A DNA stretch of 63,103 bases, counting the filler, from Candidatus Woesearchaeota archaeon (GTDB lineage: Archaea; Nanobdellota; Nanobdellia; Woesearchaeales; J072): assembly GCA_003695265.1 (NCBI GenBank). It is 6 parts of 6 records of this genome, joined end to end, with 100 filler letters (N's around TTAATTAATTAA, not from the genome) between each part and the next. Parts side by side here need not be neighbours in the genome. Positions count along the whole stretch, not along the records: positions 1 to 14,575 come from RFII01000081.1; 5 more parts are not named here. One strand, 5' to 3'. Below, piece after piece: positions 1-63,103 of the stretch. The translations under genes and the position numbers were made by a program. Numbering within the stretch: position 1 is the stretch's first letter; each line of letters opens with the position of its first letter. The notes under the pieces were generated by a model. That model saw only the letters and a program-made list of their open reading frames with translations, did not search any database and was not told the DNA's origin.

Positions 1-1
1 A

Positions 2-1330
2 TCATCAAATGATTTCCTGCTGAAGAACGGCGTTGTTGAAAAAGCAGGCTTTAGCATTAGTTCTGGTCTTGGAATAAGGTACTTGATAAATGACACTCCC
101 GGCTTCGTATCAATAAACAGGCTGGATAAGGAATTGGTTAAGAGGCTGCTTGAGCGCTCTATCAGTTTGACAAAGGATTCTTCAAGAATTTCAAAGAGAA
201 CATGTTTTTCTGATGAGAAAACGCGGAAAGACGATTACAAAGTCAAACAAAAGATTGGCTTGAATGATCTAGAGGCTGATGAAAAGATGAAAGTCCTCCA
301 AGACATTGAAAAGGAGTTGAACTCGCTTAAAGTAAAAGTTCCGGGAAGGTACCTTTCCCTTTCTGACGCGCTGATAAAAAAGTATTATGTTAATTCAGAA
401 GGCAGCAAAGTCTCATCTGAGATTCCCAAAATAAACTTTTTTTATTTTCTCACAGTTCTTGTGGATAACCAGCAAATTCAAAGGTTTTGGCAGTACGGCT
501 CAAGCTCAGGTTACGAAATTCTCGAGGAATGGAATCTAAAAGAAAAGTTAAGAGATGAGGTTTTAGGAATGGAAAAAAATGCCAAGCACGGCGTAAAAGC
601 CCCTGCTAAAAAGCTTGATGTTGTGTGCTCTCCCGAAGTTGCAGGGATAATCGCGCACGAGGCTGCAGGCCATCCTTACGAGGCTGACAGGATTCTTGGA
701 AGAGAGTCAGCCCAAGCTGGCGAATCATTTGTAACGAAGGAAATGATTAATACAAGAATAGGATCAGAAGTTGTAAACCTTGTTGATGATCCTACAGTCA
801 AGAACAGCTTCGGATTTTACAAGTATGATGATGAGGGCGTGAAAGCAAGGCAGAAACTTCTCATAAGAAAAGGAATTATTAATGAGTTTTTGCACAACAG
901 GGAAACAGCAAAAGAGTTAGGCACAAAAAGCAATGCTTCTGCAAGGGCAAACGGCTTTGACGTTGAGCCTTTGATAAGAATGTCTAACACTTTCTTTCTT
1001 CCGGGAGAGTACGGCGATGATGAGATTATAGAGGACACAAAGATCGGAATTTACTTCAAGAATTTTATGGAGTGGAACATTGATGATGTCCGCCTAAACC
1101 AGAAGTACGTTGCGAATGAGGCCTACTTGATAGAGAACGGCGAGTTAACAAGGCCCGTTAAGAGGCCTGCCATAGAAATAACAACCCCTGTCCTTTACAG
1201 CTCAATCAATGCCGTTGCAAAAACAGTCGAGCTTCACGCAGCTACTTGCGGGAAAGGAGAGCCGATGCAGGGCATTCCAGTCACTATGGGAGGGCCGAGG
1301 ATAAGGATCGCGAACATAAGAGTGCATTAA
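2..1330 (+). CDS. tldD: TldD metalloprotease subunit (5'-truncated by window edge)
   Basis: HEAAGH metal motif, DDEGV, PLIRMSNT and CGKGEPMQG motifs; frame is open back to the window start. Confidence 0.92.
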   Translation, partial: SSNDFLLKNGVVEKAGFSISSGLGIRYLINDTPGFVSINRLDKELVKRLLERSISLTKDSSRISKRTCFSDEKTRKDDYKVKQKIGLNDLEADEKMKVLQDIEKELNSLKVKVPGRYLSLSDALIKKYYVNSEGSKVSSEIPKINFFYFLTVLVDNQQIQRFWQYGSSSGYEILEEWNLKEKLRDEVLGMEKNAKHGVKAPAKKLDVVCSPEVAGIIAHEAAGHPYEADRILGRESAQAGESFVTKEMINTRIGSEVVNLVDDPTVKNSFGFYKYDDEGVKARQKLLIRKGIINEFLHNRETAKELGTKSNASARANGFDVEPLIRMSNTFFLPGEYGDDEIIEDTKIGIYFKNFMEWNIDDVRLNQKYVANEAYLIENGELTRPVKRPAIEITTPVLYSSINAVAKTVELHAATCGKGEPMQGIPVTMGGPRIRIANIRVH

Positions 1331-1331
1331 G

Positions 1332-2651
1332 ATGGAAGTCTTAGACAAAATCAGCAGGGAGCTTGAGAAGATTAATGCTGATGATTATGTTATTTCTCAG
1401 GCTAAAAGTAATGCAAGCCATGTTAAGTTTGCAAACAGCAAAATAGTGAAGACTGGTGTTGAAACGCTGAACCTTATAGACCTTTTTGTGGTGAAGAAGA
1501 AAAGGATAGTAACAACGTCAATCCACAAAACAGATGATAAAAACATAAAGGAGACTGTTCAAAAGGTTAAAAAGTTTTTGAAACTCGTTCCGGAAAACAA
1601 GAATTATGTTGGAATTGCAGAAGGGCCTTTCAAGTACATAGAAATTGATGATTCTTATGATAAGAGGGTTGGAAAAGAGGACATTGTTGAGCATGTGGAA
1701 AAAGCAATAAGCGTTGCGGAAAGCTTAGGAATAAAAAGGTGTGCCGGCGTCTTGGACGCTTATGACATATACTTAAGCCTTTTGACATCCAATAATGTTA
1801 GGGCTTCTGATAAGGCGACAAAACTGTATTTTTCAATCAGGTGCCATAAAACAAAAGATGCTTCCGGCCATATGACAGCATGCAGTAGGGTGCTTTCCAA
1901 GTTTGATACTGAAAAAGTTGCTGAGCACGCAGCAAGAATAGCAAGCCTTGGCAAGGGAAAGAAGAATCTGAGCCCTGGAAATTATGACATAATATTTGAG
2001 CCTTTGCCAATGGCAGACTTGCTGAACACTGTGATGGATTCTGCATCTATTTTTTCTGTTGAAGCAAACATTTCATTCTTTAAGGGATTGCTCAACAAGA
2101 AAGTCGCTTCAAGCAAAGTAACGCTGGCGGATGATGCTACGATGAGGAATGGTTTTAATTCGGCGATGTTTGACCAGGAAGGGGTTCCAACGCAAAGGAC
2201 AGAAGTAATAAAAAACGGCATTCTGAAGAGCTTCCTTCATAACACTTCAACTGCTAAGCGCCACAAAACAAAAACAACTGCCAATGCTGGATTGATATCG
2301 CCGAGCCCTTTTAATATTGTTCTTGAGCCGGGCGATTTCAGGAAAGATGAAATTTTCAGAGAGATGAAGAGAGGGCTTTACATAACAAACCTGTGGTACA
2401 CTCGCTTCCAGAATTACGCGACAGGGGATTTCTCAACGATTCCAAGAGACGGCGCGTTCATTGTTGAGAACGGAGAGATAAAACAGGCTGTGAAGAACAT
2501 AAGGATAAGCGAGAACATACTTAACCTTTTGAAAAACGTTTCTGCTTTGGGCAGGAAATCTTACCAGATAAAGTCTTGGGAGGCAGAAACTCCTGTCACG
2601 CTGCCATTGACTCTTGTGAAGAATTGCAGGATTACGAAGCCTGAGAATTAG
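1332..2651 (+). CDS. tldE: TldE/PmbA subunit
   Basis: Directly follows tldD; FDQEGVP, NLWYTRFQN, GDFS motifs; no HExxxH. Confidence 0.9.
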   Translation: MEVLDKISRELEKINADDYVISQAKSNASHVKFANSKIVKTGVETLNLIDLFVVKKKRIVTTSIHKTDDKNIKETVQKVKKFLKLVPENKNYVGIAEGPFKYIEIDDSYDKRVGKEDIVEHVEKAISVAESLGIKRCAGVLDAYDIYLSLLTSNNVRASDKATKLYFSIRCHKTKDASGHMTACSRVLSKFDTEKVAEHAARIASLGKGKKNLSPGNYDIIFEPLPMADLLNTVMDSASIFSVEANISFFKGLLNKKVASSKVTLADDATMRNGFNSAMFDQEGVPTQRTEVIKNGILKSFLHNTSTAKRHKTKTTANAGLISPSPFNIVLEPGDFRKDEIFREMKRGLYITNLWYTRFQNYATGDFSTIPRDGAFIVENGEIKQAVKNIRISENILNLLKNVSALGRKSYQIKSWEAETPVTLPLTLVKNCRITKPEN

Positions 2652-3022
2652 CCAACAACGTACATGACTTGTATGGAATGCGACTTGCCTGGCAGGTTAA
2701 TCAGCTTGTCTGCCTTGTACCTCTGGAGGTCATAGTAACTCGTGTTTTCAGGCAGGCCGTAAAGCCTTGCCTCTTTGTACGTGTAAATGACTCTGTCAAG
2801 CAGCCTGCTGAGCCTGGCGCTCCTCTTAACAGGCAAGTTCAATATTTGGGAATAATCATTTATTGTCACCTCAACAGTTTCCCATTTGCTGTTTCTTTCA
2901 ATTTCTTCTAAACTCGCGTATTTTTCGTAGCGCGGAGAAATGCCAAAGTCAGAATAAATGCTGGAAATAAATGCTGTAAATATGATAAATAGGAAAAAGG
3001 AGAGTTCACCTCTTTTTTTCAT
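2648..3022 (-). CDS. Hypothetical protein with N-terminal hydrophobic anchor
   Basis: 124 aa ORF, MKKRG plus hydrophobic segment; stop overlaps tldE stop. Confidence 0.55.
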   Translation of the reverse strand: MKKRGELSFFLFIIFTAFISSIYSDFGISPRYEKYASLEEIERNSKWETVEVTINDYSQILNLPVKRSARLSRLLDRVIYTYKEARLYGLPENTSYYDLQRYKADKLINLPGKSHSIQVMYVVG

Positions 3023-3176
3023 GTTATTCTCCTAGATTAATTGGTTTAAATATTTTCTTGTGCTGTGAAAGATAGGTTGTAAAGGTTGTTTTGCAATAAC
3101 TGAGGGTTTAAGGGGCTCTGCCCATTGTAAATGTATTGCACAACATTTAAATATTAACCAGTGTTATTCCCAAATC

Positions 3177-3332
3177 ATGAAATGCGAAGTCTGCAAGAAC
3201 AAGATTAATGAGCACTTCCTGAAAAAAATAATAGGCACTGTTGTGAAAGACAAGAAAGGCAAAAAGCATTACGTCTGCGCGGAGTGCCAGAAGAAACTGA
3301 AGACAAAGGAAGAAATTCTTAATAAAATTTAA
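3177..3332 (+). CDS. Small zinc-finger protein (51 aa, not in ORF track)
   Basis: Manual translation MKCEVCKNKINEHFLKKIIGTVVKDKKGKKHYVCAECQKKLKTKEEILNKI; two CxxC pairs; TATA-like TTTAAATA upstream. Confidence 0.75.
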   Translation: MKCEVCKNKINEHFLKKIIGTVVKDKKGKKHYVCAECQKKLKTKEEILNKI

Positions 3333-3339
3333 TCAACTT

Positions 3340-3513
3340 GCACACTAGCTTAGATGGCAAATCTTTAAAAAAGATTTGATAGAAACTATTCAAGTGCAAT
3401 ATTCACAAAGTGAAATTGCACGGAACGCCCCAGTAGCTTAGGTGGCAAATTTTAAATAAAATTTGATAAAATTTATTCAAGTACCATATTCACTTCGCGA
3501 AATGGTACGAAAT
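3340..3513 (+). repeat. Two tandem 87-nt units, each a tRNA-Thr 5' fragment plus a two-hairpin element
   Basis: GCCCCAGTAGCTTAG at 3427 and 3514, degenerate copy at 3340; each unit continues TGG-CAAA..TTTGAT..CAAGT..ATTCAC..GYGAAAT..ACG. Confidence 0.85.
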
Positions 3514-3598
3514 GCCCCAGTAGCTTAGTGGCTAGAGCAGCCGCCTCGTATCATGCAAAGAAAGCGGCAGGTCGGGGGTTCAACTCCCCCCTGGGGCT
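3514..3598 (+). tRNA. tRNA-Thr(CGT) with 12-nt anticodon-loop intron (3551-3562)
   Basis: Acceptor GCCCCAG/CTGGGGC, anticodon stem GCCGC/GCGGC, loop CT-CGT-A|A, T-arm GGGGG-TTCAACT-CCCCC. Confidence 0.92.
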
Positions 3599-3616
3599 TA
3601 TTTTCTTTTTGCAAAT

Positions 3617-3713
3617 TTAAGTTAGTTTTGTTGAGCTGGAAAATTGTAAAAATTTTTAGTCCCACCCACACCACCCTAAAAATTAATGCTTGTCACAATT
3701 AAGCTGGCTTAAC
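3617..3713 (-). repeat. Dispersed intergenic repeat, copy 1
   Basis: Core TTAGTCCCACCCACACCACCC with conserved flanks. Confidence 0.85.
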
Positions 3714-3762
3714 AATTTTTACAAAGAAAATATTAAATATGAAAAATAACTGAAAGAGAATA

Positions 3763-4761
3763 ATGAGGATAATATTCTTGATAATGCTCAGTTTATTGCT
3801 TTTGTCCTGCTCTAAACATATTGAAATTGAAGCTCAAAAAACAGGAAACATTGAAGAGATAACAGGAAATGCAGTTGCAGTTCAGGATATGGCAGAAGGA
3901 AAAAATGTTTCTTTTGAGAATATTAGCATTAAGGAAGGTTGCGTCCTGACTGGGTTTTTAGTCAATGAGAAAGGAAGGAATTTCTCAAATATCACAATCC
4001 TGGCAAGGCACGCTGGCAGCGTTGACAAAACAGAAATTGATTTTGTTTATCCGGGAGAGACAAGCCCGTTCAGGATAAACATAACGACGAAGAAATGCCA
4101 TTACAGTTATAATTTAATTGCGGAATCAGAAGACGGCATGAACGTGTCGAGATTGGTTAGTTTTGAGCGCAACACTTGCGGCAATGGCATCTGCGAAGAA
4201 AATGAGAACGGCTGCAACTGCTCTGACTGCAAGCCCTGCTCCGGCTTTGCCGGGACGTGCATGATTTTCAGCTGTACAGAAGGGAACGAATGCAGGCCTA
4301 AAGTGATTGAGAATTGCGGCTCAATGATAAGAATAAATGACAAGTTCAGGGGTTTTGGAGAGAAGGTTCTCTGCCCTGTGAGGCTGAATTACAGCATTGA
4401 ATACCCAAAGCCCCTTGTCCTTAACAGGTCTGAGATAAGGCTTAGTTTTTACATGAAAAGAATCATTGATGACGAGTGCTCTGACTTCAAGGTAAGCAGG
4501 ATAATGATAAGGGACCAGGGCTCGGTTTTTTTTGACGAAGAAATTGATGAGGAATTGGATGAGGGTGATGCTTTGGTTTTAGACTTTGTTTTCAATGAGA
4601 CTTTTAGGGGTATGGAAAAGGATTCTGACCCTTCATTTTTTGTAGAGTTTAATGCATGGACTGTTGATGATGGGAAAAGCAGGTTTGTTGAGGACAGAAT
4701 AAAAGTGATTAATCCTGATAAAGACCTTGTTATGATTAATCCGGGATACGCGCAAAGTTAA
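3763..4761 (+). CDS. Putative lipoprotein with Cys-rich (CGNGICE) module
   Basis: Signal peptide ending LLSC; CGNGICEENEN...C..DC cluster. Confidence 0.7.
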   Translation: MRIIFLIMLSLLLLSCSKHIEIEAQKTGNIEEITGNAVAVQDMAEGKNVSFENISIKEGCVLTGFLVNEKGRNFSNITILARHAGSVDKTEIDFVYPGETSPFRINITTKKCHYSYNLIAESEDGMNVSRLVSFERNTCGNGICEENENGCNCSDCKPCSGFAGTCMIFSCTEGNECRPKVIENCGSMIRINDKFRGFGEKVLCPVRLNYSIEYPKPLVLNRSEIRLSFYMKRIIDDECSDFKVSRIMIRDQGSVFFDEEIDEELDEGDALVLDFVFNETFRGMEKDSDPSFFVEFNAWTVDDGKSRFVEDRIKVINPDKDLVMINPGYAQS

Positions 4762-6923
4762 TGCCTTGTTCTTGAAGCTTCTGAATATTCTATTAAAACA
4801 TTTGTTGCCGCGGACTGAAGTTGCGAGAAATGTGAGAAGTGATAAAAATTCACGTTCGGAAGTGTATCTGCGAACCTTTCAACGCGCTGAGCAAACATTC
4901 CCTTATGAAACATGGCAAAGTATAATATGCTCGTGTTTGGGTGTGCTGCCAATTTCTGTATTTCCTTCATATTTGCGTCATGATCATTATCAAGGTCGCC
5001 GTCCGCGACGAATATGTGCACCGTTTTTCCAGGAACGCATCTTGATTGCGCTAGTTGATAGGCTGGAATATCATAATAAGTTGAGCCGCCTTGAGGGTTA
5101 AGCATGATTTGCTTCGGATTGTTATTTGGGGTTTCATAAAAAGTCTCCAAGTCAATAGCATCACTTACGACAGTATGCCCCGCATTGCTGTAGTTAACCA
5201 CAACAACATTCGGGTTTTTATTCATTTCCCTTGCAGCATTAAGCAGCGTCTTAACAATGCCATAAGCCACATTGCATAAAGCATCAAACCTGCATCCTGA
5301 GCCATATATCATGCCAGGTTTCCCATTCCCATCTTGAAGCATGCTTCCTGAAGTGTCAAAATGAAACACAACATTATCCGGAAGCTCTAGTCCGGATTTC
5401 TCAAATTGGAAATCTTCTATTGGGATTTCTTCCCATTCATAAACATCATACCTGTACTGGTATGGTGTTAATCTTGTAACTTGAGATATTCCTGTTTGTG
5501 AAAAGAAATCATGAATTTTGTCCCAGGGAAGATTCATTAGTTCTGCATTTGTTAAGAAATGACTTTCTACTTTAACAGGCCTCCTGACTTTACCCAATTC
5601 AACAGACACTGCCTCAAGCCTTGGTGACTGTATTGGCAGGGGCCTTGCATTTCTTTTGTAATAAAGGTCTTTAGCAAGGTTTGAGAGCCTTTTGTTTCTA
5701 TCAGTCCTGGGATTATTATTATCATTGGCAATCCCCAGTAAGAAACTGCTAATTTCATCGCTGGCTTCATCGCCCATTTCATCAACGAGGTCCTGCAATG
5801 ATTCTTCTGCGCCGCCACCTGGCTGGTTTGGATCAGTTTGCGCATCACCGGTTTCGCTTCCGTCTCCTAATTGGGAGCCGTGCCTGTCCTCTTCTTTTGT
5901 GGTGGAAATAAATTTAGACAATGGAGCAATAAAGCCTTCAATAGACTTATACCTTGTGGTCTTGTCAAAAAACACTTTTGTAATTTTGTCAATGAGATAT
6001 GCATGCGCCTGATCACTTGTTTGTTTTGGATCATCGTACAACTCGTCAACATAATCCCTGAATCTTTTAGGATTAATCCTGTGCTTTCTTAAATCATCAA
6101 CGTCAAGATGTTTAATGATTCCGTTGAGGGATTCTTTAATCACTTGTTCAAGGGTTGCGTCGCTGATTCTTGCGCCCATTTTTTGCCTGAAATAATCAAA
6201 AAGGTTTGCTCTTAATTCACCACCTCTTGTAAAAAGAAGAGAATACATTGCTCTTGTAACAGGATAAAATAATGAGTTCGGCTCTTTGCCAGCTAATTCA
6301 ACAACATCCCATGTTCCAATAACCCCATCAGGGAGCTCTTTTATCTTATGTGCGCCTATTCCTTTGTTCCTTCTCTCAAATTCCATAGCTATTCTTCTTT
6401 CAAGTTTGTTATTGAAGTTAGACAAATAAAAAAATATGTCATCAATAAGAAAATCCCATACAGCGTTTCTTGCATTGCCTATTTTATTATTCACGTCCCT
6501 GTCAGAAAGATGCGGTTCTGCTTTTCGTATCCCTCTGTAAAGGGCAGCAGCAACCTTTTTTCTGTCATCTGCAGAATCTGGACAATAAAGGGGATGAAAC
6601 AATTCATGAAAAAAAAGATAAGTGAATGTGTCTTGTATTAGGTTTCTAACAAACCTAGCTTTGTCTTGGTCGTCAACCTGAAACCCATAGCTTTTCTGAT
6701 ATAAATCAGCAACAACTTCTTCAAAGGTTTTTTGAATGACATCAGGTTTGAAAACCAATGCCTTAATCTCATTGTTGTTTGTTGAGAAAGACCAAGGTCT
6801 TCGTGCGTTTGGGTCAGGATCAGCTCTTCTAACGGGCGTCCTGGAAAACATTGGCTCCTCAACAAGAACTATTTCCCTCCATATCCTCTCAGAGGTGATT
6901 AGGTCTTCTTGAACAGGATGCAT
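4758..6923 (-). CDS. HEXXH metallopeptidase-like plus C-terminal vWA domain protein
   Basis: FHELFH motif; acidic Gly-rich linker; MIDAS FDTSGSM, GGST, VADG. Confidence 0.8.
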   Translation of the reverse strand: MHPVQEDLITSERIWREIVLVEEPMFSRTPVRRADPDPNARRPWSFSTNNNEIKALVFKPDVIQKTFEEVVADLYQKSYGFQVDDQDKARFVRNLIQDTFTYLFFHELFHPLYCPDSADDRKKVAAALYRGIRKAEPHLSDRDVNNKIGNARNAVWDFLIDDIFFYLSNFNNKLERRIAMEFERRNKGIGAHKIKELPDGVIGTWDVVELAGKEPNSLFYPVTRAMYSLLFTRGGELRANLFDYFRQKMGARISDATLEQVIKESLNGIIKHLDVDDLRKHRINPKRFRDYVDELYDDPKQTSDQAHAYLIDKITKVFFDKTTRYKSIEGFIAPLSKFISTTKEEDRHGSQLGDGSETGDAQTDPNQPGGGAEESLQDLVDEMGDEASDEISSFLLGIANDNNNPRTDRNKRLSNLAKDLYYKRNARPLPIQSPRLEAVSVELGKVRRPVKVESHFLTNAELMNLPWDKIHDFFSQTGISQVTRLTPYQYRYDVYEWEEIPIEDFQFEKSGLELPDNVVFHFDTSGSMLQDGNGKPGMIYGSGCRFDALCNVAYGIVKTLLNAAREMNKNPNVVVVNYSNAGHTVVSDAIDLETFYETPNNNPKQIMLNPQGGSTYYDIPAYQLAQSRCVPGKTVHIFVADGDLDNDHDANMKEIQKLAAHPNTSILYFAMFHKGMFAQRVERFADTLPNVNFYHFSHFSQLQSAATNVLIEYSEASRTRH

Positions 6924-6926
6924 TAC

Positions 6927-8930
6927 TTACACCCCAAACATCCTTGATAATCTTTGATGATATATCTCTTCCGAAGTTGCGTCCTGCTTTTTCTCTTTTA
7001 ATAAGGCTTCAAGCTGCCCAAGTTGTAATAATGCTCTTTGCCCTTTATCCTTTTCTTTGAGAGTTTCTTTGAATCTTGCCTGAATATCCCCTTTGTATTC
7101 ATCAATAAATCCTGCGAATGTCGCGATGTCTGCAATAGCCCTTGCTATTAACAGTTTTTTAACGTCGCTTCCTTGATCAAGGGTTCTTAGCTTTCGGACT
7201 GCTGTCTCCAGCGCTTCTATCATCGGCTTTGCATATTCATCTGGGGTGTACTCTTGACCTGCTTTCATTCCTGAGATTGAACGAAGCGCAAAATGTATTG
7301 CATAATTCCTGATTGCACATGCATCATTATCAATTGAAAACCCTGGGCTTTTCATTTCAGCTGCGAAGTCATTGAACAGTCCAAGATAATCTGTAAGTAC
7401 TGTGTTTACTAATTCGATTGGGTCTCCGTCAGCGTTTGGCTGTTTTTTATCCGACAAAACGATTGAGTAAGCATCAGCCATGTCTTCTAAAGTGATGTAA
7501 GGTGATTGATCAAGCAATGCAGTCAACGGATCTGGATGCTTCAGTGCTTCTGTGAAATCCTTAATAGTTGCCAGCAAGTCAGCTATTTTTTTTGATTTTG
7601 CTGTGTCCCTTCTGATAAAGTCCTCTTCAAACTTAATTCCTGCAATCCTTTTCATCTTCTCAGACTCATCTTCAAAAGTTTGGTCGTATGTAAAATCAAC
7701 CCCATAAGCTGCAAGTCTCTCGGTCCAGTCTTTAGCATCTTCACACTCTATTTCAAATTCCCTTTTCAGGTTTCCGGAAGCAAGGTAAATAATGCAGTCT
7801 GAGAACTCCAAGGCAGATTTAATTATGCGTTTTTCAGTTTTCTTCGGATCTGTTGTGAATGCATAAAGTGAGAGCATGTTTAAGTTTGCAGCTTCCCTTT
7901 CTTCTCCATCTCCCAAACCACCGCCTGGCAGTAGAATTTTCTCTAATGATCTTGCAACAGCAGATTTAGGAGCAATGCCAAGTAATTCGCAGAGATAGCC
8001 TAAATAGCTCTTCCTAAACCTCAGATGCTGTTTGTTTTGTGATTGAGTAACATAAATTGAAGAGCCGTCACGTGAGGCTGCATTGGGAACATTTATTGTT
8101 AGGTCTCTGTTTGCGCTTGCCGCATCTGTCTTTACAGTTGCTGAATATTTTGCGTCATCAGCCCTTGCCGGGTTTTGAGCGCCCATCATAACTAATTTTC
8201 TCAGATAATCCTCAGAGAACACAATTTCATATTCGCCAGTAGCATTCCCTTTTTGGTCTTTTTTTTCGCGAATCAATGGGATAAAAGTCCCTAAATAGCC
8301 GCGTTCTCCTGTGCTTAACGCTATTTCAGAGTCCTGCATTTGTAGCACTTGGTTTGTGTCTCCCCTGTTTTTTTCATCAACGAACAAAAATACGACCTGC
8401 CTCATGGCATTACGGTTTAAGTGAAGGTATAAGACGCCGTCCCTAATCTCACCGTTGATGTATGGCTGTTGAACGTTAGACATTGCAAAGTTCAACCTTA
8501 ACACTTTTGAGAACTCTTCAGGTAACACAGTCTTCATGTATTTCTCAACTGAAAATGTCTTTCCTATTCCTGTGATGCCCTCAAAAAGAAGCGGAATTCT
8601 GTCCCTGTAATTTGCGCCTATGATCATATCCATAAGGGTTATGTCGCGGGAAAATTCTTTTGGCACTCTTGCCCTTCCTTCAAGCAGTTCAAAGTCCACA
8701 GTGTTATTATTAGGATTAAAGGTTAATCTGTAAAGGGGTGTTGGTGATATTTCAAGACTAATAGTATTATAGACTGCTCTAACCATTGCAAGTTCGCTTG
8801 CTGCCTGAATCCTCCTTGTGATCTCGTCCGCATCCTTAAATCCTTTCTTTGCAAGATGGGCTACTAAAAGATCTAACGCCTCAGCCCTTGGCTGAAATTC
8901 TTCTTGCTGTGCTGATTTTTCCTTCATCAT
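6927..8930 (-). CDS. Divergent MoxR-like AAA+ ATPase with long C-terminal extension
   Basis: Walker A EGITGIGKT, Walker B LFVDEKNR, sensor-1 GAQNP, DAASANR; adjacent to vWA gene. Confidence 0.75.
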   Translation of the reverse strand: MMKEKSAQQEEFQPRAEALDLLVAHLAKKGFKDADEITRRIQAASELAMVRAVYNTISLEISPTPLYRLTFNPNNNTVDFELLEGRARVPKEFSRDITLMDMIIGANYRDRIPLLFEGITGIGKTFSVEKYMKTVLPEEFSKVLRLNFAMSNVQQPYINGEIRDGVLYLHLNRNAMRQVVFLFVDEKNRGDTNQVLQMQDSEIALSTGERGYLGTFIPLIREKKDQKGNATGEYEIVFSEDYLRKLVMMGAQNPARADDAKYSATVKTDAASANRDLTINVPNAASRDGSSIYVTQSQNKQHLRFRKSYLGYLCELLGIAPKSAVARSLEKILLPGGGLGDGEEREAANLNMLSLYAFTTDPKKTEKRIIKSALEFSDCIIYLASGNLKREFEIECEDAKDWTERLAAYGVDFTYDQTFEDESEKMKRIAGIKFEEDFIRRDTAKSKKIADLLATIKDFTEALKHPDPLTALLDQSPYITLEDMADAYSIVLSDKKQPNADGDPIELVNTVLTDYLGLFNDFAAEMKSPGFSIDNDACAIRNYAIHFALRSISGMKAGQEYTPDEYAKPMIEALETAVRKLRTLDQGSDVKKLLIARAIADIATFAGFIDEYKGDIQARFKETLKEKDKGQRALLQLGQLEALLKEKKQDATSEEIYHQRLSRMFGV

Positions 8931-9724
8931 TTTAATCCTCTAAGAGTATCTCGGATTTCAATAACACCATCAATATATTGCTTTATACGTGTTATGCCTA
9001 GCCTTTCTCCAACTTTCAAGATGACGGAAGTGCTAACAAGAGGGTCGTATTTATGCGTATGTTTTTGCATTAATTCATCCAGTTGGGCAACAGATTTTCT
9101 TTTATATCCCATCTCATCCAAGCACTCGCTTAGAAAAGGTCTTAGCTCCGGCCTTGTCATCATGAGAAATAAGTAAGGGTCATCGACACCTGGAATAGTT
9201 TTATTATTTATTTTAGTGAACATACTGAATTCAGGAAAAAGTGATGTTAGAGTATTTTGTGTAAGATCAAAAACCTGGCTTTCATCCTGAAGATTTAAGA
9301 AATCAGCAATATCTGTTGTGCACAAATAATCAAAATCATAATGCTGACTTGATTCAAATACATGTCTTAAGAGGGGTGATGGAATTGGAGTGTCAGGTCT
9401 TATAAGAAAATGAATGGTAGTCCCAGTATGGGTTGAGGTCAATTTAGGTTCAAATTTTAAAGCATAAACACCAAGTTCTCTAAGAATAGTTTTTTCAAGT
9501 GGTGTTCTTATCTTAAAATAAGGAGATCCTTTAATAGTTAAAAAATCAAGAAGCCTGTCTTTTAGAGTAAAATCTTCAGTAGTGTAAACAGTTGTTTCAG
9601 ATGCAGGCTTAGTAGGTTTGCTGTCAGGCTTAACAACCACTGGCTCCTCGGGATCCTGTTCGCCGAAAGGAACAGCACCACCACTTGGTACAATACCATC
9701 TTCCTTTCTTCTTTTTGGTGTCAA
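8927..9724 (-). CDS. Hypothetical protein
   Basis: 265 aa; TTG start preceded by AAGGAGGT; overlaps both neighbours by 4 nt. Confidence 0.8.
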   Translation of the reverse strand: MTPKRRKEDGIVPSGGAVPFGEQDPEEPVVVKPDSKPTKPASETTVYTTEDFTLKDRLLDFLTIKGSPYFKIRTPLEKTILRELGVYALKFEPKLTSTHTGTTIHFLIRPDTPIPSPLLRHVFESSQHYDFDYLCTTDIADFLNLQDESQVFDLTQNTLTSLFPEFSMFTKINNKTIPGVDDPYLFLMMTRPELRPFLSECLDEMGYKRKSVAQLDELMQKHTHKYDPLVSTSVILKVGERLGITRIKQYIDGVIEIRDTLRGLK

Positions 9725-9861
9725 TTTGACCTCCTTAAAACCTTTATTTTTAGTTCGACGAGTGTCTGGGGTTTTAAGTCTTCGTAAAGTATCTTTGGCA
9801 ACACTATTATTGATTGGTTGCCGTGCTTCGCAATCTTTTTTGTTAGTGTGAACTCATCCAT
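9721..9861 (-). CDS. Small AbrB/MazE-like DNA-binding protein (46 aa, not in ORF track)
   Basis: Manual translation MDEFTLTKKIAKHGNQSIIVLPKILYEDLKPQTLVELKIKVLRRSN; KxGNx..ivlPK swapped-hairpin pattern; TGA overlaps next TTG. Confidence 0.7.
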   Translation of the reverse strand: MDEFTLTKKIAKHGNQSIIVLPKILYEDLKPQTLVELKIKVLRRSN

Positions 9862-10028
9862 TTTTATACATAAATGACCCATAATAATGTATTCATTATA
9901 TGGTGGTAAAACATAAGTTATATATAAATTTTTTGATTAGTAATCACTAAATAGTTATAACAGCATATGAGAAATCAAGAATTTGGAAATAGAATAAATT
10001 TAAATAAGGGCATTTCTATAATTAGCAT

Positions 10029-10583
10029 ATGCTCCAAAAAATACAAAACGAGATAGACTCATTGCCCGATAACTTTATTGTAGGCATAGTCACGAAATCA
10101 GACAAGTATGAGAAGGTCAACCTCCACATTCTTAACATGATGCTGCACCAGAAAGGTCATTTTGGCGGTTATGTTGCTGTGAACAGGCCTTACAAGAACA
10201 TGGTTGAGCTTCTTACAAACCAGAACATGGATTTCTCAAACCTTTTCTTTATTGACTGCATAACACAGAAGCTCGGCGGCAGAATAACAAATGATGAGAA
10301 CTGCGTTTACATAAACAGCCCGTCAAACCTCACTGACCTTGCGATTGCCTTGCACAACTTTGCAATTGCAGAAGTGAACGCGAAAAAGTTTTTGATGATT
10401 GACTCAATATCCACGCTCCTAATCCACAACGACCATGAGACAGTGCAGAAGTTCATCCATTACCTCACCGGCAAGATACGCTTGTGGGGCTTAAAGGGTG
10501 TGATGATAACATTGCATGAGGAAACAGACGAAAAACTGATAGCTGAGCTGAGCCAGTTCTGTGATAAGATTATCAGAGTATAA
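10029..10583 (+). CDS. KaiC/RecA-like inactive ATPase-fold protein
   Basis: FFIDCIT, SPSNLTDL, FLMIDSISTLLIHN, QFCDKII; no Walker A. Confidence 0.7.
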   Translation: MLQKIQNEIDSLPDNFIVGIVTKSDKYEKVNLHILNMMLHQKGHFGGYVAVNRPYKNMVELLTNQNMDFSNLFFIDCITQKLGGRITNDENCVYINSPSNLTDLAIALHNFAIAEVNAKKFLMIDSISTLLIHNDHETVQKFIHYLTGKIRLWGLKGVMITLHEETDEKLIAELSQFCDKIIRV

Positions 10584-10614
10584 ATTTAAATAATAATGTT
10601 TTTTCTCGCATAAG

Positions 10615-11607
10615 ATGAGAGGATTAGTAGAGCAGGCAAACAAGGTTTTTCTCGAGAACTTTAAGCCAGAGACATGTTTCGAAAGAGCAATATTCTATTC
10701 GTGGGCGTGCAAGCTTGATAAGTGCTGCACTTTTTGCTATATGTCAACTCTGCCAAAAGAACTGAGGACTAAGGAGCGCGTCAGAAGCATTCCTTCCCTG
10801 TTGGCAGAAACAATTATTTGCAAAAAGCTTGGCTGGGATTACGGCTTTTTATCAGGTGGCATTGGAGTTTTCAGCGATGAAAAAATGGTGAGGCTTCTCA
10901 AAGAAACAAACAAGATTTTAGGAGAAAAGATTTGGGTTAATATTGGTGTTTTGTCAAAAAAGCAAATGGAGAAGTTCAAGCCTTACATAAAAGGGGTTGT
11001 TGGTACGATAGAGGTTCTTGATCCTGGGCTGCACAAAAAGATTTGCCCTTCTAAGCCGATTGGGCCTGTCATAAATATGTTTAGGCAAAGCAAGGAGATC
11101 GGCTTGAAGAACGCAATGACTTTAATAGTGGGGCTGGGAGAGACAATTGAAGATTTCAAATTATTAGAGCAATTCATAAAGGAAAACAACATTTCAAAAA
11201 TTCATATTTATGGCCTTAATATTCAAGAAGGCACTGTTTTTGAGGGCCAAGATCCGCCGACAAAAGAGTATCAGGCAGAGTGGATTGCTCGGACAAGGAT
11301 TGCTTTCCCAAAGCTTGACATTCAGTGTGGAATATGGTCTGACCGCGCTGAATATGTTTGCATACTTTTAAAAGCAGGCGCCAATTCTATCAGCAAGTTT
11401 CCTGCTTTGCGAAAATTCGGCTCTGAAGCAGCAAAAAAAGTTGAGAATGAAGCAAGAAAAGCCGGAAGAAAGTTCAGAGGAAGCCTAACAAGGTTACCTG
11501 AGATTAATGTCGAGAAAGAAGTGGGGTGTATTGATAAGGAATACAGGAATCTGACCGCAAAAAAGCTAAGGCAGTATCTTAAGCAAATGATGAAGGGGAG
11601 TTCTTGA
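10615..11607 (+). CDS. Radical SAM protein, BioB-like family
   Basis: CKLDKCCTFC cluster motif, LSGGIG, IVGLGET. Confidence 0.8.
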   Translation: MRGLVEQANKVFLENFKPETCFERAIFYSWACKLDKCCTFCYMSTLPKELRTKERVRSIPSLLAETIICKKLGWDYGFLSGGIGVFSDEKMVRLLKETNKILGEKIWVNIGVLSKKQMEKFKPYIKGVVGTIEVLDPGLHKKICPSKPIGPVINMFRQSKEIGLKNAMTLIVGLGETIEDFKLLEQFIKENNISKIHIYGLNIQEGTVFEGQDPPTKEYQAEWIARTRIAFPKLDIQCGIWSDRAEYVCILLKAGANSISKFPALRKFGSEAAKKVENEARKAGRKFRGSLTRLPEINVEKEVGCIDKEYRNLTAKKLRQYLKQMMKGSS

Positions 11608-11674
11608 GTTTTTTGTATAAGAAACAAAAAAATTAGGGTTAAGTTAATTTTTAAGGATTGGGATAAAAAAATGG

Positions 11675-11775
11675 GTTAAGCAAATTTTGTTATGCTGAAA
11701 AAATTATGAAAGTGTTTAGTCCCGCCCACACCATCCAATTGCACGAAAGCTTTCTCACTTAAGTTGACAGCACCA
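11675..11775 (-). repeat. Dispersed intergenic repeat, copy 2
   Basis: TTAGTCCCGCCCACACCATCC...AAAGCTTTCTCACTTAAGTTGACAGCACC. Confidence 0.85.
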
Positions 11776-11822
11776 AAAAACCGAAAAATTTATATACTGG
11801 TTTTTACAATATTTATTACCAT

Positions 11823-12839
11823 ATGGTAGTAAAAATATTAATTAAATTGAGGAGAAGCATATCTAAGAGGATTCTTGCGAGCCTTCAGTACAGGACAGGT
11901 CTTTTTGCAGCCGCGAGAAAAGATGTTAGCACAGGCTATAATGCTGCCTGGATCCGCGACAATGTTTATGCTGCTATAGGCGCTGAGAAGTTTGATTTTA
12001 ACAGGGCAATAAAGGCCTATCATGCCTTGCTGGACATATTCTTAAAGCACGAGTACAAGATAGACTGGGCAATAAAGGAAAAGCCGGATGAGAAGTACAA
12101 GTACATTCACGCAAGATATCACCCGATTACATTTGATGAGTTTCACGAGGAGTGGGGCAACATGCAGAACGATGCTGTAGGCGCGTTCCTCTTCAAAGTA
12201 GGCGAGCTTTACGAGAAAGGAATTAACATAATCAGAAATGATGATGACAAGAGAATCCTGCAAAAACTGGTTTTTTACTTAGAAAGCATTGAGTACTGGC
12301 ACGATCCTGACAATGGCATATGGGAAGAGAATGAGGAAGTCCACGCTTCCAGCGTTGGCGCCTGCGTTGCAGGGCTTAAAAAAATAAGGAAAATAGTTAA
12401 TGTTCCTGAAGAATTAATCAGAAAAGGTCAGGAATCATTGAACAGGCTTTTACCGAGAGAGTCAGAAACAAAAGAAGTTGACCTGGCACTCCTCTCCCTT
12501 ATATACCCTTACAATGTTGTTACTCCTAGGCAGAGAGACAAGATTCTTGAGAACGTTGAGAAAACGCTTGTCAGAGAAAAAGGAGTTATAAGGTATTTGA
12601 ATGATCGCTATTACAATAACGGATCAGAAGCTGAGTGGTGTATGGGGTTTCCCTGGCTGGCAATCATTTACAAAATCATTGGGAACGAAGAAAAATACAA
12701 GTATTACCTAAGAAAAACGCATTCTGTCATGAACGCAAAAGGTGAGATTCCCGAGCTGTATTATGGAAAGACAAAGAGGTTTAATGAGAATACTCCTCTT
12801 GGCTGGGCCCAGGCGCTTTACTTGGTAGCAACTGCTTAA
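11823..12839 (+). CDS. GH15 family protein (phosphorylase kinase alpha/beta-like subgroup)
   Basis: AWIRDN, QNDAVG, PDNGIWEE, NENTPLGWAQA. Confidence 0.8.
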   Translation: MVVKILIKLRRSISKRILASLQYRTGLFAAARKDVSTGYNAAWIRDNVYAAIGAEKFDFNRAIKAYHALLDIFLKHEYKIDWAIKEKPDEKYKYIHARYHPITFDEFHEEWGNMQNDAVGAFLFKVGELYEKGINIIRNDDDKRILQKLVFYLESIEYWHDPDNGIWEENEEVHASSVGACVAGLKKIRKIVNVPEELIRKGQESLNRLLPRESETKEVDLALLSLIYPYNVVTPRQRDKILENVEKTLVREKGVIRYLNDRYYNNGSEAEWCMGFPWLAIIYKIIGNEEKYKYYLRKTHSVMNAKGEIPELYYGKTKRFNENTPLGWAQALYLVATA

Positions 12840-14530
12840 AGCTTATGACTGCTATGCACAAAAAACCTCTCAAAGTATTTTTCCAGCTGCTTCTTATTTG
12901 TCCTCTTCAATTTATCTATGCTCACTTTTTTCTGCAGCAGGTTCTTCAAAACTAGTGAGATGTGCTGGCCGCTCAGCATGTGTGGAAGTATTATGTAGTC
13001 TGCGCCAACGTTGTAATATTCAATCGCATCATCAATGTTGTTTGAGGAAACAAACACTTTTGACTTTGGGTTTGCCCTCTTAACATGTTTAATAAGGTAA
13101 AGGTTGTCCTTCTTGTTCGGCACAGTTGAGATCACAATATCAGAGAAGGTTATCTTTCCCAAGACATCATCGCTGTTAACATCACCATAAATGCAGGGAG
13201 TTCTTTCATTTATCAGGTTATTTATTATTGTTGGATCATAATCAATAACAAGAATGTCTTTTTTAAGCTCTTTTAATGTGTCAATCAAAACCCTGCCGAT
13301 CCTATGCCCTCCAAAGATTATTATTGGCTTCTTCAACCTTTTAGGGATGTATTCAAGTCTTTCCCTGTAATGAGGTATTTTATCAAAAACTTTAAGGATT
13401 CTATAAAACTTTTTGTAGAGGCCGTCAGCATGCTCTAAATAATATGATGAAACAGTCATTGAGATTATTGCCAGTAGTATTGTCAAAGAGAATATCTCAT
13501 AGGATATGTGGCCTAAAGAGAAGCCCTGCAATAGTATTACCAAGGCAAACTCGCTTATCTGCGCCAACGAAATTCCTGTCATAAACGCCGTCCTGGTCTT
13601 ATAGCCGAAAAATTTGATGAAAATAGTGATCATTATAGGCTTGAAAATGATTATTACAAGAACCAGCACTATCAAAGTTGATAGGATATTTGAGAAATTG
13701 AAAACGTTTAAAGTTAGTCCTAATGATATAAAAAAAAGCGTCGAAAAAAAGTCCTTTATTGGTTTTATCTTGCTCATCACCTCAAGGTTGTAGTCAGAGC
13801 TTCCAAGGACAACGCCGGCAACAAATCCTCCGATAACAACTGAGAACCCTGACAGGTGAAATGCCAAGGAGAATAGGAACAGCACGCCGAGCGAGCTAAG
13901 GAAAAAAAGCTCTTGTGACTTAGCTGCAAACGAGAAAATAATTGGGACCAGCCTAATAGCAAAAACGTACGCAAAAATAAAGAGGGCGGCGCCTTTAAGC
14001 AATGAGTAAAAGAAAAGAAGAGGTGTCATTTCAGGCGTTGAAAGCACCAAGAGTGCGAGCACGGCCGCCAAGTCCTCGATGAGAAGTATTCCCAGAACAA
14101 CCCTTCCGTGAAGCGTGTCAAGAACGCCCTTGTCCGATAAGAGCTTGACAGCAATCATTGTTGAGCTGAAGCACAAAGTCAAGCCTATGTATATTGCCTC
14201 TAATTTCAGAAAGCCCATCATAATGGCTATTACGAATCCTGTGCTGAAAAGCATGGCTATCTGAATGAGTCCGCTCGTCAGGAAAACAGGGCTTTCCTCT
14301 TTTATTTTCTTAAGGTTTATCTCAAGACCTGCAATAAACAAAAGGAAAGCAATGCCTATCTCAGAGAATGACTTAATAGTTTCAGGGTTTTTAATAAAGC
14401 CAAACCCGAGTGGCCCGAGAATAAGCCCTGCAGCAATGTAAGACAGAATCATAGGTTGTTTTAATCCCCTGCTTATGTAAGCTAAAATGGTGGCTAGAAT
14501 TATGACTGCTCCAACTTCAACCAAAACCAT
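12836..14530 (-). CDS. CPA2 cation/H+ antiporter with C-terminal KTN/RCK domain (Kef-type)
   Basis: Many TM helices; FSSTMIAVK, LLIEDL, QISEFA; GGHRIG, IYGDV. Confidence 0.9.
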   Translation of the reverse strand: MVLVEVGAVIILATILAYISRGLKQPMILSYIAAGLILGPLGFGFIKNPETIKSFSEIGIAFLLFIAGLEINLKKIKEESPVFLTSGLIQIAMLFSTGFVIAIMMGFLKLEAIYIGLTLCFSSTMIAVKLLSDKGVLDTLHGRVVLGILLIEDLAAVLALLVLSTPEMTPLLFFYSLLKGAALFIFAYVFAIRLVPIIFSFAAKSQELFFLSSLGVLFLFSLAFHLSGFSVVIGGFVAGVVLGSSDYNLEVMSKIKPIKDFFSTLFFISLGLTLNVFNFSNILSTLIVLVLVIIIFKPIMITIFIKFFGYKTRTAFMTGISLAQISEFALVILLQGFSLGHISYEIFSLTILLAIISMTVSSYYLEHADGLYKKFYRILKVFDKIPHYRERLEYIPKRLKKPIIIFGGHRIGRVLIDTLKELKKDILVIDYDPTIINNLINERTPCIYGDVNSDDVLGKITFSDIVISTVPNKKDNLYLIKHVKRANPKSKVFVSSNNIDDAIEYYNVGADYIILPHMLSGQHISLVLKNLLQKKVSIDKLKRTNKKQLEKYFERFFVHSSHKL

Positions 14531-14575
14531 GATGATACCTCTTTTTTAATAAGAAAAAAAGAAAAAGAATGTATA

Positions 14576-14675
14576 NNNNNNNNNNNNNNNNNNNNNNNNN
14601 NNNNNNNNNNNNNNNNNNNTTAATTAATTAANNNNNNNNNNNNNNNNNNNNNNNNNNNNNNNNNNNNNNNNNNNN
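14576..14675. other. Artificial contig-joining spacer
   Basis: N-run + TTAATTAATTAA + N-run, 100 nt; same spacer at 32998, 45739, 54877, 57742. Confidence 0.97.
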
Positions 14676-14937
14676 ACGAGAAATGTGCTTCGCACATTTC
14701 TGGGGTGCCAGAAATATACAATTTCTGAGCACCTTTGCCGAGCGTAACTAGCGAAAAAGTTTGTTTCGAACCCCGGATCCCAAGCTCTCTTCAACCAGAA
14801 TGGTTTAGGAGGCTTGTGCCTTATTTGCCCAAAGCTCTGGTCTTGCTCGTGGGGTTTCACGTTCAACTGTGAATGCCCCACTTGACCGCTTTGCATCAAA
14901 GCTTTACTAAAGCTTTGCCAGACTAGGCTACAGGTCC
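14676..14937 (-). tRNA. tRNA-Arg(CCT) with three introns: D-loop 14825-14917, anticodon 14787-14805, T-loop from 14764 into the gap (3' end missing)
   Basis: GGACCTG TA GCCT AGTCTGG|ATA AGGC A CAAGC CT CCT A|A GCTTG GGATC CGGGG TTCGAA|. Confidence 0.85.
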
Positions 14938-15014
14938 GTATTAAACCCTTTTTAAATTGTCATTTATTAATCTTTTGCATAGAATTTAAATAATTAACAA
15001 TTTTTAGTTTAAGC

Positions 15015-15968
15015 ATGATAATCAAGCAGAAGCCTTCTGATTTCATTGTAAGAGAAGTTATAAAGCTCAAAAAAGAAAACAGGGGGAAATATTGCTATGT
15101 GAAACTGACAAAAGAAAACATGAATACAGAGGATGCTGTGGCAAAAATAGCAAGAATTCTTGGGCTGAGAAGAAAAGATATAGGGTATGCTGGCTCAAAG
15201 GATAAGCATGCTGTCACAGAGCAGGCTATATCAATAAAAGGCGTTTCAAGGGAGAGGGTTGAGAGATTAAGAATAAATAATATTAAAATTGAATTCCTTG
15301 GCTTTGGCAATGAAAGAATAAGCCTCGGAAGCCATGAGGGCAACGAGTTTGAGATTATTGTGAGAGATGCCGAGCCGCGTTTAAAAAGCGTGAAAGAAAT
15401 ACCGAATTATTTTGACGAGCAGAGATTCAGCAGGAATAATGTTGAGATAGGAAGGTTGATAATAAAAAGGAATTTCAAAGAAGCAGCTTTTATGTTAATG
15501 AATGAATATAAAGAAGTAAAAGAGCATCTTTCCGAGCAGAAAAATGATTTTGTTGGAGCTCTGAGAAAACTGCCGGAAAAAATATTAAAGCTTTACATTC
15601 ATTCCTACCAGTCGTGGCTTTTTAACATAATGCTTTCTGATTACATAAGAAAGAATTCACAAAAAACGCGAATCGTTCCTTACAGCTTGGGCGATTTTGT
15701 TTTTCCTGAGATTAGAATAAAGAATAAGAAGCTGCCTTTAATAGGGTTTCAAACTGAAACAAATGAGGTAATGAAAAAGGAGGGGATCACAAACAGAGAT
15801 TTTATAATAAGGGAAATACCTAACATCAGCGCTGAAGGCTCTGAAAGGTGTGCTTTTGCAGAAGTAAAAGATTTTTCTATTGAAAAAGTGAAAGAAGGCT
15901 ACCTGTTAAAATTTTATCTGCCCAAAGGGAGCTATGCAACGATTGTTGCTAAAATGGTATTTTACTGA
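15015..15968 (+). CDS. truD: tRNA pseudouridine(13) synthase
   Basis: DFIVRE, YAGSKDKHAVTEQ, GNEFEI, NYFDEQRF, QSWLFN, LPKGSYAT. Confidence 0.95.
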   Translation: MIIKQKPSDFIVREVIKLKKENRGKYCYVKLTKENMNTEDAVAKIARILGLRRKDIGYAGSKDKHAVTEQAISIKGVSRERVERLRINNIKIEFLGFGNERISLGSHEGNEFEIIVRDAEPRLKSVKEIPNYFDEQRFSRNNVEIGRLIIKRNFKEAAFMLMNEYKEVKEHLSEQKNDFVGALRKLPEKILKLYIHSYQSWLFNIMLSDYIRKNSQKTRIVPYSLGDFVFPEIRIKNKKLPLIGFQTETNEVMKKEGITNRDFIIREIPNISAEGSERCAFAEVKDFSIEKVKEGYLLKFYLPKGSYATIVAKMVFY

Positions 15969-16176
15969 ACGGCTTGATGCCTTTCTCGCGCAAGAATTCA
16001 ACTGTGAATATGAGGATGAAAATAACTCCGAAATACCTTAGCAGGAGCGATATGATGTAAATGAACATTTTTGCTTCGTAGAACATTCTTATAAAAACAA
16101 GCGTTAAAACCTGTATGAAGAGTATTGCCAACGCGATTATGATCACATACTCAAGGTATTTGTTTTTCACATCCAT
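15949..16176 (-). CDS. Small membrane protein
   Basis: 75 aa, two hydrophobic helices; overlaps adk end. Confidence 0.6.
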   Translation of the reverse strand: MDVKNKYLEYVIIIALAILFIQVLTLVFIRMFYEAKMFIYIISLLLRYFGVIFILIFTVEFLREKGIKPFSKIPF

Positions 16177-16790
16177 TTTAGCCCGTCAACTATGTCGTTG
16201 AAAACCTCCTCAATCGGCTGCTCGCCGTTAACAGGAATGATCAGGTTTTGGTAGTATTCCAAAAGTTTTGAGGTTTGCTCGTGATAAATCTTAAGCCTTT
16301 CCTTTATTGCTTCTGGCTTGTCATCATCCCTTTGGAACAATGGCTCGCCACAAACATCGCAGACGCCCTCTTTCTTCGGCTTCGGGTAAATAGTGCTGAA
16401 AATATGGCCGTTCTTGCAGACACGCCTGCTCGACAGCCTTTTAGTCACCTCCTCATCAGAAACCTCTATGTTGATAACATTATCGATTTCAACTCCCATT
16501 TTTTTGATAAGCTCTGCTTGGGTAACATTTCTTGGAACGCCGTCAAGAATAAAGCCTTTCTCGCAGTCTGGCTTGCCAAGCCTTTCTTTGAGAATTTTTA
16601 TAACAAGATCGTCAGGCACTAGCTCTCCTTTGTCCATATACTTCTTTATTTCCTTCCTGAGATCAGAGTTAGAGTCAAGGGCCCTGAACAAATCCCCAGT
16701 AGATATGTGTGGTATATTATATTTCTTTGCGAGCATTTCTGCCTGCGTTCCCTTACCGGAGCCTGCAGGGCCAAGCATTATAAGCCTCAT
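16167..16790 (-). CDS. adk: Adenylate kinase (bacterial type, long LID)
   Basis: GPAGSGKGT, HISTGDLFR, GELVPD, GFILDGVPR, QRDDD. Confidence 0.95.
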   Translation of the reverse strand: MRLIMLGPAGSGKGTQAEMLAKKYNIPHISTGDLFRALDSNSDLRKEIKKYMDKGELVPDDLVIKILKERLGKPDCEKGFILDGVPRNVTQAELIKKMGVEIDNVINIEVSDEEVTKRLSSRRVCKNGHIFSTIYPKPKKEGVCDVCGEPLFQRDDDKPEAIKERLKIYHEQTSKLLEYYQNLIIPVNGEQPIEEVFNDIVDGLKWM

Positions 16791-16829
16791 AATCATTTTT
16801 AGTAACAAGCCAGTTTAAAAATTTAACTG

Positions 16830-17396
16830 TTACCAGTAAATTTTCCCTGTTTCCGCGTCAAGAACAGAGTAAGCCGCGCTCCTTATTGGTCCTGATTCTG
16901 TTATGTTGCAGGAATCCCACATTTCAGGCTTTGTGCAATTAACATTATCCCAATCGTGGCAGTGTTGAATTAAGACATAGATAACAGATCCTTGTCCTTC
17001 AGGAATGGCTTCTCCAAGGTGAATGAACAGGGTTCCGGGAGTATGGGCAGCGTTCCAAACGTAATCGGCAAATCCGTTGTAGTTGCTCTTCTCTTCATTG
17101 CAGAACGACCATATTGGAAGGAGGTCTGTCTCGTTAAAAGGCTCGAGCATAGGCCCGTCAATGCATGACATCATTGCTTTTCCGTCTTTTTTTTCAAGAG
17201 TCACAAGCTTCATCAGCCTGGACGAGTCGTTCAAGTCAAAAACGCATTGCCCTTTCCAAACTTCGTTCAGGTATTCTGAGCTCACAAAGTATTTGTAAGC
17301 GTCTTCAGCATTGTTAACAACAAGCCCCTGCTTGAAAGAGCAGGAAACAAGAAGAAGCGCGAAAAGTGTTATTTTCTTAAGATTTACTAAAGCCAT
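16830..17396 (-). CDS. Hypothetical lipoprotein
   Basis: Signal ending LVSC; several Cys; C-terminal LDAETGKI. Confidence 0.6.
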   Translation of the reverse strand: MALVNLKKITLFALLLVSCSFKQGLVVNNAEDAYKYFVSSEYLNEVWKGQCVFDLNDSSRLMKLVTLEKKDGKAMMSCIDGPMLEPFNETDLLPIWSFCNEEKSNYNGFADYVWNAAHTPGTLFIHLGEAIPEGQGSVIYVLIQHCHDWDNVNCTKPEMWDSCNITESGPIRSAAYSVLDAETGKIYW

Positions 17397-19195
17397 TTTT
17401 CTCTTGGCACTTTTTTCCAGTCAATTTTTGTCCTTTTCGCGCTCCACTCGCTCAATAATATCGCGGAGTTTATAATAGCAAGGTGAGTGTATGCTTGCGG
17501 AAAATTACCAACCAGTTTTTTTGTTTTTATATCTATTGCCTCTGAGAAAAGCCCGAGATGATTTCCCAAGCCGCAAAGGCGATCAAACATTTTGACCGCT
17601 TTCTCCTTTTCTCCTATTAAATAAAGCGCGTCGACAAGCCAGAATGAGCATATTGCAAACGCGCTTTTTGACACTCCAAAATCATCCTTCATTTTATAGC
17701 GCTGCGTCAGATAGCCTGTTCTCAGCTCATTGTAAATTGCTTGTACTGTTGATATTATTCTGGGGTCTTTGTAATCAAGGAATTCGTGGTAAAGCATGAG
17801 AAGAATGGAAGCATCTAGTATGTTGCTACCATAATACATTGTGAAAGCTCTTTTCTCTGAGTTCCAGCCTCTTGTTATGATGTCCGCGTATATTTTATCT
17901 CTTAATGGAAGCCACTTATGAACGAGCTTTTCCTGCCCGTATTTCTGTGCTATCTTTATTGCTCGATCAACACCAACAAAACACATCAATTTTGAGTAAA
18001 CGAAATGCTCATTTAAGCCTCGAAACTCCCAGATGCTCTTGTCTTTAAGGTTCCAGTAGACCCTTATTTTATTAACCAGGAATTTTAAGAACGCCCACAT
18101 CCCATTAGTCATTTTATCCTCATACTCATAATACACGTAGTAGAGATAAATTATGTCTATTATTTCCCCGAACAAGTCGTTCTGCCGCGTTATTGCAGCA
18201 TGATTGCCTATGCGGACAGGCCTTGAATTCTTGTAGCCTTTAAGATGCTTTAGTTCCCACTCACCATGTATTATTTCTCCGTGTATCCCATACAGGGTGC
18301 GGACCTGCCTTTTTTTCTTGTAAGTGTTGTTTAGAATGAACGTTAAAGCCCTTTTTGCCTCGTGGTTTCTGCCAATTTTCTTAAAAGTGTCCGCAACAAA
18401 AGCAGCGTCCCTAATCCAACAGAACCTGTAATCAAAAGTCCTGTTTGTGCCGACTTGCTCAGGAATTGAGGTCGTGGCAGCGGCGATTATTGCACCTGTC
18501 TCACTAAATGTTAAAAGCTTCAGCGTCAGCGCAGACCTTATTATTAATTCTCGATACTTCTTGGGTGTGATTAAGGTGCTTACCCATTTCTCCCAGTAAT
18601 TCTTGGTCCAGTAGTAGAGTATCCAGCATTTCTTTGTGCTGAACTCCTTAGGATCGTCCTTGCAGCCGACAACAAAGTATGAAGTCCTGTTCAGCTCGAA
18701 CTCTTTTCCATCAGAAACTTCTGCAATCCTGTTTGAGAAGAGGTATAGCTCCTGCTTGCCGTTCTTTGCAATTATCTTGTCTTTGTATTTTCTTATTGTT
18801 GTTTTTCTTCCGTAATTCAGTTTAGGGTTGTATACAATTTTTATTATTGGCTTTCCCTTAAGAGGCTTGATTATGCGGATTAGCCTGTTCTGCTTGAAAA
18901 CGTTCTTTCTTATTGTAGGAAGAATTTTCCTGTAGCGCGGCATGAAGTCTATAACTACAAAGCTGTCATTTTTAGATGTGAAGGTTGTTTCAAGAATGTT
19001 GGTGTGCCTCACGTACTTCTGAGTTGTTTTGTATCGGCCTTTGGGCTTTATCTCAAAAGAGCCTGCATCCTTGTCAAGAATCTTGGCAAAAACGCTTGGG
19101 CTTGAAAAAGTATCAAAGCACATCCATTCAACAGATGCTTTTTTGCTTATCAAGGCGCAAGTTTTGCAATTCCCGACAATCCCATAATTTAGCAT
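17387..19195 (-). CDS. GH15 glucoamylase/trehalase-like glycoside hydrolase
   Basis: YGIVGNCKT, AAATTSIPE, DYRFCWIRD, IWEFR, GLFSE, GNFPQAYTH. Confidence 0.92.
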   Translation of the reverse strand: MLNYGIVGNCKTCALISKKASVEWMCFDTFSSPSVFAKILDKDAGSFEIKPKGRYKTTQKYVRHTNILETTFTSKNDSFVVIDFMPRYRKILPTIRKNVFKQNRLIRIIKPLKGKPIIKIVYNPKLNYGRKTTIRKYKDKIIAKNGKQELYLFSNRIAEVSDGKEFELNRTSYFVVGCKDDPKEFSTKKCWILYYWTKNYWEKWVSTLITPKKYRELIIRSALTLKLLTFSETGAIIAAATTSIPEQVGTNRTFDYRFCWIRDAAFVADTFKKIGRNHEAKRALTFILNNTYKKKRQVRTLYGIHGEIIHGEWELKHLKGYKNSRPVRIGNHAAITRQNDLFGEIIDIIYLYYVYYEYEDKMTNGMWAFLKFLVNKIRVYWNLKDKSIWEFRGLNEHFVYSKLMCFVGVDRAIKIAQKYGQEKLVHKWLPLRDKIYADIITRGWNSEKRAFTMYYGSNILDASILLMLYHEFLDYKDPRIISTVQAIYNELRTGYLTQRYKMKDDFGVSKSAFAICSFWLVDALYLIGEKEKAVKMFDRLCGLGNHLGLFSEAIDIKTKKLVGNFPQAYTHLAIINSAILLSEWSAKRTKIDWKKVPREKWL

Positions 19196-19216
19196 TTTGG
19201 ATTTGGAATAATACTA

Positions 19217-19816
19217 CTATTTATTTCTTATGAGGACTTCCTGCAAAAAAGGGTTTGTCCTTTTCTCCCTGCCAATAGTTGAACTTCTTGCTTGGCCGTA
19301 ATCATGCCCAGGCCACACTTCCACCTCATCACCAAGACTAATTATTTTGCGCAGGCTTTCCGTCATCTGCTCTTTATTGCTGGTCGGAAAGTTTGGACCT
19401 GTGGCTCCTATGCCTCCAACAAAAAGCAAGTCCCCTGTTAGTAGTTTTTGGTTATTTATAAAGATGCAAATGTGGTCGCTTATATGGCCTGGTGTGTGCA
19501 GTATTTTTAGCTTTACCGAGCCGATACTGATTTCCTCGCCGTCTTTTACATAGTAATCGCAGGGCATTGCCGTTGACTCATGCATCATTATTTCTGCTTT
19601 TGTTTTGTCTTGAATCTCAACGTTTCCTGCGATGTGGTCTTGGTGGGAGTGTGTGTTGATTATGTACTTTACCTTGAACTCATTCGCTTTTATTATTTTG
19701 AGTATTTCTGAAGTGTCATAGCCCGGGTCAATAACAACAGCTTCTTTTGTCTTCTCATCTGCCACAATGTAAGAAAAATTCTTCATGTACTCTGATAGTA
19801 TTTGCTTGAAGAACAT
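19217..19816 (-). CDS. MBL-fold hydrolase (glyoxalase II-like)
   Basis: THSHQDH, HTPGH, TGDLLF, WPGHDY. Confidence 0.92.
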   Translation of the reverse strand: MFFKQILSEYMKNFSYIVADEKTKEAVVIDPGYDTSEILKIIKANEFKVKYIINTHSHQDHIAGNVEIQDKTKAEIMMHESTAMPCDYYVKDGEEISIGSVKLKILHTPGHISDHICIFINNQKLLTGDLLFVGGIGATGPNFPTSNKEQMTESLRKIISLGDEVEVWPGHDYGQARSSTIGREKRTNPFLQEVLIRNK

Positions 19817-19868
19817 TCTTTAAAGAAAATAAGCAAAATTTAAAAAATTTCCTTTTAATAATAAACCT

Positions 19869-20759
19869 ATGTTATGGTTAATACCTCTTTGTATTGGTCT
19901 TTTCATTTGGTCATTGGCGTCTCTGGTTGACAGGTATGCATTAATTTTTCATGTGAAAAGCAAGAAGTTGTATGTTTTGTACCCTGCTCTTACACACTTG
20001 GTTGTGACTTTTGTTATAATCCAATTTTTTCCAATAGAAAAACTTTCTTTTGATGTTCTTGGTTGGGCAATTCTTGGCGGGTTGCTTGAAGTATGGACGC
20101 TTTATTACCTTTTCACTGCAATAAGTCTGGAACAAATAACAAAAGTATTCCCTTTAAGCAGTTTAACCTCTTTTTTAGTGCTTTTCTTGAGCTGGTTATT
20201 GCTCAACGACCCGCTTTCGGGAAGCAGCTTATATGCATTTTTTCTATTTGTTGCTGGAGGAACAATTCTTGGAGTTTCACATGATAAAAAAAAGATCAAC
20301 CTAAGTAAGGCGTTGAAGCCCTTACTCATAACTGGTTTTGTAGGAAGCTTTCAAATAATAGTGATGAAGCACGTTTTTAACTTGACCAGATTCTGGACAG
20401 GATTCTTTTACTCAAGAATTGGGTTATTTATTGGGGGGCTGATAATCTTCCTTGCTTGGCAAAAGAAAATAATTAAAGAATGGAAAAAAGTCAAACCAAA
20501 AACACATTCCCTTTTATTCGGCAATCAGATAATAGCTGTTTTTGGCCATGTTTTTGTGTATTTTGCATTGTCTTTGGCAAATTCTGCTTTGGTAAGCTCA
20601 GCATACGGAATACAGCACATAATGATATTCTTAATGGCAACTTTCATCAGCATTTGGAAACCGGAAATACTAAAAGAGGAACTAACAAAAAAAGAAATAT
20701 TGAAGAAAGCCATTGGAACTTTGTTAGTAATTGCTGCAATTTACTTTTTGAATGTGTAA
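19869..20759 (+). CDS. EamA/DMT family transporter
   Basis: ~10 TM helices in two repeats. Confidence 0.8.
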   Translation: MLWLIPLCIGLFIWSLASLVDRYALIFHVKSKKLYVLYPALTHLVVTFVIIQFFPIEKLSFDVLGWAILGGLLEVWTLYYLFTAISLEQITKVFPLSSLTSFLVLFLSWLLLNDPLSGSSLYAFFLFVAGGTILGVSHDKKKINLSKALKPLLITGFVGSFQIIVMKHVFNLTRFWTGFFYSRIGLFIGGLIIFLAWQKKIIKEWKKVKPKTHSLLFGNQIIAVFGHVFVYFALSLANSALVSSAYGIQHIMIFLMATFISIWKPEILKEELTKKEILKKAIGTLLVIAAIYFLNV

Positions 20760-20920
20760 GCCCCGGGAGGGACTTTCACAAACTTTTGCCGTTTTTCGTG
20801 GGATTTCACTCAGTGAACATCCCACATGATCGCTTTTGATCAAATTTTGGCAAAAATTTGGTTTGAACCCTCGACCTGCGGATTACAAGTCCGCCGCAAT
20901 AGCCACTATGCTACCGGAGC
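20759..20920 (-). tRNA. tRNA-Thr(TGT) with 89-nt T-loop intron (59/60; 20773-20861)
   Basis: Acceptor GCTCCGG/CCGGGGC, anticodon GCGGA-CT TGT AA-TCCGC, T-stem GAGGG/CCCTC; bulge-helix-bulge (BHB) from TTCA/TGAA helix with closing helix CAAATTTTTGCC/GGCAAAAGTTTG. Confidence 0.92.
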
Positions 20921-20967
20921 AATAGACTCTGGTTTTAATTCCTAATTTATAAATTTTATTGAAAAAT

Positions 20968-21056
20968 GGTTAAGTCAACTTAAGTGAGATAGGTTTTGGT
21001 GGTGTTGGTGGGACTAAAAACTTTGTAATGCCCTAACTCAAAAAAATTGACTTTAT
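20968..21056 (+). repeat. Dispersed intergenic repeat, copy 3
   Basis: GGTTAAGTCAACTTAAGTGAGA...GGTGGTGTTGGTGGGACTAAAAA...AAATTGACTTTA. Confidence 0.85.
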
Positions 21057-21101
21057 CTTGAAAAAGTGTTTTATTCGTAAATTATTGTCTTAAAAAAAGA
21101 A

Positions 21102-21701
21102 TTAATACTGTTTTTCAAAGCCTCTTTTATGATGGAAGAATGTCGGATGAATGACGTGCTCGTTCAGTTTGAGGAACTGTTTCATTTCTGCCTGCAGCCT
21201 GTATGCTCTGTTGTAAAGGTCGCGCTTGTACTTGAGAATGTCATTATAATATATTCTTTTCCTGAAAACATCATCGAAGGTTTTCAGGAACCAGTTTTTT
21301 TTCCATTTTCCTAAATAGTCTAGGACTAAGTCTGCTTTACATCTTAGAGTAAGCTCGCTGTGGTTTGTCTTTACTTTTTGGCCTTCATGCATTATTTCAA
21401 GCTCTTTGAGACCTAAAAAATGGCCGTCGATTATCAGCCTGTATTTGTAATAAGAATTGTTTTTTGGTATCAGCTCTGCTCGCCACCAAAACCAGACTTC
21501 TTTTATGTTTCCTGGCTCGCGCTTTTCATAGTACATAACCTCATATTTATCACCGCTCCCCATTTCCTCATCAACAAATTCTTCTTCGACAAGCCAGTTG
21601 TAAATAGTTTTGTAAGCCCATTCAGCTGTGAAAACGTTCTTGTTGATGATTTCCCATCTTGCCGCTTCAATAACCTCTGCAGGAGATATTACTTTTACCA
21701 T
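21102..21701 (-). CDS. Hypothetical protein
   Basis: 199 aa soluble ORF with TATA-like sequence upstream. Confidence 0.7.
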   Translation of the reverse strand: MVKVISPAEVIEAARWEIINKNVFTAEWAYKTIYNWLVEEEFVDEEMGSGDKYEVMYYEKREPGNIKEVWFWWRAELIPKNNSYYKYRLIIDGHFLGLKELEIMHEGQKVKTNHSELTLRCKADLVLDYLGKWKKNWFLKTFDDVFRKRIYYNDILKYKRDLYNRAYRLQAEMKQFLKLNEHVIHPTFFHHKRGFEKQY

Positions 21702-21739
21702 GCAAGAAGTATTAATAAAAATGGTTTATAAAGGTTTTG

Positions 21740-22399
21740 TTAGCATAACGGGTTTAGGATAAACGCAGTTGTTTTCACAAAGTCAAAAAATGATGGTGGC
21801 TTTGTCTGGACTCTTAGGTTTCCTTTTCTTATTGCTTCCAGCACGTCATCTTTTGTTTTTTCTGAGTCAATGTTGGAAAATGTGTTGTTCATTTGGTATA
21901 TCATATGCAGGTCGGAGTTCCCTATTAAGGGAAGCCCAAACTTCTTGGCAACTTCGACTGCTTTTCTGTTCGGGTTAAGAAAGCGCCAGTAATAATGGTT
22001 ATATTCGATGGCGTCAAAAAGCTTTATGTTCTCAATAAGTTTGCTGCCAAGGCACCTTCCAAGATAATAGAAAGGGTGTGGCGCAGCAATAACTGCGTGG
22101 TCTTTTATTTTCTCAAGATCTATCAAATTTTTTATTTTTGTTATTTCCTCATTTGTTGTATTGTAAATCAGGACGTGCTTTCCTTCAATTTGAGCTTCGA
22201 CTCCAGGTATTAGAAGGATTCCCTTTTGCCTTGCAAAGTCAAATATGTGTTTTTTATTTAGGACATGATCGTGTAATGTTATTGAGAGCACTTCAAAGCC
22301 TTTTTTAGATGCAAAAGTGATTAGGTCTTTTGCAGTGTACTTGATATATGGATCTTTAGGATCCTCTTTGGTGTGTATGTGCATATCTGACTTCAGCAT
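21740..22399 (-). CDS. PHP-domain phosphoesterase
   Basis: DMHIHT, ITLHD, PGVE, APHPF, GNSDLH; start moved to MLKSD. Confidence 0.9.
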   Translation of the reverse strand: MLKSDMHIHTKEDPKDPYIKYTAKDLITFASKKGFEVLSITLHDHVLNKKHIFDFARQKGILLIPGVEAQIEGKHVLIYNTTNEEITKIKNLIDLEKIKDHAVIAAPHPFYYLGRCLGSKLIENIKLFDAIEYNHYYWRFLNPNRKAVEVAKKFGLPLIGNSDLHMIYQMNNTFSNIDSEKTKDDVLEAIRKGNLRVQTKPPSFFDFVKTTAFILNPLC

Positions 22400-22409
22400 T
22401 TTAAAGAAC

Positions 22410-23456
22410 TCATTTCTCAAGAATAATGCTTTGTGTCGGATAGGCAAATTCAATGCCCTCTTTCTCAAATTCCTCTTTCAACGCGAAGTTTATTTCCTGC
22501 TGAGCATCCATGTAGGCTTTGTATTCCCTTGTGTTTATGTAGTAAACCACCTCGAAATTAAGGCTGAAATCGCCTAGTTCTTTGAAGTGCACCCTGTCAA
22601 GCTCCAGGTTTTTATTATTGCTAATTATTTTCTCAACAATTTTATTGATTTTTTTGAGTTTTTCTGTTGGAGTGTCATAAACGACTCCGAAGTTAAACAC
22701 AACCCTTCTTTTTTGCATTCGCTTGTAATTGTTGATTCTTATGCTTGTTAATTCGCGGTTTGAAACGATTAATTCCTGGCCCTGCAAAGTCCTTATCCTT
22801 GTGGTTTTAAGACCTATGTGCTCGACTGTTCCGCTGTCTGAGCCTATAACTATATAATCTCCGTGCTTGAAAGGCTTGTCAAAGTATATTGTGAATGAGC
22901 TGAAGAGGTCTTCCAGTATGTTCTGAAACGCGAAAGCAACCGCTATTCCTCCAATTCCAAGGCCTGCAATAAGGGGCGTTACCTTAATGCCGAAATTGTC
23001 GAGGAGGAATATGGCTGCAAGAACCCAGACAACAATTTTTGTTATTGTACCAATAATGGAGATAAATGTGGTGTCTTCACCCTTGTCTGACTCACTCTGC
23101 TTCGCAACCTGCTTTTCTGCAAAGAAAGAAATCATGTTATTCACAAACCTGACAGCATAGAACACTATTAAAATTGTAATTGCGTAATTAATGCCTTTAT
23201 CAACCCATAACGGAAGTGCCAATGGCTTTGTTGCTATTCCAACTGAGAGGGTTATGTAAAAAAACCAAGGAATCCTTTCAATAGCATCAACTATCATGTC
23301 ATCAATCTCGTTTGTTGTCTTTTTCGCAAATTTCTTTAGCAGTTGAACAATAAAATTCTTTGAAGTCCTGAGAATTATCAGCAATAGCACAAACAAGAGA
23401 ACTGAGGCAACATATTCTTTTGGTATTCTTGTAAGCGCAGTTATTTGGCTAATCAT
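22410..23456 (-). CDS. mscS: Small-conductance mechanosensitive channel
   Basis: GIAVAFAFQNILEDL, DKPFKHGD, IGLKTTRIRT, GIEFAYPTQ. Confidence 0.93.
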   Translation of the reverse strand: MISQITALTRIPKEYVASVLLFVLLLIILRTSKNFIVQLLKKFAKKTTNEIDDMIVDAIERIPWFFYITLSVGIATKPLALPLWVDKGINYAITILIVFYAVRFVNNMISFFAEKQVAKQSESDKGEDTTFISIIGTITKIVVWVLAAIFLLDNFGIKVTPLIAGLGIGGIAVAFAFQNILEDLFSSFTIYFDKPFKHGDYIVIGSDSGTVEHIGLKTTRIRTLQGQELIVSNRELTSIRINNYKRMQKRRVVFNFGVVYDTPTEKLKKINKIVEKIISNNKNLELDRVHFKELGDFSLNFEVVYYINTREYKAYMDAQQEINFALKEEFEKEGIEFAYPTQSIILEK

Positions 23457-23509
23457 TCGTGTTCAGAGCGAGCAGTAGTTTAAATATTTTGCGCTAAGTG
23501 GTTAAACAG

Positions 23510-24976
23510 TCAGCTTATTGACTTCAGAAATTCCATGTGTGCCCTTGTTTGAGGGCTATCCAGAACTTTGCTTACGCCGCCAAAAAAAGTGTAGGCAAAA
23601 ATTCCCAAAGCTTTTCTTAAATCATGAGTCCTGGACAGCCTGCCAAAAGAAGAAGTCGCAGAGTAAAAGTCCCGGATGCCGTCAAAAACCATTGTTTGGA
23701 GCTGGTAAGGCGTGAAATTGGCTGGCCTGACAACACAATGCTGACCGTCATACAGGCTGTAATCCCTAGTTAAAATTCTTCCTTCTGCTTCCATTTGGTT
23801 CCAAAAAGGTGTTCCTGGGAGTGGTGATTTGATGAATAGTTGTAATGTGTCCGCGTTTTGTTTCGCCCATTCAACTGTTGCTTTTAATGTTTCAGGCGTA
23901 TCATCATCTGTGCCGGTCATCATCATGGCATGAACCCAAAAGCCATAACCTTTGAACACTTTAGCTGCTTCTTGGTTCTGCTGCGCAGAAAAAGGCTTTT
24001 TCATATGCTTTAGGGCTTCGTCAACAATTGACTCAAACCCAACACATAAGTACTTGACGCGGGCATTTTTCATCGCCTTTAGCAATTTCTCATTCCTGGC
24101 AGCAGAAGCAGAAACCTGCGCTGTTATTGAGCCATAAGGAACGCCAGATTGCGCCAAAGCTTCCAGCAGGCTAATTGCCTCATTTGGATTCCCTGCAAGG
24201 TTATCTCCGCTAAAAAAGATGTGTTTTGAAAGGCCGAGCTCGTGAAGCTGGCGTATATCATTAATAAGCTGCTCGGCGGACATGAACCTTATTCTCCTGC
24301 CATATGTCAAGGTTACAGCGCAAAAATCACAATCGTAAGGACACCCTCTCTCTTCTTCAACCACGCCAACGTTTGCTTTTTGCGCAATTACCCTATCATA
24401 ATATGGGAGGGGCATTTTCCTAAAAGTTTCTTCTGATAAAAGCTTTCGCGGATGCGTTTTTATTATGTTCCCTTTTCTTGTGAATGCAATACCATCAACG
24501 TCTTCCAAAGAGCCTGGATCAGAAATAAGCATTCCCATAAGTTCAGGAAGTGTTTCCTCACATTCTCCTATTCCAACAATATCAACGTGCTCAAGCCATT
24601 CCTCTAACCTAAAAGAAGGGTCCATCCCGCCGGCAAGTATAAGGCCATTAGGATTGACAGCCCTATAAGCGTCAGCCAATGCCATTGACTGAGGAGATGT
24701 CCTTGTTATGGAAGAAATGGCTAAGACATCACTTTCTATTATTCTTCTCCAGTTGTGTTCAGACAGCCTGTCGCTGGTGCCGTGAAATTTGGGGTGGATC
24801 ATTTCCACATTTTCCCAGCCATCCCTTTTTAAGACGGCTGCTAAGCGCGGAAGAGACCTTGGCGGCAGCCTGAACATGCTGTAAATGTCATAAGAAGGGT
24901 CGCCGTTAAGCACGCCGAACTGGGTTGGAGGCAATTCCACAAGCGTGATGCTGCTTTTCCTGCTTAACGCTTTCAT
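23510..24976 (-). CDS. B12-binding radical SAM protein
   Basis: N-terminal cobalamin-binding-like region (AGGMDPS, GECEE); RGCPYDCDFC; GFES; PLPGTP; YDGQH. Confidence 0.9.
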   Translation of the reverse strand: MKALSRKSSITLVELPPTQFGVLNGDPSYDIYSMFRLPPRSLPRLAAVLKRDGWENVEMIHPKFHGTSDRLSEHNWRRIIESDVLAISSITRTSPQSMALADAYRAVNPNGLILAGGMDPSFRLEEWLEHVDIVGIGECEETLPELMGMLISDPGSLEDVDGIAFTRKGNIIKTHPRKLLSEETFRKMPLPYYDRVIAQKANVGVVEEERGCPYDCDFCAVTLTYGRRIRFMSAEQLINDIRQLHELGLSKHIFFSGDNLAGNPNEAISLLEALAQSGVPYGSITAQVSASAARNEKLLKAMKNARVKYLCVGFESIVDEALKHMKKPFSAQQNQEAAKVFKGYGFWVHAMMMTGTDDDTPETLKATVEWAKQNADTLQLFIKSPLPGTPFWNQMEAEGRILTRDYSLYDGQHCVVRPANFTPYQLQTMVFDGIRDFYSATSSFGRLSRTHDLRKALGIFAYTFFGGVSKVLDSPQTRAHMEFLKSIS

Positions 24977-25088
24977 AATAAAAGTATAATAATCCTTTTT
25001 TATTAAAGTTATATGTTCTCCAGTGTTATAAAAACGAGAGGTATTTAAAGAAAAAACTATTTAAATAAAGCAGGATTTAGGGCATGAT

Positions 25089-26288
25089 ATGTTAATAGGG
25101 GTGGTTGGAAAAGCAAACGTTGGAAAGAGCACTTTCTTTAAGGCTCTGACTTTGGCAGATGTTGAAATAGCCAATTATCCATTCGCGACCATTAAGCCCA
25201 ACACGGGTGTAGGCTTTGTGGAGGTTGAGTGCGCAGGCAAATTTTTTGGTAAGCAGTGCAATCCAAGGGAAGGTTTCTGCATAGATCAGAGGCGCTTTGT
25301 TCCTGTGCAGCTGATTGACGTTGCCGGCCTTGTGCCGGGAGCTCATGAGGGCAAAGGGATGGGAAACCAGTTCCTGTCTGATTTGAACCAGGCAGACGCG
25401 CTGATTCATGTGATTGACGTTTCAGGCTCTACAAATGAGAAAGGTGAACCAGTAACGCCTGGAAGTTATGACCCTGCAAGAGACATAAAATTCCTTGAGG
25501 ACGAGCTGGATTACTGGTATCTTGGGATATTGAAGAAGGGCTGGGAGAAATTTGCGCGGCAGGTGCAGCAGGAGCATCAGGACATAGCAAAGGCTCTTGC
25601 AAAGCAGCTTTCAGGACTCGGCGTTGATGAGGATATGACAAAAGAAACCATAAGCTTGTTGGAGTTAAACAAAGAGCAGCCTTCCGAGTGGTCAGAGGAA
25701 GACCTTATGGGCATTGCGCGCTCGCTGAGAAAAAAAACAAAGCCGATGATAATAGCAGCCAACAAGATTGATGTTCCCGGAGCGTGGGAGAACTATGAGA
25801 GAGTTGCTAATGAGTTCAATGACTATTTGGTTGTAGCGTGCTCTGCAGAGTCAGAGCTCGCTTTAAAGGAGGCTGCTAAAAAAGGGCTTATTGATTATGT
25901 TCCTGGAAGCGGGACTTTTGAAATAAGGGAAAACGCTGAGATGAATGAGCAGCAGAGGAAAGGCCTTGATTTCATAAGGGAAAAAATACTTGACAGGTAT
26001 GGCAGCACAGGAGTGCAGCAGGTCATGAACAAGCTGGTTTTTAATGTGTTGGGTTACATTGCAGTGTTTCCTGGCGGCGTGAACAAGCTGGAAGACTCTA
26101 ATGGCAATGTCCTGCCAGACTGTTTTCTGCTGAAAAAAGGTTCGACTGCTCTTGACTTTGCTTACAAGCTCCACACTGACTTCGGCAAAAATTTTATAAG
26201 GGCTATTGATGTTAAGGAAAAGATGACTGTTGGCAAGGACCACATCCTTAAAAATGGGGATGTTATAGAAATAGTTGCTGACAAATAA
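25089..26288 (+). CDS. ychF: Obg-family ATPase YchF, archaeal type with TGS domain
   Basis: GKANVGKST, ANYPFATI, DVAGLVPGAH, NKID, HTDFGK. Confidence 0.95.
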   Translation: MLIGVVGKANVGKSTFFKALTLADVEIANYPFATIKPNTGVGFVEVECAGKFFGKQCNPREGFCIDQRRFVPVQLIDVAGLVPGAHEGKGMGNQFLSDLNQADALIHVIDVSGSTNEKGEPVTPGSYDPARDIKFLEDELDYWYLGILKKGWEKFARQVQQEHQDIAKALAKQLSGLGVDEDMTKETISLLELNKEQPSEWSEEDLMGIARSLRKKTKPMIIAANKIDVPGAWENYERVANEFNDYLVVACSAESELALKEAAKKGLIDYVPGSGTFEIRENAEMNEQQRKGLDFIREKILDRYGSTGVQQVMNKLVFNVLGYIAVFPGGVNKLEDSNGNVLPDCFLLKKGSTALDFAYKLHTDFGKNFIRAIDVKEKMTVGKDHILKNGDVIEIVADK

Positions 26289-26336
26289 TTGTGAACATTT
26301 TTATATCAAACCATTTTTTCAGTAAGGGTGATTGTT

Positions 26337-27737
26337 ATGGATTACAAAGTTAAGGATATCAAGCTTGCCGGTTTCGGAAGGAAGGAAATTGAGCTGGCTG
26401 AAAAAGAAATGCCTGGGCTGATGGCATTAAGGAAAAAGTACGGGAAAAAAAAGCCGCTGAGAGGAGCTAGGATTAGTGGAAGCCTGCACATGACAATACA
26501 GACTGCTGTGCTCATAGAGACTTTGCTTGAATTAGGAGCGCAGGTCAGATGGGCTTCATGCAATATTTACTCTACGCAGGACCACGCTGCTGCTGCCATA
26601 GCAAAAGCTGGCGTGCCTGTTTTTGCGTGGAAGGGTGAAAGCTTAAGGGAGTATTGGGAATGCACTTCAAAAGCCCTTGATTTTGGAAATGGGGAAGGAC
26701 CTGACTTGATAGTGGATGATGGTGGAGACGCAACGCTTATGGTTCATAAGGGTGTTGAGGTTGAGAACAACCCTGAGATTCTGGAAAAGGATTATTCTGG
26801 AGAAAGCGAAGACTTTCGTGAATTAATGAATGTGTTAAGGGATATATACAAAAAAAACCAGACAAGGTGGCGTAAAGCTGCAAAAAGGATAAGAGGGGTT
26901 TCTGAGGAGACAACGACAGGAGTTCATAGGCTTTACCAAATGCTTGATGAGGGAAAACTTCTTTTTCCTGCAATAAACGTTAATGACTCTGTCACAAAAT
27001 CAAAGTTTGACAACCTTTACGGCTGCAGGGAAAGCCTGGCTGACGGCATAAAAAGAGGGACAGACATTATGGTAGCAGGCAAAGTGGTCGTTGTCTGCGG
27101 CTATGGCGATGTTGGAAAAGGGTGCTGCCAGTCAATGCGTGGATTTGGCGCTCGTGTCATAGTGACAGAAATAGATCCTATATGCGCCTTGCAGGCCGCG
27201 ATGGAAGGCTATGAGGTGAAAAGGGTTGAGGACACTCTTGAGTATGGTGATATTTACGTAACTGCTACAGGAAATAGGGATGTGATTACTGTAAAGCACA
27301 TGGAAAAAATGAAAGATGGAGCAATTGTCTGCAATATAGGTCATTTTGATAATGAGATTCAGGTGAGCGAGTTGGAGAAGTATCCTGGAATAAAGGAAAC
27401 AAACATAAAGCCGCAGGTTGACAAATTCACTTTCCCGGACGGCCACTCGATTATCCTGCTTTCCCGCGGAAGACTTGTTAATCTCGGCAACGCTACAGGC
27501 CACCCTAGCTTCGTGATGAGCACCTCATTTACTAATCAGGTGCTGGCGCAAATGGAATTATGGAGCAAGGATTATAAGGTGGGCGTTTACATGCTTCCAA
27601 AGGAGCTTGATGAGGAAGTTGCAAGGCTTCACCTTGACAAGCTGGGCGTTAAGCTTACCAAGCTGACAAAAGAGCAAGCTGAATATATTGGAGTAAAAAT
27701 TGGAGGGCCTTACAAGCCTGAACATTACAAGTATTGA
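26337..27737 (+). CDS. ahcY: S-adenosylhomocysteine hydrolase
   Basis: [40 protein letters not shown]. Confidence 0.97.
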
Positions 27738-27742
27738 TTAAA

Positions 27743-28342
27743 CTATTTTATTAGTTTATTTCTTTTTAGAATGTCTTTGTATTCTTTGAAGTCGTCTGAT
27801 TCCTTGAATTTCTTAAGCTGCAGTTTGGAAAGCCTTGATATCCACTTGTGAGAAATTTTTGACAGCTTCTTCATATCATCAAGGACAAGGTCTAATTGCA
27901 GTTTAAACTGTTCTTCTGGGCTGAGTTCATCATCCTTTTTTTCTTCCTCATCAAAATTGTTAATTAGTCTTAATTTTCTTAAGATTTTTGTCAGCAGCAT
28001 TTCCTTCTCTTCTTCTATTTCTTTTTCTATTTCATCAAGCTCTTCATACTCGTCTTTCATCTCTTCAAGAGTTTCTGTATGCGCAATTTCCTCTTTCTCT
28101 TTTTGAATGGCTGCCTCGATTTCTCTTGTCTTTTTTGATTTGAGCAGGTTCTTGAAGAATTCTTTTATGAAAGGCTCGTCTCTTCTTTCAATATGAATTT
28201 TAGAAGTATCGTTTATGTCTGGAACGCATTCTTTTCGTGATTTCTGCTTAAAAGAGAAAAACCCTTTTTTAGTTGGTTCTATTCTGCACCTCAGATACCT
28301 GTCCATTTCATCATTGAATGATTTTCCTATTGTGCTCACCAA
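27743..28342 (-). CDS. Hypothetical acidic coiled-coil protein
   Basis: 199 aa, E/K-rich; divergent from the iteron region. Confidence 0.7.
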   Translation of the reverse strand: MVSTIGKSFNDEMDRYLRCRIEPTKKGFFSFKQKSRKECVPDINDTSKIHIERRDEPFIKEFFKNLLKSKKTREIEAAIQKEKEEIAHTETLEEMKDEYEELDEIEKEIEEEKEMLLTKILRKLRLINNFDEEEKKDDELSPEEQFKLQLDLVLDDMKKLSKISHKWISRLSKLQLKKFKESDDFKEYKDILKRNKLIK

Positions 28343-28384
28343 TTAATTTTAATACAAAGGTTGTATTTATAGTTTTTGCTATTC

Positions 28385-28533
28385 AGTCTCAGAATAGTCT
28401 CAGAAAAGTATTATTAAGTCTCAGACTAGTCTCAAAAGTTCCACAGGAAATGATGGGGTGTCCTCTAAAAAATTAAAATAACTAGTCTCAGACCAGTCTC
28501 AAAAGTTCCACAGGAAGTCTCAGACCAGTCTCA
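28385..28533 (+). promoter_or_regulatory. Iteron array (8x AGTCTCA) with two ORB-like GTTCCACAGGAA boxes; candidate replication origin
   Basis: AGTCTCA at 28385, 28396, 28417, 28428, 28484, 28495, 28516, 28527; GTTCCACAGGAA at 28438 (followed by ATGATGGGG) and 28505; AT-rich spacer about 28466-28482. Confidence 0.6.
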
Positions 28534-28577
28534 GCTTAAGGAAAGGTTTAAATATTTCCAAAGGAATCCAAAGCATT

Positions 28578-28958
28578 ATGATAAATGAGAAGAAGCTGAT
28601 TGAGGCGTTTGAGAAAATCAAAAGGGACAATGATGAAATCAGAAAAGAGATAATGCTCTTAAAGGAGGAGAACAAAAGGCTTTCAATGGAAATAAAGTCA
28701 CTGAAAAGAGCTCCTGTAAACCAGCCGTTATTCCAAAAACAAATCATAAAAAAGATCAACAGGCATCGCAAAGAAATTGTAAAGCAGAAAATAATTGATA
28801 TTTTAAGGACGAAAAATCTAAGCCTGATTGAGCTTAAGGAAATCGTTGTTGATAAGGAGCAGTACTGCTCAAAAGCATCATTCTACCGCTATGTTGATGA
28901 GCTTAAAGACCAAATAATTATTAACGAACAAAAAGTGCTGAGCCTGAGGGAGATATGA
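28578..28958 (+). CDS. Coiled-coil plus winged-helix DNA-binding protein
   Basis: N-terminal heptads; C-terminal LSLIELKE...CSKASFYRYVDEL HTH pattern. Confidence 0.75.
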   Translation: MINEKKLIEAFEKIKRDNDEIRKEIMLLKEENKRLSMEIKSLKRAPVNQPLFQKQIIKKINRHRKEIVKQKIIDILRTKNLSLIELKEIVVDKEQYCSKASFYRYVDELKDQIIINEQKVLSLREI

Positions 28959-29284
28959 AAGAGCACAAGATAAATCTAAAAAAAGTGGTTTGCAACAACT
29001 TTTTCTCTAAAATGCTTGGGATAATGTTCAGGAAAAAGTTAGAGAATTCTTGCTATGTGTTCACTTTCAAAAAGCCTTCACGAGTTGACATTCACTCATT
29101 CTTCGTTTTTCATCCGTTTGACTTGGTTCTGCTTGATGAGAACAGCAGAATAGTTGAGATTAAAGAAAGTTTTATGCCTTGGCGGGTGTTTATTCCAAAA
29201 AAGAGAGCTAAGGTGTTTATTGAGCTTCCTGCTGGATATGTGAAGAAGAACAATTTAAAAGAAGGAATAAAAGTAAGTTTGTGA
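28955..29284 (+). CDS. DUF192 family protein
   Basis: GIMFR, IHSFFVFHPFDLVLLD, FIELPAG. Confidence 0.85.
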   Translation: MKEHKINLKKVVCNNFFSKMLGIMFRKKLENSCYVFTFKKPSRVDIHSFFVFHPFDLVLLDENSRIVEIKESFMPWRVFIPKKRAKVFIELPAGYVKKNNLKEGIKVSL

Positions 29285-29329
29285 ATAACAAAACTTGCCA
29301 TTGGTTATAGCCCACCGTGCCTTCTGCCT

Positions 29330-29441
29330 AAAGCAAAGTTGATTATGGCAAGATGTGACATATAAGGGTGGTTTGGGTGGGACTAAAAATTTTTGTGATT
29401 TTTAAGGCAACAAATTTTCAACACAAAAAAACGGACTTAAG
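29330..29441 (+). repeat. Dispersed intergenic repeat, copy 4
   Basis: GGGTGGTTTGGGTGGGACTAAAAATTTTTGTGAT...CAACAAA...GACTTAA. Confidence 0.8.
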
Positions 29442-29489
29442 CTATTTCTCAAAACCTTTAAATATTATCATTTGATTCTCTGCTTTACT

Positions 29490-29642
29490 GGGGACGTAGT
29501 ATAAGCTGGCTAGTACAGCTGGCTCCAGTCATGGAGCGATGAGCGAAAGCGATGATTAAACAGTTGGTGAGTCGTTCTGAGGAAGTCACCAGCAGATCCG
29601 AGAGGCTTTAAAAGTCCGGAAATTCAAATCTCGGCGTCCCCA
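29490..29642 (+). tRNA. tRNA-Trp(CCA) with two introns: anticodon 29529-29587 and T-arm 53/54 29603-29622
   Basis: Acceptor GGGGACG/CGTCCCC, anticodon GCTGG-CT CCA G|A-CCAGC, T-arm CCGAG|TTCAAAT-CTCGG. Confidence 0.88.
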
Positions 29643-29673
29643 TAAAAATTTTAATTCTTTTTTTAGAATTATT

Positions 29674-32600
29674 TTAACCAACAACATTTAATATTATCGT
29701 TGGGCTTGTCACTTCCCCGCCTGCGTCGTCTCTTGCTGTTATTTTTATTTGGGCAGTGCCTGTCCAATTATAATCAGGAGTTAGTATCAAAAGCGAGCCG
29801 TCTATGGTTGCTGTTATGTTTTCCGGCTGCGTTGTTGAATAAGTCAAGACATCGCCGTCAGGGTCAAAGAAGTACTCAGAAAGGTCTATCTCGTAATTGT
29901 TGTTCTTTTTCCACTCATGATACAAGAAAGTGCCCCTTATGCTTTCGTAAGGGTCAAACGGCTCTTCTTCAGTGCCCTCCTCAATAATTTCAGACTGTTC
30001 TAATTCGTTTGACTCGTTTGCTCCTGGCTTTTCCATTCCAAAACCTTTAATCATAAGAACCGCTTTGTGCCTTAAACCGCGTAATTCTTGGCTGCTGGTT
30101 TGCCATATAATACTGCCAAGCACTAAAATAAAAGCAACGTAAACTGCTATCAATAAGACAACCTTGACGTTTGATTTTTTCCTCTTTTTTTCTTTTGTCT
30201 TCTTCTCTGCCCTTTTCTTTTCTTCCTTTGTTATTTTTGCCTGATGCTGCTTTGTTTCCCTTTCTTCCTTAGTTACCCGCTTTTTCTTTAGCTTGGCAAC
30301 AAGAATTATTAATATGATGAGAACAATTATAATCAGGATAATTATGAGTATGTGCCACCTGTACTGGAACAAGAACTGTGATTCTAAGCCAGCTGTTTCA
30401 GCGCTGACAGAAGCGTTTTCTCGGAGAAAAGTCTCATTTGCTGCTTGTTGCGTTACGTTGACTTGGTAAAGCTGAGCTTTTATCTGCCACAAAACCAAAG
30501 CAATTAAAGCCAAGATTATGATAATAATAATTATTCCAAAGATTATTTTCCATTTCGGCCTTCTCCTCTCTTTCAAGGTCTCAAGAGGCACTTTTTCCAC
30601 GACTCTTGCAATCCTAAGGCGTTTCTTCCTTAGCTTAACTAACAACGATACGATAAAGAAGAGTACGAGAAGAATTATGAGAACTAACACAACGTGCCAC
30701 TTGTACTGGAATAGTGGGCTGGCTTGGACGTCAGATATTGCTTTTGATGAAATGTTTAGTGCTTCTCTTTCAGTAATTGTCTCGTTTATTTTAGAAGGAA
30801 CAATTTTGAAGTGTGATATTAAGGTTCCTAGAACAATGAATATTGCAAAAACTGCTATGATCAGCCATGCCAAAAGAAGCTTAGATCCTTTTTTTGGCTT
30901 CTTAACAGCTGCCTCTTCTTTCTTTTTTATCTCTTTCTCTTTCAGGATTTCCTTTGGCTTTTTCTCCTCTTTAACAAGCTTTATTTTCTCTTCCCTTATT
31001 ATTTCAGGTTTTGACTTAGAAAGCATAAGAGCCAAGAAGAGCACTAAGAGGAAAACAACCGCTCCAATTATTGTTAATAATGCGTTCTTCACCTTATCAG
31101 AAATGCCGAATTTTCCGCCAATATTAAAATTCACTTCATTCACATAAGATGTTCCGCTTTCTTCAGAGGTTATTATTATCTCTGCCTCGTGTTTTCCAGC
31201 GCTAACGTTTGGGCCTGGAGCTGTGGTAATGTTTAGCTCGGCTATTTCTCCCGGTATTAGCTCAATAGAATCTGGTGAAACAGAAACCCAGTCAGGCTTG
31301 GCGCTGATAACATAATTTGTTGTTTTTAATCCGTAATTCTGCAGGAGAATGGGTATTTTATTTGCTGAATAGTTTACGTTATATTTCTTTTTCGTAATAA
31401 GATTTGGCTTGTAGCAGCTTTGTTGTGAGAAGACTTTAAGTTTTAGGCTTGCGTTGCTCTTTATTTCAGGAGCAGAGAGCACGGTTGACTGAACAGTTAT
31501 GTCATAATCAGCATTTTTTGACGGCGGCCTTATTTCAAGATTAACTGTCTGCTCTTCGCCAGGGTCAAGCCTCAGATCGTTTTGGGAAAGTGCTACGAAC
31601 TCAGGACCAATTAATTCAAGATAAAATGTTTCTGCTGATTCGCCTAAGTTCTTAACGTAGACATTGTATTTTTTTGGCTCTGCACAAATAGCATCGACAG
31701 GAGTTTCTAATTCCACTGATGGAATATGGCATTTTGAAACCTCAATAAAATTTGTTTCTTTTTTTTCTATTCCACCGCGCCTTGATTTTGCCTTGAGCTC
31801 AATTTTGTAAACGCCTTCTGAGCCTAAAGGAGGGTAAGCATTGATGAGCACAGGGACTTTTAGCCCTCCTGGGACTAGCAGTGCTTCGTCAGCTAGTTCA
31901 AGCCATCTGGGACCTTTTAGTTCAAGGTCGTAAATGTTGTTGAAGTCTGCTTTGTTCTGGATTGAGAACTCCACAGTATTATCGTCTAATTCGCATATTG
32001 TTGCAGGGCTTGACTCAATGCTGTAATCATAAGCTGGAAGAACGTTCAATTCCAAAGAGAAAGATGTTGTAAATCCAGACTGTTTTGCTGAAAAAGTCAA
32101 AGGGATTTCTTGTTTTCCATATAATTCGCAAGGCAGAGTCACAAAAACCTCAAACGAATAGTTTTCTCCAGGCATTAAGGTAATACTTTCTAAAGGAAAT
32201 TCAACATAATTTGAGTCTGATGACATTGAATATGTTTCCGAATATGTTCCTGTATTAAAAATCTCAAGATTGAAGCTTGTTGGCGCGCATGGGAAAACTG
32301 TTTTTGAAATGCCGTGCGCTCTCACCTTCAGGTTGCTGCATTTTTTTACGATTATGTTTCGTGTGAGTTTTTTTGTTGAGCCATCAGCCCTTAAAATAAT
32401 TGTTTGGTTATAACTTCCTTCAGCGCTGCATGGCGGGTTTAGGTAATTAGTAATAAACGAGTTCTCGAAAGGTGCTAGTATAATTTCCTGCTGCGAGAAA
32501 GTTGACCATTTGCTTGCAGTTCCTTCTTGGGTTACATGATAAAAATACACCTCATTATTGTTGTTATAAATGGGTATTTTTTCCTCGTGCAATGAGCATG

Positions 32601-32694
32601 CGCAGATAGTTGTGTCTGAAATTTCCTGTGCTGAAATAGTAGGGATTAAGAGAAAAAGGAAAATCAGCAACAATAGTAGTTTGTCATTTTTCAT
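29674..32694 (-). CDS. Large cell-surface protein: Ig-like repeats, several TM/lysine-rich repeats, C-terminal cadherin-like domain
   Basis: Signal peptide; repeated NxG..Y.L..L.PGE; repeated LFQY[KR]WH + TM; YFFDPDGDVLTY. Confidence 0.8.
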   Translation of the reverse strand: MKNDKLLLLLIFLFLLIPTISAQEISDTTICACSLHEEKIPIYNNNNEVYFYHVTQEGTASKWSTFSQQEIILAPFENSFITNYLNPPCSAEGSYNQTIILRADGSTKKLTRNIIVKKCSNLKVRAHGISKTVFPCAPTSFNLEIFNTGTYSETYSMSSDSNYVEFPLESITLMPGENYSFEVFVTLPCELYGKQEIPLTFSAKQSGFTTSFSLELNVLPAYDYSIESSPATICELDDNTVEFSIQNKADFNNIYDLELKGPRWLELADEALLVPGGLKVPVLINAYPPLGSEGVYKIELKAKSRRGGIEKKETNFIEVSKCHIPSVELETPVDAICAEPKKYNVYVKNLGESAETFYLELIGPEFVALSQNDLRLDPGEEQTVNLEIRPPSKNADYDITVQSTVLSAPEIKSNASLKLKVFSQQSCYKPNLITKKKYNVNYSANKIPILLQNYGLKTTNYVISAKPDWVSVSPDSIELIPGEIAELNITTAPGPNVSAGKHEAEIIITSEESGTSYVNEVNFNIGGKFGISDKVKNALLTIIGAVVFLLVLFLALMLSKSKPEIIREEKIKLVKEEKKPKEILKEKEIKKKEEAAVKKPKKGSKLLLAWLIIAVFAIFIVLGTLISHFKIVPSKINETITEREALNISSKAISDVQASPLFQYKWHVVLVLIILLVLFFIVSLLVKLRKKRLRIARVVEKVPLETLKERRRPKWKIIFGIIIIIIILALIALVLWQIKAQLYQVNVTQQAANETFLRENASVSAETAGLESQFLFQYRWHILIIILIIIVLIILIILVAKLKKKRVTKEERETKQHQAKITKEEKKRAEKKTKEKKRKKSNVKVVLLIAVYVAFILVLGSIIWQTSSQELRGLRHKAVLMIKGFGMEKPGANESNELEQSEIIEEGTEEEPFDPYESIRGTFLYHEWKKNNNYEIDLSEYFFDPDGDVLTYSTTQPENITATIDGSLLILTPDYNWTGTAQIKITARDDAGGEVTSPTIILNVVG

Positions 32695-32762
32695 AATTGC
32701 GCCCCTCTACACAAAACAAAAAACGATTTTAATACAACAAAAGAAAAAAAGAAAAAATGTTT

Positions 32763-32997
32763 TTAATAATAGGTCTGGCCTGCTTCAGCCTCAGGTTCCT
32801 CCTCTTTTCTCATCTTGTTAAAGCCGATTATTAAGCCCAAGATGATTAAGAGAATCACAAGGATTATAAGGCCAACCTCTAATCCTTTCTTAAGGCTGTC
32901 AAAGTCTTCTGCAGCGCCTTGTGAAGGTACTTGCCCTTCTTCCTCGGCTGGAACCACTTCAACAGTCAACGGAACCTGTTTTGACTCATTGCCAGAT
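32763..32997 (-). CDS. C-terminal fragment of a membrane-anchored surface protein
   Basis: LKKGLEVGLIILV TM followed by GQTYY; runs into the gap. Confidence 0.65.
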
Positions 32998-33117
32998 NNN
33001 NNNNNNNNNNNNNNNNNNNNNNNNNNNNNNNNNNNNNNNNNTTAATTAATTAANNNNNNNNNNNNNNNNNNNNNNNNNNNNNNNNNNNNNNNNNNNNAAA
33101 TTATATTAAATGATTAA

Positions 33118-34206
33118 TCACGGCAGCCAGCTCTTCTCATCCTTAAGCTTTGCAGGCAGGTAATCAGAAATAACAAAGTTGAGGCCGTGCTTTGCAAGCG
33201 CCTGCTGCTCAGCTCTTACTTTCATACTGACAAGCTCTTTCAGTGCTTTCTGCCATTCCTTATGGTGCTGCACGAAAGGGTCGTTTTTTATTCCATCTTT
33301 CACGCGCTTGATGTCAATGTCTTTCAAAGGATGTGTTGGAAGCTTGTATTCAGTAATGTCTTTCGGAGTTATTCCCAAAAATTTTGCTTTGGGAACGCAG
33401 AAGAATTCATTCAGGTGAGCTGCGTTTCCAGAACCAACCTTTAAGGTTCTGTAAATATTAAGATAACCATAAGGATCGCCGTCAGTAAACACATAAACTG
33501 GAAGTTTTTTTTCGTCACTCAGCCTTCTTATGAAGCGCCTGCACGCCCTCGTTGGAACGCCACCCATGCTTATAAGGATGCAGTTTGCTTTTTTCCAGTA
33601 ATTGTGCTTTACGAGCCTTTGGAACATGCCTGCTGTTTCTATAGCTAAAATGAACTTCGCGTTTGTCTCAAACTTTAAGTGCTCAACAGAGCTTGGCACT
33701 GAATAGGCGCCAGAACCCATTTTTGAGCAGTCAATCCTTATTTCTTTTCCTGTATCCTGGTCCTTGTCAATCACAAAGAGCTTGCCGGCGATGTCCCCTC
33801 CTTTCTCCTCAGGTATGAAGCCGAGCTGCTCTCTGTTCACCATCATCATTGCCTCAACGTCATCCATCACAGCGTCGCTCTCAGCCTGCTCTTTAAAGCG
33901 GGCGTCTCCCCAGTTTTTTGAAACGTAGTAAGCTTCTCTTTTTGTGGCTATGTCATCTGTTTCAATAATATTTTTAGAAAGTGCCATCATCCTCAGTGTT
34001 TGCGCAAATGTTTTTATTGTTGAAGCTGTCAAAGTTCTCTGCTTCATCTTGCCGTTGAGCTCAAAGAAGCCTTTTTTCTCATCATAAGTGACATTGGATA
34101 ATGACCGGAGAGGCATTTCTAGCTCAGGAACTTTCTTCCTGATTACTTTTTGGTAAACATCAAGTGCTATTTCCTTAATCTTCTTCGCTGCCTTTGGCAT
34201 TTGCAA
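33118..34206 (-). CDS. top6A: DNA topoisomerase VI subunit A
   Basis: TKREAYY (catalytic Tyr), AIETAG, GVPTRACR, FTDGDPYG, AEQQAL. Confidence 0.97.
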   Translation of the reverse strand: MQMPKAAKKIKEIALDVYQKVIRKKVPELEMPLRSLSNVTYDEKKGFFELNGKMKQRTLTASTIKTFAQTLRMMALSKNIIETDDIATKREAYYVSKNWGDARFKEQAESDAVMDDVEAMMMVNREQLGFIPEEKGGDIAGKLFVIDKDQDTGKEIRIDCSKMGSGAYSVPSSVEHLKFETNAKFILAIETAGMFQRLVKHNYWKKANCILISMGGVPTRACRRFIRRLSDEKKLPVYVFTDGDPYGYLNIYRTLKVGSGNAAHLNEFFCVPKAKFLGITPKDITEYKLPTHPLKDIDIKRVKDGIKNDPFVQHHKEWQKALKELVSMKVRAEQQALAKHGLNFVISDYLPAKLKDEKSWLP

Positions 34207-35845
34207 TTTCCTCTTTATTCTCCTCTTTTCCTAATCTTGCGAGGTTTTCATCATAATCAACGTTCTTCGTCTCATCAAATTCAATTAATTCCAATTTTCC
34301 GCGGCTCTTCTCAAGCGTTTCTTTCAATGATTTTTCAATTTTTTCCTCTTCCAACTTACTTAAGCCAAGAAGCTCCTGCAACGCCTGGCCGACATGGGGT
34401 ATGTATTTCTCGATAAAACTTCTCTTCTTGAACTCCATTGCTACTCTTCTTTTTTTGCCAACATAACTAGAAAGCTTCCTGCCACATTCTTGGAGTGCAA
34501 GTTTAATCTCTTTGATTATCTCAGGATAATGGGCTATTGCCTCTTTGCTTTCTGATGTGAAAGGCACCCACACAGAAGCTATGTGAACAACAATAGTTGC
34601 AGGCCCGACAGGCAACGAGCCCCTGCTCTGCTGCAAGCCGTAAGATTTCCAAGATGTTTCAATAATTGACTTTGTGATTGCGCATGCGCCCTGCTGAAAT
34701 ATTAAGGGAACCCTGTTGGCAAACCTTAATATCCTCACAGTCTTATCTCCAGGCTGGTTTCCACCGTAAGCAATTCCAGCCTCAATAATAAATGGGTTGC
34801 CGCGATAAACAGAAGGTGGTCTTGTTACAGAAGTGTAAAACTCAGCATTAATTTCTTTTCTTAAGCCTTTTTCAAGCTGCGCAGCACCAATTGGTGAGAT
34901 GCAGTCCGTTGGAGGATTCATGATTTTTGTCTTGTTAATCCCTTTCAAAAGCTGCTCTGCCATTTCCCTGCTCATTGCTTTGGGCTTTGTGTTTGGCAAA
35001 AGCGCTGCGTTCTCGCAAATCTCTTTTGCTGTTCCAGCGCCGACCCTTGAGAATTCTGTTGTCAAAAAGCTCTGCAGAGTTCTTGTCTCTGTCCAGCGAA
35101 GCATCTTTATCAAAATTCCTAACTCAACGCCGTAAGGGTGCGGCTTTATTTCTTTAGGCTCTTTAGGAAGCGTATCAACAGCCCTTACAAACATTCTCTG
35201 CTCTCCTCTCGGTGGCTGGTATATTATAGTCACATGCGGGTTTACAATAGCAGTTTCTTTTATGTATTCGTCGATTGACTGGCTTCCACCAATGTAAGAA
35301 CCTTCCAAATCAATCTCGACTTTTGTCCCGTGCTCCTTTTCCCATTCAATAACTTCCTCTTTTAGTATCTCAGGGCTGTTCTTTTGAGTGTTAATGTGAA
35401 GTTCGTAGTAGTGCGCCGGAGATTTTGGGCCTGTTTTTGAGGTTATCTTTGCAGGCCTACCAGTGGTAAGCTGGCCGTACATCACGCTTGCGCTTATGCC
35501 AATCCCCTGCTGACCGCGGCTCATCTTCAATGAATGAAATTTGCTTCCGTACAAAAGCTTTGCAAAAATTTTTGGTATCTGGTTTTTCACAATTCCAGGG
35601 CCGTTGTCCTCAACAGTAACATGGAACCTGTCGTTGCCCATATCAATTACTTCAACAATTATTTCTGGAAGAATGCCTGCTTCCTCGCACGCATCCAGAG
35701 AATTGTCCACAGCTTCTTTTATTGTTGTAAGAAGTGCTTTGCGCTTATTGTCAAAGCCGAGAAGATGCCTGTTTCTGGCAAAGAACTCTGCAACTCCTAT
35801 TTCACGCTGCTTCTGGGCTAATTCCTGAGCGCTTTTTTTAGCCAT
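34175..35845 (-). CDS. top6B: DNA topoisomerase VI subunit B
   Basis: KEAVDNSLDACEE, EDNGPGI, SRGQQGIGIS, RFANRVPL, PFTSESKEA. Confidence 0.97.
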   Translation of the reverse strand: MAKKSAQELAQKQREIGVAEFFARNRHLLGFDNKRKALLTTIKEAVDNSLDACEEAGILPEIIVEVIDMGNDRFHVTVEDNGPGIVKNQIPKIFAKLLYGSKFHSLKMSRGQQGIGISASVMYGQLTTGRPAKITSKTGPKSPAHYYELHINTQKNSPEILKEEVIEWEKEHGTKVEIDLEGSYIGGSQSIDEYIKETAIVNPHVTIIYQPPRGEQRMFVRAVDTLPKEPKEIKPHPYGVELGILIKMLRWTETRTLQSFLTTEFSRVGAGTAKEICENAALLPNTKPKAMSREMAEQLLKGINKTKIMNPPTDCISPIGAAQLEKGLRKEINAEFYTSVTRPPSVYRGNPFIIEAGIAYGGNQPGDKTVRILRFANRVPLIFQQGACAITKSIIETSWKSYGLQQSRGSLPVGPATIVVHIASVWVPFTSESKEAIAHYPEIIKEIKLALQECGRKLSSYVGKKRRVAMEFKKRSFIEKYIPHVGQALQELLGLSKLEEEKIEKSLKETLEKSRGKLELIEFDETKNVDYDENLARLGKEENKEEIANAKGSEED

Positions 35846-35897
35846 GTTGATTACAAGTTTAGGTTATGTTTAAAAATTTTTTGTAAAAAAAACGAGT

Positions 35898-36431
35898 TTA
35901 TAACTGTCCTAATCTAATCTCTCGGCGCCTTCTTTCCAGCCACTTATAAACATGTGAGTGCGGGCTTCCCTGAAGCAGTGACTCAACTGCTTTTCTGGCT
36001 GCTGTAACATTGTCTGCAAACCCTATTATCCCTATTGTTTTGCCGTAAACAGAAATAAATGTTTCTGTAAGATCCTCGACAGTTTTCCGGGCTTTTCCTT
36101 CTGCGCCTATAATCCTTCCTTTCATTCTTTCCATGCTGCTCTTAGTTTTCACATAATCATTTATGTTAATAAGCTCAAAGAAATAATCCTGCTTTATCAA
36201 TAATTTTGCTATGTCAGGGTTAAAGCCTCGGCCAACGGCTTTCACAACCTCTTTTGCTGTGAAAATACCTAAAGCGTCATTACCTTCTATCTTAACATCA
36301 CCTTCTTTTGAGTCAACAGAAATTTTAGTGCCTGTTTCCTCCTCTAACTCTTTTTTTAAAGAGCCTTTAGGGCCTATAAGAACGCCGACACGATCCAAAG
36401 GTATTTTTAAAGTATCCATAAATTCTGCCAT
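35898..36431 (-). CDS. dim2: KH-domain pre-rRNA processing protein Dim2/Pno1
   Basis: VLIGPKG, AVGRGFNP, GRIIGAEGK, GSPHSHVY. Confidence 0.92.
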   Translation of the reverse strand: MAEFMDTLKIPLDRVGVLIGPKGSLKKELEEETGTKISVDSKEGDVKIEGNDALGIFTAKEVVKAVGRGFNPDIAKLLIKQDYFFELININDYVKTKSSMERMKGRIIGAEGKARKTVEDLTETFISVYGKTIGIIGFADNVTAARKAVESLLQGSPHSHVYKWLERRRREIRLGQL

Positions 36432-36514
36432 AAACAATGATAAAAATAAAGTATTTTTAAACTTTGTTGTACATTAATAAAATTTATATAGATTCTCGCC
36501 CAATCATTATACTT

Positions 36515-37603
36515 ATGAAGAAAAAGAGGTTGGGCTTATTGATATTATTCCTGTTATTAGTTAATGGTGTTTTTGCCCAGCCAGACATCGAGTTGAACTC
36601 TTTCAGAGAACCAGGCGATTTTGGCTCTGTTACTCCGCCTTTGATTCCTTTACAAAGCAATAATACCAACAACAGCTCAAGAGAGGACATTTATTCTTAT
36701 TTGGAGCTAAAGGACATCAGCACAGGTAATACTATTAACAATATTCATGTCATAATATCTATAGAGGACCATTTGACAGCAGAGGAGTTCAAAACAATAA
36801 AATATGTTGGCGAGGACGGCCTTTTGCCGTTGTCTTTGGAAAATGGAACTTACACTTTAACCCTAAAAGTTGACAAGCTCGGCACACCTGGAAACGATTA
36901 CATAAACTCTTTTGACGTCGAGGTTGAAGGGAGGTTTTATGATACTATTTTCATGCTACCTGTTGGAAGTGTCCGCGGTATTGTTTACGATCAGAATGGT
37001 AATGCGGTTTCCTCTGCAAACATCCAATTTGACTGCAGCACAGCATATGGCGAAACGCATCCAATAATAACTGATTCATTTGGTTCCTTCTCAGGCAGCT
37101 GGTTGCCTGTAGGTTCTTGCAAGATTTCAGCAGCATATAATGGAAATGTTGGTTACCAATTTGTTAATATAACTCATGGCAGCCTTAAAGACATTGAGAT
37201 AGTATTAAGCAAAAGCCTCGTAACACAAGTAAATAATTCTTTTTGGTACATTGTTTATGTTGTCCTCGGATTATTAATCTTGTACGGGGCGCATTTTGCA
37301 GTTAGTAAAAAAAGGAAAAGAATCGACGAGGAAGTAAAAGACATTGAAGATGAAAAAAAGCTCAGCAAGAGAAGCGAGGACATACTAAAAACATTAAGCG
37401 ACAGGGAGCGCGACATAGTGCATTTTCTCCTTGAGTCAAACAACCAGAGCACTCAAGCAAAAGTGCGTTACAGCACAGGCATCCCAAAAACATCACTAAG
37501 CAGAATTCTAGACAGTTTGGCTGCAAAAAAGGTCGTTTCGATAGAAAAAATCGGAAAAATGAAGAAAATAAGGCTTACTGGCTGGTTTCTCGGGAAGGAC
37601 TAA
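36515..37603 (+). CDS. Membrane-spanning regulator: extracellular Ig/carboxypeptidase-regulatory-like domains, one TM, cytoplasmic wHTH
   Basis: Signal peptide, GSVRGIV..TDSFGSF, TM, LSDRERDIV..TQAKV..IPKTSLSRIL..EKIGK. Confidence 0.8.
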   Translation: MKKKRLGLLILFLLLVNGVFAQPDIELNSFREPGDFGSVTPPLIPLQSNNTNNSSREDIYSYLELKDISTGNTINNIHVIISIEDHLTAEEFKTIKYVGEDGLLPLSLENGTYTLTLKVDKLGTPGNDYINSFDVEVEGRFYDTIFMLPVGSVRGIVYDQNGNAVSSANIQFDCSTAYGETHPIITDSFGSFSGSWLPVGSCKISAAYNGNVGYQFVNITHGSLKDIEIVLSKSLVTQVNNSFWYIVYVVLGLLILYGAHFAVSKKRKRIDEEVKDIEDEKKLSKRSEDILKTLSDRERDIVHFLLESNNQSTQAKVRYSTGIPKTSLSRILDSLAAKKVVSIEKIGKMKKIRLTGWFLGKD

Positions 37604-37862
37604 AAAGGGCTTTTATTCAGCCTTATTTTCCTAAATGGGCTTTCTTGGACCGTTATTATAACTTTAAATCCATTAAAAGTCTTCTTAATTTATTAATATT
37701 TTCCCGGTTTTACTATGGGCTAGCACCAGTTAATACAGGTAAACTGGTGGGCTATCCTTTTGTGTGAGAACACATCTCGTTCCACACTTTTTTATTTTTT
37801 AAGGAATGGCAAAAAAGAGCTAAAAAATGATTATTATAAAAGATAAGTTTGGAGGTAAAAAA

Positions 37863-40433
37863 ATGAAGAAGAACCAAAATAATTTTTTGAAAAATTTGTT
37901 TAGTTTTATTGTTTTAGGAATTTTGGCTTTTAGCATTTTACCATTAGAATCTCTTGCAGAAAATAGAACGGCCGACGTCACGATTTTGCCGGCCAACTCA
38001 AGATACTGTGATATAAGAGACACAATAAGCGAGGGCGAGCAAAGGACGTACAGTTTTGAGTTTGCAGAAGATTATGATATACAACTTGTACTAGCAACAA
38101 ATGAGCGTGCAAGGTTCAAGATTAACGGAGAAATAACAGAAGAATTAGGAATAGGTGAGAGTGATGAGCTAATGAATGGAGCTTTCATAAGTGTGTTGAA
38201 TATTTATTCATCAAAAATAAAAGGATTATTTAATAGTGCTGAGTCTGTTGTTAAAAACGTTGAGTTTTGCTTGTTGGCAGAACCTTTCCATCCTGGATTG
38301 GAAGAGCACTTTGATTCAACAAAAGTGAAACATCTTGATATGTACATTTATTCTAAGCCGCACTGGCTTGGAAGAAACATCCATTGGGATAATGAGCAAA
38401 GATCTCATTTGACTGAAATCGATGATGAGACTGTTGAACTGAACTTTGAGGACTGGTCAGACTTTGATTTCGACGACGCTGTTTTTAGAGTCGAAAATGT
38501 TGGAAGTAATGAAATAAAGGTGACTCTTACAAATATGAGTACTGCTGCGCCTAATCCAACACATATAGTCTTAGATTTTGAAGGCAAGCAAAAAAAGGTT
38601 TATGATCCGAATGGAAGAGTAATGACTGGTGACCATTTTGATATTCTTCTTTGGGATGATTTAAGAGATGTTCCTATAGGCAGTTCAAAAACAATAATGT
38701 TTAATGATTTACCTGAAGGACAACCCGACTTGGTGGTAGAAGATATTTCATTTGAGCCCAACAGCCCAGATGAGGATGATAATGTTAGAATTGGTGTCAC
38801 TGTTAGGAATGTTGGCAGTGGAGTTGCTGAGAATTTTGCTGTTGGCTTGTTCAAGTTTGTAGGATTTAAGCCTGCACAGACTGTTTTAGATATTGATGAA
38901 GATGTTTACACAGCAGAAAAGGCAACTAACACCTACCAAAAGAAGTTGTTTTCCCTTGGTGCAGGAGAGTCAGAAACCCTATACTTCGGGCCTTACAAGT
39001 TTGACTCTGGTCACCACTTGTTTATGGCTGAAGCTGACATTTTTAACACTGTTGAAGAATTAAATGAGACGAACAACAAGATGTTCAGGGGCCTTTACGT
39101 TAGAGAAGGAGATAATAATCAGGTAATCTACGTTGAACTCGGAGAAAAGTTTGGTTTAATCCCAGAGCAAAGCGCAATAGTGACAAATTATAATAACATG
39201 AGAATACAGCTCAACAGCATTCAATCTTTTGTATGCGCCGCTGTTGTAGGTTCTAAATGTTACCCGTACATAGCAAACTTTGATGCTAGCATTAGTTATG
39301 ACAATAATGCTGGTCTGGGTGTGAACTTTGATTTGAAAGAAGGTGAGAGCAAGGAATTATTTGGTGCTGTCATAACCTTACTAGATTTGAGCAGTGATAA
39401 GGCAACCTTGATTATTGAGAAAGAAAATGATTCCCATACTGATTTGGTTGAAGTTAGCATAGAGCCAAAAAAGCAGACAGTAAAAGCAGGAGAAACTGCA
39501 AGTTATAAAGTCACAATAAAGGACAAGCATCATCAAATTGAATGCTTTAAGGCACCTTGCCTTCAGCCAGAGTACAAATATGAATTGTCTGTTGGCAACA
39601 TGCCTTTACAAGTTGATATTTGGAAGTACATTTATCTGACTGCCGGACAAAAAAAAACACTTGATCTGGAGATCGACACAGGATGGCTTGAAGACAGTTT
39701 CCCGAAACCTCCAAAGATTAGTGAGGAAAATCTTGAGGATGATAAGGAAGGAATCAATTCTGAAAAGGCCGTCACAAACGTGAAGCCTTTGTACATAGGC
39801 CATGATGAAAAAACTTACAGGTTCTTTGTAAGTGCAAAGCTTGTCGGAGATGAGAACGTAAAGCATAAGGGCTGGGCAAGTTTAAAAGTGATATCATGGC
39901 ATAAGCCAAAACCAGGCTCTACTGTTTCAATTAGTTTAAATAAAGGCTGGAACCTTGTCAGCATTCCTGGAAAGCTGAAAAAATTCATGTCGAACCAGTG
40001 CACGGATGAGAAAAAGCTGATAGCTTATGTTTGGATTGACGGCAAGTATGTTACTTTGCAGGAGGCAAGGGAAATCCTTGGTCACGAGTTTGCAGAATTC
40101 ATAGGCAAGAACGCTTTTTGGGTTTATTCTCATAACTCATGTGACTTAAAAGTAAGAATTGGTGATACGACCAGAGCAAGCGAGATTGATTTGAGTCCCG
40201 GATGGAACTTCTTGCCTGTGACTTATGATATGATCAGCAGGAAAGCAGAAGAAATCAGTAAGGGATGCAGCATAAACTCAATTTACAGCTGGGACGCAAA
40301 CCACCAAGAATGGGATTATGTTTCACTTGCGCATATTGTAAGTAACAAGGATATTGGCAAAGGTTACATTGCAAGAAGCTCTAATTACTGCTGGCTAAGC
40401 GGAGGTTTAACACCACCCCCTTTGCCCGAATAA
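37863..40433 (+). CDS. Secreted surface protein with CARDB domain and C-terminal GWNL repeat domain
   Basis: GGAGGT SD; signal peptide; PDLVVEDI..V.NVG..ELNETNN; LNKGWNLVS, LSPGWNFLP; ends TPPPLPE. Confidence 0.8.
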   Translation: MKKNQNNFLKNLFSFIVLGILAFSILPLESLAENRTADVTILPANSRYCDIRDTISEGEQRTYSFEFAEDYDIQLVLATNERARFKINGEITEELGIGESDELMNGAFISVLNIYSSKIKGLFNSAESVVKNVEFCLLAEPFHPGLEEHFDSTKVKHLDMYIYSKPHWLGRNIHWDNEQRSHLTEIDDETVELNFEDWSDFDFDDAVFRVENVGSNEIKVTLTNMSTAAPNPTHIVLDFEGKQKKVYDPNGRVMTGDHFDILLWDDLRDVPIGSSKTIMFNDLPEGQPDLVVEDISFEPNSPDEDDNVRIGVTVRNVGSGVAENFAVGLFKFVGFKPAQTVLDIDEDVYTAEKATNTYQKKLFSLGAGESETLYFGPYKFDSGHHLFMAEADIFNTVEELNETNNKMFRGLYVREGDNNQVIYVELGEKFGLIPEQSAIVTNYNNMRIQLNSIQSFVCAAVVGSKCYPYIANFDASISYDNNAGLGVNFDLKEGESKELFGAVITLLDLSSDKATLIIEKENDSHTDLVEVSIEPKKQTVKAGETASYKVTIKDKHHQIECFKAPCLQPEYKYELSVGNMPLQVDIWKYIYLTAGQKKTLDLEIDTGWLEDSFPKPPKISEENLEDDKEGINSEKAVTNVKPLYIGHDEKTYRFFVSAKLVGDENVKHKGWASLKVISWHKPKPGSTVSISLNKGWNLVSIPGKLKKFMSNQCTDEKKLIAYVWIDGKYVTLQEAREILGHEFAEFIGKNAFWVYSHNSCDLKVRIGDTTRASEIDLSPGWNFLPVTYDMISRKAEEISKGCSINSIYSWDANHQEWDYVSLAHIVSNKDIGKGYIARSSNYCWLSGGLTPPPLPE

Positions 40434-40442
40434 ATCATCTTT

Positions 40443-40497
40443 TGTGAGGAAGATTTAATCACGGATCATCCCCTTTAGTCTTCCTCACATTTTTTAT
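40443..40497 (+). terminator. Stem-loop with T-tract between the two surface-protein paralogs
   Basis: TGTGAGGAAGA...TCTTCCTCACA 11-bp stem followed by TTTTTT. Confidence 0.5.
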
Positions 40498-40566
40498 TTA
40501 TCATTAAACCATTGAAAAAAAGGTTTAAATAAGAAATAAGACATAAATAAAACAAAGGTGATATTA

Positions 40567-43377
40567 ATGAAGAAATATGCTATTCTTGGGATTATGATCT
40601 TTTTGATGTTAAATGTTGTTCTAGCTGATTCGGAATGCATTGTTAAAGATGTGGTTAAAGAAGGCGAAACAAAAACATACTCGGTAAATGATATTGATTA
40701 TGAGACAAGCGTTCTTGAAATATTTAAAGACACAGCAAAGTTCAGAGTGAATAGTGAAGTAACTGACTTTATTGGAGAAGAAGAGCGTGCTGCCTTATCT
40801 GATGGTATTGTAATCCAAGTTAATGAGATTAACGATGATGAGAATAATTCAGTCGAGTTATGCTTCAGGCAGGATAAAAAGCTTTGTGTTACTAGCACTG
40901 ATGAGAAAGGAACATATTATTGTGAGGATGACCAGGGAATTCATTATCCTTATTGTGATGGCAACACGCAAAAAACTTTCTTTTGTAACTTAAAAAATGA
41001 GTGCGAATTGGAGAAGGTTCCATGCCCAGATAACAAAGAATGTGTTGTTCGTGGATGGGGCACTGACTGTGTGGAGCATACCACAACAATATGCAAGGAC
41101 TCTGATGGTGGTAGGGATTATTACAAGAAAGGAAGCATTACAGACAATAATGGAAGAACAGAAACTGATTATTGTGCTGATGATAACCAGTTAGTAGAAT
41201 GGTACTGTACTGAAAGCTATGGGGTTGGAACAAATTATGAATACAAGGCTTGTTCTGATCTGGGAAAATATTATTGTGATGACGGCGCATGCGTTAAAAG
41301 AGAAGTTGAAATTAAAACAGGCCCTTGCGGAAGAGAAACTGCCTACGACGGTGAAATAAATTCAATAAATTTTGGCACAATTCACACTTGGTGGAGTAAG
41401 AGCTCAGATGGAAGAGGATGGCTGTATTACAGTACTTATGAGCCGGATTATTCAGGACCAAAATTATATATGGGAATTGCGGATGAGAAAAACATAAAGG
41501 AGGTGGATTGCAGTAAAGTCAAAATGGATTATGAAGGCCAAAACGGAGAAACAGCACTTCTTGTTTCAAATAATCAAATTGTTTGCATGAAACAAGACGG
41601 AAAATATGGCGCTCTAGTTCCAAAAGTCCAAACAAACAAGCATGATTACATTACAGACAAGCAGAAAGATTACATAAAGTATGATTGGTACTTCAACAGG
41701 AATGGCGGCGGAACTTTTGAGAGGTGCGGATGGGAAGACGAGAACAAATGCGGAGACGGCGTTTGTGACACAAACACAGAAAATAATTATAACTGTCCGC
41801 AGGACTGCGGCGGTATAAATGAAGGTCCAAGTGTTGATGTTAATGTTGAGCCTTACAGCCAAACAGTTGAAGGAGGAGATATTGCTTCTTACAAAATAAT
41901 AATAACTGACAAGAGGCCTTTAGTTAAGTGTCATGATAAAGAGAACTGCGCTCAGGTAAAGGTTGATTATTACATTGACGTTTCCGGCCTGCCTTTCGAG
42001 GCAGAGTATGATAAAACAGCAACATTAGGCCCTAGTGAGTCTACAGCGATTGGGCTTGACATTTACACAAAAAGAAGGAGTATTACACCAAAGCCATTAA
42101 AACTAAAGCCGATAAGAACCCAAACAAGACAGGTCGTTGACAAGACTGAAGAAGGGTCAGCTAATGAGTATAATTCTTTTATAAAATGCAAAGACACTGA
42201 CAACAGCCCAAACTATATGAAAGTCAGGCCGAAATACCCCTTGAGTCCTGAAACTAATCCTGACTTTTTTGTAAAGGGCCTGGCTGTTGGGAAATACGTT
42301 GGGTTATCTTCAGGCAATAGAGTTTACACAGATGCTGGCGTTTCAAAAGCAACAAGTGATCCTTACAGCACGTATTATGACCATTGCCAAAATAAGGATC
42401 AATTGAACGAGGCTTACTGCGTTGGAGACGGAAAGTTTGCCTCATTAGGGATTAGTTGCCCAAACGGATGTAAGGACGGAGCTTGTGTCAAACCAGGAGT
42501 TCCAAACAATACAGGAAGCGCAAGCCCTGTTGTAATGAAAACAGGAACAAACGTTGCTGCTTCAAGCCCTTCATTAATGAAATTAATGCTGTTTGAGAAC
42601 ACAGAATCAGAACCTGGAGTGTTGGCTAATGTTAAACAGGCTGTTGAGACAAAAATAAGGTTGGCTTCAGCACAAACAATTAACAAAAACAAAGTTGAAG
42701 GTTATTATAATTTTAAGGTTGGTGTGAAAGGCAGTGATGGAAGCTATGACAGTGTTAACGCCATCTTAATCGTTAAAGGAGTTGAAGTAGAATATCCTGA
42801 TGAGCCAGACATTCTCCCGCCGCCTCTGCCAGAAGAAGAGTTCAAAGTAAAATTGGAGAGAGGATGGAATCTTGTTGGGATTCCAGGAACATTACAAAGG
42901 TTTATGACAAGTGAATGCACGAAAGACAAGAAACTAATTGCGTTTGTTTACTTAAAGGAAGAGGGAAAATATGTCACATTACAAGAAGCAAAAAGGTTTT
43001 ATGGCACAGAACTTGGCGAGTTCCTGGCAAAGAATGCCATATGGATTTACGCGTACGAATCATGTAACTTAGAGGCTGTTCTTAAGGAAAGAACAATATT
43101 AAATAATATTTACTTAACGCCCGGCTGGAATATGATCCCAATAACTCATGAAATGATAGGCAAAAGCTTTGACGAGTTGTTTGGAGAATGCAGTTTGGAA
43201 AGAGTTTACTCATGGGACAAACATAACCAGGAGTGGCATAACCTTGAAACAAGCGGAAAATTATTGCATGAGAATATGATAAATCAAGGTATAATTGTGA
43301 AAGTTGGTGATTATTGCAGGCTTGGCTCATATGGTATTCTAACACCACCATCACTTCCAGAAGAGGAGGTGGTTTAA
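40567..43377 (+). CDS. Secreted Cys-rich surface protein, paralog of 37863-40433
   Basis: AGGTGA SD; two CxD[ST]D..KG..D.C..QL.E.YC..C.DGACV modules; CGDGVC; shared GWNL domain; ends TPPSLPE. Confidence 0.8.
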   Translation: MKKYAILGIMIFLMLNVVLADSECIVKDVVKEGETKTYSVNDIDYETSVLEIFKDTAKFRVNSEVTDFIGEEERAALSDGIVIQVNEINDDENNSVELCFRQDKKLCVTSTDEKGTYYCEDDQGIHYPYCDGNTQKTFFCNLKNECELEKVPCPDNKECVVRGWGTDCVEHTTTICKDSDGGRDYYKKGSITDNNGRTETDYCADDNQLVEWYCTESYGVGTNYEYKACSDLGKYYCDDGACVKREVEIKTGPCGRETAYDGEINSINFGTIHTWWSKSSDGRGWLYYSTYEPDYSGPKLYMGIADEKNIKEVDCSKVKMDYEGQNGETALLVSNNQIVCMKQDGKYGALVPKVQTNKHDYITDKQKDYIKYDWYFNRNGGGTFERCGWEDENKCGDGVCDTNTENNYNCPQDCGGINEGPSVDVNVEPYSQTVEGGDIASYKIIITDKRPLVKCHDKENCAQVKVDYYIDVSGLPFEAEYDKTATLGPSESTAIGLDIYTKRRSITPKPLKLKPIRTQTRQVVDKTEEGSANEYNSFIKCKDTDNSPNYMKVRPKYPLSPETNPDFFVKGLAVGKYVGLSSGNRVYTDAGVSKATSDPYSTYYDHCQNKDQLNEAYCVGDGKFASLGISCPNGCKDGACVKPGVPNNTGSASPVVMKTGTNVAASSPSLMKLMLFENTESEPGVLANVKQAVETKIRLASAQTINKNKVEGYYNFKVGVKGSDGSYDSVNAILIVKGVEVEYPDEPDILPPPLPEEEFKVKLERGWNLVGIPGTLQRFMTSECTKDKKLIAFVYLKEEGKYVTLQEAKRFYGTELGEFLAKNAIWIYAYESCNLEAVLKERTILNNIYLTPGWNMIPITHEMIGKSFDELFGECSLERVYSWDKHNQEWHNLETSGKLLHENMINQGIIVKVGDYCRLGSYGILTPPSLPEEEVV

Positions 43378-43668
43378 GTGCTGAAACATGTTTTTCCTAT
43401 TTTTTTTGTTTTATTAATTATTTTATTGGTTAGCTGCACAACAAGCACTTCATGTGATTCTGGAATGTACACTGGGGACGGCAAATGCTGCAATTATGTT
43501 TGTGATATTGATTGCGAGCACGGCTACAAGGAAGGAAGCTGCAACTGTGAATGCTTAAGTATAAACAGCAATGGGCAAAATGATTCTGGCCAAGACCAGG
43601 ATTTAGGCATTGATGACGTTTTTGGCAATAACACTAATATTCAGCCACCACCTATAATCCCACAATAG
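43378..43668 (+). CDS. Small Cys-rich lipoprotein
   Basis: GGAGGTG SD, GTG start, LVSC lipobox, ends QPPPIIPQ. Confidence 0.65.
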   Translation: MLKHVFPIFFVLLIILLVSCTTSTSCDSGMYTGDGKCCNYVCDIDCEHGYKEGSCNCECLSINSNGQNDSGQDQDLGIDDVFGNNTNIQPPPIIPQ

Positions 43669-44356
43669 TCTTTTTTATATTTTCTTCATCTACCTTCAAA
43701 CCGTGTTTCCTGAAGAACCTGCAAATGTTTCTTACGTCTCTGTCAAGGTATTCTCGAGAATTAGGATCCTCTAAAGGAGTTAAAGTTGACACGTCAATAA
43801 ACACCGGCTTTTCTTCATGGTTGAGAATGTTAAATTCTGAAAGGTCACCATGGACAAACCCAGACTCATAAATTTTCTTCATGCCATAAATTATATCATT
43901 AAAGAATCTCTTTAAATCTCTTGGAACAGCATCTTTCAGTTTCGGGCTTACATACTCATTCCCAATGCATTCAATTACAAGGATGTTGTCCTTGAATGCA
44001 AAAGGTTGTGGCACGCGAACAATCTTTTCTAAAATCAGAAGGTTCCTATACTCTCTTTTGCACCATGCAAATATCACTTTTCTTTTCTGCTTTTTAAGCC
44101 CTTGAAAGCGTGGGTCGCTCTTAATGTAATTGTACATCCTGTTAAAATCAGCTGTTTCTAAGCGGTAAATTTTTAATATTACGCGTGATTTGTCCTTTCT
44201 CAAAGCAGTAAATATATTCGCTTCCTTTCCAATGCTTACTGGGCTTTCAAGATCATAAAATATTCCTTTTGACTGCAAGATAAACAGGTTTCTAAGCGTG
44301 AACTCATCAAAAACGTTCTTGTAAGTCTTGAATTTCTCTCTTGTTATTTTTGGCAT
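43652..44356 (-). CDS. rio1: RIO1 family kinase
   Basis: SIGKEANIF, LKIYR, WCKREYRNL, VHGDLSEFNIL, IDV. Confidence 0.95.
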   Translation of the reverse strand: MPKITREKFKTYKNVFDEFTLRNLFILQSKGIFYDLESPVSIGKEANIFTALRKDKSRVILKIYRLETADFNRMYNYIKSDPRFQGLKKQKRKVIFAWCKREYRNLLILEKIVRVPQPFAFKDNILVIECIGNEYVSPKLKDAVPRDLKRFFNDIIYGMKKIYESGFVHGDLSEFNILNHEEKPVFIDVSTLTPLEDPNSREYLDRDVRNICRFFRKHGLKVDEENIKKTIVGL

Positions 44357-44512
44357 TGGAATTATTATAAATTAGCTTTTATTTTTAAATTGTTTGAAAA
44401 TGCTTAGCAAAATAGAAGAATCACTTATAACAATCAAGATATATCAAAAGATTTAAATGCTTGGCAGGATTACCAACACTTTCAGGGTGATAAACTTTTT
44501 TGAGGTGATAAA

Positions 44513-45442
44513 ATGAAGCATTTGTTGGCCCTGAAAGACCTGACTTCTAATGAAATCCTGTTTTTGATTGACAAGGCAATTGAAATCAAGAAAAACCCAG
44601 AAAAATACTCAACAGCAATGAAAGACAAAACACTCCTAATGATCTTTGAAAAGCCCTCTTTAAGAACAAGGCTAAGCTTTGAAACAGGCATGACGCAGAT
44701 GGGCGGCCACGCCATATTCTACAGCATAAAAGATTCTCCTCTCGGAAAAAAAGAAAGCATTCACGACACTGCAAAAACAGCCTCTAGATACGTTGACATA
44801 ATAATGGCAAGGCTTAACAAGTTCACAGACTTAAAGGAGCTTGCAGACAACTCATCCGTGCCAGTAATAGACGCTCTTTCAGATATGAACCACCCCTGCC
44901 AGATAATCTGCGACCTTCAAACAATTAAAGAAAAAAAAGGAAAGCTAAAAGGCTTGACATTAACATACATGGGCGATTCCGAAAACAACGTAACCTACTC
45001 CTTAATGCACGGCTGCGCATTAGTCGGTATGAACATAAAAATAGGATGCCCAAATGACAAAAGGTTTATGCCTAAGGAATCAGTTATCCAAGAAGCAGAA
45101 GAAATAGCAAAGAAAACAGGTTCAACAGTTAAGATAATACACGACCCGATCGAAGCTGTTAAAAATGCTGATATAGTTTACACAGACTCATGGATGTCAT
45201 ACCACATTCCTGAATCAGAGCAGGAAGAGCGCATTAAGGTTTTAAAGCCGTTCCAAGTTAATTCTGAGCTTATGAAACACGCAAAAAAAGACGCTTTGTT
45301 TATGAACTGTCTTCCAGCGATGAGGGGCTTCGAGCAGACAGCCGACGTTATTGACGGTCCGCAAAGCATTGTGTTTGACCAGGCAGAAAACAGGCTTCAC
45401 GCGCAAAAAGCAATAATCTTGTGGCTTTTAGGCAAGATTTAG
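44513..45442 (+). CDS. argF: Ornithine carbamoyltransferase
   Basis: FEKPSLRTRLSF, HPCQ, YTDSWMS, NCLPA, QAENRLH. Confidence 0.93.
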   Translation: MKHLLALKDLTSNEILFLIDKAIEIKKNPEKYSTAMKDKTLLMIFEKPSLRTRLSFETGMTQMGGHAIFYSIKDSPLGKKESIHDTAKTASRYVDIIMARLNKFTDLKELADNSSVPVIDALSDMNHPCQIICDLQTIKEKKGKLKGLTLTYMGDSENNVTYSLMHGCALVGMNIKIGCPNDKRFMPKESVIQEAEEIAKKTGSTVKIIHDPIEAVKNADIVYTDSWMSYHIPESEQEERIKVLKPFQVNSELMKHAKKDALFMNCLPAMRGFEQTADVIDGPQSIVFDQAENRLHAQKAIILWLLGKI

Positions 45443-45484
45443 CAAAAAACTTTAAATACAGCAGTTTAATCTCTCTATGTTTAC

Positions 45485-45738
45485 GGACCTGTAGCCTAGT
45501 CTGGCAAACCTTATCAGGTTTGATCGAGCTGTGTGGCGTGCGCTCACTCTGTTCGCTTAGCCACACGAGAATCTGCTTGATAAGAATTGGGCAAATAAGG
45601 CGACGGCCTTCTACGCTTCGCGCGGAAAGCCGTAGATCGGGGGTTCGAAACAAACTTTTTCGCTAGTTACGCTCGGCAAAGGTGCTCAGAAATTGTATAT
45701 TTCTGGCACCCCAGAAATGTGCGAAGCACATTTCTCGT
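45485..45738 (+). tRNA. tRNA-Arg(TCT) with three introns: D-loop 45505-45594, anticodon 45614-45627, T-loop from 45650 into the gap (3' end missing)
   Basis: GGACCTG TA GCCT AGTCTGG|ATA AGGC G ACGGC CT TCT A|A GCCGT AGATC GGGGG TTCGAA|. Confidence 0.85.
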
Positions 45739-45945
45739 NNNNNNNNNNNNNNNNNNNNNNNNNNNNNNNNNNNNNNNNNNNNTTAATTAATTAANNNNNN
45801 NNNNNNNNNNNNNNNNNNNNNNNNNNNNNNNNNNNNNNATTATAAAACTCTCATTTTTTTAAGTTGAAATAAACTCTTTTTATGATTATTGCAGTGGCCG
45901 TTCTAAGAATTTTGTAATGTTTTAACACAACAAATTTTTTGCTTA

Positions 45946-47748
45946 TCAAAACTTTACTCTGCTCTTTTTTCTATCATAAAAAGCGTCTAAGTCTTCTGAA
46001 TTCGGGAATGGAATTGGTGGTATTGGCTCCAAATGCTTGACATAAGTAATATTGTCGACCAAGGCTGAAGGAACGCTAACAGTTTCAGGCACTTCTCCGC
46101 TTTCTGAGCCGCAAATGCCATACACGTATTCTGCTTCCTCACCTAAACCAATAAGGCCTGACAATGATCCTGAAAGAGTGCTTCTAATATCAACATCTCT
46201 GACAGGCGTGACTGTGTTCTTCCTGACATCATGCAGTAGTATGAAAGGGCTTATTCCGACCCAAACACCTTCATCTGTTTGAGTGTAACCTCCGTTTATG
46301 TCAATAACTTCTAAATATTTTGAGCTTCTTCCTCTTTGCCTAGCAATTCTCCTCGCAATCACCCTTAACTTATCTTCAGGATAAGAATACCCTTCAGATG
46401 CTTCAATACTGACAAAAGATGTTCTCGGCTGTGGAACTGTTGCAAGAGTCGCGCTTGAAAAAGGATACATGAACTCAAAAAAAGCGTCCCTTGGAGTGCC
46501 GTACTCCATTCTCATGTTACCCATGGGCTCTGTCTCAAAGTAAGCAGCGCTTCTCCTGCTGTGCAGCAAATTATGCAGCTTTCCGTCAGAAACCACCTGA
46601 ACTTCTTTGACTGGAGTTCCCTCATCATCAAAAAGAGAAGTCCCAAAACCGCCGTGCTTCCTAGACTGAGCTCCGAAAACCCAAACGTTGAAAGGGTAAT
46701 CGCTCAGCTTTTGCCCTATTCTTCCTAATGAGGCAAGCCTGTCATTTATGAATTCCTCACCATCAATGCCATGAGCATACAATGACTCATGAAAATATGT
46801 TGATGCAGCTGCGGGCCTTAATAATGAAAGGTACGTTCCGGGCTCTAATGCCTCTGCAAGCCTGAAAGCATCAACGTTCTTGATAAACCTATCAAAATAA
46901 TTTGCCATGAGCAGTCTGAAATTCACGTCTTTAGGGTATATTAATGGGGCGTGTGCCCTAACAACCTGGTCAGGTATGCTATCCCTAAGGTACTGCGCGT
47001 ACAGGCTGATAATTCCGAACTGGTCCCACTTATGAATCATCTTAGTCGTAAGGTGTCTCCTGTTCACAGACTCAGAACCGAGCTTGTCAGAATTAACTTC
47101 TACAACAACCTGCCTTACATGCGCGTTGTAGACATGGCCCGAAGCAAAAGACCCTGCTATTGTCTCCCATTCAGGGTCTAAGTCCCTTATCTGAGCAGTC
47201 AGCTTTCTAACTATCTTTGCTAGCGAAAAATAAGCTGATTCCCATGCTTTCTGCCTTCTCATCCCCCTCCTAACATCCTCAAAATTCACATTTGGTGTTG
47301 GCCCGAATGTCTGCGGCTTCATCCATGGAGCCCTTGCCCTGAAATGCTTTTGGAGGTCATAATCCTGAGCAGCCCTAAAGCACGCTATTCTCAGCAGGAA
47401 ATTTATCTCATCCAATTCCCTGCCATTCGAGTTTGCAGAAATATCCAGCGGCGCTGCATGGGCTGCATGCCCAATCCCAAAGCCCAGCTCAGGATTTTCA
47501 GGGTCGTAAAGGCAGACAGTAATCCCCTCCTGGCACACCCATTCGCTGCTGCTCGACCTTTTTTCTCCAAGAGTCATTCCATTTCTTGCAGCCACGTCCC
47601 AGTCATTAGCGTAAGACCATCTAAAATTTACGTGCTGTATTGCCAGGCCTGATCTTGAGCTCCTCTCAGAAGAAGAATGGCTGTCCAGCAAAATTTCTGT
47701 GAGGTGCTTTCTCACGCGCTTTGTTATAGTGTCAGTAACTCTTCCCAT
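45946..47748 (-). CDS. Divergent TldD-like metalloprotease
   Basis: FHESLYAH, FDDEGTP, GNMR, PQPRTS, GICGSESG.VP. Confidence 0.75.
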   Translation of the reverse strand: MGRVTDTITKRVRKHLTEILLDSHSSSERSSRSGLAIQHVNFRWSYANDWDVAARNGMTLGEKRSSSSEWVCQEGITVCLYDPENPELGFGIGHAAHAAPLDISANSNGRELDEINFLLRIACFRAAQDYDLQKHFRARAPWMKPQTFGPTPNVNFEDVRRGMRRQKAWESAYFSLAKIVRKLTAQIRDLDPEWETIAGSFASGHVYNAHVRQVVVEVNSDKLGSESVNRRHLTTKMIHKWDQFGIISLYAQYLRDSIPDQVVRAHAPLIYPKDVNFRLLMANYFDRFIKNVDAFRLAEALEPGTYLSLLRPAAASTYFHESLYAHGIDGEEFINDRLASLGRIGQKLSDYPFNVWVFGAQSRKHGGFGTSLFDDEGTPVKEVQVVSDGKLHNLLHSRRSAAYFETEPMGNMRMEYGTPRDAFFEFMYPFSSATLATVPQPRTSFVSIEASEGYSYPEDKLRVIARRIARQRGRSSKYLEVIDINGGYTQTDEGVWVGISPFILLHDVRKNTVTPVRDVDIRSTLSGSLSGLIGLGEEAEYVYGICGSESGEVPETVSVPSALVDNITYVKHLEPIPPIPFPNSEDLDAFYDRKKSRVKF

Positions 47749-47840
47749 TATCAGCTACACTTCACATTATCAAAATACTAATTGAAGAGCTGAGAAAAAA
47801 CATCTTTATTAAAAACATTTCTATCTTGCAGTGATTAAAT

Positions 47841-48254
47841 TTAGGATGCGTGCGTTCTTCTGCGCCTTGTAATGTGAATTGTTCTGGTTTTTTGTTTTGG
47901 AACGGGTTTTGCGATTATTGTCTTGTTAGTGGAGCTCTCATTTTTTTTGGAAACAGAACTTTTCGTGGTATTGTCTTTTTTTGTGTTGGAACTGTCCTTT
48001 TCTGAAGTGTTATGGGAAATGTTGCTGGGCGTTATTGTAATGTTTTTTGTTATGTTTTCTGTTGCGTTCCTTGGCGTGCCTGTTTTTTCTGTGTCAATAA
48101 TTGCTGCGTTCAGCTCATCCAGAATTTTCTGCTGTTCTCTCAGGCTGTCCTCATACTTTTTTTGTGCGAAGCCAAACGCGAACACATTCGCAACTATGAA
48201 TATGAACAGCACTAACGAAACACCCACTGAAACCTTTAGTTTCTCAAATGTCAT
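47841..48254 (-). CDS. Membrane-anchored protein with T/N/K-rich linker ending RRRRTHAS
   Basis: N-terminal TM, low-complexity stalk; 4-nt overlap with upstream gene. Confidence 0.75.
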   Translation of the reverse strand: MTFEKLKVSVGVSLVLFIFIVANVFAFGFAQKKYEDSLREQQKILDELNAAIIDTEKTGTPRNATENITKNITITPSNISHNTSEKDSSNTKKDNTTKSSVSKKNESSTNKTIIAKPVPKQKTRTIHITRRRRTHAS

Positions 48255-49561
48255 CTGAACTCAAACTCCTCCGCATGTATTCTATTTTTTGGAACGCCAA
48301 AGCTTATAAGCCCTTTTATTATGCTTTTTTTAAGCCTTGAGGGGCCGCACAGATAAAAATCCTTGTTTTTCAGGCTGCCGCTGATCTTTATTATGTCCTG
48401 CACCTTAAGGTGCCCTTTTACACTGCTCTGCCACGGTATGAGCCTAAAATTGCTTGTTTTCTGCTCGATTTCCCTCAGCTCGTCGAGGCAGACGAAGTCA
48501 GAGCTTTCCTTGCACGAGTAAAAAAAGTCCACCCTGTTTTTGCGATGATTAAACAAAAGGTCTTCTGCCATCCCAATAAAGGGAGTTACGCCTATGCCGC
48601 CGCATACCCACACCTGGTCGTTATCGTTATCTTCATAGTTAAACCTGCCGTAAGGCCCTTCAAGAGAAACATAGTCCCCTACTTTTAGGTTAAGAAGTTC
48701 GCCGGTAAAATCTCCCAGCCTTTTTATTATCAGCTTGATTACAGGATTATTTGATTTTGATGCTATTGAGAATGGGTGTGCTTCCTCGCTCAGCCTTTCA
48801 TTATAAAACCTTACAAAAACGAACTGCCCTGACTTATAGCTTATTGGCTTGTGCTCAGGAGCCATTTGAATCTCATAGGTTGCCTCGTTTCTCTTTTTTA
48901 TTGACACAATCTTATATTTGGCGGCTTTGAACAATCTGTCTTTTATGAGCAGGCTGTATGAGAACCCAAAAATTCCTATCGTTGAAACAATTCCTGCATA
49001 AGCATAATAACCTTTAAAAATAAGGTCTCTTGAAGCGTCACCCCTTACCAAGAATGTGTGCAGCACAGCAAAGATGAAAACCAAGCCCAAAAACTCATGG
49101 GAGAACTTCCAGTCATCATACTTTATTTTGCTGAACAATGTGAGTGATATAAGGATTATAAAGCCAATAATTGCTATTATCCCAAAATTCACAGACCAAT
49201 GCGAGCTGGGCAAAAGGTAAATGGCTGCCTGCTTAAAATTTTCAGGGATGAATTTCAAGACAAGCAGGATAGGATGAAAGAGTATAAGAATGAAAGCTGT
49301 GCCGCCGAGAATCCCATGGGCAACATACACCTTGTCAAGACCGTCGAAAACATCCTCAATAAACCTGATTCTTGTTGAGAGCATGAAAGTAAGGGCAAAC
49401 ATCGTCATTCCAACCAAAGCAGTTAATTCGCCCAAGCTGTGTGTTATGGATGAGAAGCTAGTCAGCTCCTCTGCGCCAGGCCCGAGAAAAAACCATAAGA
49501 ATGCAGGCGTAAAAGAGAGCAAAAGAATCACAGCCCAACCAAGAAAAGTCTTTAGTCTCAT
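48251..49561 (-). CDS. Ferric reductase-like flavocytochrome (TM heme + FAD + NAD(P)H domains)
   Basis: 6 TM with four His; GQFVF, HPFSIAS, EGPYG, GGIGVTPF, LCGP, EEFEF. Confidence 0.92.
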   Translation of the reverse strand: MRLKTFLGWAVILLLSFTPAFLWFFLGPGAEELTSFSSITHSLGELTALVGMTMFALTFMLSTRIRFIEDVFDGLDKVYVAHGILGGTAFILILFHPILLVLKFIPENFKQAAIYLLPSSHWSVNFGIIAIIGFIILISLTLFSKIKYDDWKFSHEFLGLVFIFAVLHTFLVRGDASRDLIFKGYYAYAGIVSTIGIFGFSYSLLIKDRLFKAAKYKIVSIKKRNEATYEIQMAPEHKPISYKSGQFVFVRFYNERLSEEAHPFSIASKSNNPVIKLIIKRLGDFTGELLNLKVGDYVSLEGPYGRFNYEDNDNDQVWVCGGIGVTPFIGMAEDLLFNHRKNRVDFFYSCKESSDFVCLDELREIEQKTSNFRLIPWQSSVKGHLKVQDIIKISGSLKNKDFYLCGPSRLKKSIIKGLISFGVPKNRIHAEEFEFR

Positions 49562-50439
49562 TTTTCCTTTACATCCTTGCGTTTCACAGCATTTTTTACA
49601 ATGAGCTTTTCAAACCCGTTATAACAAAAAGTGTTTAGGTCTGAATCAACAGTTAATGCCTTGATTTTCTTGTTTTCATTTATAATCCTTTCTCTTGCTT
49701 TCTTATCTGAAACCATAAGCGCCGTCGCATAAACGTCAGCCTCCTCCAGAGTAGGGGCCACGACTGTCGTTGATACCAGCTCTTTTTTGTTTATTATATG
49801 AGAATTTTCATAATTATTATAATACTGGTTGTAATCTCCTGAAGTCGCTACTGACAAACCCCTAATTTTCAGGGTGCAGATGATTTTGTCTTTGTTCCTT
49901 GGGTGCTGTACATCAACAAGTTCAAAGCGCTGCCCGAAAACTCTTAGGTCGCCCCTCGCATCAATTAATCCGGATAAAACACCTGCATTCATAATGTGCT
50001 CGCTTATCCTGTCAGTTATGTAGCCTTTTGCGATGCTTCCTAGGTCAATGACAGCATCCTCGTTTGATATGATGACTTTATTACCTTTTATCTTGATATC
50101 CTTGTAAGAGCAACTGACAGGGCTTGTTTTAAGCCCGCTCTTCCTCTCCAATACCTGTTTTCCAAGGGTTATGTCATATTGGCCTTCTGTAAGCTCACAA
50201 ACTTTAAGAGCTTTTTTTAACACTTTCAAAAGATCATCAGAGACAACCATTTCTCTTTTTTTGTTGAGGGCTGACAGCTCGCTTGAATCATCAAAGAAAT
50301 TGAATATTCTCTGCAGCCTAAGCGCTAAATCATAAGCACTGCCAGATATTTCTTCGCCAAGAAAAGGCTCAACGTCATACAATATTATTTCCACTTCTTT
50401 TCCGAACAGTTTTTTCTTAAAGAAAAATTCTTTTGCCAT
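49558..50439 (-). CDS. apbE: FAD:protein FMN transferase
   Basis: SELSALN, G.YDIT, IDLGSIAKGY, GDLR, VATSGDY, HII, ADVYATA. Confidence 0.92.
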   Translation of the reverse strand: MAKEFFFKKKLFGKEVEIILYDVEPFLGEEISGSAYDLALRLQRIFNFFDDSSELSALNKKREMVVSDDLLKVLKKALKVCELTEGQYDITLGKQVLERKSGLKTSPVSCSYKDIKIKGNKVIISNEDAVIDLGSIAKGYITDRISEHIMNAGVLSGLIDARGDLRVFGQRFELVDVQHPRNKDKIICTLKIRGLSVATSGDYNQYYNNYENSHIINKKELVSTTVVAPTLEEADVYATALMVSDKKARERIINENKKIKALTVDSDLNTFCYNGFEKLIVKNAVKRKDVKEK

Positions 50440-50503
50440 GAAAGCCAAGTAATCTAATGCTGTTTATAAGTCTTGTGAACGTCACTTCCTAATGTTCTTG
50501 GCT

Positions 50504-51847
50504 TTAAACAAGCTTCTTCCTCAGCCAATCCTTTTTTTTGTAAAAATAAAGCGCGAGAGCCAAAGACAGCGTGTTTGCTGATGGGTAAGCGGCCCAGATG
50601 CCTAGAGCGCCGAAAATTCTTGAGAGAAAAAACCCAATGATAACCAGTGAAAAAGAAAAGAACATGGCCAAAAACATTGAGGTTGTGGTTTTTCCTGATG
50701 CCTTCAAGGTTCCTGTTATGACCATCTGGATGCCTATAAACCCGAACGTCAATGACATTATCCTAATAAAATTTGAGGCCATGGCGACAAGCTCGGGCTC
50801 GTTCGGAACTAAGAAACTGGATATTTGTGATGCAAACACAAACAGGATTATTCCTGACACGAACAAAGTCCAGAACGCTATCTTCATTCCTGCTTTTGCA
50901 ATTTTTTCTGCTCTTGAAAGCTGCCTTGCCCCTAAATTATTGCCTACCAATGAAGTTGTTGCTATTGAAAAGCCGATTGCTGGTATTATTATAAAGCTGA
51001 GTATTCTTGTTCCTATACCAAAGGCAGCAACCACTAGAGTTCCGAGAGCGGAAACAACAAAAGTCATAAGCACCATTCCAAAAGACCTTGAAGACATCTC
51101 AAATGAGGAGGGCATTCCCAACAAGAAAATTTTTTTCACCCAAGAAAACCTTGGCAAAATGTATTTTATCCTGAGCTTAGCGCCTAGCTTTCCGCTTGCG
51201 AGAACGATTAATCCGATAATAGCAGACAGATACTGCGTTATGAGCGTGGCAAGAGCAACCCCTGCAACGCCCATTCCTGGCAAAAACTTCCAGCCGAACA
51301 TGAGCAAAGGGTCAAGAAAAAAATTAAGGATTACAGTGAAAAGCACCACGTACATTGGAAGCTTCACTTTACCAATACTGTTCATTGAAGCCTGAAATAT
51401 CATGTAAGCGAACATTCCAGGGATTGCCGCGAAAAGAATTTTAAGGTAAGCAGTTGCAGGCCCTAAAACAAGAGCGTCTTTTGTGAGGAGTGAAAGCAGG
51501 TAATAAGACGAGAAATAGCCTACCATTCCTAAAATAACCGCAATAATCAAAACAAGGGAGAATGTCTGGCCCAGGCTCAAAGAAACTTTCTCACTGTCTC
51601 CTTTGCCGTTGTACTGCGCGATGAGTATTGAGCCTGCCATTGTCAGCCCCATTGCCAAAGACACCAGGAAGAAAAGTATTGGGAAGCTTAGCGACACAGC
51701 CGCGACTGCCTCCGCACCCAATCTTCCAACCCAGAAAGTGTCAATGAGCTGGTAGACGGTCTGCAGAACATTTGCGAAAATTATTGGGATTGAGATTATT
51801 ATTATTGATTTCAGAATAGACCCTTCCAAGAGATGATTCTTTCTCAT
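50504..51847 (-). CDS. MATE family efflux transporter
   Basis: 12 TM; IDTFWVGRLG, LNFFLDPLL, GVAGVALAT. Confidence 0.93.
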   Translation of the reverse strand: MRKNHLLEGSILKSIIIISIPIIFANVLQTVYQLIDTFWVGRLGAEAVAAVSLSFPILFFLVSLAMGLTMAGSILIAQYNGKGDSEKVSLSLGQTFSLVLIIAVILGMVGYFSSYYLLSLLTKDALVLGPATAYLKILFAAIPGMFAYMIFQASMNSIGKVKLPMYVVLFTVILNFFLDPLLMFGWKFLPGMGVAGVALATLITQYLSAIIGLIVLASGKLGAKLRIKYILPRFSWVKKIFLLGMPSSFEMSSRSFGMVLMTFVVSALGTLVVAAFGIGTRILSFIIIPAIGFSIATTSLVGNNLGARQLSRAEKIAKAGMKIAFWTLFVSGIILFVFASQISSFLVPNEPELVAMASNFIRIMSLTFGFIGIQMVITGTLKASGKTTTSMFLAMFFSFSLVIIGFFLSRIFGALGIWAAYPSANTLSLALALYFYKKKDWLRKKLV

Positions 51848-51946
51848 TTTACTGGGAACAAGGGCAAAGCTTTTTAATCTTTTGCTTTTGGTTTTTGATT
51901 GTGTTTTCCGATACCATTAAATACTTCCTCACAAATTTTTGTTTGC

Positions 51947-53938
51947 ATGAAAAAAGGTGTTTTGCTTTTCGCAGTATTCATGTTGTTTATGTTAACAAAA
52001 GAAGCCATTGCTGAAGAGCCTGCATACAACGTTAAGGAAAGAGTAATGGACTTCAACCTTACCGGAGAAATAAACCTTCACAAGACTTCTCAGGACTGGC
52101 TGCTCAGCCACGTGATTGCAAAGCTGTCCTTTTTTCCAAGAGAGGATTACAGGCAGGAAGTGCTTTCATTAGAAACAATACCAGAATCAACCAACGTGAA
52201 TGGTACGGCATTGCGGTTTTTTTGGAAAGATCCTTTGTTTGAAACGCAGCAGTTCAAGGTTAATGCACGCGTGAAAGCAACGAATAATTTTGTTCCTGTG
52301 AACAAGGTTATCGGCTTCCCATTGCAAAGCTTTGGTGGTGAGGAATATTATTTGCAGCACGGAGAGCACATTGACTCTGAGAATCCTGACATAATCGCAG
52401 TAGCGTCCGAGCTTGCGGAAGGGGAAAGCAACATGTACAACGTCATTTTTAACATAGTAAAGTGGATTGAGGATAACATAAATTACAGCCTGAACACGCT
52501 CACAGCAGAAGTGGCTCAGAGCGCTTCTTGGACTCTGAAAAACAGGTACGGCGTGTGCGACGAAATAACATCTTTGTTTGTAGCAATGCTCAGAAGCTTA
52601 GGAATTCCTGCGAAGTACGTGAGCGGCGTTGCCTACACGAATTGGGATGACCGCAACGACTGGGGGCCTCACGCGTGGGCAGAGGTTTACTTTCCAACAA
52701 TAGGATGGGTTCCTTTTGACTTGACGTACAAGCAGTACGGCTACGTTGACGCCAGCCATATAAAGCTTAAGGAAAGCCTTGACTCCAGCGAGCCCTCCAC
52801 GAATTATGAGTGGCGCGGCAGAAATGTTGAATTATCCACAAAGCCCTTAGACATGAAAGTAAGAACAGTTGACATGGTTCCGGACGAGTATGATGACATA
52901 AGCTTCCAGGCAAAGGTGTCAAAGGAAAGCGTTGGATTCGGCTCCTACAACCTTGTATTTGTTGAGATTGAAAACATGAGGGATTACTTCCAAATAACGG
53001 ATTTTCAGCTGTCAAAGCCGAAAGAGCTCGAGCTTTTAGGCAAAAACAGGAGACTGGTGCTTCTTGAGCCTTTTGAGAAAAAGATAATAACATGGATTGT
53101 GAAAGTGCCAAAGCAGCTGGACAGGCATTCAAGATACATTTTTCCAATAAGCGTTTACACGCAAAAAAACCAGAGCTCAAAAACCGAGTTTGACTCAACT
53201 ATCGATGACGAAACTTACTCCCTGAGCGTTATGGAATCACTGTCAGACAGCCTTGAAGAAAATGAAGAAAAGGTTATCTCAAAGTCATTAGAGCTTAAAT
53301 GCTCTCCTCTAAAAGAGTTCTTTTACACTGACGAAAAGGTCAAGTTTGAATGCAAGCTTAAAAATAAGGGGAACACCTTCCTTCAAGGCATAAAATTATG
53401 TTTTGAGGATTGCGAAACACTTGATCTGGGAATAAGCCAGGAATACACGAAAAACTTTAATGTTACAGAAACAAAACAAGGCATAAAAGAGTATGTTATT
53501 AATGCTTCTAATAGGGAAGTTTCAGAGCAGGACTCATTCATAGTTAAGGTTTCTGACCTGCCAAAAATAAGCATCGCTGATTTAGAGTATCCCGTAAACG
53601 TTTCTTTTGATGAGGAGTTCTCTGTCACGTTTTTGCTGAGAAAAGAGTCAATATCAACGCCGAAAGACGTCAAGCTGAAAGTGAGTTTAGGACATCACAC
53701 AGCAGAATGGAACTTCACAGAGCTTTTGGCAGACAAGCCGTTCAAGATAAGCATGAACGGAAGCATTCTGGAAAAAAGGACTCCTGGCTTAATAAGCTTA
53801 ACCTATAAGGACGCGCGGAACAGGCAGTATTCTGAGGAGGAAAAATTTGGCATAATCCTTAACAGGCTGACTTTCGGGCAGAAGATAAGATTTTTCTTTA
53901 ACAGATTTGCTGCCTGGCTGGCAGGAATACTCTTCTAA
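51947..53938 (+). CDS. Secreted transglutaminase-like protein
   Basis: Signal peptide; GVCDE, HAWAEV, GWVPFD catalytic triad; Ig-like C-terminus. Confidence 0.88.
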   Translation: MKKGVLLFAVFMLFMLTKEAIAEEPAYNVKERVMDFNLTGEINLHKTSQDWLLSHVIAKLSFFPREDYRQEVLSLETIPESTNVNGTALRFFWKDPLFETQQFKVNARVKATNNFVPVNKVIGFPLQSFGGEEYYLQHGEHIDSENPDIIAVASELAEGESNMYNVIFNIVKWIEDNINYSLNTLTAEVAQSASWTLKNRYGVCDEITSLFVAMLRSLGIPAKYVSGVAYTNWDDRNDWGPHAWAEVYFPTIGWVPFDLTYKQYGYVDASHIKLKESLDSSEPSTNYEWRGRNVELSTKPLDMKVRTVDMVPDEYDDISFQAKVSKESVGFGSYNLVFVEIENMRDYFQITDFQLSKPKELELLGKNRRLVLLEPFEKKIITWIVKVPKQLDRHSRYIFPISVYTQKNQSSKTEFDSTIDDETYSLSVMESLSDSLEENEEKVISKSLELKCSPLKEFFYTDEKVKFECKLKNKGNTFLQGIKLCFEDCETLDLGISQEYTKNFNVTETKQGIKEYVINASNREVSEQDSFIVKVSDLPKISIADLEYPVNVSFDEEFSVTFLLRKESISTPKDVKLKVSLGHHTAEWNFTELLADKPFKISMNGSILEKRTPGLISLTYKDARNRQYSEEEKFGIILNRLTFGQKIRFFFNRFAAWLAGILF

Positions 53939-54057
53939 AAGCTACGCTAATCTGTGGTTCTAAGCAGGGAATAAGGAAAGTTGTCTTCTTTGGCAAAGTT
54001 TTTAGTATAGGATCAAGCAAATTTTGTTGTGTTAATTGTCGTGTTTAAAATTTGTTA

Positions 54058-54158
54058 GGTTATAAAAATTGTTTGTTTTAGGAAATTATGAAATTGTTTA
54101 GTCCCGCCCACACCACCCCAACAACACTAGGAGTTGTCACAATTAATCTGGCTTAACC
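54058..54158 (-). repeat. Dispersed intergenic repeat, copy 5
   Basis: TTAGTCCCGCCCACACCACCCC...TTGTCACAATTAATCTGGCTTAAC; extra arm-like AAGCAAATTTTGTTG near 54015. Confidence 0.85.
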
Positions 54159-54196
54159 CAAAAAATAGAAATCTTTATATAACTCCTTATCTCAAT

Positions 54197-54247
54197 ACTA
54201 CATATTTAGTATGTAATGATATGTAATAATATGCTATCGTATGTAGT
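54197..54247 (+). promoter_or_regulatory. Putative RHH operator: TATGTA-like direct repeats at 10-bp spacing
   Basis: TATGTA at 54210, 54220, 54240, TATGCT at 54230, inverted ACTACATA at 54197. Confidence 0.55.
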
Positions 54248-54256
54248 TGGTTTTTG

Positions 54257-54409
54257 ATGAAAGAGCGCATAACAGTAACCCTGGACAAGGATCTGCTTGA
54301 GTGGATTGACAAAAGAATAGAAGAAAAAATATTTGCTAACAGGAGCCACGCGCTCGAATTCTTGATTAAGCGAAAGCAGCTTGAGGAGGCTAAAAATGGC
54401 AGAAAATAG
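54257..54409 (+). CDS. Ribbon-helix-helix (CopG/NikR-like) protein (50 aa, not in ORF track)
   Basis: Manual translation MKERITVTLDKDLLEWIDKRIEEKIFANRSHALEFLIKRKQLEEAKNGRK. Confidence 0.85.
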   Translation: MKERITVTLDKDLLEWIDKRIEEKIFANRSHALEFLIKRKQLEEAKNGRK

Positions 54410-54876
54410 GCTGGGCTTTGTTGAAATCACAATAATCCTGCTGTCTTTAGCTTTCTTAGCAGCGTACTTGTACGAATCAGAAATCACTGGATTCAATGTA
54501 AAGGTTGAAACAAAAACATTAACTGATAATGTTAATTTGGAAATTAAAGAGTCTGGAACATACTCATTGAAGCCGCGCACAGACTTTGGCAGTATAAAGA
54601 GCATTCGCATCTCCGGAAAGGTTATAGGAGATGGTGAAGCAAAGGTTTATGTTGAGCATAAAAACAAGACTTATCTGCTGTTTGACAGCTCATCTCCTGT
54701 GTTTGAAGAGCCAAAAGTAACAGGATTGGTAATATCTGATAACACAAGTAACCTCACAAACCAAACTATGAATAGCACAAATGTAACAGATAATATTAAC
54801 CAGAATGGTGAAGCAACAGGCAACGAAACAAGCACGAACAACACAACATCCAAAAACCCAAACAAAACAAACACAA
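54396..54876 (+). CDS. Surface protein N-terminus (truncated by gap)
   Basis: GGAGG SD; TM then ITGF; N/T-rich linker. Confidence 0.7.
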
Positions 54877-54976
54877 NNNNNNNNNNNNNNNNNNNNNNNN
54901 NNNNNNNNNNNNNNNNNNNNTTAATTAATTAANNNNNNNNNNNNNNNNNNNNNNNNNNNNNNNNNNNNNNNNNNNN

Positions 54977-55492
54977 CTCTAGATACAAGAAGTCTCCGAC
55001 TTCTGCGTCTCTTGCGCCGTTGCTATCATACACAACTCTTGGTGGAGTAATTGTTACGCTTGAGTCATTAAACCTTAAGTACTGCCTGTATTTTGTTGTG
55101 CCCTCGTCTGTTGTTACAGTGCCGCTTTTCAGCATGTCCATATCGTTTTCTGTAAGGACTTTCTTAATATCGCTGATTGGCTCGTTTAGCTCAAGAAGGT
55201 CGCTTCCAGAGATTATTTGGACAGCATCTCCGACTGCGGTAACTGTTGATCCGCCGCCGACAACTGTTTCAGTGACTGACTCTGTCTGAAGGCTTGTTGC
55301 TATGTCAATAGCGCCGATAACGTCTGATACTGCGGCAAATTCACCCAGTACAATCACGAAATCAGCTAAGCCGTCTGTGACGAATGGCTGTGGCCAGTCG
55401 CTGAGGTTTGCGGCGAGTGCTCCAAACATAGTCGCTCCCAGCATTGTTGTGCCAACGCCCAGCGCAACTATTTTCTTAATCGCCTTTCTCAT
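54977..55492 (-). CDS. S-layer protein N-terminus (truncated by gap)
   Basis: IKKIVALGVGTTMLGAT, P.PFV..G, IVLG..AA.SDVIGAIDIA (Methanococcus/Thermococcus-type S-layer N-domain pattern); GGAGGTG SD. Confidence 0.88.
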
Positions 55493-55885
55493 AGTTCTAA
55501 CACCTCCATGTTAATTAAAAGGCTATCCTTATTCCTTTATTGCTTATCTTGCTTTTTTGAGGGAAAAAACAATCAAAACCCTTTGTTTGCAGGCCAAAAT
55601 CCCTGCTCATATATAAAGTTTTTGTCACCACTTCACAAGTCATTACAGCAATAATGCCTTTCTCGACATTATTATTGTTTCTGCTACGTAGCTGATTTTA
55701 TGAAGATATTCCTTTAAATATTTTTCGCAAGCACAAATCTTTAGTTTTTTGCCATTTTCAGGCACAGGGCTTCTAAGTTCAGAATTCGCACATTTGACCA
55801 AGTTGTTACCTTAAAGTTAAAACAATAATCCATTTATAAATAAACGCCAATAATTTGAAAAAATAAAGCACTTTCTTTAAAAATA

Positions 55886-55986
55886 ATCAGGTCGGCTTAA
55901 TTGTGGTAAGCTTTGGTGTTGAGGGGGCGGTGCGGGCGGGACTAAAAAATTTTTATAATCTCCTAATTCAACAAAATTGACTTTAA
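55886..55986 (+). repeat. Dispersed intergenic repeat, copy 6
   Basis: GGCTTAATTGTGGTAAGCTTTGG...GGGGCGGTGCGGGCGGGACTAAAAAA...CAACAAAATTGACTTTAA. Confidence 0.85.
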
Positions 55987-56064
55987 TGGATAGTTCTAAA
56001 AATTAATATTTAGAAAAATATAAAAGGGAAAAGCGTTTCTTAATTAGCAAAAAGAGGTGGTTTC

Positions 56065-56499
56065 GTGGTGAATTTGAAGTTTTGGCAGAGAAAGGACAAG
56101 GACGACTTAAGCAAGGACTTAAGTGACTTTCCTGCGGGAGGCCCTTCTCTTGGCGCGCAGGACCCTTTTTCTGGGTTAGACCCTGCTTCTCAGGGTTTTT
56201 CTCATGAAAGCAGTTCAGGCTTTGGCAATTCAGGTTTTGGCAACATGCCTAGAATGGACAGCATGGAACCAGCTCATTCTCAAATGCAGCCGTCTTCGTT
56301 CGGAAGTTCAGCTCCTCAAATAGTTTCTTCTGGCGTGAATGACAATGATTCTTTTCGCATAATAAAGGAGCTGGAGGTTATTTCGAGCAAGATGGATGCT
56401 TTGAAGGCTGGCATTGACAGCTTGAGCCAGCGCGTCGCAAACCTTGAGCGCATAGCCCAAGGAGAGGTTGATGAGTATAAGAAAAGGCATTGGGGGTGA
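56065..56499 (+). CDS. Hypothetical protein, disordered N-terminus and C-terminal coiled coil
   Basis: GAGGTG SD, GTG start; KELEVISSKMDALKA..LSQRVANLE. Confidence 0.75.
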   Translation: MVNLKFWQRKDKDDLSKDLSDFPAGGPSLGAQDPFSGLDPASQGFSHESSSGFGNSGFGNMPRMDSMEPAHSQMQPSSFGSSAPQIVSSGVNDNDSFRIIKELEVISSKMDALKAGIDSLSQRVANLERIAQGEVDEYKKRHWG

Positions 56500-56505
56500 A
56501 AAAAG

Positions 56506-57180
56506 ATGGTGTTGTATAATTTAATAGGTGAGACCGGCCAATCAATAGCCAACCCTTTAATAGTTTTGTGGAACGGCCTCGTGGATTTTATTCCGGGCTT
56601 TATCGCGGCAATAATCGTGATGGTTCTTGGTTATTACGTTGCGAGCAGCATTGACTGGCTCATTAGGAAAGGGCTAAGCAAAATAAAGTTTGATGATTGG
56701 GTTAAGCATATGAAAATAACTGACTCTGTTGGTGGGATGACGCTCTCAACACTAGTAGGGAAAATAGTGAAGTGGTACGTTTTCATAGTGTTCTTAATAC
56801 CTGCTGTTGAGCTTATTCACCTCGGCAGGCTTTCAGACCTTCTCGCAGGTTTTGTTGAGTGGCTTCCCTCACTCATAATTGGAGTGGTCATTGGTATTTT
56901 CGGCCTGATAATAGCAGACTACGCTGACAATAAGATAAAGCACATAAAGAGAAGGGGAATGCCCACTTTATCGCTGGTTGTGAGAGTAATAATTTATGTT
57001 TTCATAGCAGACCTTGCTCTGCAGCAGATGGGCTTAAGGCTGATGTTTGCCGAGCAGATAATACTGGTTGTGGTGGCTGGCCTTGTTTTGGCTTTGTCGC
57101 TCGCCCTTGGAATCGGCTTAGGGTCTGCTCTAAAGGACGAATCCAAGGCATGGCTGAAAAAAGTGAAAAACAAGTGGTAA
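56506..57180 (+). CDS. TM-helix repeat membrane protein (CmpX/MscS N-terminal-like)
   Basis: Two repeats F/W-[IL]P..I.A/G; LALGIGLG. Confidence 0.8.
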   Translation: MVLYNLIGETGQSIANPLIVLWNGLVDFIPGFIAAIIVMVLGYYVASSIDWLIRKGLSKIKFDDWVKHMKITDSVGGMTLSTLVGKIVKWYVFIVFLIPAVELIHLGRLSDLLAGFVEWLPSLIIGVVIGIFGLIIADYADNKIKHIKRRGMPTLSLVVRVIIYVFIADLALQQMGLRLMFAEQIILVVVAGLVLALSLALGIGLGSALKDESKAWLKKVKNKW

Positions 57181-57192
57181 ACTTTCTTAGTG

Positions 57193-57236
57193 AGGGTTCA
57201 AGGGGAGCTTTCCCCTTGCAAACCTTTTCCTTTTTG
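57193..57236 (+). terminator. Stem-loop with T-tract
   Basis: CAAGGGGA-GCTT-TCCCCTTG with outer AGGGTT/AACCTT, then T-rich. Confidence 0.5.
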
Positions 57237-57354
57237 CACTGAAATATGAATTCTGCAATGCAATAATCTTTAAATACCATTAATATAAGGTGTAAAAGCA
57301 AATTAAACAGAAAAAGCTTATGCTTTAAGATAAAGATAATATAATAGGTGATAA

Positions 57355-57741
57355 ATGATGAGTGATGATGAAAAGGTGAGAAAGCTCGCTGACAGGCTGA
57401 AGAAAGGTGGATTGGCCTCTTCTGAAATGGAGGCTGTCGAGAAGGCTAGAGACATGCTTGGCATTACTGAGAGCATAACAAAAAAGATGTCAGCATCAGG
57501 CTCTGAAAAGAGCAACGGGGAGGATGAGAAAGCTCAAGCAACACAAGATCCTTCTTCTCCATCGTATGATATCACGAGAGAGGAGAAAACGCTTTCTGAA
57601 TTAATGGAAGAAGGTGCAGAGGGTAAAGCAGCTGAAGAAGTGGAGCCGGGCAGTGAGGAAGCAGAAGACTTAGAAATACAAGAAGAAGAGAAACAAGACG
57701 CAGCAGAAGAAACCACGCCACAACAGCAAACTGAAGAAACA
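57355..57741 (+). CDS. Acidic hypothetical protein (truncated by gap)
   Basis: AGGTGA SD; E-rich. Confidence 0.65.
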
Positions 57742-57841
57742 NNNNNNNNNNNNNNNNNNNNNNNNNNNNNNNNNNNNNNNNNNNNTTAATTAATTAANNN
57801 NNNNNNNNNNNNNNNNNNNNNNNNNNNNNNNNNNNNNNNNN

Positions 57842-58357
57842 AGGTAATACAAAGGGGCTTAATACAGTCAAAGATGTCAAGGTACGGCACACTAGCAACA
57901 ATATTAAGCCCCTCTGTATTACCTCCTCTTTTATGACAAACAAAGGCATAGTAATTATAAAAAAAATGACGCCGCTCAGCACAGTCAGCCCCTGCAGCTT
58001 AGCATACCATATGTCAAAGCTCGGGTCCACAAGCCTCGCAGCAAGAGATATTGGAAACAAAAGCCCTAAAAAACATACTGCTGTTCTTATGTCCTCAAGA
58101 TTAAACGTTCTTACTCCGTATGAGCTGAACGGCTTCCTGTCAATCAATTTGTACAACACCAGAAATATTATTGAGAGCAACATTACGTACAACACGCTCA
58201 TGTCATAACTCTTAACAAAAACGGGAATACTCACTCCTGACTTTTGCAGCAGCCCTAAAACATTATTCCACAGCCAGTAAAGACCGTTCCAGAACAAGAA
58301 GCTGCCAAAAAACACTTCAACTATTTCCAGAATGCTCAGCTTAGGCTTCCATCTCAT
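57842..58357 (-). CDS. CPBP/CAAX intramembrane protease (truncated by gap)
   Basis: Several TM helices and EEVIQRG motif; start moved to MRWKP. Confidence 0.65.
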
Positions 58358-59366
58358 TTTTCCAATGCTTATACTTTGAGAGGCCGAGTATTGCTCTGAA
58401 CGTGGTGAACACCTGGCCGTAATTAGGATTGTTCTCGTCAGCAAGCCACTCTCCTGTGGGCTGCTGGGCTTTTATCAGCCTGTCTGATATTGCCTTGAGT
58501 TTATCTAATTTTTGGTATTTGCTTTCTGAAAGCGCGTCAAGAATATTTGCCTGAAGCAGCAAGTCTTCCTTTATGTCATCTTTTTCTGACAGCTCAACAA
58601 GCATTTCCTGCAGAGCTAATAAATCATTCTCATAATCATCAATGTTATTATATTTCTTTAAATCATTCAACACATAAATTATGTGGATTATTATTCCAAC
58701 CTTGTTCATGTTAGTAATATCATCTCTTCCCAAATACCAGTAAGTCTCGTTTAAGATTGCGTTTGTCAAGTTTTTGAGGTATTTCTCTCTTCCATTTATT
58801 GAAAGCAGCCTGATGCACCACGAGTCATCTGCCACGTTTCTCCAAGCCTCGACATCCCCATAATAATTCTGCTCCATCCACGTCCAGTTGTAAATATGCC
58901 TTATTATCTTGTCAGAAATCTTTGTGCTGTTATACATTTGGCCGAGAATGCATGAGCTGTCCAATGCAACTCCTCCAACGTCTTCAGGGCCGCTTGTTAT
59001 CATGTTGTAAATTCCTGATTCCTCCCAAATAGGAAGTATGCTTCGCAGCACTTTATCAGCCCATCTTACCTGAGAATTTATAATGCTATAATCATCCACT
59101 TCCCTGCTGATGTAAACAAGGTCAAAATACGCGTCCTGAATCCTGTACGTAAGCCTGCAACCCTCAATAGGGCATTTTAAATCTTCGCCAGGATAAACGT
59201 ATTCCAAATATATGTCATCAAAGCTTTTGTCAGGCCTCCAAACGCTTTTAAGATACTTTAACCCGTTCTGAATTGACTTTTCAATATCATCATCTGGCTT
59301 GGGAGAACTGCACGCTGACAATGTCAAAACAAGAATTGCGAGTATTGCAAACACCGAGCTTTTCAT
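58341..59366 (-). CDS. Lipoprotein with possible alpha/alpha-toroid (prenyltransferase-like) fold
   Basis: LSAC lipobox; GLKYLKS and LIKAQQPTGEW QW-like motifs. Confidence 0.6.
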   Translation of the reverse strand: MKSSVFAILAILVLTLSACSSPKPDDDIEKSIQNGLKYLKSVWRPDKSFDDIYLEYVYPGEDLKCPIEGCRLTYRIQDAYFDLVYISREVDDYSIINSQVRWADKVLRSILPIWEESGIYNMITSGPEDVGGVALDSSCILGQMYNSTKISDKIIRHIYNWTWMEQNYYGDVEAWRNVADDSWCIRLLSINGREKYLKNLTNAILNETYWYLGRDDITNMNKVGIIIHIIYVLNDLKKYNNIDDYENDLLALQEMLVELSEKDDIKEDLLLQANILDALSESKYQKLDKLKAISDRLIKAQQPTGEWLADENNPNYGQVFTTFRAILGLSKYKHWKNEMEA

Positions 59367-59370
59367 GCTT

Positions 59371-61167
59371 TCATAAAAAAACGGTTAGTATAAAAAGTTT
59401 TCTGCGCTTCCTCCTCCTTCGCCTGAAAGGTTTTTTGCAATTTGCAATCATCATTACAATAATAGAGCCTATTCCCACACCCGCAACGAAGTACAAACAC
59501 TTCTCGATAAACTCATTTGAGAACGTTGTTTTCTCACCTAAGCTTATTGACTTTTTTTTGCTCTTGAAGTAAATGTCAAGATTACTTAATTCAATCGCGT
59601 ACTCAGAATAAAGCAGTGCGGAAAGAGGGTCTTCCTCCTGCAGTGACTTTGCGTACTCATAATAGCTGAATCCGAGTATTGGGAAGATTCCTTCTTTCTC
59701 TGCTTTTGCAATGTTTTTCCCAGCTGTCTTAAGCTTCTTGCTGATCATGTTCTGAAGCTGAGATTCCTCAACTGTCAGCGTGGTTAAGATTATGTCAGAC
59801 TTCGCCTTTGCCTCAATAGACTTTGCCAGGCACGTCACATAATCGCCTTCCATGCTGTAGCCAAGCGAATTAACAAGCTCTTCCTTAATATGGTCAAGGG
59901 AAAACGGTATGAACAGTTTCGCGTACTGGTACCTCTCGTCTGCTTCTGACAGCTTCCTGTAGCACGAGTCCTCAATGCTCGGTGCTGAAAGGTCATACGC
60001 TTTTCCTTCGCCACCGAAGAACTTGCTCCATGTCTGCGCGCTGTAAAGCCTTTCAATGCCGTAAGCAAGGTCAAAAACCGCTGCTTCTGTGTTGTTCTCA
60101 ACTATTTTTGTCAGAACATTATCAATACGCTCCTTGGCGTCTGCTATTCTTTCTTTCACGACCATCATCGTCTGCAGGTCTTGTATGGTTTTTATTTCAA
60201 CAGACGAGACGTTCTTCTCAAAATCAATTATTTCATCCTTTATTTCAAGCCTTTTGTCAACCAGCTCGTCAACTGAAATGTTTTTTAGGAGGATGTTCCT
60301 GTACTTTATGTTTGCTCCGAAGCAGTAGCTCGCGCTGCTGTAATAGCTGTCATTAATAAATGCCCAAATCCCTTTTTTTGTCAGGTTTTCCGCTTCCTCA
60401 AATTCAGTGCTGTTTCTTAAGCTGAGGTTCTCAGCCTTTCCTTTCAACCGGCTGCTCCTGCCGCAAAGCTCTATGGAAATATTCCTCATTATTCTTTGGT
60501 ATGCCTTGCTTATCGTGAAAGAATCATCTTCTTCCTTCAGCTTTATGCCTGTGAAATAATAAAAAGCATCATTTAAGCTTCCCACCTCAACAACATTGAT
60601 GCTCAGGTTTTTTCCAAGCTCAACAAGGTCAACCGTTTTGTTGTTTTCCTCAACAAACCTTTTACCCTCTGATATAAGCACTGTTTTTATGCCTTCTTTC
60701 GCAGCTGCCCTTATTTTTTCTACTGTTCCGCCGACAGGCCCTATTATGTTTCCAGAGTTTATAGTTCCTGTTATTGTGACACTCTCGTTAATTTCAACGC
60801 CTTCCAAAACTGCCATTGTCAAAATAGTTATGGCTGCTCCTGCGCTAGGTCCTCCAACTATGGCAGAATTTGACTTTATAGTGTAAAAAAAGTTGAATTC
60901 ATCACAGTCAACATCCAGAAAGTTGCACGCTATGTCTTTCGCGAATCTCGTTGATACTTGCGTGTCAATCTTTGTAAGGGGAAAAGTGTCAAAGAATATC
61001 CTGCCCGTGCCCGGCTTTATTTGAAGGTAAATGTCAGCCACGCTTCCGACAAGCTCACCTTCTCCTGTTTCTGAGACTGCCAGCAGCTTTACATGGCCTG
61101 ACCTGGCGTGAGCAACAGGAATTAATAAAACAAAAAATAAGCTTATGATTAATGTTTTGGTTTTCAT
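59371..61167 (-). CDS. Membrane-anchored archaeal Lon-like (S16) serine protease without ATPase domain
   Basis: Signal peptide; GGPSAG, TGTIN, GPVGG..EKI (Ser-Lys dyad); C-terminal TM + basic tail. Confidence 0.88.
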   Translation of the reverse strand: MKTKTLIISLFFVLLIPVAHARSGHVKLLAVSETGEGELVGSVADIYLQIKPGTGRIFFDTFPLTKIDTQVSTRFAKDIACNFLDVDCDEFNFFYTIKSNSAIVGGPSAGAAITILTMAVLEGVEINESVTITGTINSGNIIGPVGGTVEKIRAAAKEGIKTVLISEGKRFVEENNKTVDLVELGKNLSINVVEVGSLNDAFYYFTGIKLKEEDDSFTISKAYQRIMRNISIELCGRSSRLKGKAENLSLRNSTEFEEAENLTKKGIWAFINDSYYSSASYCFGANIKYRNILLKNISVDELVDKRLEIKDEIIDFEKNVSSVEIKTIQDLQTMMVVKERIADAKERIDNVLTKIVENNTEAAVFDLAYGIERLYSAQTWSKFFGGEGKAYDLSAPSIEDSCYRKLSEADERYQYAKLFIPFSLDHIKEELVNSLGYSMEGDYVTCLAKSIEAKAKSDIILTTLTVEESQLQNMISKKLKTAGKNIAKAEKEGIFPILGFSYYEYAKSLQEEDPLSALLYSEYAIELSNLDIYFKSKKKSISLGEKTTFSNEFIEKCLYFVAGVGIGSIIVMMIANCKKPFRRRRRKRRKLFILTVFL

Positions 61168-61278
61168 AAAACCCTGATTTTCTCATTATATTTAAGTTTT
61201 ATTAGGCTTCGGAGCCATTGGCTTAATTAGGCACTTTTGTAATACCTTAGCCCAACAAAATTTACTTAATCTTTGGCT

Positions 61279-61656
61279 TTATGCTGAGCACCCGAAAAAC
61301 CCGAACTTTGGGTAAGGGGTCCAGGCACGCCTTCTATGATATCCTAAGTTTCTAAAACCTATTGTAGGATATACAACTCTTGCCCTCCTCGGAGAGCAGC
61401 TTCTATAAGACCTAGCAGCATAAGTTCTTCTTCCCCAACCCCAACCGTGGTAATAATTATAACTTGGCCTGTAATAATTTCTGTACCACTGATTTGCGCC
61501 AAACATAAGAGCGCTTACTGAGCCTAAAAATCCTCCCTGAGTCATCACAGCTGATTGCTGCACAGCAACAGGAGTTTCTATTGGCACGAATGCAGCTGCC
61601 TCAAACGCCAATAACACAAATGTAAATGCTCCAAACAAAAAATTAGCGTATTTCAT
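61279..61656 (-). CDS. Small secreted Tyr/Gly/Arg-rich protein
   Basis: GGAGGT SD; signal peptide ending AAA; YRNYYRPSYNYYHGWGWG. Confidence 0.7.
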   Translation of the reverse strand: MKYANFLFGAFTFVLLAFEAAAFVPIETPVAVQQSAVMTQGGFLGSVSALMFGANQWYRNYYRPSYNYYHGWGWGRRTYAARSYRSCSPRRARVVYPTIGFRNLGYHRRRAWTPYPKFGFFGCSA

Positions 61657-61675
61657 CTTTCATACCTCCAAATTA

Positions 61676-62269
61676 TTATTGGTTAGCAAGTATGCTGTTG
61701 CACAATTCGTTTAGGTCTCTGAGTTTCAACAGTGCTTTTGCCTTTTCCGCCTCTTTTTCATCAACCTTATCTTTTTCTATTTCAAGCTCGTTTTTCGCGT
61801 CATTTACCTCGTCATAAGTTCCATTTGCTAGCGCTTGATCATACCTTGCTTTTGCCTTATTATAATCATCTTCAGCGTCCTCGAGATCAGAATCAGCCTT
61901 CTTAAGCTCATCCTTAGCTTTTACAAGCTCGGCATAGCATTCAGCATAACCCATGCTTTCATTCATATTCCCACTAACATTATTATCCTCTTTTGAGGTG
62001 TTTTTTATTGTTTCAGCATTATTTTTTTGCTCTTCTATGGTTTCCTGCTGTTTACTGCTTCCTGTTTCCTTTTGTGCTTCTTCTTTGGCGCTTTGGGCTG
62101 TGTTGTTTGTTTCTTCAGCCAAGGTGTTGTTTTCTTCACTAACATTTCCCTTTTCCATAACACTTGTCTTTTCACTATTGCTTGCGAGAAGGAGCGCGAT
62201 TATTATTCCTGCCATTAACACAGTCACAACTATCAGCACTATTAACAATATTAAGTCTGTTTTTTGCAT
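61676..62269 (-). CDS. Membrane-anchored coiled-coil protein
   Basis: N-terminal TM, N/E/K-rich stalk, helical hairpin bracketed by two Cys. Confidence 0.75.
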   Translation of the reverse strand: MQKTDLILLIVLIVVTVLMAGIIIALLLASNSEKTSVMEKGNVSEENNTLAEETNNTAQSAKEEAQKETGSSKQQETIEEQKNNAETIKNTSKEDNNVSGNMNESMGYAECYAELVKAKDELKKADSDLEDAEDDYNKAKARYDQALANGTYDEVNDAKNELEIEKDKVDEKEAEKAKALLKLRDLNELCNSILANQ

Positions 62270-62271
62270 GC

Positions 62272-62550
62272 CTACCACCAGTAATTGCACCTAAACCCCT
62301 CATAGGGAATCCAACGGCACTCATAATCATTATAATAATCTCTCTGCCAGCGCCAGCCGTAATAATAGTTTCTTGTGTACCAAACGCCACTCCAATAAGG
62401 GCTCCGCGCGTAATACTTTCCTGTGTAATGCTTGTACGGCTTATAGCACCCGTTACACCTATAATCATAACCCCAATAATGGGCACTTGCTATTGATGCT
62501 GAAATTGCTAACGCAACAACGCCAATAAGCAAAATTAATGTTTTTCTCAT
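62272..62550 (-). CDS. Small secreted Tyr/Trp/Cys-rich peptide
   Basis: Signal peptide ending ASA; HYWGYDYRCNGCY...FRCNYWW. Confidence 0.75.
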   Translation of the reverse strand: MRKTLILLIGVVALAISASIASAHYWGYDYRCNGCYKPYKHYTGKYYARSPYWSGVWYTRNYYYGWRWQRDYYNDYECRWIPYEGFRCNYWW

Positions 62551-62553
62551 GTT

Positions 62554-62820
62554 TTAGCACCAATACCAACTATAGCCGCAATGGAATGGAATGTAATACA
62601 GCCTGCTGGGCCTGTACCTAAACCAGTGCGTGTCATAATAATCATACCACCCATAGCCGTAGCCGTACCTGTGGTTATAACCGTAATAAGGTCCAAATAT
62701 TGTTCCCCTGTTGCTGATGTGGTAATGCGCATGCGGTCCGAGAGCTTCAGCCGGCCTGCTAACTATTATTCCAATGCTTATAACCAATAAAAACAAGATG
62801 ATTTTCAGCATTACTCTCAT
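62554..62820 (-). CDS. Small secreted Tyr/Gly/His-rich peptide
   Basis: Signal peptide ending AEA; YYGYNHRYGYGYGWYDYY...HCGYSWYWC. Confidence 0.7.
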   Translation of the reverse strand: MRVMLKIILFLLVISIGIIVSRPAEALGPHAHYHISNRGTIFGPYYGYNHRYGYGYGWYDYYDTHWFRYRPSRLYYIPFHCGYSWYWC

Positions 62821-62887
62821 CCCAATAACCCCCAAATAGCCTGTTACCCCTAAGAAATAATAATTATATATAAAAATGTTCCTTTTT

Positions 62888-62989
62888 TTGGTGCTATCAA
62901 CTTAAGTTAGAAAGCTTTGGCAGTAAAGGGTGGTGTGGGTGGGACTAAAAAATTTTACAATAATTCAAAACAACAAAATTGACTTAACC
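62888..62989 (+). repeat. Dispersed intergenic repeat, copy 7
   Basis: GGTGCTATCAACTTAAGTTAGAAAGCTTTGG...GGGTGGTGTGGGTGGGACTAAAAAA...CAACAAAATTGACTTAACC. Confidence 0.88.
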
Positions 62990-63003
62990 TTTTTTTGGTA
63001 ATC

Positions 63004-63103
63004 TTAGCTGTGGATAAGGTTCCTGTTGTTCAGAACTCTGGATGGGCTCACAAAATAGCCGTGGCCGACCCTGCTGTCGTTTTTCGTGTTGACAATGTAA
63101 AAC
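63004..63103 (-). CDS. Possible C-terminal end of a gene entering from beyond the window
   Basis: Open frame FYIVNTKNDSRVGHGYFVSPSRVLNNRNLIHS-stop. Confidence 0.35.
   Translation of the reverse strand, partial: FYIVNTKNDSRVGHGYFVSPSRVLNNRNLIHS

What the first reader, a model, noticed from the sequence alone, without database searches (positions are those of the whole stretch)
3358..45594. Structured element family with covarying stems living in tRNA introns at different positions: candidate mobile tRNA-intron system
Seen: five copies of the pattern CAAA-stem-TTTG-AT-(~10 nt)-CAN-GT-stem-TTCAC-loop-GYGAA-stem-ACG. They sit at 3358 and 3446 (before tRNA-Thr(CGT)), in the D-loop intron of tRNA-Arg(CCT) (14825-14917, minus), in the T-loop intron of tRNA-Thr(TGT) (20773-20861, minus) and, more diverged, in the D-loop intron of tRNA-Arg(TCT) (45505-45594). 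Stem 1 covaries: CAAATCTTT/AAAGATTTG, CAAATTTT/AAAATTTG, CAAAGCTTT/AAAGCTTTG, CAAACCT/AGGTTTG. Stem 2 covaries: GTGCAAT/ATTGCAC, GTACCAT/ATGGTAC, GTGGGAT/ATCCCAC, GTGGGG/CCCCAC, GTGTGGC/GCCACAC. Established: archaeal tRNA splicing needs only a bulge-helix-bulge (BHB), so internal conservation is not required for splicing. Inference: this is either a non-autonomous element that targets tRNA genes and is tolerated because it is spliced out, or a functional ncRNA released as a circular intron.
Basis: partly seen in the sequence, partly recalled or inferred. Interest (0 to 1): 0.88.

Follow-up and report, generated by a model that had tools for sequence, protein, structure and literature searches.

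The report
DNA-folding mini-element that seeds tRNA introns
The five repeats belong to an apparently undescribed family of 55-90-base mobile elements in tiny archaea that seem to fold as single-stranded DNA and survive in essential genes either as removable tRNA introns or beside a duplicated gene end, offering a traceable route by which archaeal introns arise.

Summary
The genome holds 18 distinct scored copies (about 25 with diverged ones), all in tRNA introns, tRNA leaders or RNase P RNA; 5 of the 18 are inverted. Models find the family in 36 of 150 same-order genomes (probably Woesearchaeales), with no Rfam match. There, at least 108 of 197 copies touch tRNAs, in both orientations (66:42). 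66 of 200 lie between 13-70-bp direct repeats of a gene end, including ends of protein genes. Covariation shows more than two stems: the linker mirrors stem 1 position by position (a triple helix) and loop 1 pairs downstream (a pseudoknot); both hold in held-out copies. Best reading: a non-coding ssDNA-folding insertion module with one precise end, tolerated when BHB splicing or a gene-end duplication rescues the host gene. No RT, Y1, Y2 or Cas1 partner tracks it, so the catalyst is unknown; host end-joining is my lead guess.

The parts
3340..3357 (+). Decayed copy of the tRNA-Thr(CGT) 5' end (to the D-loop GG): first direct-repeat stub
   Evidence: Sequence; compare 3514-3531
3358..3426 (+). 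Module copy 1 (stem 1, mirror linker, bulged stem 2)
   Evidence: E 2.7e-10
3427..3445 (+). Near-perfect copy of the tRNA-Thr(CGT) 5' end: second direct-repeat stub
   Evidence: row L038:1589
3446..3512 (+). Module copy 2, ending 1 nt before the intact tRNA
3514..3598 (+). Intact tRNA-Thr(CGT) with a short 37/38 intron (3551-3562) unrelated to the module
   Evidence: RF00005, 58.5 bits; anticodon and intron read
14676..14764 (-). 5' part of the T-loop (59/60) intron of tRNA-Arg(CCT): long family member with an expanded loop 1, cut by the contig end and continuing at the start of C72
14676..14937 (-). tRNA-Arg(CCT) gene, 5' part, with three introns (19/20, 37/38, 59/60)
   Evidence: Sequence
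14825..14917 (-). D-loop (19/20) BHB intron; module at 14845-14917
   Evidence: (E 1.4e-7)
20759..20920 (-). tRNA-Thr(TGT) gene
20773..20861 (-). T-loop (59/60) canonical BHB intron; module at 20794-20860, whose stem-1 5' arm doubles as the BHB outer helix
45485..45738 (+). tRNA-Arg(TCT) gene, 5' part, with three introns
   Evidence: Sequence
45505..45594 (+). D-loop (19/20) intron; diverged module at 45505-45570
   Evidence: E 0.002
45650..45738 (+). 5' part of the T-loop intron of tRNA-Arg(TCT): long family member, continuing at the start of C91

Best explanation
A non-coding, non-autonomous insertion module that works as folded single-stranded DNA. SHOWN: stem covariation, mirror and pseudoknot covariation, strand asymmetry, both orientations, one precise end and one variable end, direct repeats. 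INFERRED: the protected 3' end is joined precisely to a target strand, often at the foot of a hairpin (the tRNA G1:C72 pair); the other end is resolved imprecisely or by homology with a carried or copied gene end, which leaves 13-70-bp direct repeats, sometimes of a foreign allele. Only insertions that leave the host gene working persist: BHB-spliceable introns, copies abutting gene ends, copies rescued by duplication, and tolerant loops (RNase P P3). Once an intron, it spreads between tRNA paralogues at the same position. Catalyst, my odds within this explanation: host single-strand annealing or end-joining (primase PriSL, flap nuclease and ligase) about 45%, a trans-acting HUH nuclease not identified here about 40%, other about 15%.
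For: Mirror covariation: mutual information between stem-1 position k and linker position k-2 is 0.66, 0.80, 0.58, 0.35 and 0.39 bits (each permutation p<0.001; 67 distinct types; some neighbouring cells near the T/A tracts are also significant). Weak/strong-base agreement is 233 of 268 against 167+-7 permuted; in held-out new types 120 of 148 against 91+-5, maximum 110 of 5000 permutations. Pseudoknot: mean longest loop-linker pairing 2.2 against 1.85+-0.07 (0 of 5000 reach it); held-out 1.91 against 1.62 (3 of 5000). GCGNAGC hairpins are far more stable as DNA than as RNA (PMC13037366, passages). Orientation: 5 of 18 own copies are inverted; 66 sense and 42 antisense to tRNAs elsewhere. Direct repeats: 66 of 200 against 21 of 2935 mismatched pairs, ending 0-7 nt before the element start. 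Junctions: the module's terminal base is tRNA G1 in 9 of 13 5'-abutting copies, and C72 in 6 of the 10 rows listed, two of which are T-loop introns. Allelic repeats: five correctly framed protein-gene pairs have 36 identical, 30 synonymous and 15 non-synonymous codons (7 further rows not counted, most of them auto-framed wrongly); other pairs are near-perfect (L265, L271, L293).
Against: No partner enzyme was found. Y1_Tnp is in 18 of 36 element-positive against 38 of 114 other genomes (p=0.08), RT in 10 of 36 against 23 of 114 (p=0.36). The module is absent from 42 RT and Y1 loci (best E 0.08). Y1 and RT are absent from the own assembly; Cas1 from 5 element-rich genomes. Strand-locking to base skew is only partial: 11 against 1 on own contigs with clear skew, same sign within G121, G148, G039 and G150 but mixed in G245, G054, G060 and G198, and no common sign overall (24 of 54). 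Kin are not independent in the covariation tests. The triple helix is inferred from covariation only.
Confidence: 0.62

Rival explanations
1. SINE-like retroposition: an RNA copy (excised circular intron, or RNase P-released leader) is reverse transcribed by a trans-acting RT (for example a DGR RT) and inserted by target priming or template jumping; the folded strand is the cDNA or an antisense RNA.
For: One sharp and one variable end, variable-length direct repeats, and mismatches clustered at the junction. Junctions coincide with RNA processing sites (tRNA +1, 72/73, intron positions). RT genes occur in 33 of 151 genomes of the order.
Against: RT is not associated with the element (10/36 against 23/114) and is missing from the own assembly. 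I saw no added CCA in the duplicated tRNA ends read by eye. Protein-gene duplicates that differ mostly at synonymous sites need DNA from another lineage. Both strands of tRNA genes are used.
Confidence: 0.18
2. RNA-level intron transposition as proposed for Thermoproteales: introns hop between tRNAs by reverse splicing or gene conversion, and the inner structure only helps form the BHB.
For: Near-identical introns at 59/60 in five own tRNAs (C84/C65, C26/C75, C44, C85, C30). Such copying is described for Thermoproteales (PMC4033280, passages). EndA is present.
Against: It cannot explain inverted copies, duplication-flanked copies at protein genes, or the RNase P insertion, where I see no BHB. 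The conserved stem 1 competes with the BHB helix. It probably explains only the last step of spread within a genome.
Confidence: 0.08
3. A functional structured RNA (circular intron RNA, leader or processing signal, or ribozyme) kept for the cell's benefit.
For: Deep covariation and a triple-helix pseudoknot are typical of functional RNAs. In some copies the folded strand directly precedes tRNA +1 or a start codon (5 of 196 within 1 nt of an ATG that opens a long ORF, including rpL2 twice and EF-2-like once).
Against: Orientation is mixed; presence is patchy across many different loci; loops are DNA-type; no Rfam family matches. tRNA-Arg(TCT) has the D-loop element in G060 but no D-loop intron at locus L124.
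Confidence: 0.08
4. Scar or att-like site of larger integrative elements that carry a replacement gene end, as proposed for tRNA-Thr in Caldiarchaeum.
For: Allelic gene-end duplicates. In G198 a 1.7-kb low-GC3 cargo is bounded by a repeat that includes the stub and the module's first bases. Precedent: PMC3293823 (abstract).
Against: Dozens of unrelated targets on both strands; in most duplicated loci nothing but the module lies between the repeats; no recombinase beside any copy whose neighbours I listed (tyrosine recombinases were not searched as a family).
Confidence: 0.04

Closest known systems
REP / REPIN / BIME repeats and their RAYT (TnpA-REP) HUH enzymes
   Same: Short non-coding hairpin modules, some with a hairpin-bulge-hairpin shape, occurring singly, as inverted doublets and inside larger palindromes; ssDNA logic (PMC6006769, passages).
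   Different: No GTAG/GTGG tag seen at the hairpin foot; no flanked HUH gene; adds a covarying triple helix and pseudoknot; targets stable-RNA genes and gene ends with 13-70-bp duplications. PMC6006769 saw only the IS200-type subclass in Archaea.
Thermoproteales tRNA intron transposition (Fujishima et al. 2010, seen as cited in PMC4033280)
   Same: Similar BHB introns in many tRNA isotypes of one genome, at non-canonical positions.
   Different: Here the shared sequence is a structured module that also exists outside introns, in both orientations and between direct repeats.
MITEs (non-autonomous DDE derivatives; definition recalled)
   Same: Small, non-coding, multi-copy, flanked by direct repeats.
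   Different: No terminal inverted repeats in the duplication-flanked copies; repeat length varies from 13 to 70 bp and the repeats can be different alleles.
tRNA fragments left by integrative elements (Caldiarchaeum tRNA-Thr; PMC3293823, abstract)
   Same: A tRNA 5' fragment upstream of an intact tRNA, linked to intron gain.
   Different: There a 1.8-kb recombinase-coding element lies between; here a 55-90-nt module with no gene.
Triple-helix pseudoknots of telomerase RNA, SAM-II and MALAT1 3' ends (recalled, no call)
   Same: On the folded strand a pyrimidine-rich loop lies along an 8-9-bp stem at a 3' terminus.
   Different: Those are RNAs in one fixed orientation; here the loop and mismatch signatures and the mixed orientation suggest DNA.

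Membership tests
Archaeal BHB intron | 4-bp central helix flanked by two 3-nt bulges at the exon-intron junctions | tested here: met
   Read from the sequence for the 59/60 intron of tRNA-Thr(TGT) (canonical) and, in relaxed form, for the 19/20 Arg introns
Archaeal BHB intron | Splicing endonuclease EndA encoded | tested here: met
   PF01974 hit at E 2.8e-29, 190-aa ORF
Archaeal BHB intron | Spliced tRNA and circular intron observed in RNA | not testable with these tools
   Could not be examined here (see Tried and rejected)
REP/REPIN-RAYT | GTAG/GTGG tetranucleotide at the 5' foot of the hairpin | tested here: not met
   Not seen at a stem foot on either strand in the 119 distinct copies printed (by eye; no scripted count)
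REP/REPIN-RAYT | HUH (Y1) gene flanked by the repeats | tested here: not met
   32 Y1 and 10 RT loci searched with R3: one hit at E 0.08; none in the own assembly
REP/REPIN-RAYT | Singlets and inverted doublets, extragenic | tested here: met
   Doublets in L116, L161, L182, L136, L168
IS200/IS605-type ssDNA elements | Two precise ends, no target duplication | tested here: not met
   One precise end; direct repeats in 66 of 200
IS200/IS605-type ssDNA elements | Orientation tied to the lagging-strand template | tested here: inconclusive
   Biased in the own genome and four others, mixed in four
MITE (DDE-derived) | Terminal inverted repeats with a fixed-length target duplication | tested here: not met
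   Repeat length 13-70 bp, 3' end variable by 0-101 nt
SINE-like retroposon | Partner reverse transcriptase | tested here: inconclusive
   RT in 10 of 36 positive against 23 of 114 other genomes; draft genomes can miss it
SINE-like retroposon | Variable target duplication with one defined end | tested here: met
   some repeats are divergent alleles rather than fresh copies
Casposon-derived element | Cas1-family casposase present | tested here: not met
   PF01867: 0 of 5 element-rich genomes; control rang in 7 of 14
IS91/ISCR rolling-circle element | Y2 transposase present | tested here: inconclusive
   0 of 5 genomes, but no control genome rang either
Known Rfam RNA family (C/D guide, ribozyme, riboswitch) | Match to a curated model | tested here: not met
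   Window at gathering threshold: tRNA only; 15 own loci at E<=1: tRNA and RNase P only

The most novel reading that the evidence does not exclude
A transposase-free selfish DNA. A 55-90-nt single strand folds its 3' end into a nuclease-resistant triple-helix pseudoknot, so host end-joining enzymes splice it, together with whatever gene end lies behind it, onto the foot of a hairpin or into an orthologous gene of another lineage. It would be both a source of new BHB introns in tRNA and rRNA and a marker, perhaps a driver, of allele replacement between divergent DPANN lineages, and a natural DNA triple helix supported by evolutionary covariation.
Probability: 0.3. Interest if true: 0.93.

Novelty: new variant of a known kind. 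Interest (0 to 1): 0.8.

Why it matters
How archaeal BHB introns arrive is open: a 2026 preprint on Asgard tRNA introns found no general route (10.64898/2026.10.13.758758; abstract and section 2.5 read). Here one recognisable sequence family is caught in three states (between duplicated gene ends, abutting a gene, and as a spliceable intron at four tRNA positions and in 16S rRNA), so a route becomes directly testable. The position-by-position mirror covariation is unusual evidence for a conserved triple helix, probably in DNA, and needs only synthetic oligonucleotides to test. In practice these inserts hide tRNAs from annotation and break assemblies at tRNA loci in these archaea.

Tried and rejected
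Expression: no RNA holder listed; this says nothing about expression. DNA contigs of run X1 cover both minus-strand introns without change, but X1 may be the source sample, and the 14779-14910 joint is best explained by the paralogous Arg(TCT) locus, not an intron-less allele. Viral contigs: four patterns gave 1 hit without stem 2, then 0, 0 and 0. Phage and plasmid collections: no match at E<=0.01. Two IS200 TnpA loci in element-rich genomes are not flanked by the module. A universal strand lock to GC or TA skew was rejected. Energy-based strand choice was uninformative. ARAGORN with long introns gave mostly spurious calls. L084 first looked like an allele replacement, but may be an older tandem pair with a 10-bp repeat, so it was not counted. 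A DGR-type (one-sided adenine) pattern was not seen in the one pair checked by eye. A C/D-box or K-turn reading did not fit the alignment. An RT stop at m1A58 as the cause of junction errors was dropped, because similar errors occur at D-loop and protein-gene junctions. Literature: nine answered searches plus one search found no description of this family; the library lacks most subscription papers, and bioRxiv supplements were closed and could bear on novelty. The cargo proteins of G198 were not annotated.
Full report
OBSERVATION. The window is six contigs of a 1.06-Mb, 103-contig assembly (94.6% complete). The copies at 3358 and 3446 each follow a copy of the first 18-19 bases of tRNA-Thr(CGT), so the locus reads stub-module-stub-module-intact tRNA. 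Both Arg tRNAs carry a further, longer member in a T-loop intron that breaks the assembly. Rfam has no family for the element.

OWN GENOME. An iterated nhmmer search gave 20 hits at E<0.01. Two pairs are the same locus split between contigs (C84/C65 and C75/C26, judged by acceptor-stem pairing), leaving 18: ten T-loop (59/60) introns, two D-loop (19/20) introns, five copies 5' of tRNAs, and one inside RNase P RNA (RF00373). Five of the 18 are inverted relative to the host RNA. Two weaker hits (the Arg T-loop introns), one at E 0.5 and four seen by eye bring the total to about 25, none in an ordinary intergenic region or protein gene. Of 36 distinct tRNA T-arms found (40 rows, less 2 false positives and 2 split loci), 26 carry an intron, 12 of them with the module; 10 have none. 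EndA is present.

DISTRIBUTION. Model R1 hit 6 of 40 relatives, R2 36 of 150 same-order genomes, and R3 38 of 150 in a phylum sample, where all listed positives are same-order. A class sample gave three same-order genomes and one weak hit outside the order (E 0.0017). Only 32-34 candidates per genome were scored in the large searches, so these are lower bounds. An exact pattern over species genomes gave 100 stretches, 80 listed: 43 titled Woesearchaeota, Nanoarchaeota or Nanoarchaeia, 30 with other archaeal labels (25 'Methanosarcinales', the depositors' labels, not checked), and 7 bacterial, six of which R2 does not hit and one (L181) lacks stem 2. I infer that the order is Woesearchaeales; no tool named it.

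CONTEXTS. At least 108 of 197 distinct non-own copies lie within about 200 nt of a tRNA fragment, against 40 of 1500 random positions; 66 are sense and 42 antisense to the tRNA (the remaining list holds more tRNA cases by eye). They occur as introns in the D, anticodon, variable and T loops, in 16S rRNA, again inverted in RNase P RNA (L088), at protein gene starts (rpL37e, rpL2, enolase, ABCE1-like; names from the translations, recalled) and ends (SRP54, SecY, YjbQ), in tandem arrays, and as inverted doublets within 200-250-bp intergenic palindromes. In 66 of 200 copies (own copies included) the flanks are direct repeats of 13-70 bp (null 21 of 2935). The left repeat ends 0-7 nt before the element's CA; the right starts 0-101 nt after its core. 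Some repeats are perfect, as for fresh insertions (L254, L265, L271). In five correctly framed protein-gene pairs, 30 codons differ synonymously, 15 non-synonymously and 36 are identical; in L295 the counts are 12, 3 and 2. A decaying dead copy would not look like this, so at these sites the two ends are alleles from different lineages. Where the module abuts a tRNA, its terminal base is G1 (9 of 13 rows) or C72 (6 of 10 rows, two of which are T-loop introns): on either strand the folded strand's last G is the first base of the acceptor helix.

STRUCTURE. Stem 1 (8-9 bp) and stem 2 (7 bp, one purine bulge, about 5 bp) covary. The linker tracks stem 1 in register: A in the 5' arm goes with T, T with A, and G/C with G/C (mutual information 0.35-0.80 bits along the diagonal; 233 of 268 against 167+-7 permuted). 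This held in 37 types not seen in training (120 of 148 against 91+-5). A mirror repeat that covaries implies a third strand (inference). Loop 1 also pairs with the bases after the A-tract, making an H-type pseudoknot. GCGNAGC-type hairpins are much more stable as DNA than as RNA and resist 3'-5' exonucleases (PMC13037366, passages). In the predicted pre-tRNAs of Thr(TGT) and Arg(CCT) the 5' arm of stem 1 is used by the intron-closing helix, so the conserved fold and the splice-competent fold exclude each other; in Arg(TCT) stem 1 is kept.

PARTNERS. None found. Y1 HUH genes: 56 of 151 genomes, 18 of 36 positives (p=0.08); RT: 33 of 151, 10 of 36 (p=0.36). The module does not flank 42 such loci. 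Cas1 is missing from five element-rich genomes; the Y2 test had no working control. No copy was found in viral contigs, phages or plasmids.

MECHANISM. Shown: a multi-copy, orientation-free module with a precise end, gene-end duplications and a conserved tertiary fold best read on one DNA strand. Inferred: the folded strand's 3' end is joined to a target strand, often at a hairpin foot, and the other end is resolved by homology or microhomology, duplicating the gene end. Selection keeps only insertions that spare the host gene, and those whose tail pairs back with the junction become BHB introns that then spread among tRNA paralogues. For the catalyst I lean to host enzymes: archaeal primase anneals strands, extends across discontinuous templates and mediates microhomology end joining in Sulfolobales (PMC3333859 and PMC12019639, abstracts only); an unidentified HUH nuclease is nearly as likely. 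Retroposition is the main rival (0.18), because the junctions coincide with RNA processing sites.

COMPARISON. It works like a REP/REPIN-type ssDNA module and, once inside tRNAs, like the Thermoproteales transposed introns, but it fails defining tests for REP, MITE, IS200/605 and casposon families. The intron copies do meet the BHB definition. Passages of a recent complete-genome survey of the phylum note missing tRNAs but no such element (10.64898/2026.05.13.725050, passages). Several unchecked notes of this scan describe what may be the same family in other genomes; a search of those notes for the triple helix or pseudoknot found none.

VERDICT. Real, apparently undescribed in the searched literature, and broader than a tRNA-intron system. 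New variant of a known kind (non-autonomous structured repeat), with a 0.3 chance of being a transposase-free class of its own. Interest 0.8.

Noticed in passing
window 3617-3713, 11673-11774, 20942-21073, 29366-29454, 54066-54165, 55891-55986, 62891-62996: A second, separate ~100-nt intergenic repeat family with inverted ends and a C-rich core; 59 nhmmer hits in the genome. No mobilising enzyme was looked for specifically.
   Followed up: partly
own genome, T-loop introns on C22, C27, C52, C85, C86, C89, C90: Other T-loop intron families at 59/60 share short repeated hairpin motifs; 26 of 36 tRNA T-arms are interrupted, and Rfam finds only 8 tRNAs over its cut-off.
   Followed up: partly
L366:1404-3941 (G198): Layered allele stubs of the RFC and YjbQ genes bound a 1.7-kb low-GC3 cargo of two genes (one looks like a TrmB-type regulator by eye); one boundary includes the module's first bases.
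   Followed up: partly
L377, L387, L399, L253: Module inside an insertion in 16S rRNA just after the conserved GGATTAGAT motif (about position 788; position recalled), likely an rRNA intron.
   Followed up: no
L374:2600-2860 (G221), L257, L160: Tandem arrays of 2-4 modules directly 3' of tRNA genes or with one repeat per unit, suggesting slippage or rolling-circle amplification.
   Followed up: no
L064, L086, L273: The folded strand ends exactly at the start codon of rpL2 (two genomes) and an EF-2-like gene; possible effect on translation initiation.
   Followed up: no
window 15015-15968: A TruD-like pseudouridine synthase gene lies head-to-head with the triply interrupted tRNA-Arg(CCT).
   Followed up: no
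L003 (C26), downstream of tRNA-Gly: A small HNH-like ORF converges on the module-bearing tRNA-Gly (motif read by eye, not searched).
   Followed up: no

Follow-up and report, generated by a model that had tools for sequence, protein, structure and literature searches.

Stacked tRNA 5'-exon and hairpin-element units upstream of an archaeal tRNA-Thr(CGT) gene, possible scars of incomplete intron transfer

The closest described case is that of Caldiarchaeum subterraneum, in which a 1.8-kb element with a recombinase left a 5' tRNA-Thr fragment (Sugahara et al. 2012, PMC3293823). As at the locus described here, the fragment in the account available to us lies upstream of a reconstituted tRNA-Thr, and those authors tied it to intron gain. 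According to the accessible part of PMC9897764, partial tRNA duplications arise from integration. For the Thermoproteales, tRNA intron transposition was proposed (Fujishima et al. 2010, as summarised in PMC4090602 and bioRxiv 10.64898/2026.10.13.758758). In the sections available to us, a census of Asgard tRNA introns reports that heavily interrupted tRNA genes escape standard tools, and it saw hardly any families shared between isotypes and no route by way of mobile elements (bioRxiv 10.64898/2026.10.13.758758). The alpha4-type EndA of DPANN archaea has been linked to disrupted tRNA genes (PMC5829648, in the part consulted). The passages that we have from two of these sources state that the route by which non-canonical intron DNA enters archaeal tRNA genes is unknown (PMC4090602; bioRxiv 10.64898/2026.10.13.758758).

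We analysed a window of 63,103 nucleotides made of six joined contigs of a Candidatus Woesearchaeota genome (G000), in which positions 1-14575 are contig C32. Directly upstream of a tRNA-Thr(CGT) gene lie two 87-nt units, each made up, as read from the sequence, of a copied tRNA start and, after it, a protein-less, ~70-nt element with two hairpins, here called X. Tandem Repeats Finder (TRF) described 3340-3598 as a repeat of period 87 with 2.1 copies, 82% matches and a score of 248, the highest among 32 rows. This agrees with the sequence-only reading of the locus, which had the tRNA start recurring with this period at 3340, 3427 and 3514. The features of the locus, and the three further X copies of the window, are as follows.

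3177..3332, plus strand: 51-aa Cys-rich small ORF, the syntenic anchor upstream of the tRNA, with only sub-threshold Pfam LIM/zinc-finger matches
3340..3353, plus strand: exon copy of unit 1, decayed tRNA positions 1-15, at the putative ancestral position 7 nt past the ORF stop
3354..3357, plus strand: lead of unit 1 (ATGG), D-loop-like, with one base more than the resident gene; probable donor flank
3358..3426, plus strand: element X1 (hairpin 1 at 3358-3378, linker, bulged hairpin 2 at 3394-3421, 5-nt tail)
3427..3441, plus strand: exon copy of unit 2, exact tRNA positions 1-15 by sequence comparison
3442..3445, plus strand: lead of unit 2 (GTGG)
3446..3513, plus strand: element X2 (hairpin 1 at 3446-3465, linker, bulged hairpin 2 at 3481-3508, 5-nt tail joined to tRNA +1)
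3514..3598, plus strand: intact tRNA-Thr(CGT) gene (Rfam RF00005, 58.5 bits) without a D- or T-loop intron
3551..3562, plus strand: 12-nt canonical 37/38 intron of that gene, from comparison with intron-less relatives; ARAGORN also gives a 12-nt intron
14844..14917, minus strand: X copy in the D-loop 19/20 intron of tRNA-Arg(CCT), closing strand present (G000:C33:169-242; BHB central helix 4/4)
20793..20860, minus strand: X copy in the T-loop 59/60 intron of tRNA-Thr(TGT) (G000:C33:6118-6185; profile and covariance model)
45505..45571, plus strand: divergent X copy in the D-loop intron of a second tRNA-Arg gene (G000:C34:12408-12474; E 0.004)

ARAGORN wrongly labelled the tRNA-Thr(CGT) gene as SeC/Ser because of its 12-nt intron; the CGT anticodon is supported by an intron-less relative (L016) with the same anticodon stem. 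The own-exon match upstream of the gene had p=0.003 against 300 resamples. The distal copy at 3340 carries two C>A changes and a 1-nt gap, whereas the copy at 3427 is exact over 15 nt and is then followed by one extra base, so the distal unit is the more decayed one, as first read. The D-loop reads AGATGG in unit 1 and AGGTGG in unit 2 against AGTGG in the working gene. Because of this extra base in both upstream copies, exact duplication stops at position 15 and not at the D-loop GG, and the boundary proposed at first was about 3 nt too long. Hairpin 1 begins directly after RTGG in both units, which is the register of the Arg(CCT) D-loop intron and the start site that had been proposed. A unit in another genome (L203, with a metagenome relative, L284) agrees with unit 1 in its 15-nt duplication, its ATGG lead and the point at which hairpin 1 starts, and the gene at that locus also reads AGTGG. 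From this match, the lead appears to travel with X, which shortens the duplicated exon. The best reading of these sequences is that RTGG came with X and that only 15 nt were duplicated.

Both elements are predicted to fold (X1: z -5.99, 69.7 bits with the covariance model; X2: z -4.13 for 3445-3513, 69.3 bits). The absence of a 3' closing strand that could form a bulge-helix-bulge (BHB), claimed in the sequence-only reading, was borne out. For X2, no closing strand of its own was found, the best complement 3' of it being 6/8 and lying within the tRNA 3' end; for X1, the best complement (7/8) was merely hairpin 1 of X2. The candidate central helices of the two units paired at 1/4 and 2/4 positions, compared with 4/4 in the Arg(CCT) control, and the BHB splice motif is thus absent from both. 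These values, with the lack of a closing strand, ruled out that the units are long introns. Split (trans-spliced) tRNA halves were also ruled out, as a contiguous tRNA gene follows directly downstream.

An assembly artefact, the first concern raised with the original reading, was ruled out by one 2471-nt Logan contig (sequencing run X1) that spans 2400-4600, and with it both units and the gene, unbroken, with one differing letter and no joints; the run possibly comes from the source sample and is hence not independent of the assembly. In order-level relatives (e.g. L005, L008, L011 and L012), the tRNA lies within about 10 nt of the 51-aa ORF. As the relatives' tRNA follows the ORF so closely, the 174 nt are a lineage-specific addition, with unit 1 at the ancestral position. 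Two further sequencing runs gave no contig at the locus, a metagenome search gave no exact match to the first 25 nt of the gene, and the comparison of read contigs and metagenomes gave no strain pair with and without a unit. The ORFs near the locus are unrelated, and no integrase gene was found in the insert or beside the tRNA. The neighbouring genes (window 83-2651 and 4758-9724) are what we take to be a TldD/PmbA-like protease pair and a group of vWA and AAA-ATPase genes. An unrelated repeat of ~97 nt with inverted ends lies at 3617-3713 and has 39 matches in G000 at E<1e-5; it belongs to a MITE-like family, some copies of which seem to have flanking 8-nt direct repeats.

In G000, an iterated profile combined with a covariance model recovered 24 copies of X, and all 24 lay at stable-RNA genes when placed against a hand-built tRNA list; a 25th covariance-model match (E 0.76) was a T-arm and was left out. 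Fourteen copies lie within tRNA introns, 12 of them in T-loop 59/60 introns (one reversed) and two in D-loop 19/20 introns. One lies in the RNase P RNA gene, and nine lie upstream of tRNAs (Thr twice, Val, Gln, His three times and Glu twice). The copies within tRNA loops are predicted to be BHB introns, Arg(CCT) having a fully paired central helix and a closing strand, and removal of the T-loop introns of 81-112 nt would restore the T-stem. The copy within the RNase P RNA gene (Rfam, 101.6 bits) is reversed and lengthens a helix just before the conserved core (L030, G000:C44:19343-19414). The genome has a single EndA gene of 190 aa. Most of its tRNA genes carry long D- and T-loop introns of several module families, and many contigs break there. 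No Rfam family covers X.

We then tested 32 tRNA starts of G000 for an upstream copy of their own exon, as the sequence-only reading had proposed. Thr(CGT), Val(TAC) and Gln(CTG) gave p<=0.007; two other low p values came from neighbouring whole tRNAs, and two further starts at p 0.03-0.04 are likely due to chance. The Val unit repeats with a period of 88, and its last part, an intron-like closing strand, overlaps the GGGC with which the gene begins. The His layout is visible by eye only. At the His and Glu loci (L024 and L032), a forward and a reversed X form a composite whose outer end abuts tRNA +1, and the His locus holds two such composites with a decayed exon between them. Since the layout was found at Val, Gln and His here and in other genomes, the tRNA-Thr(CGT) locus is not the only one of its kind, which would have counted against the original reading.

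Covariance-model matches to X were obtained in 26/149 and 16/80 other genomes of the order. We read 78 foreign copies, which do not include 16 of the matches in the 80-genome set. They lie in D-, T- and anticodon-loop introns of tRNA genes, in 16S rRNA genes (four loci, L214, L217, L250 and L262, three of them at one site), against tRNA ends and between direct repeats. A flanking direct repeat with a score >=11 was present in 32/78 copies, compared with 2/600 in the null set. These repeats, of 11-52 nt, are copies of tRNA 5' ends, tRNA 3' ends, or the starts or ends of protein genes, and X is antisense where tRNA 3' ends are duplicated. In two loci from two families (L204 and L257), X lies 19 nt after the start of what is presumably the same small ribosomal-protein gene. 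X is widespread in the order and has two settings: it lies within BHB introns, or it separates two copies of the end of a gene. The claimed link of insertion to the D-loop GG and to 5' ends held at the present locus but not as a general rule, since elsewhere the element starts after positions from about 12 to 29 and also sits at 3' ends and protein-gene ends.

The junctions are oriented: hairpin 1 faces the displaced copy and the variable tail faces the working gene, which by eye was on the tail side wherever a gene could be named. The two copies agree at 118/192 positions in the 6 nt adjoining hairpin 1 versus 325/346 at 9-20 nt away, the latter value being biased upward because segments were picked by best score. 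This cluster of mismatches near hairpin 1 fits an origin of those bases in the donor. Of 15 tRNA 3'-end duplications examined, 12 were evaluable, and in 7 of these a distance of 6-8 nt separates hairpin 1 from position 60, which is the register of T-loop introns. The central helix pairs at 4/4 in three of these seven scars and at >=3/4 in five, and the repeat of the 3' scars runs 0-26 nt beyond position 73. No intact intron was seen at positions 12-15, after which many units start, so not every event is an intron transfer. In three ORF cases (L271, L226 and L222), the copies differ mostly at third codon positions (5/8, 3/3 and 3/3). Neutral decay would not explain this pattern; the codon positions suggest that DNA from related lineages takes part.

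A narrow repeat pattern for the stacked layout matched 23/401 genomes of the order, compared with one match of a control pattern; without two unpublished genomes (G335 and G244) the count is 21/399. In 20 of the 21 array genomes that were read, the last copy continues as a complete tRNA (Thr or Asn), and in the other it is truncated by the contig end; two further array genomes have a tRNA-Thr at that place. A scan of all GTDB species returned 99 loci, 95 of them unique. Of these, 45 are arrays with archaeal titles (Woesearchaeota, Nanoarchaeota, Micrarchaeota and others), 15 are bacterial, 15 have no title and 20 are tandem tRNAs; they overlap the 401-genome set and are not additive, and a few of the arrays are decayed tRNA copies. 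Among the 60 loci without a bacterial title, 45 have a duplication that stops at 12-15 nt; the range is 11 to 26 nt, the pattern forcing at least 11 nt. Left extension past +1 was at chance level in 52/60, which places the outer edge at +1. Distal decay was seen, by eye only, in the Thr and His stacks of G000 and in L139, and the pattern requires an exact proximal copy, which biases any comparison of polarity.

Thirteen multi-unit arrays allowed neighbouring elements to be compared. Identity was at shuffle level, and the neighbours thus unrelated, in L051, in L071 and at one step of L127. In L110, L116, L127, L128, L133 and the tRNA-Thr(CGT) array they were related (0.58-0.86), and in L083, L139, L151, L157 and L168 they were nearly or fully identical. 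Some arrays hold units of different duplication length. With both unrelated and identical neighbours present, serial insertion and tandem amplification both occur.

Bacterial records were also recovered. In Melainabacteria/Gastranaerophilales-titled and other records (L105, L107, L109, L113, L117, L128, L129, L136 and L139), a conserved unit of 5' exon and element stands in up to three copies before tRNA-Arg(CCT). In Bacteroidota-titled records (L083 and L142), up to five 65-nt units derived from tRNA-Thr precede the gene.

Covariation was present in 17/17 pairs of X over 101 distinct copies, with 94% paired compared with 33-45% in slid controls, in an alignment that was fitted to the structure, and hairpin 2 has a conserved single bulge. 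G-T and A-C mismatches are equally rare in the stems (32 vs 33), with no G-U excess. Apex loops of the form C-RNA-G, counted by eye over 102 copies, number 37 on the reverse strand vs 2 on the forward strand; in DNA, loops of this kind give mini-hairpins of very high stability. The equality of G-T and A-C together with the reverse-strand loops points to a DNA-level hairpin, the constraint on these sequences apparently acting on DNA and not on spliced RNA alone. The tetranucleotide at the hairpin foot is not conserved, being GTAG-like only in a subset. The idea of RTGG/GTAG as a conserved REP-like guide was dropped because leads are variable across the 78 foreign copies.

We read the two units as insertion scars of the protein-less mobile X, that is, as incomplete intron transfers with two events at tRNA-Thr(CGT), and give this reading about an even chance. 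A single-stranded DNA copy of X would be taken from an intron-bearing donor with a few bases of donor flank, would pair by partial homology inside the target (here the D-loop), and would be joined by its other end at the gene boundary (+1). The product would lack a closing strand, have 15 nt duplicated and leave an intact gene downstream, with the scar in a leader that RNase P would trim. Two such events would have occurred here, the distal unit being the older. Where both ends fall in register and there is a closing helix, a new intron would arise by this same route; the only products that selection would then keep are introns that can be spliced and insertions in which the duplication restores the end of the gene. 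Candidate agents are template switching in replication or repair, or a reverse transcriptase (RT) acting in trans. A wider proposition, which we hold only tentatively and consider doubtful, is that single-stranded DNA (or reverse-transcribed) elements without proteins, with X as their mobile unit, form a class not yet described and target expressed DPANN genes. New BHB introns in the genes for tRNA, rRNA and RNase P RNA would come directly from such elements, and failed transfers, rescued by gene-end duplication, would stack as polar CRISPR-like arrays with the tRNA 5' exon as the repeat. If so, polar arrays of tRNA 5' exon and X would be a dated log of intron-transfer attempts.

Whether unit 1 and unit 2 arrived separately bears on this reading. 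The sequence-only reading had claimed compensatory differences between the elements, and this was upheld: 3/20 stem pairs changed on both sides and still pair, and one is broken. Under neutral decay such a pattern has p 6e-5 to 4e-4, which favours two arrivals. In favour of a single insertion followed by plain tandem duplication of the 87-nt unit, X1 and X2 are sisters (72/85) in a 20-copy tree of this genome and X2 is the nearest to X1 among 101 copies (52/68 identical). Their junctions lie at the same position, the two units are equally long and have an AT-rich linker in common, and other arrays show exact tandem amplification (L151, L157, L139 and L083). Such a history would need palindrome correction by template switching to keep the arms matched, in three arm-correcting events with the bulge kept, and gene conversion to preserve the proximal exon. 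X2 is equally near to a His copy (53/68), the start of X1 agrees with foreign copies at four sites where X2 differs, its hairpin-1 subtype recurs in other genomes (L203, L207 and L238), and the exon of unit 1 is far more decayed than that of unit 2. We therefore consider plain duplication unlikely and two arrivals at tRNA-Thr(CGT) rather probable, by a mechanism in either direction. The proposal of successive insertions, each duplicating the 5' exon, thus gains from the general insertion rule, from stacking elsewhere and from the compensatory changes, and loses from the sister grouping; that grouping had been named as evidence against it, yet the layout recurs at other loci. Overall, the original interpretation is partly supported.

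The main rival to insertion is an intron bypass, whose product would be nearly identical. X would first have been a D-loop intron; an intron-less 5' exon, from cDNA of spliced RNA or from a relative's DNA, would then have recombined on the 3'-exon side and been joined illegitimately at +1, overwriting the closing strand, in two cycles of gain and bypass. The extra D-loop base gives 4 nt between D-stem and GG, as a BHB needs, the Arg intron has 19 nt beyond the X core, about one exon length, and the closing strand of the Val unit overlaps GGGC as an intron's would. The splice-junction form kept in 3' scars, the transcript-like edges (at +1, and 0-26 nt past position 73) and the third-position differences of the three ORF cases also suit it. 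Yet a copy of the gene's own spliced RNA would match up to the junction, where the displaced copies differ, and the data examined contain no intron that corresponds to the units at positions 12-15. A complete X intron with the units' exon was not found in an intact gene, the seven matches being six chance ones and one relevant locus, itself a unit, and we regard a bypass as improbable. Remnants of integrase-mediated elements, with attL/attR in the tRNA 5' end, the interior lost and X as an att-arm or end structure, would follow a known route to 5' tRNA fragments (PMC3293823 and PMC9897764, in the parts available), and G000 has one tyrosine recombinase. Its gene is on another contig (C30), the duplication length varies from 11 to 52 nt, X is also present in rRNA and RNase P RNA, at 3' ends and at the ends of protein genes, and no large insert was present among the loci read, which makes this origin very unlikely. 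We see equally little room for a selected leader that controls tRNA processing or transcription through a decoy exon and protein-binding hairpins. Both units retain intact hairpins, several Gastranaerophilales-titled records conserve a related unit, and pairing of the unit-2 exon with the acceptor 3' strand gives an isomer only 3.4 kcal/mol less favourable than the native fold; but the layout is patchy (23/401), the same site can hold unrelated elements, both orientations occur, G-U pairs are not in excess and distal exons are decayed.

For the agent of insertion, we searched G000 (94.6% complete) for the Y1 transposase TnpA (PF01797), TnpB, RT and Cas1, and none gave a match. Cas1 (PF01867) was found in 0/22 array genomes and 1/22 others, and Y1 transposase was not enriched (9/22 array genomes vs 7/22). 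RT was present in 13/23 array-pattern genomes vs 85/378 (p 7e-4; size-stratified 0.005, with genome sizes transcribed by hand), a comparison in which kin are not independent; without the unpublished genomes, the count is 12/21. The association was not replicated with X itself (9/43 X-positive genomes vs 40/187, p 1.0), and the X profile had no match in 30 Y1/RT loci. RT is accordingly a lead only, since the association is significant for one marker and absent for two others. Two RTs that we inspected are presumably of the diversity-generating retroelement (DGR) type, judging by motifs. DGRs dominate the RTs of DPANN and use a DNA stem-loop at the target, according to the consulted part of PMC8632793. 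Adenine-specific changes between copies, judged by eye only, formed no clear pattern. In L172, L178 and L186 (G139 and G269), stacks of short hairpins lie inside IS200-type transposase ORFs, in both orientations and once in frame; they resemble another array-element class, and L173 is an intact homolog.

The interest of the family is that it is visible both as finished introns and as half-finished insertions that keep donor bases, register and polarity, which makes the route of intron arrival testable by strain comparison and junction sequencing. Scars like these may show how new introns enter tRNA and rRNA genes. The family also matters for annotation, as Rfam and ARAGORN recovered 8 and 11 tRNA genes of G000, respectively, compared with >30 readable by hand. 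The literature covered, mostly openly accessible articles, yielded no description of X or of exon-repeat arrays.

The layout is real, and it is a variant of known tRNA-end insertion and intron transposition. The additions here are the stacked arrays, the counts across the order, the signatures of the junctions and of a DNA hairpin, and the searches for an enzyme, which were negative. As in the Thermoproteales, related introns occupy several positions of unrelated tRNA genes, and spread at the DNA level was proposed there; unlike the introns in the summaries available to us, X is longer and structured, occurs in both orientations, is present in RNase P RNA and rRNA as well, and also leaves scars that are not introns and carry duplications. 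In contrast to the Asgard census, as far as the accessible text goes, one family here occupies 14 introns of one genome. Compared with the Caldiarchaeum element of 1.8 kb in the account at hand, the units are ~70 nt, non-coding and stacked, X itself is the intron sequence, and X also occurs at 3' ends and protein genes.

REP/IS200-IS605-derived and Rickettsia palindromic elements are short non-coding imperfect hairpins with an extra-helical base, found in both orientations in RNA genes and ORFs. X resembles them in its imperfect hairpin, in its extra-helical base (the hairpin 2 bulge) and in its two orientations, and differs from REP/IS200-IS605 elements by the lack of a conserved guide tetranucleotide before hairpin 1, by long variable duplications and by the absence of TnpA from G000. 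Unlike a MITE, X has one conserved end and a variable tail, and its target-site duplication (11-52 nt) has no fixed length, with inverted ends present in the intron copies and the His/Glu composite. Of the features of a pNOB8/SSV-type att site, the partial tRNA direct repeat is present, and an integrase beside the tRNA or in the insert is absent. CRISPR arrays and casposon tandem integration at tRNA genes form polar, repeat-spacer-like stacks. The arrays described here share with them the polar stacking and a duplication mode of 12-15 nt, whereas their duplication length varies within arrays, Cas1 is absent from 22/22 array genomes, and the spacers are members of a structured family.

Follow-up and report, generated by a model that had tools for sequence, protein, structure and literature searches.

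Initiator boxes that lie away from the replication origin and are combined with sites for accessory DNA-binding proteins are known from the bacterial loci datA, DARS and crtS, and datA and crtS serve as titration or timing loci for the initiator. Among plasmid centromeres, parC of R1 with its binder ParR is comparable in build to the locus described here. In the archaeon Pyrococcus, the core of the origin recognition box (ORB) comprises TTCC and GAA (PMC1904270, in excerpt), elements common to the ORB of our window. The arrangement ORB(-)/DUE/ORB(+) is the origin pattern in the Ori-Finder-Arch preprint (10.64898/2026.08.15.744077, in excerpt), and the WhiP-type pattern given there has no ORB and has inverted repeats around ucm; the repeats of our window are direct. 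For WhiP and oriC3 of the Sulfolobales, capture from a mobile element has been proposed (PMC3607249, PMC4010727, both in excerpt). A preprint on Nanobdellota (10.64898/2026.05.13.725050) reports 208 complete genomes of this group and has a single-copy wHTH marker, OG0000296; in its main text, the terms "ORB" and "GC skew" occur zero times. The literature searched says next to nothing about how DPANN archaea control the initiation of replication. The same search, which left most subscription journals outside, returned no description of a unit of gene, array and ORB such as the one reported below, and no archaeal initiator-control locus with a dedicated regulator.

We analyzed a stretch of 63,103 nucleotides, filler included (the window), joined from six parts of a Candidatus Woesearchaeota archaeon assembly (GCA_003695265.1). 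A preliminary description had proposed a candidate replication origin in it, with a repeat array, ORB-like boxes and a coiled-coil/winged-helix (wHTH) gene instead of orc1/cdc6.

Architecture of the locus

The array consists of eight direct copies of AGTCTCA, starting at 28385, 28396, 28417, 28428, 28484, 28495, 28516 and 28527 and grouped in four pairs (Table 1). The copies of a pair lie 11 nt apart, the pairs of one half 32 nt apart, and the two halves 99 nt apart when measured between their first copies (67 nt from pair 2 to pair 3), as first described. A 33-nt stretch is duplicated locally (28417-28449 versus 28484-28516, 97%). The 1,055,801-base (1.06-Mb) assembly, which is 94.6% complete and comprises 103 contigs, contains four GTCTCA-N5-GTCTCA pairs, all of them in this array at 28385-28533, and the genome-wide Poisson chance of eight AGTCTCA within 150 nt is about 1e-17. 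A Logan contig spans 27000-30000 unbroken with one differing letter, outside the array; this DNA may derive from the very run in question, so that the contig is not independent. The low probability and the unbroken contig rule out chance and assembly artefact as the origin of the array. A structured RNA at the locus was also rejected, as Rfam gave two sub-threshold matches only. The array ends 6 nt before the sequence that we take to be the BRE/TATA element of the wHTH gene, judging by the archaeal promoter consensus; the model used in a sigma-70 promoter scan does not suit archaeal promoters.

Copies of GTTCCACAGGAA are found at 28438 and 28505. Scored with a matrix trained only on the orc1-locus ORBs of relatives, the first is the second best site in the assembly (28.4 bits), and besides it two sites exceed 17 bits, both on contig C18. 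The second copy scores -7.5, lies within the 33-nt duplication and carries a repeat in the place of the G-string, and it was ruled out as a true ORB on this score. Of the two boxes initially reported, the first is thus a full ORB, whereas the second is reduced to a dyad half. The AT-rich spacer reported between the halves is present, but its length is only 22 nt, whereas the regions between ORBs that were measured at orc1 origins all have 63-771 nt.

The adjacent gene encodes the 126-aa coiled-coil and wHTH protein noted at the outset. Its model (pLDDT 86, from a 23-row alignment) contains a helix of 41 residues (4-44), a helix at 50-78 and a winged helix. The best structural matches were generic winged helices, namely cullin WHB (Z 9.8, rmsd 2.2, 71 aligned) and the Rpa2 winged helix (Z 9.0), with PadR, IclR and MecI following at Z about 8. 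Foldseek with the model gave none at E 0.001, and no family name was obtained above cut-off in Pfam, NCBIfam or PHROGs. The comparison with PDB sequences yielded coiled-coil noise alone, and Atlas matches stayed below 0.9. The predicted complex of Orc1 and the wHTH protein from genome G062 received a score of 0.01, which speaks neither for nor against an interaction.

The DUF192 gene that follows is a neighbor in 23 of 40 short-type loci. The divergent 199-aa acidic protein on the other side is not a conserved partner, with one weak relative found beside a homologous locus.

Three other features of the window were recorded. A tRNA-Trp-like gene was recognized by eye at 29490-29642 (+ strand); it has a long anticodon-loop intron with C/D-box-like motifs, a further intron is probable in the T arm, and ARAGORN and Rfam both missed the gene. 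At 3514-3598 (+ strand), a search without introns called a tRNA-SeC, which became a tRNA-Ser(CGA) with a 12-nt intron once introns were allowed. Two ORFs at 33118-35845 (- strand), presumably topoisomerase VI subunits A and B by the look of their sequence, belong to the next contig and are not physically linked to the array.

Table 1. Features of the locus, in coordinates of the window
Feature	Position	Strand	Basis
Divergent gene for 199-aa acidic helical protein, bounding the intergenic region	27743..28342	-	ORF
Repeat pair 1 (AGTCTCA x2, 11-nt period)	28385..28402	+	sequence
Repeat pair 2, adjoining the ORB on its dyad side	28417..28434	+	sequence
Full origin recognition box, dyad and G-string, core 28440-28458	28438..28461	+	28.4 bits; exact ORB-pattern match
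Short AT-rich spacer, 22 nt, 82% AT	28462..28483	.	composition
Repeat pair 3, within the 33-nt duplication of 28417-28449	28484..28501	+	sequence
Half ORB, dyad only, G-string replaced by repeat	28505..28516	+	score -7.5
Repeat pair 4, directly 5' of the promoter-like sequence	28516..28533	+	sequence
BRE/TATA-like sequence of the wHTH gene (putative)	28540..28554	+	sequence; inference
Gene for 126-aa protein, N-terminal coiled coil and C-terminal winged helix, recognition helix YCSKASFYRY	28578..28958	+	ORF, model, homologs
DUF192 (COG1430) gene, overlapping the wHTH gene at its stop codon	28955..29284	+	ORF/family search

Conservation of the gene, the array and the ORB

Across the order, the coiled-coil/wHTH gene makes up a conserved unit with the array, phased at 11 bp, and the ORB. 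The protein family comprises 645 representatives at 50% clustering; many source records of the homologs bear Woesearchaeota names, and some titles say Methanosarcinales. Of 61 genomes of the order, 41 had a match to the gene (at E <1e-10 in 37), and 24 of the 61, some of them 99-100% complete, had no strong match. In a sample of the phylum, 54 of 121 genomes had a match, all 54 from this order; the sample also included no fewer than 25 genomes from the class's other orders, which had none.

We examined 81 wHTH loci, of which 72 non-redundant loci remained after 8 duplicates were merged and L030, with a helix outside the pattern, was dropped; L240, which looks chimeric, was excluded. Among the 52 loci whose recognition helix reads SKA, GTCTCA was the dominant repeat in 50 (41 with an ORB and 9 without), and two had no array. 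On the proposed check, whether homologs always have AGTCTCA/ORB arrays nearby, a linkage of gene, array and ORB was supported across the order. The single locus with helix SRA has a GTCTCA array and an ORB, so that an ORB is present in 42 of 53 SKA/SRA loci. Where the helix reads SKS, mostly in a longer paralog, GTCCCA/TTCCCA was dominant (15/16) and an ORB was present in one of the 16 loci. The three loci with helix GRT have repeats of the CCGGAC/CCGAAC type, and one has an ORB. As helix class and repeat sequence change together, and as gene and array are linked, the wHTH protein probably binds its own array, which supports as likely its earlier assignment as the iteron binder. The covariation spans three classes and perhaps two evolutionary changes, and a single clade of all SKS proteins was not rejected when 38 of the rows were put to an AU test (p 0.57). 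Locus L011, of the short type with a Ser helix, GTCCCA repeats and ORBs, was considered as an independent switch, which the quick trees and this p value did not establish.

Of the successive repeat spacings up to 40 nt, 115 of 251 measure 11 nt. In the 44 wHTH loci with ORBs, the ORB cluster has a repeat directly at its left edge in 23 and at its right edge in 21, compared with 0 of 53 ORBs at orc1 loci. About half of the loci have a repeat on the dyad side of the ORB, which in orc1 origins is turned toward the unwinding region. One ORB is present in 24 of these loci and two or three in the other 20, where they are co-oriented in every case and 22-107 nt apart. The array is upstream of the wHTH gene in most loci and downstream in 9 of 57, with no conserved next gene in these nine; in 12 of 44 loci, the upstream ORB runs antisense to the gene. 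At L010, L042, L047, L048 and L030, the order of elements would fit a flip of the gene alone between the array and its usual neighbor. We found one array per genome stretch read (our own assembly, all of G062, and parts of G061 and G016); in the array scan, a Cys-rich coding repeat on contig C90 of our assembly also passed, and the array of four in G063 fell below the threshold. Because arrays without an ORB occur in nine SKA and 15 of 16 SKS loci, Orc1 is, as far as these sequences indicate, not essential to the module.

The neighbors of the long-type gene include a methyltransferase (7/9 loci), a second coiled-coil/HTH gene (7/9) and an integrase-like gene (5/9). This second family, of about 180 aa, follows the long-type gene at L017, L018, L020, L022, L024, L025, L027 and L030. 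In our own genome, such a gene of about 180 aa lies directly beside a methyltransferase (G000:C83:700-1950), with no long-type gene or array between them. No ParA/MinD-type Walker A gene was found among the neighbors of 57 wHTH loci (flanks of 1.5-6 kb), and no other motor family was seen among the recurring neighbors; the single ParA/MinD-type ATPase of our genome is on contig C44, unlinked to the array.

A sister subfamily is encoded on seven short contigs (L239, L242-L247), with repeats inside the ORF, translated as SQSQ and ETETK stretches, and with no ORB; the six members tested form one clade in a quick tree. At L239 and L245 the next large gene encodes a P-loop protein of PF27228 (MTBMA_p00010), which we take to be a plasmid Rep-type family, and L239 also carries a NikA-like gene and a resolvase. 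Judged by this gene content, the wHTH/repeat module is present on plasmid-like DNA; the plasmids of PLSDB gave no match. On an 11-kb IMG/VR contig, a full ORB is followed by one GTCTCA (L241:999-1026), with no wHTH gene in the 2 kb covered.

Canonical origins, classes of ORB and strand skew

A full-length canonical orc1 was found in 51 of 60 relatives (E <1e-110), and most also have a divergent paralog. In our own assembly the divergent Orc1/Cdc6 paralog occurs alone and Pfam Cdc6_C gave no match; we read the absence of the canonical gene as an assembly gap. The paralog of our genome (G000:C20:4874-5869), like that of most relatives, has about 360 aa and about 29% identity to canonical Orc1, and no exact ORB was seen at the 25 paralog loci checked, a part of the total.

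Upstream of canonical orc1, an inverted ORB pair was present in 26 of 35 loci, and the DNA between the boxes (63-771 nt) is 70-94% AT. The ORB matrix had been trained on 30 of these 35 loci. Twelve genomes combine a wHTH site bearing an ORB with an examined orc1 locus. The inverted pair was found in eight of them (G004, G007, G020, G030, G034, G061, G063 and G065), contig ends cut the locus in G018 and G055, and no pair was found in G062 and G064, the orc1 of G062 having no inverted ORB partner at 15 bits. The array lies 37-281 kb from orc1 in five relatives with the short type, and 131 and 327 kb away for the long type; no orc1/cdc6 gene is present on the contig of our array. The preliminary description had placed the wHTH gene in the stead of orc1/cdc6 and had named a canonical origin beside cdc6 elsewhere as evidence against its proposal. 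Relatives do have such an origin, eight of twelve genomes have both sites, and the notion of replacement fails. The related idea that genomes with a wHTH site lose the orc1 origin was ruled out by the same eight genomes.

The exact ORB pattern gave 120 matches in 55 of 61 genomes, and the reversed control gave 2. In 37 genomes, 51 of these matches precede canonical orc1; in 34 genomes, another 40 precede tbp-mcm or mcm. The wHTH gene accounts for 23 matches in 14 genomes, and the remaining 6 lie at other places. At tbp-mcm, one or two co-oriented full ORBs precede the genes, always in gene sense; our own genome has such a pair at G000:C18:9561-9668 (- strand), and in G061 the pair accompanies an mcm gene that is 88 kb away from orc1. 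ORBs outside the inverted pair are therefore routine in this order. The position of the ORBs at tbp-mcm suggests that Orc1 controls transcription of mcm and tbp. In these genomes ORBs appear to mark three kinds of site, so that a cluster of ORBs alone should not be taken for an origin.

Strand skew was assessed from G-C residuals at four-fold sites with one- and two-origin fits, a test to which a dormant origin is invisible. Genome G062, a single contig of 909,956 bases that was read whole, fits a single axis at about 570/130 kb. Its orc1 (588 kb) reached |z| 6.1, within the top 5.5% of positions, compared with 2.7 for the wHTH site (869 kb) and 1.9 for the two-origin model. In G016, which has the long type only and of which 400 kb of 1.30 Mb were covered, the fitted axis is at 800 kb, with z 6.4 for orc1 and 0.6 for the array. 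The sign of the skew relative to orc1 is opposite in G062:C1 and G016:C1, the two contigs on which the sign for the order rests. In G061:C1 (520 kb of a 782-kb contig) the skew does not switch at orc1, keeps one sign over about 720 kb and levels off near the wHTH site, where the contig ends. The skew of G063 (560 kb) is weak. The skew check set out at the start thus gave a mixed result, as the axis passes through orc1 and not the wHTH site in G062, a single fully read contig of unusual sign, whereas the skew of G061 flattens near the site.

Possible function and comparison with known systems

The site is probably not a main origin, because its ORB lacks an inverted partner and bears a repeat on the dyad side, and because a long AT-rich region is absent. 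We tentatively favor, with somewhat less than even confidence, a non-firing and self-regulated site for the control of Orc1. The small wHTH protein would oligomerize through its coiled coil, and its winged helix would bind GTCTCA repeats one helical turn apart, as linkage and covariation suggest. The one to three co-oriented ORBs, directly flanked by repeats, would bind canonical Orc1/Cdc6, given their match to the boxes at orc1. The module would keep the replication initiator away from the origin, and the wHTH coat would gate Orc1 occupancy, making a locus of Orc1 titration or timing. Where the array covers the promoter it would be an operator too, tying the wHTH gene (with DUF192 where present) to the state of Orc1. 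That the protein-DNA complex is itself functional is suggested by its variable position, by the presence of one array and by the absence of any conserved target downstream; the conserved and directly abutted ORB points to Orc1 as a client of this complex, and the missing origin geometry together with the coexisting canonical origin disfavors routine firing. A narrower version, possible but doubtful, is that a plasmid-type wHTH/array module clamps Orc1 far from oriC and so sets the amount of free Orc1 or the timing of initiation. The ORBs at orc1, tbp-mcm and the wHTH site would then constitute a three-site Orc1 circuit.

A secondary or dormant origin derived from a captured replicon, at which the wHTH protein on the iterons and Orc1 at the ORB would load MCM, appears rather unlikely. 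It would account for the full-strength ORB in 42 of 53 SKA/SRA loci and for sites that are upstream of, downstream of or inside the ORF, as for WhiP (PMC3607249, in excerpt). It also fits the seven short contigs of the sister subfamily, two of them with the PF27228 gene and one of these also with the resolvase and the NikA-like gene, and the flattened skew of G061, while a dormant origin would leave no skew. An inverted ORB pair is, however, lacking in 20 of 20 multi-ORB loci, the spacer of 22 nt falls short of the 63-771 nt at orc1 origins, and a canonical origin coexists in 8 of the 12 testable genomes. The two-origin model of G062 (z 1.9 versus 6.1) and the one winged helix, unlike the tandem of WhiP or plasmid Rep, weigh against it as well.

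We consider it unlikely that the site is centromere-like, with the wHTH protein coating a split, phased array of the parC/tubC build and positioning the chromosome, self-repression being a by-product and the ORB coupling Orc1 to it. Direct-repeat blocks upstream of the binder gene and over its promoter do recall tubC/TubR (PMC6009700, in excerpt), each genome read has one array, and the coiled coil would, in the model, be free for a partner. The long-type paralog lacking an ORB also has its own array, and the module occurs on plasmid-like contigs. Yet no ParA/MinD-type gene or other recurring motor lies near the 57 loci, and the ATPase of our own genome is unlinked; the distance to orc1 varies (37-281 kb, or 131 and 327 kb for the long type), and the conserved ORB is left unexplained.

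Least probable, and to our mind improbable, is a plain composite operator at which the wHTH protein would shut down its own transcription (and that of DUF192) and Orc1 would be a transcription factor, as it may be at orc1 and tbp-mcm: the 6-nt distance from array to promoter-like sequence, the upstream position in most loci, the gene-sense ORBs that stay with mcm 88 kb from orc1, and the Orc1 paralog that regulates transcription in Saccharolobus (PMC9738581) agree with it, but not the 9 of 57 loci where array and ORB follow the gene and no next gene is conserved, the single array and hence no visible regulon, or the antisense upstream ORB in 12 of 44 loci.

Whichever reading holds, the unit offers one protein and one site, both well defined, and the hypothesis that a single residue sets the specificity, with Ala for GTCTCA and Ser for GTCCCA; this hypothesis is testable with purified proteins even though the organism is uncultivated. 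Should the site fire, it would be a new type of origin; should it segregate DNA, it would be a candidate centromere.

Compared with the canonical Orc1/Cdc6 origins (Pyrococcus oriC, Sulfolobus oriC1), the window shares an ORB of dyad and G-string like those at orc1 in the same order. It differs in that the site is not beside orc1, the ORBs are single or co-oriented, no long AT-rich region is present, and the ORB is set in a phased hexamer array, whereas repeats abut none of the 53 ORBs at orc1. WhiP and oriC3 similarly link a winged-helix gene to its own repeats, in or after the ORF (PMC3607249, PMC4010727, in excerpt). In those excerpts, however, WhiP is a predicted tandem winged helix of crenarchaea and oriC3 is without an ORB and fires without Orc1, while the window has a protein with one winged helix after a coiled coil and a strong ORB. 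The tubC/TubR system likewise has a split array of short direct repeats beside the binder gene and over a promoter (PMC6009700, in excerpt); unlike the tubC and parC systems, the window site has no linked motor NTPase gene, is chromosomal and includes an initiator box. The ORB cluster at dp1 of the Thermococcales (PMC1904270, in excerpt) and the Orc1-2 regulator (PMC9738581) also involve binding by the Orc1 family outside an intergenic origin, although the dp1 cluster is 1.5 kb from oriC in the former source, and the wHTH site lies at a distance of 37-281 kb and would have a further binder of its own. With respect to datA, DARS and crtS, archaeal Orc1 would take the place of DnaA or RctB as the initiator, and the gene for the putative accessory protein lies next to the site. 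In its layout, the wHTH site shares with those loci initiator boxes far from the origin combined with sites for an accessory protein; were it to control Orc1, it would count as the archaeal equivalent of the bacterial initiator-control loci.
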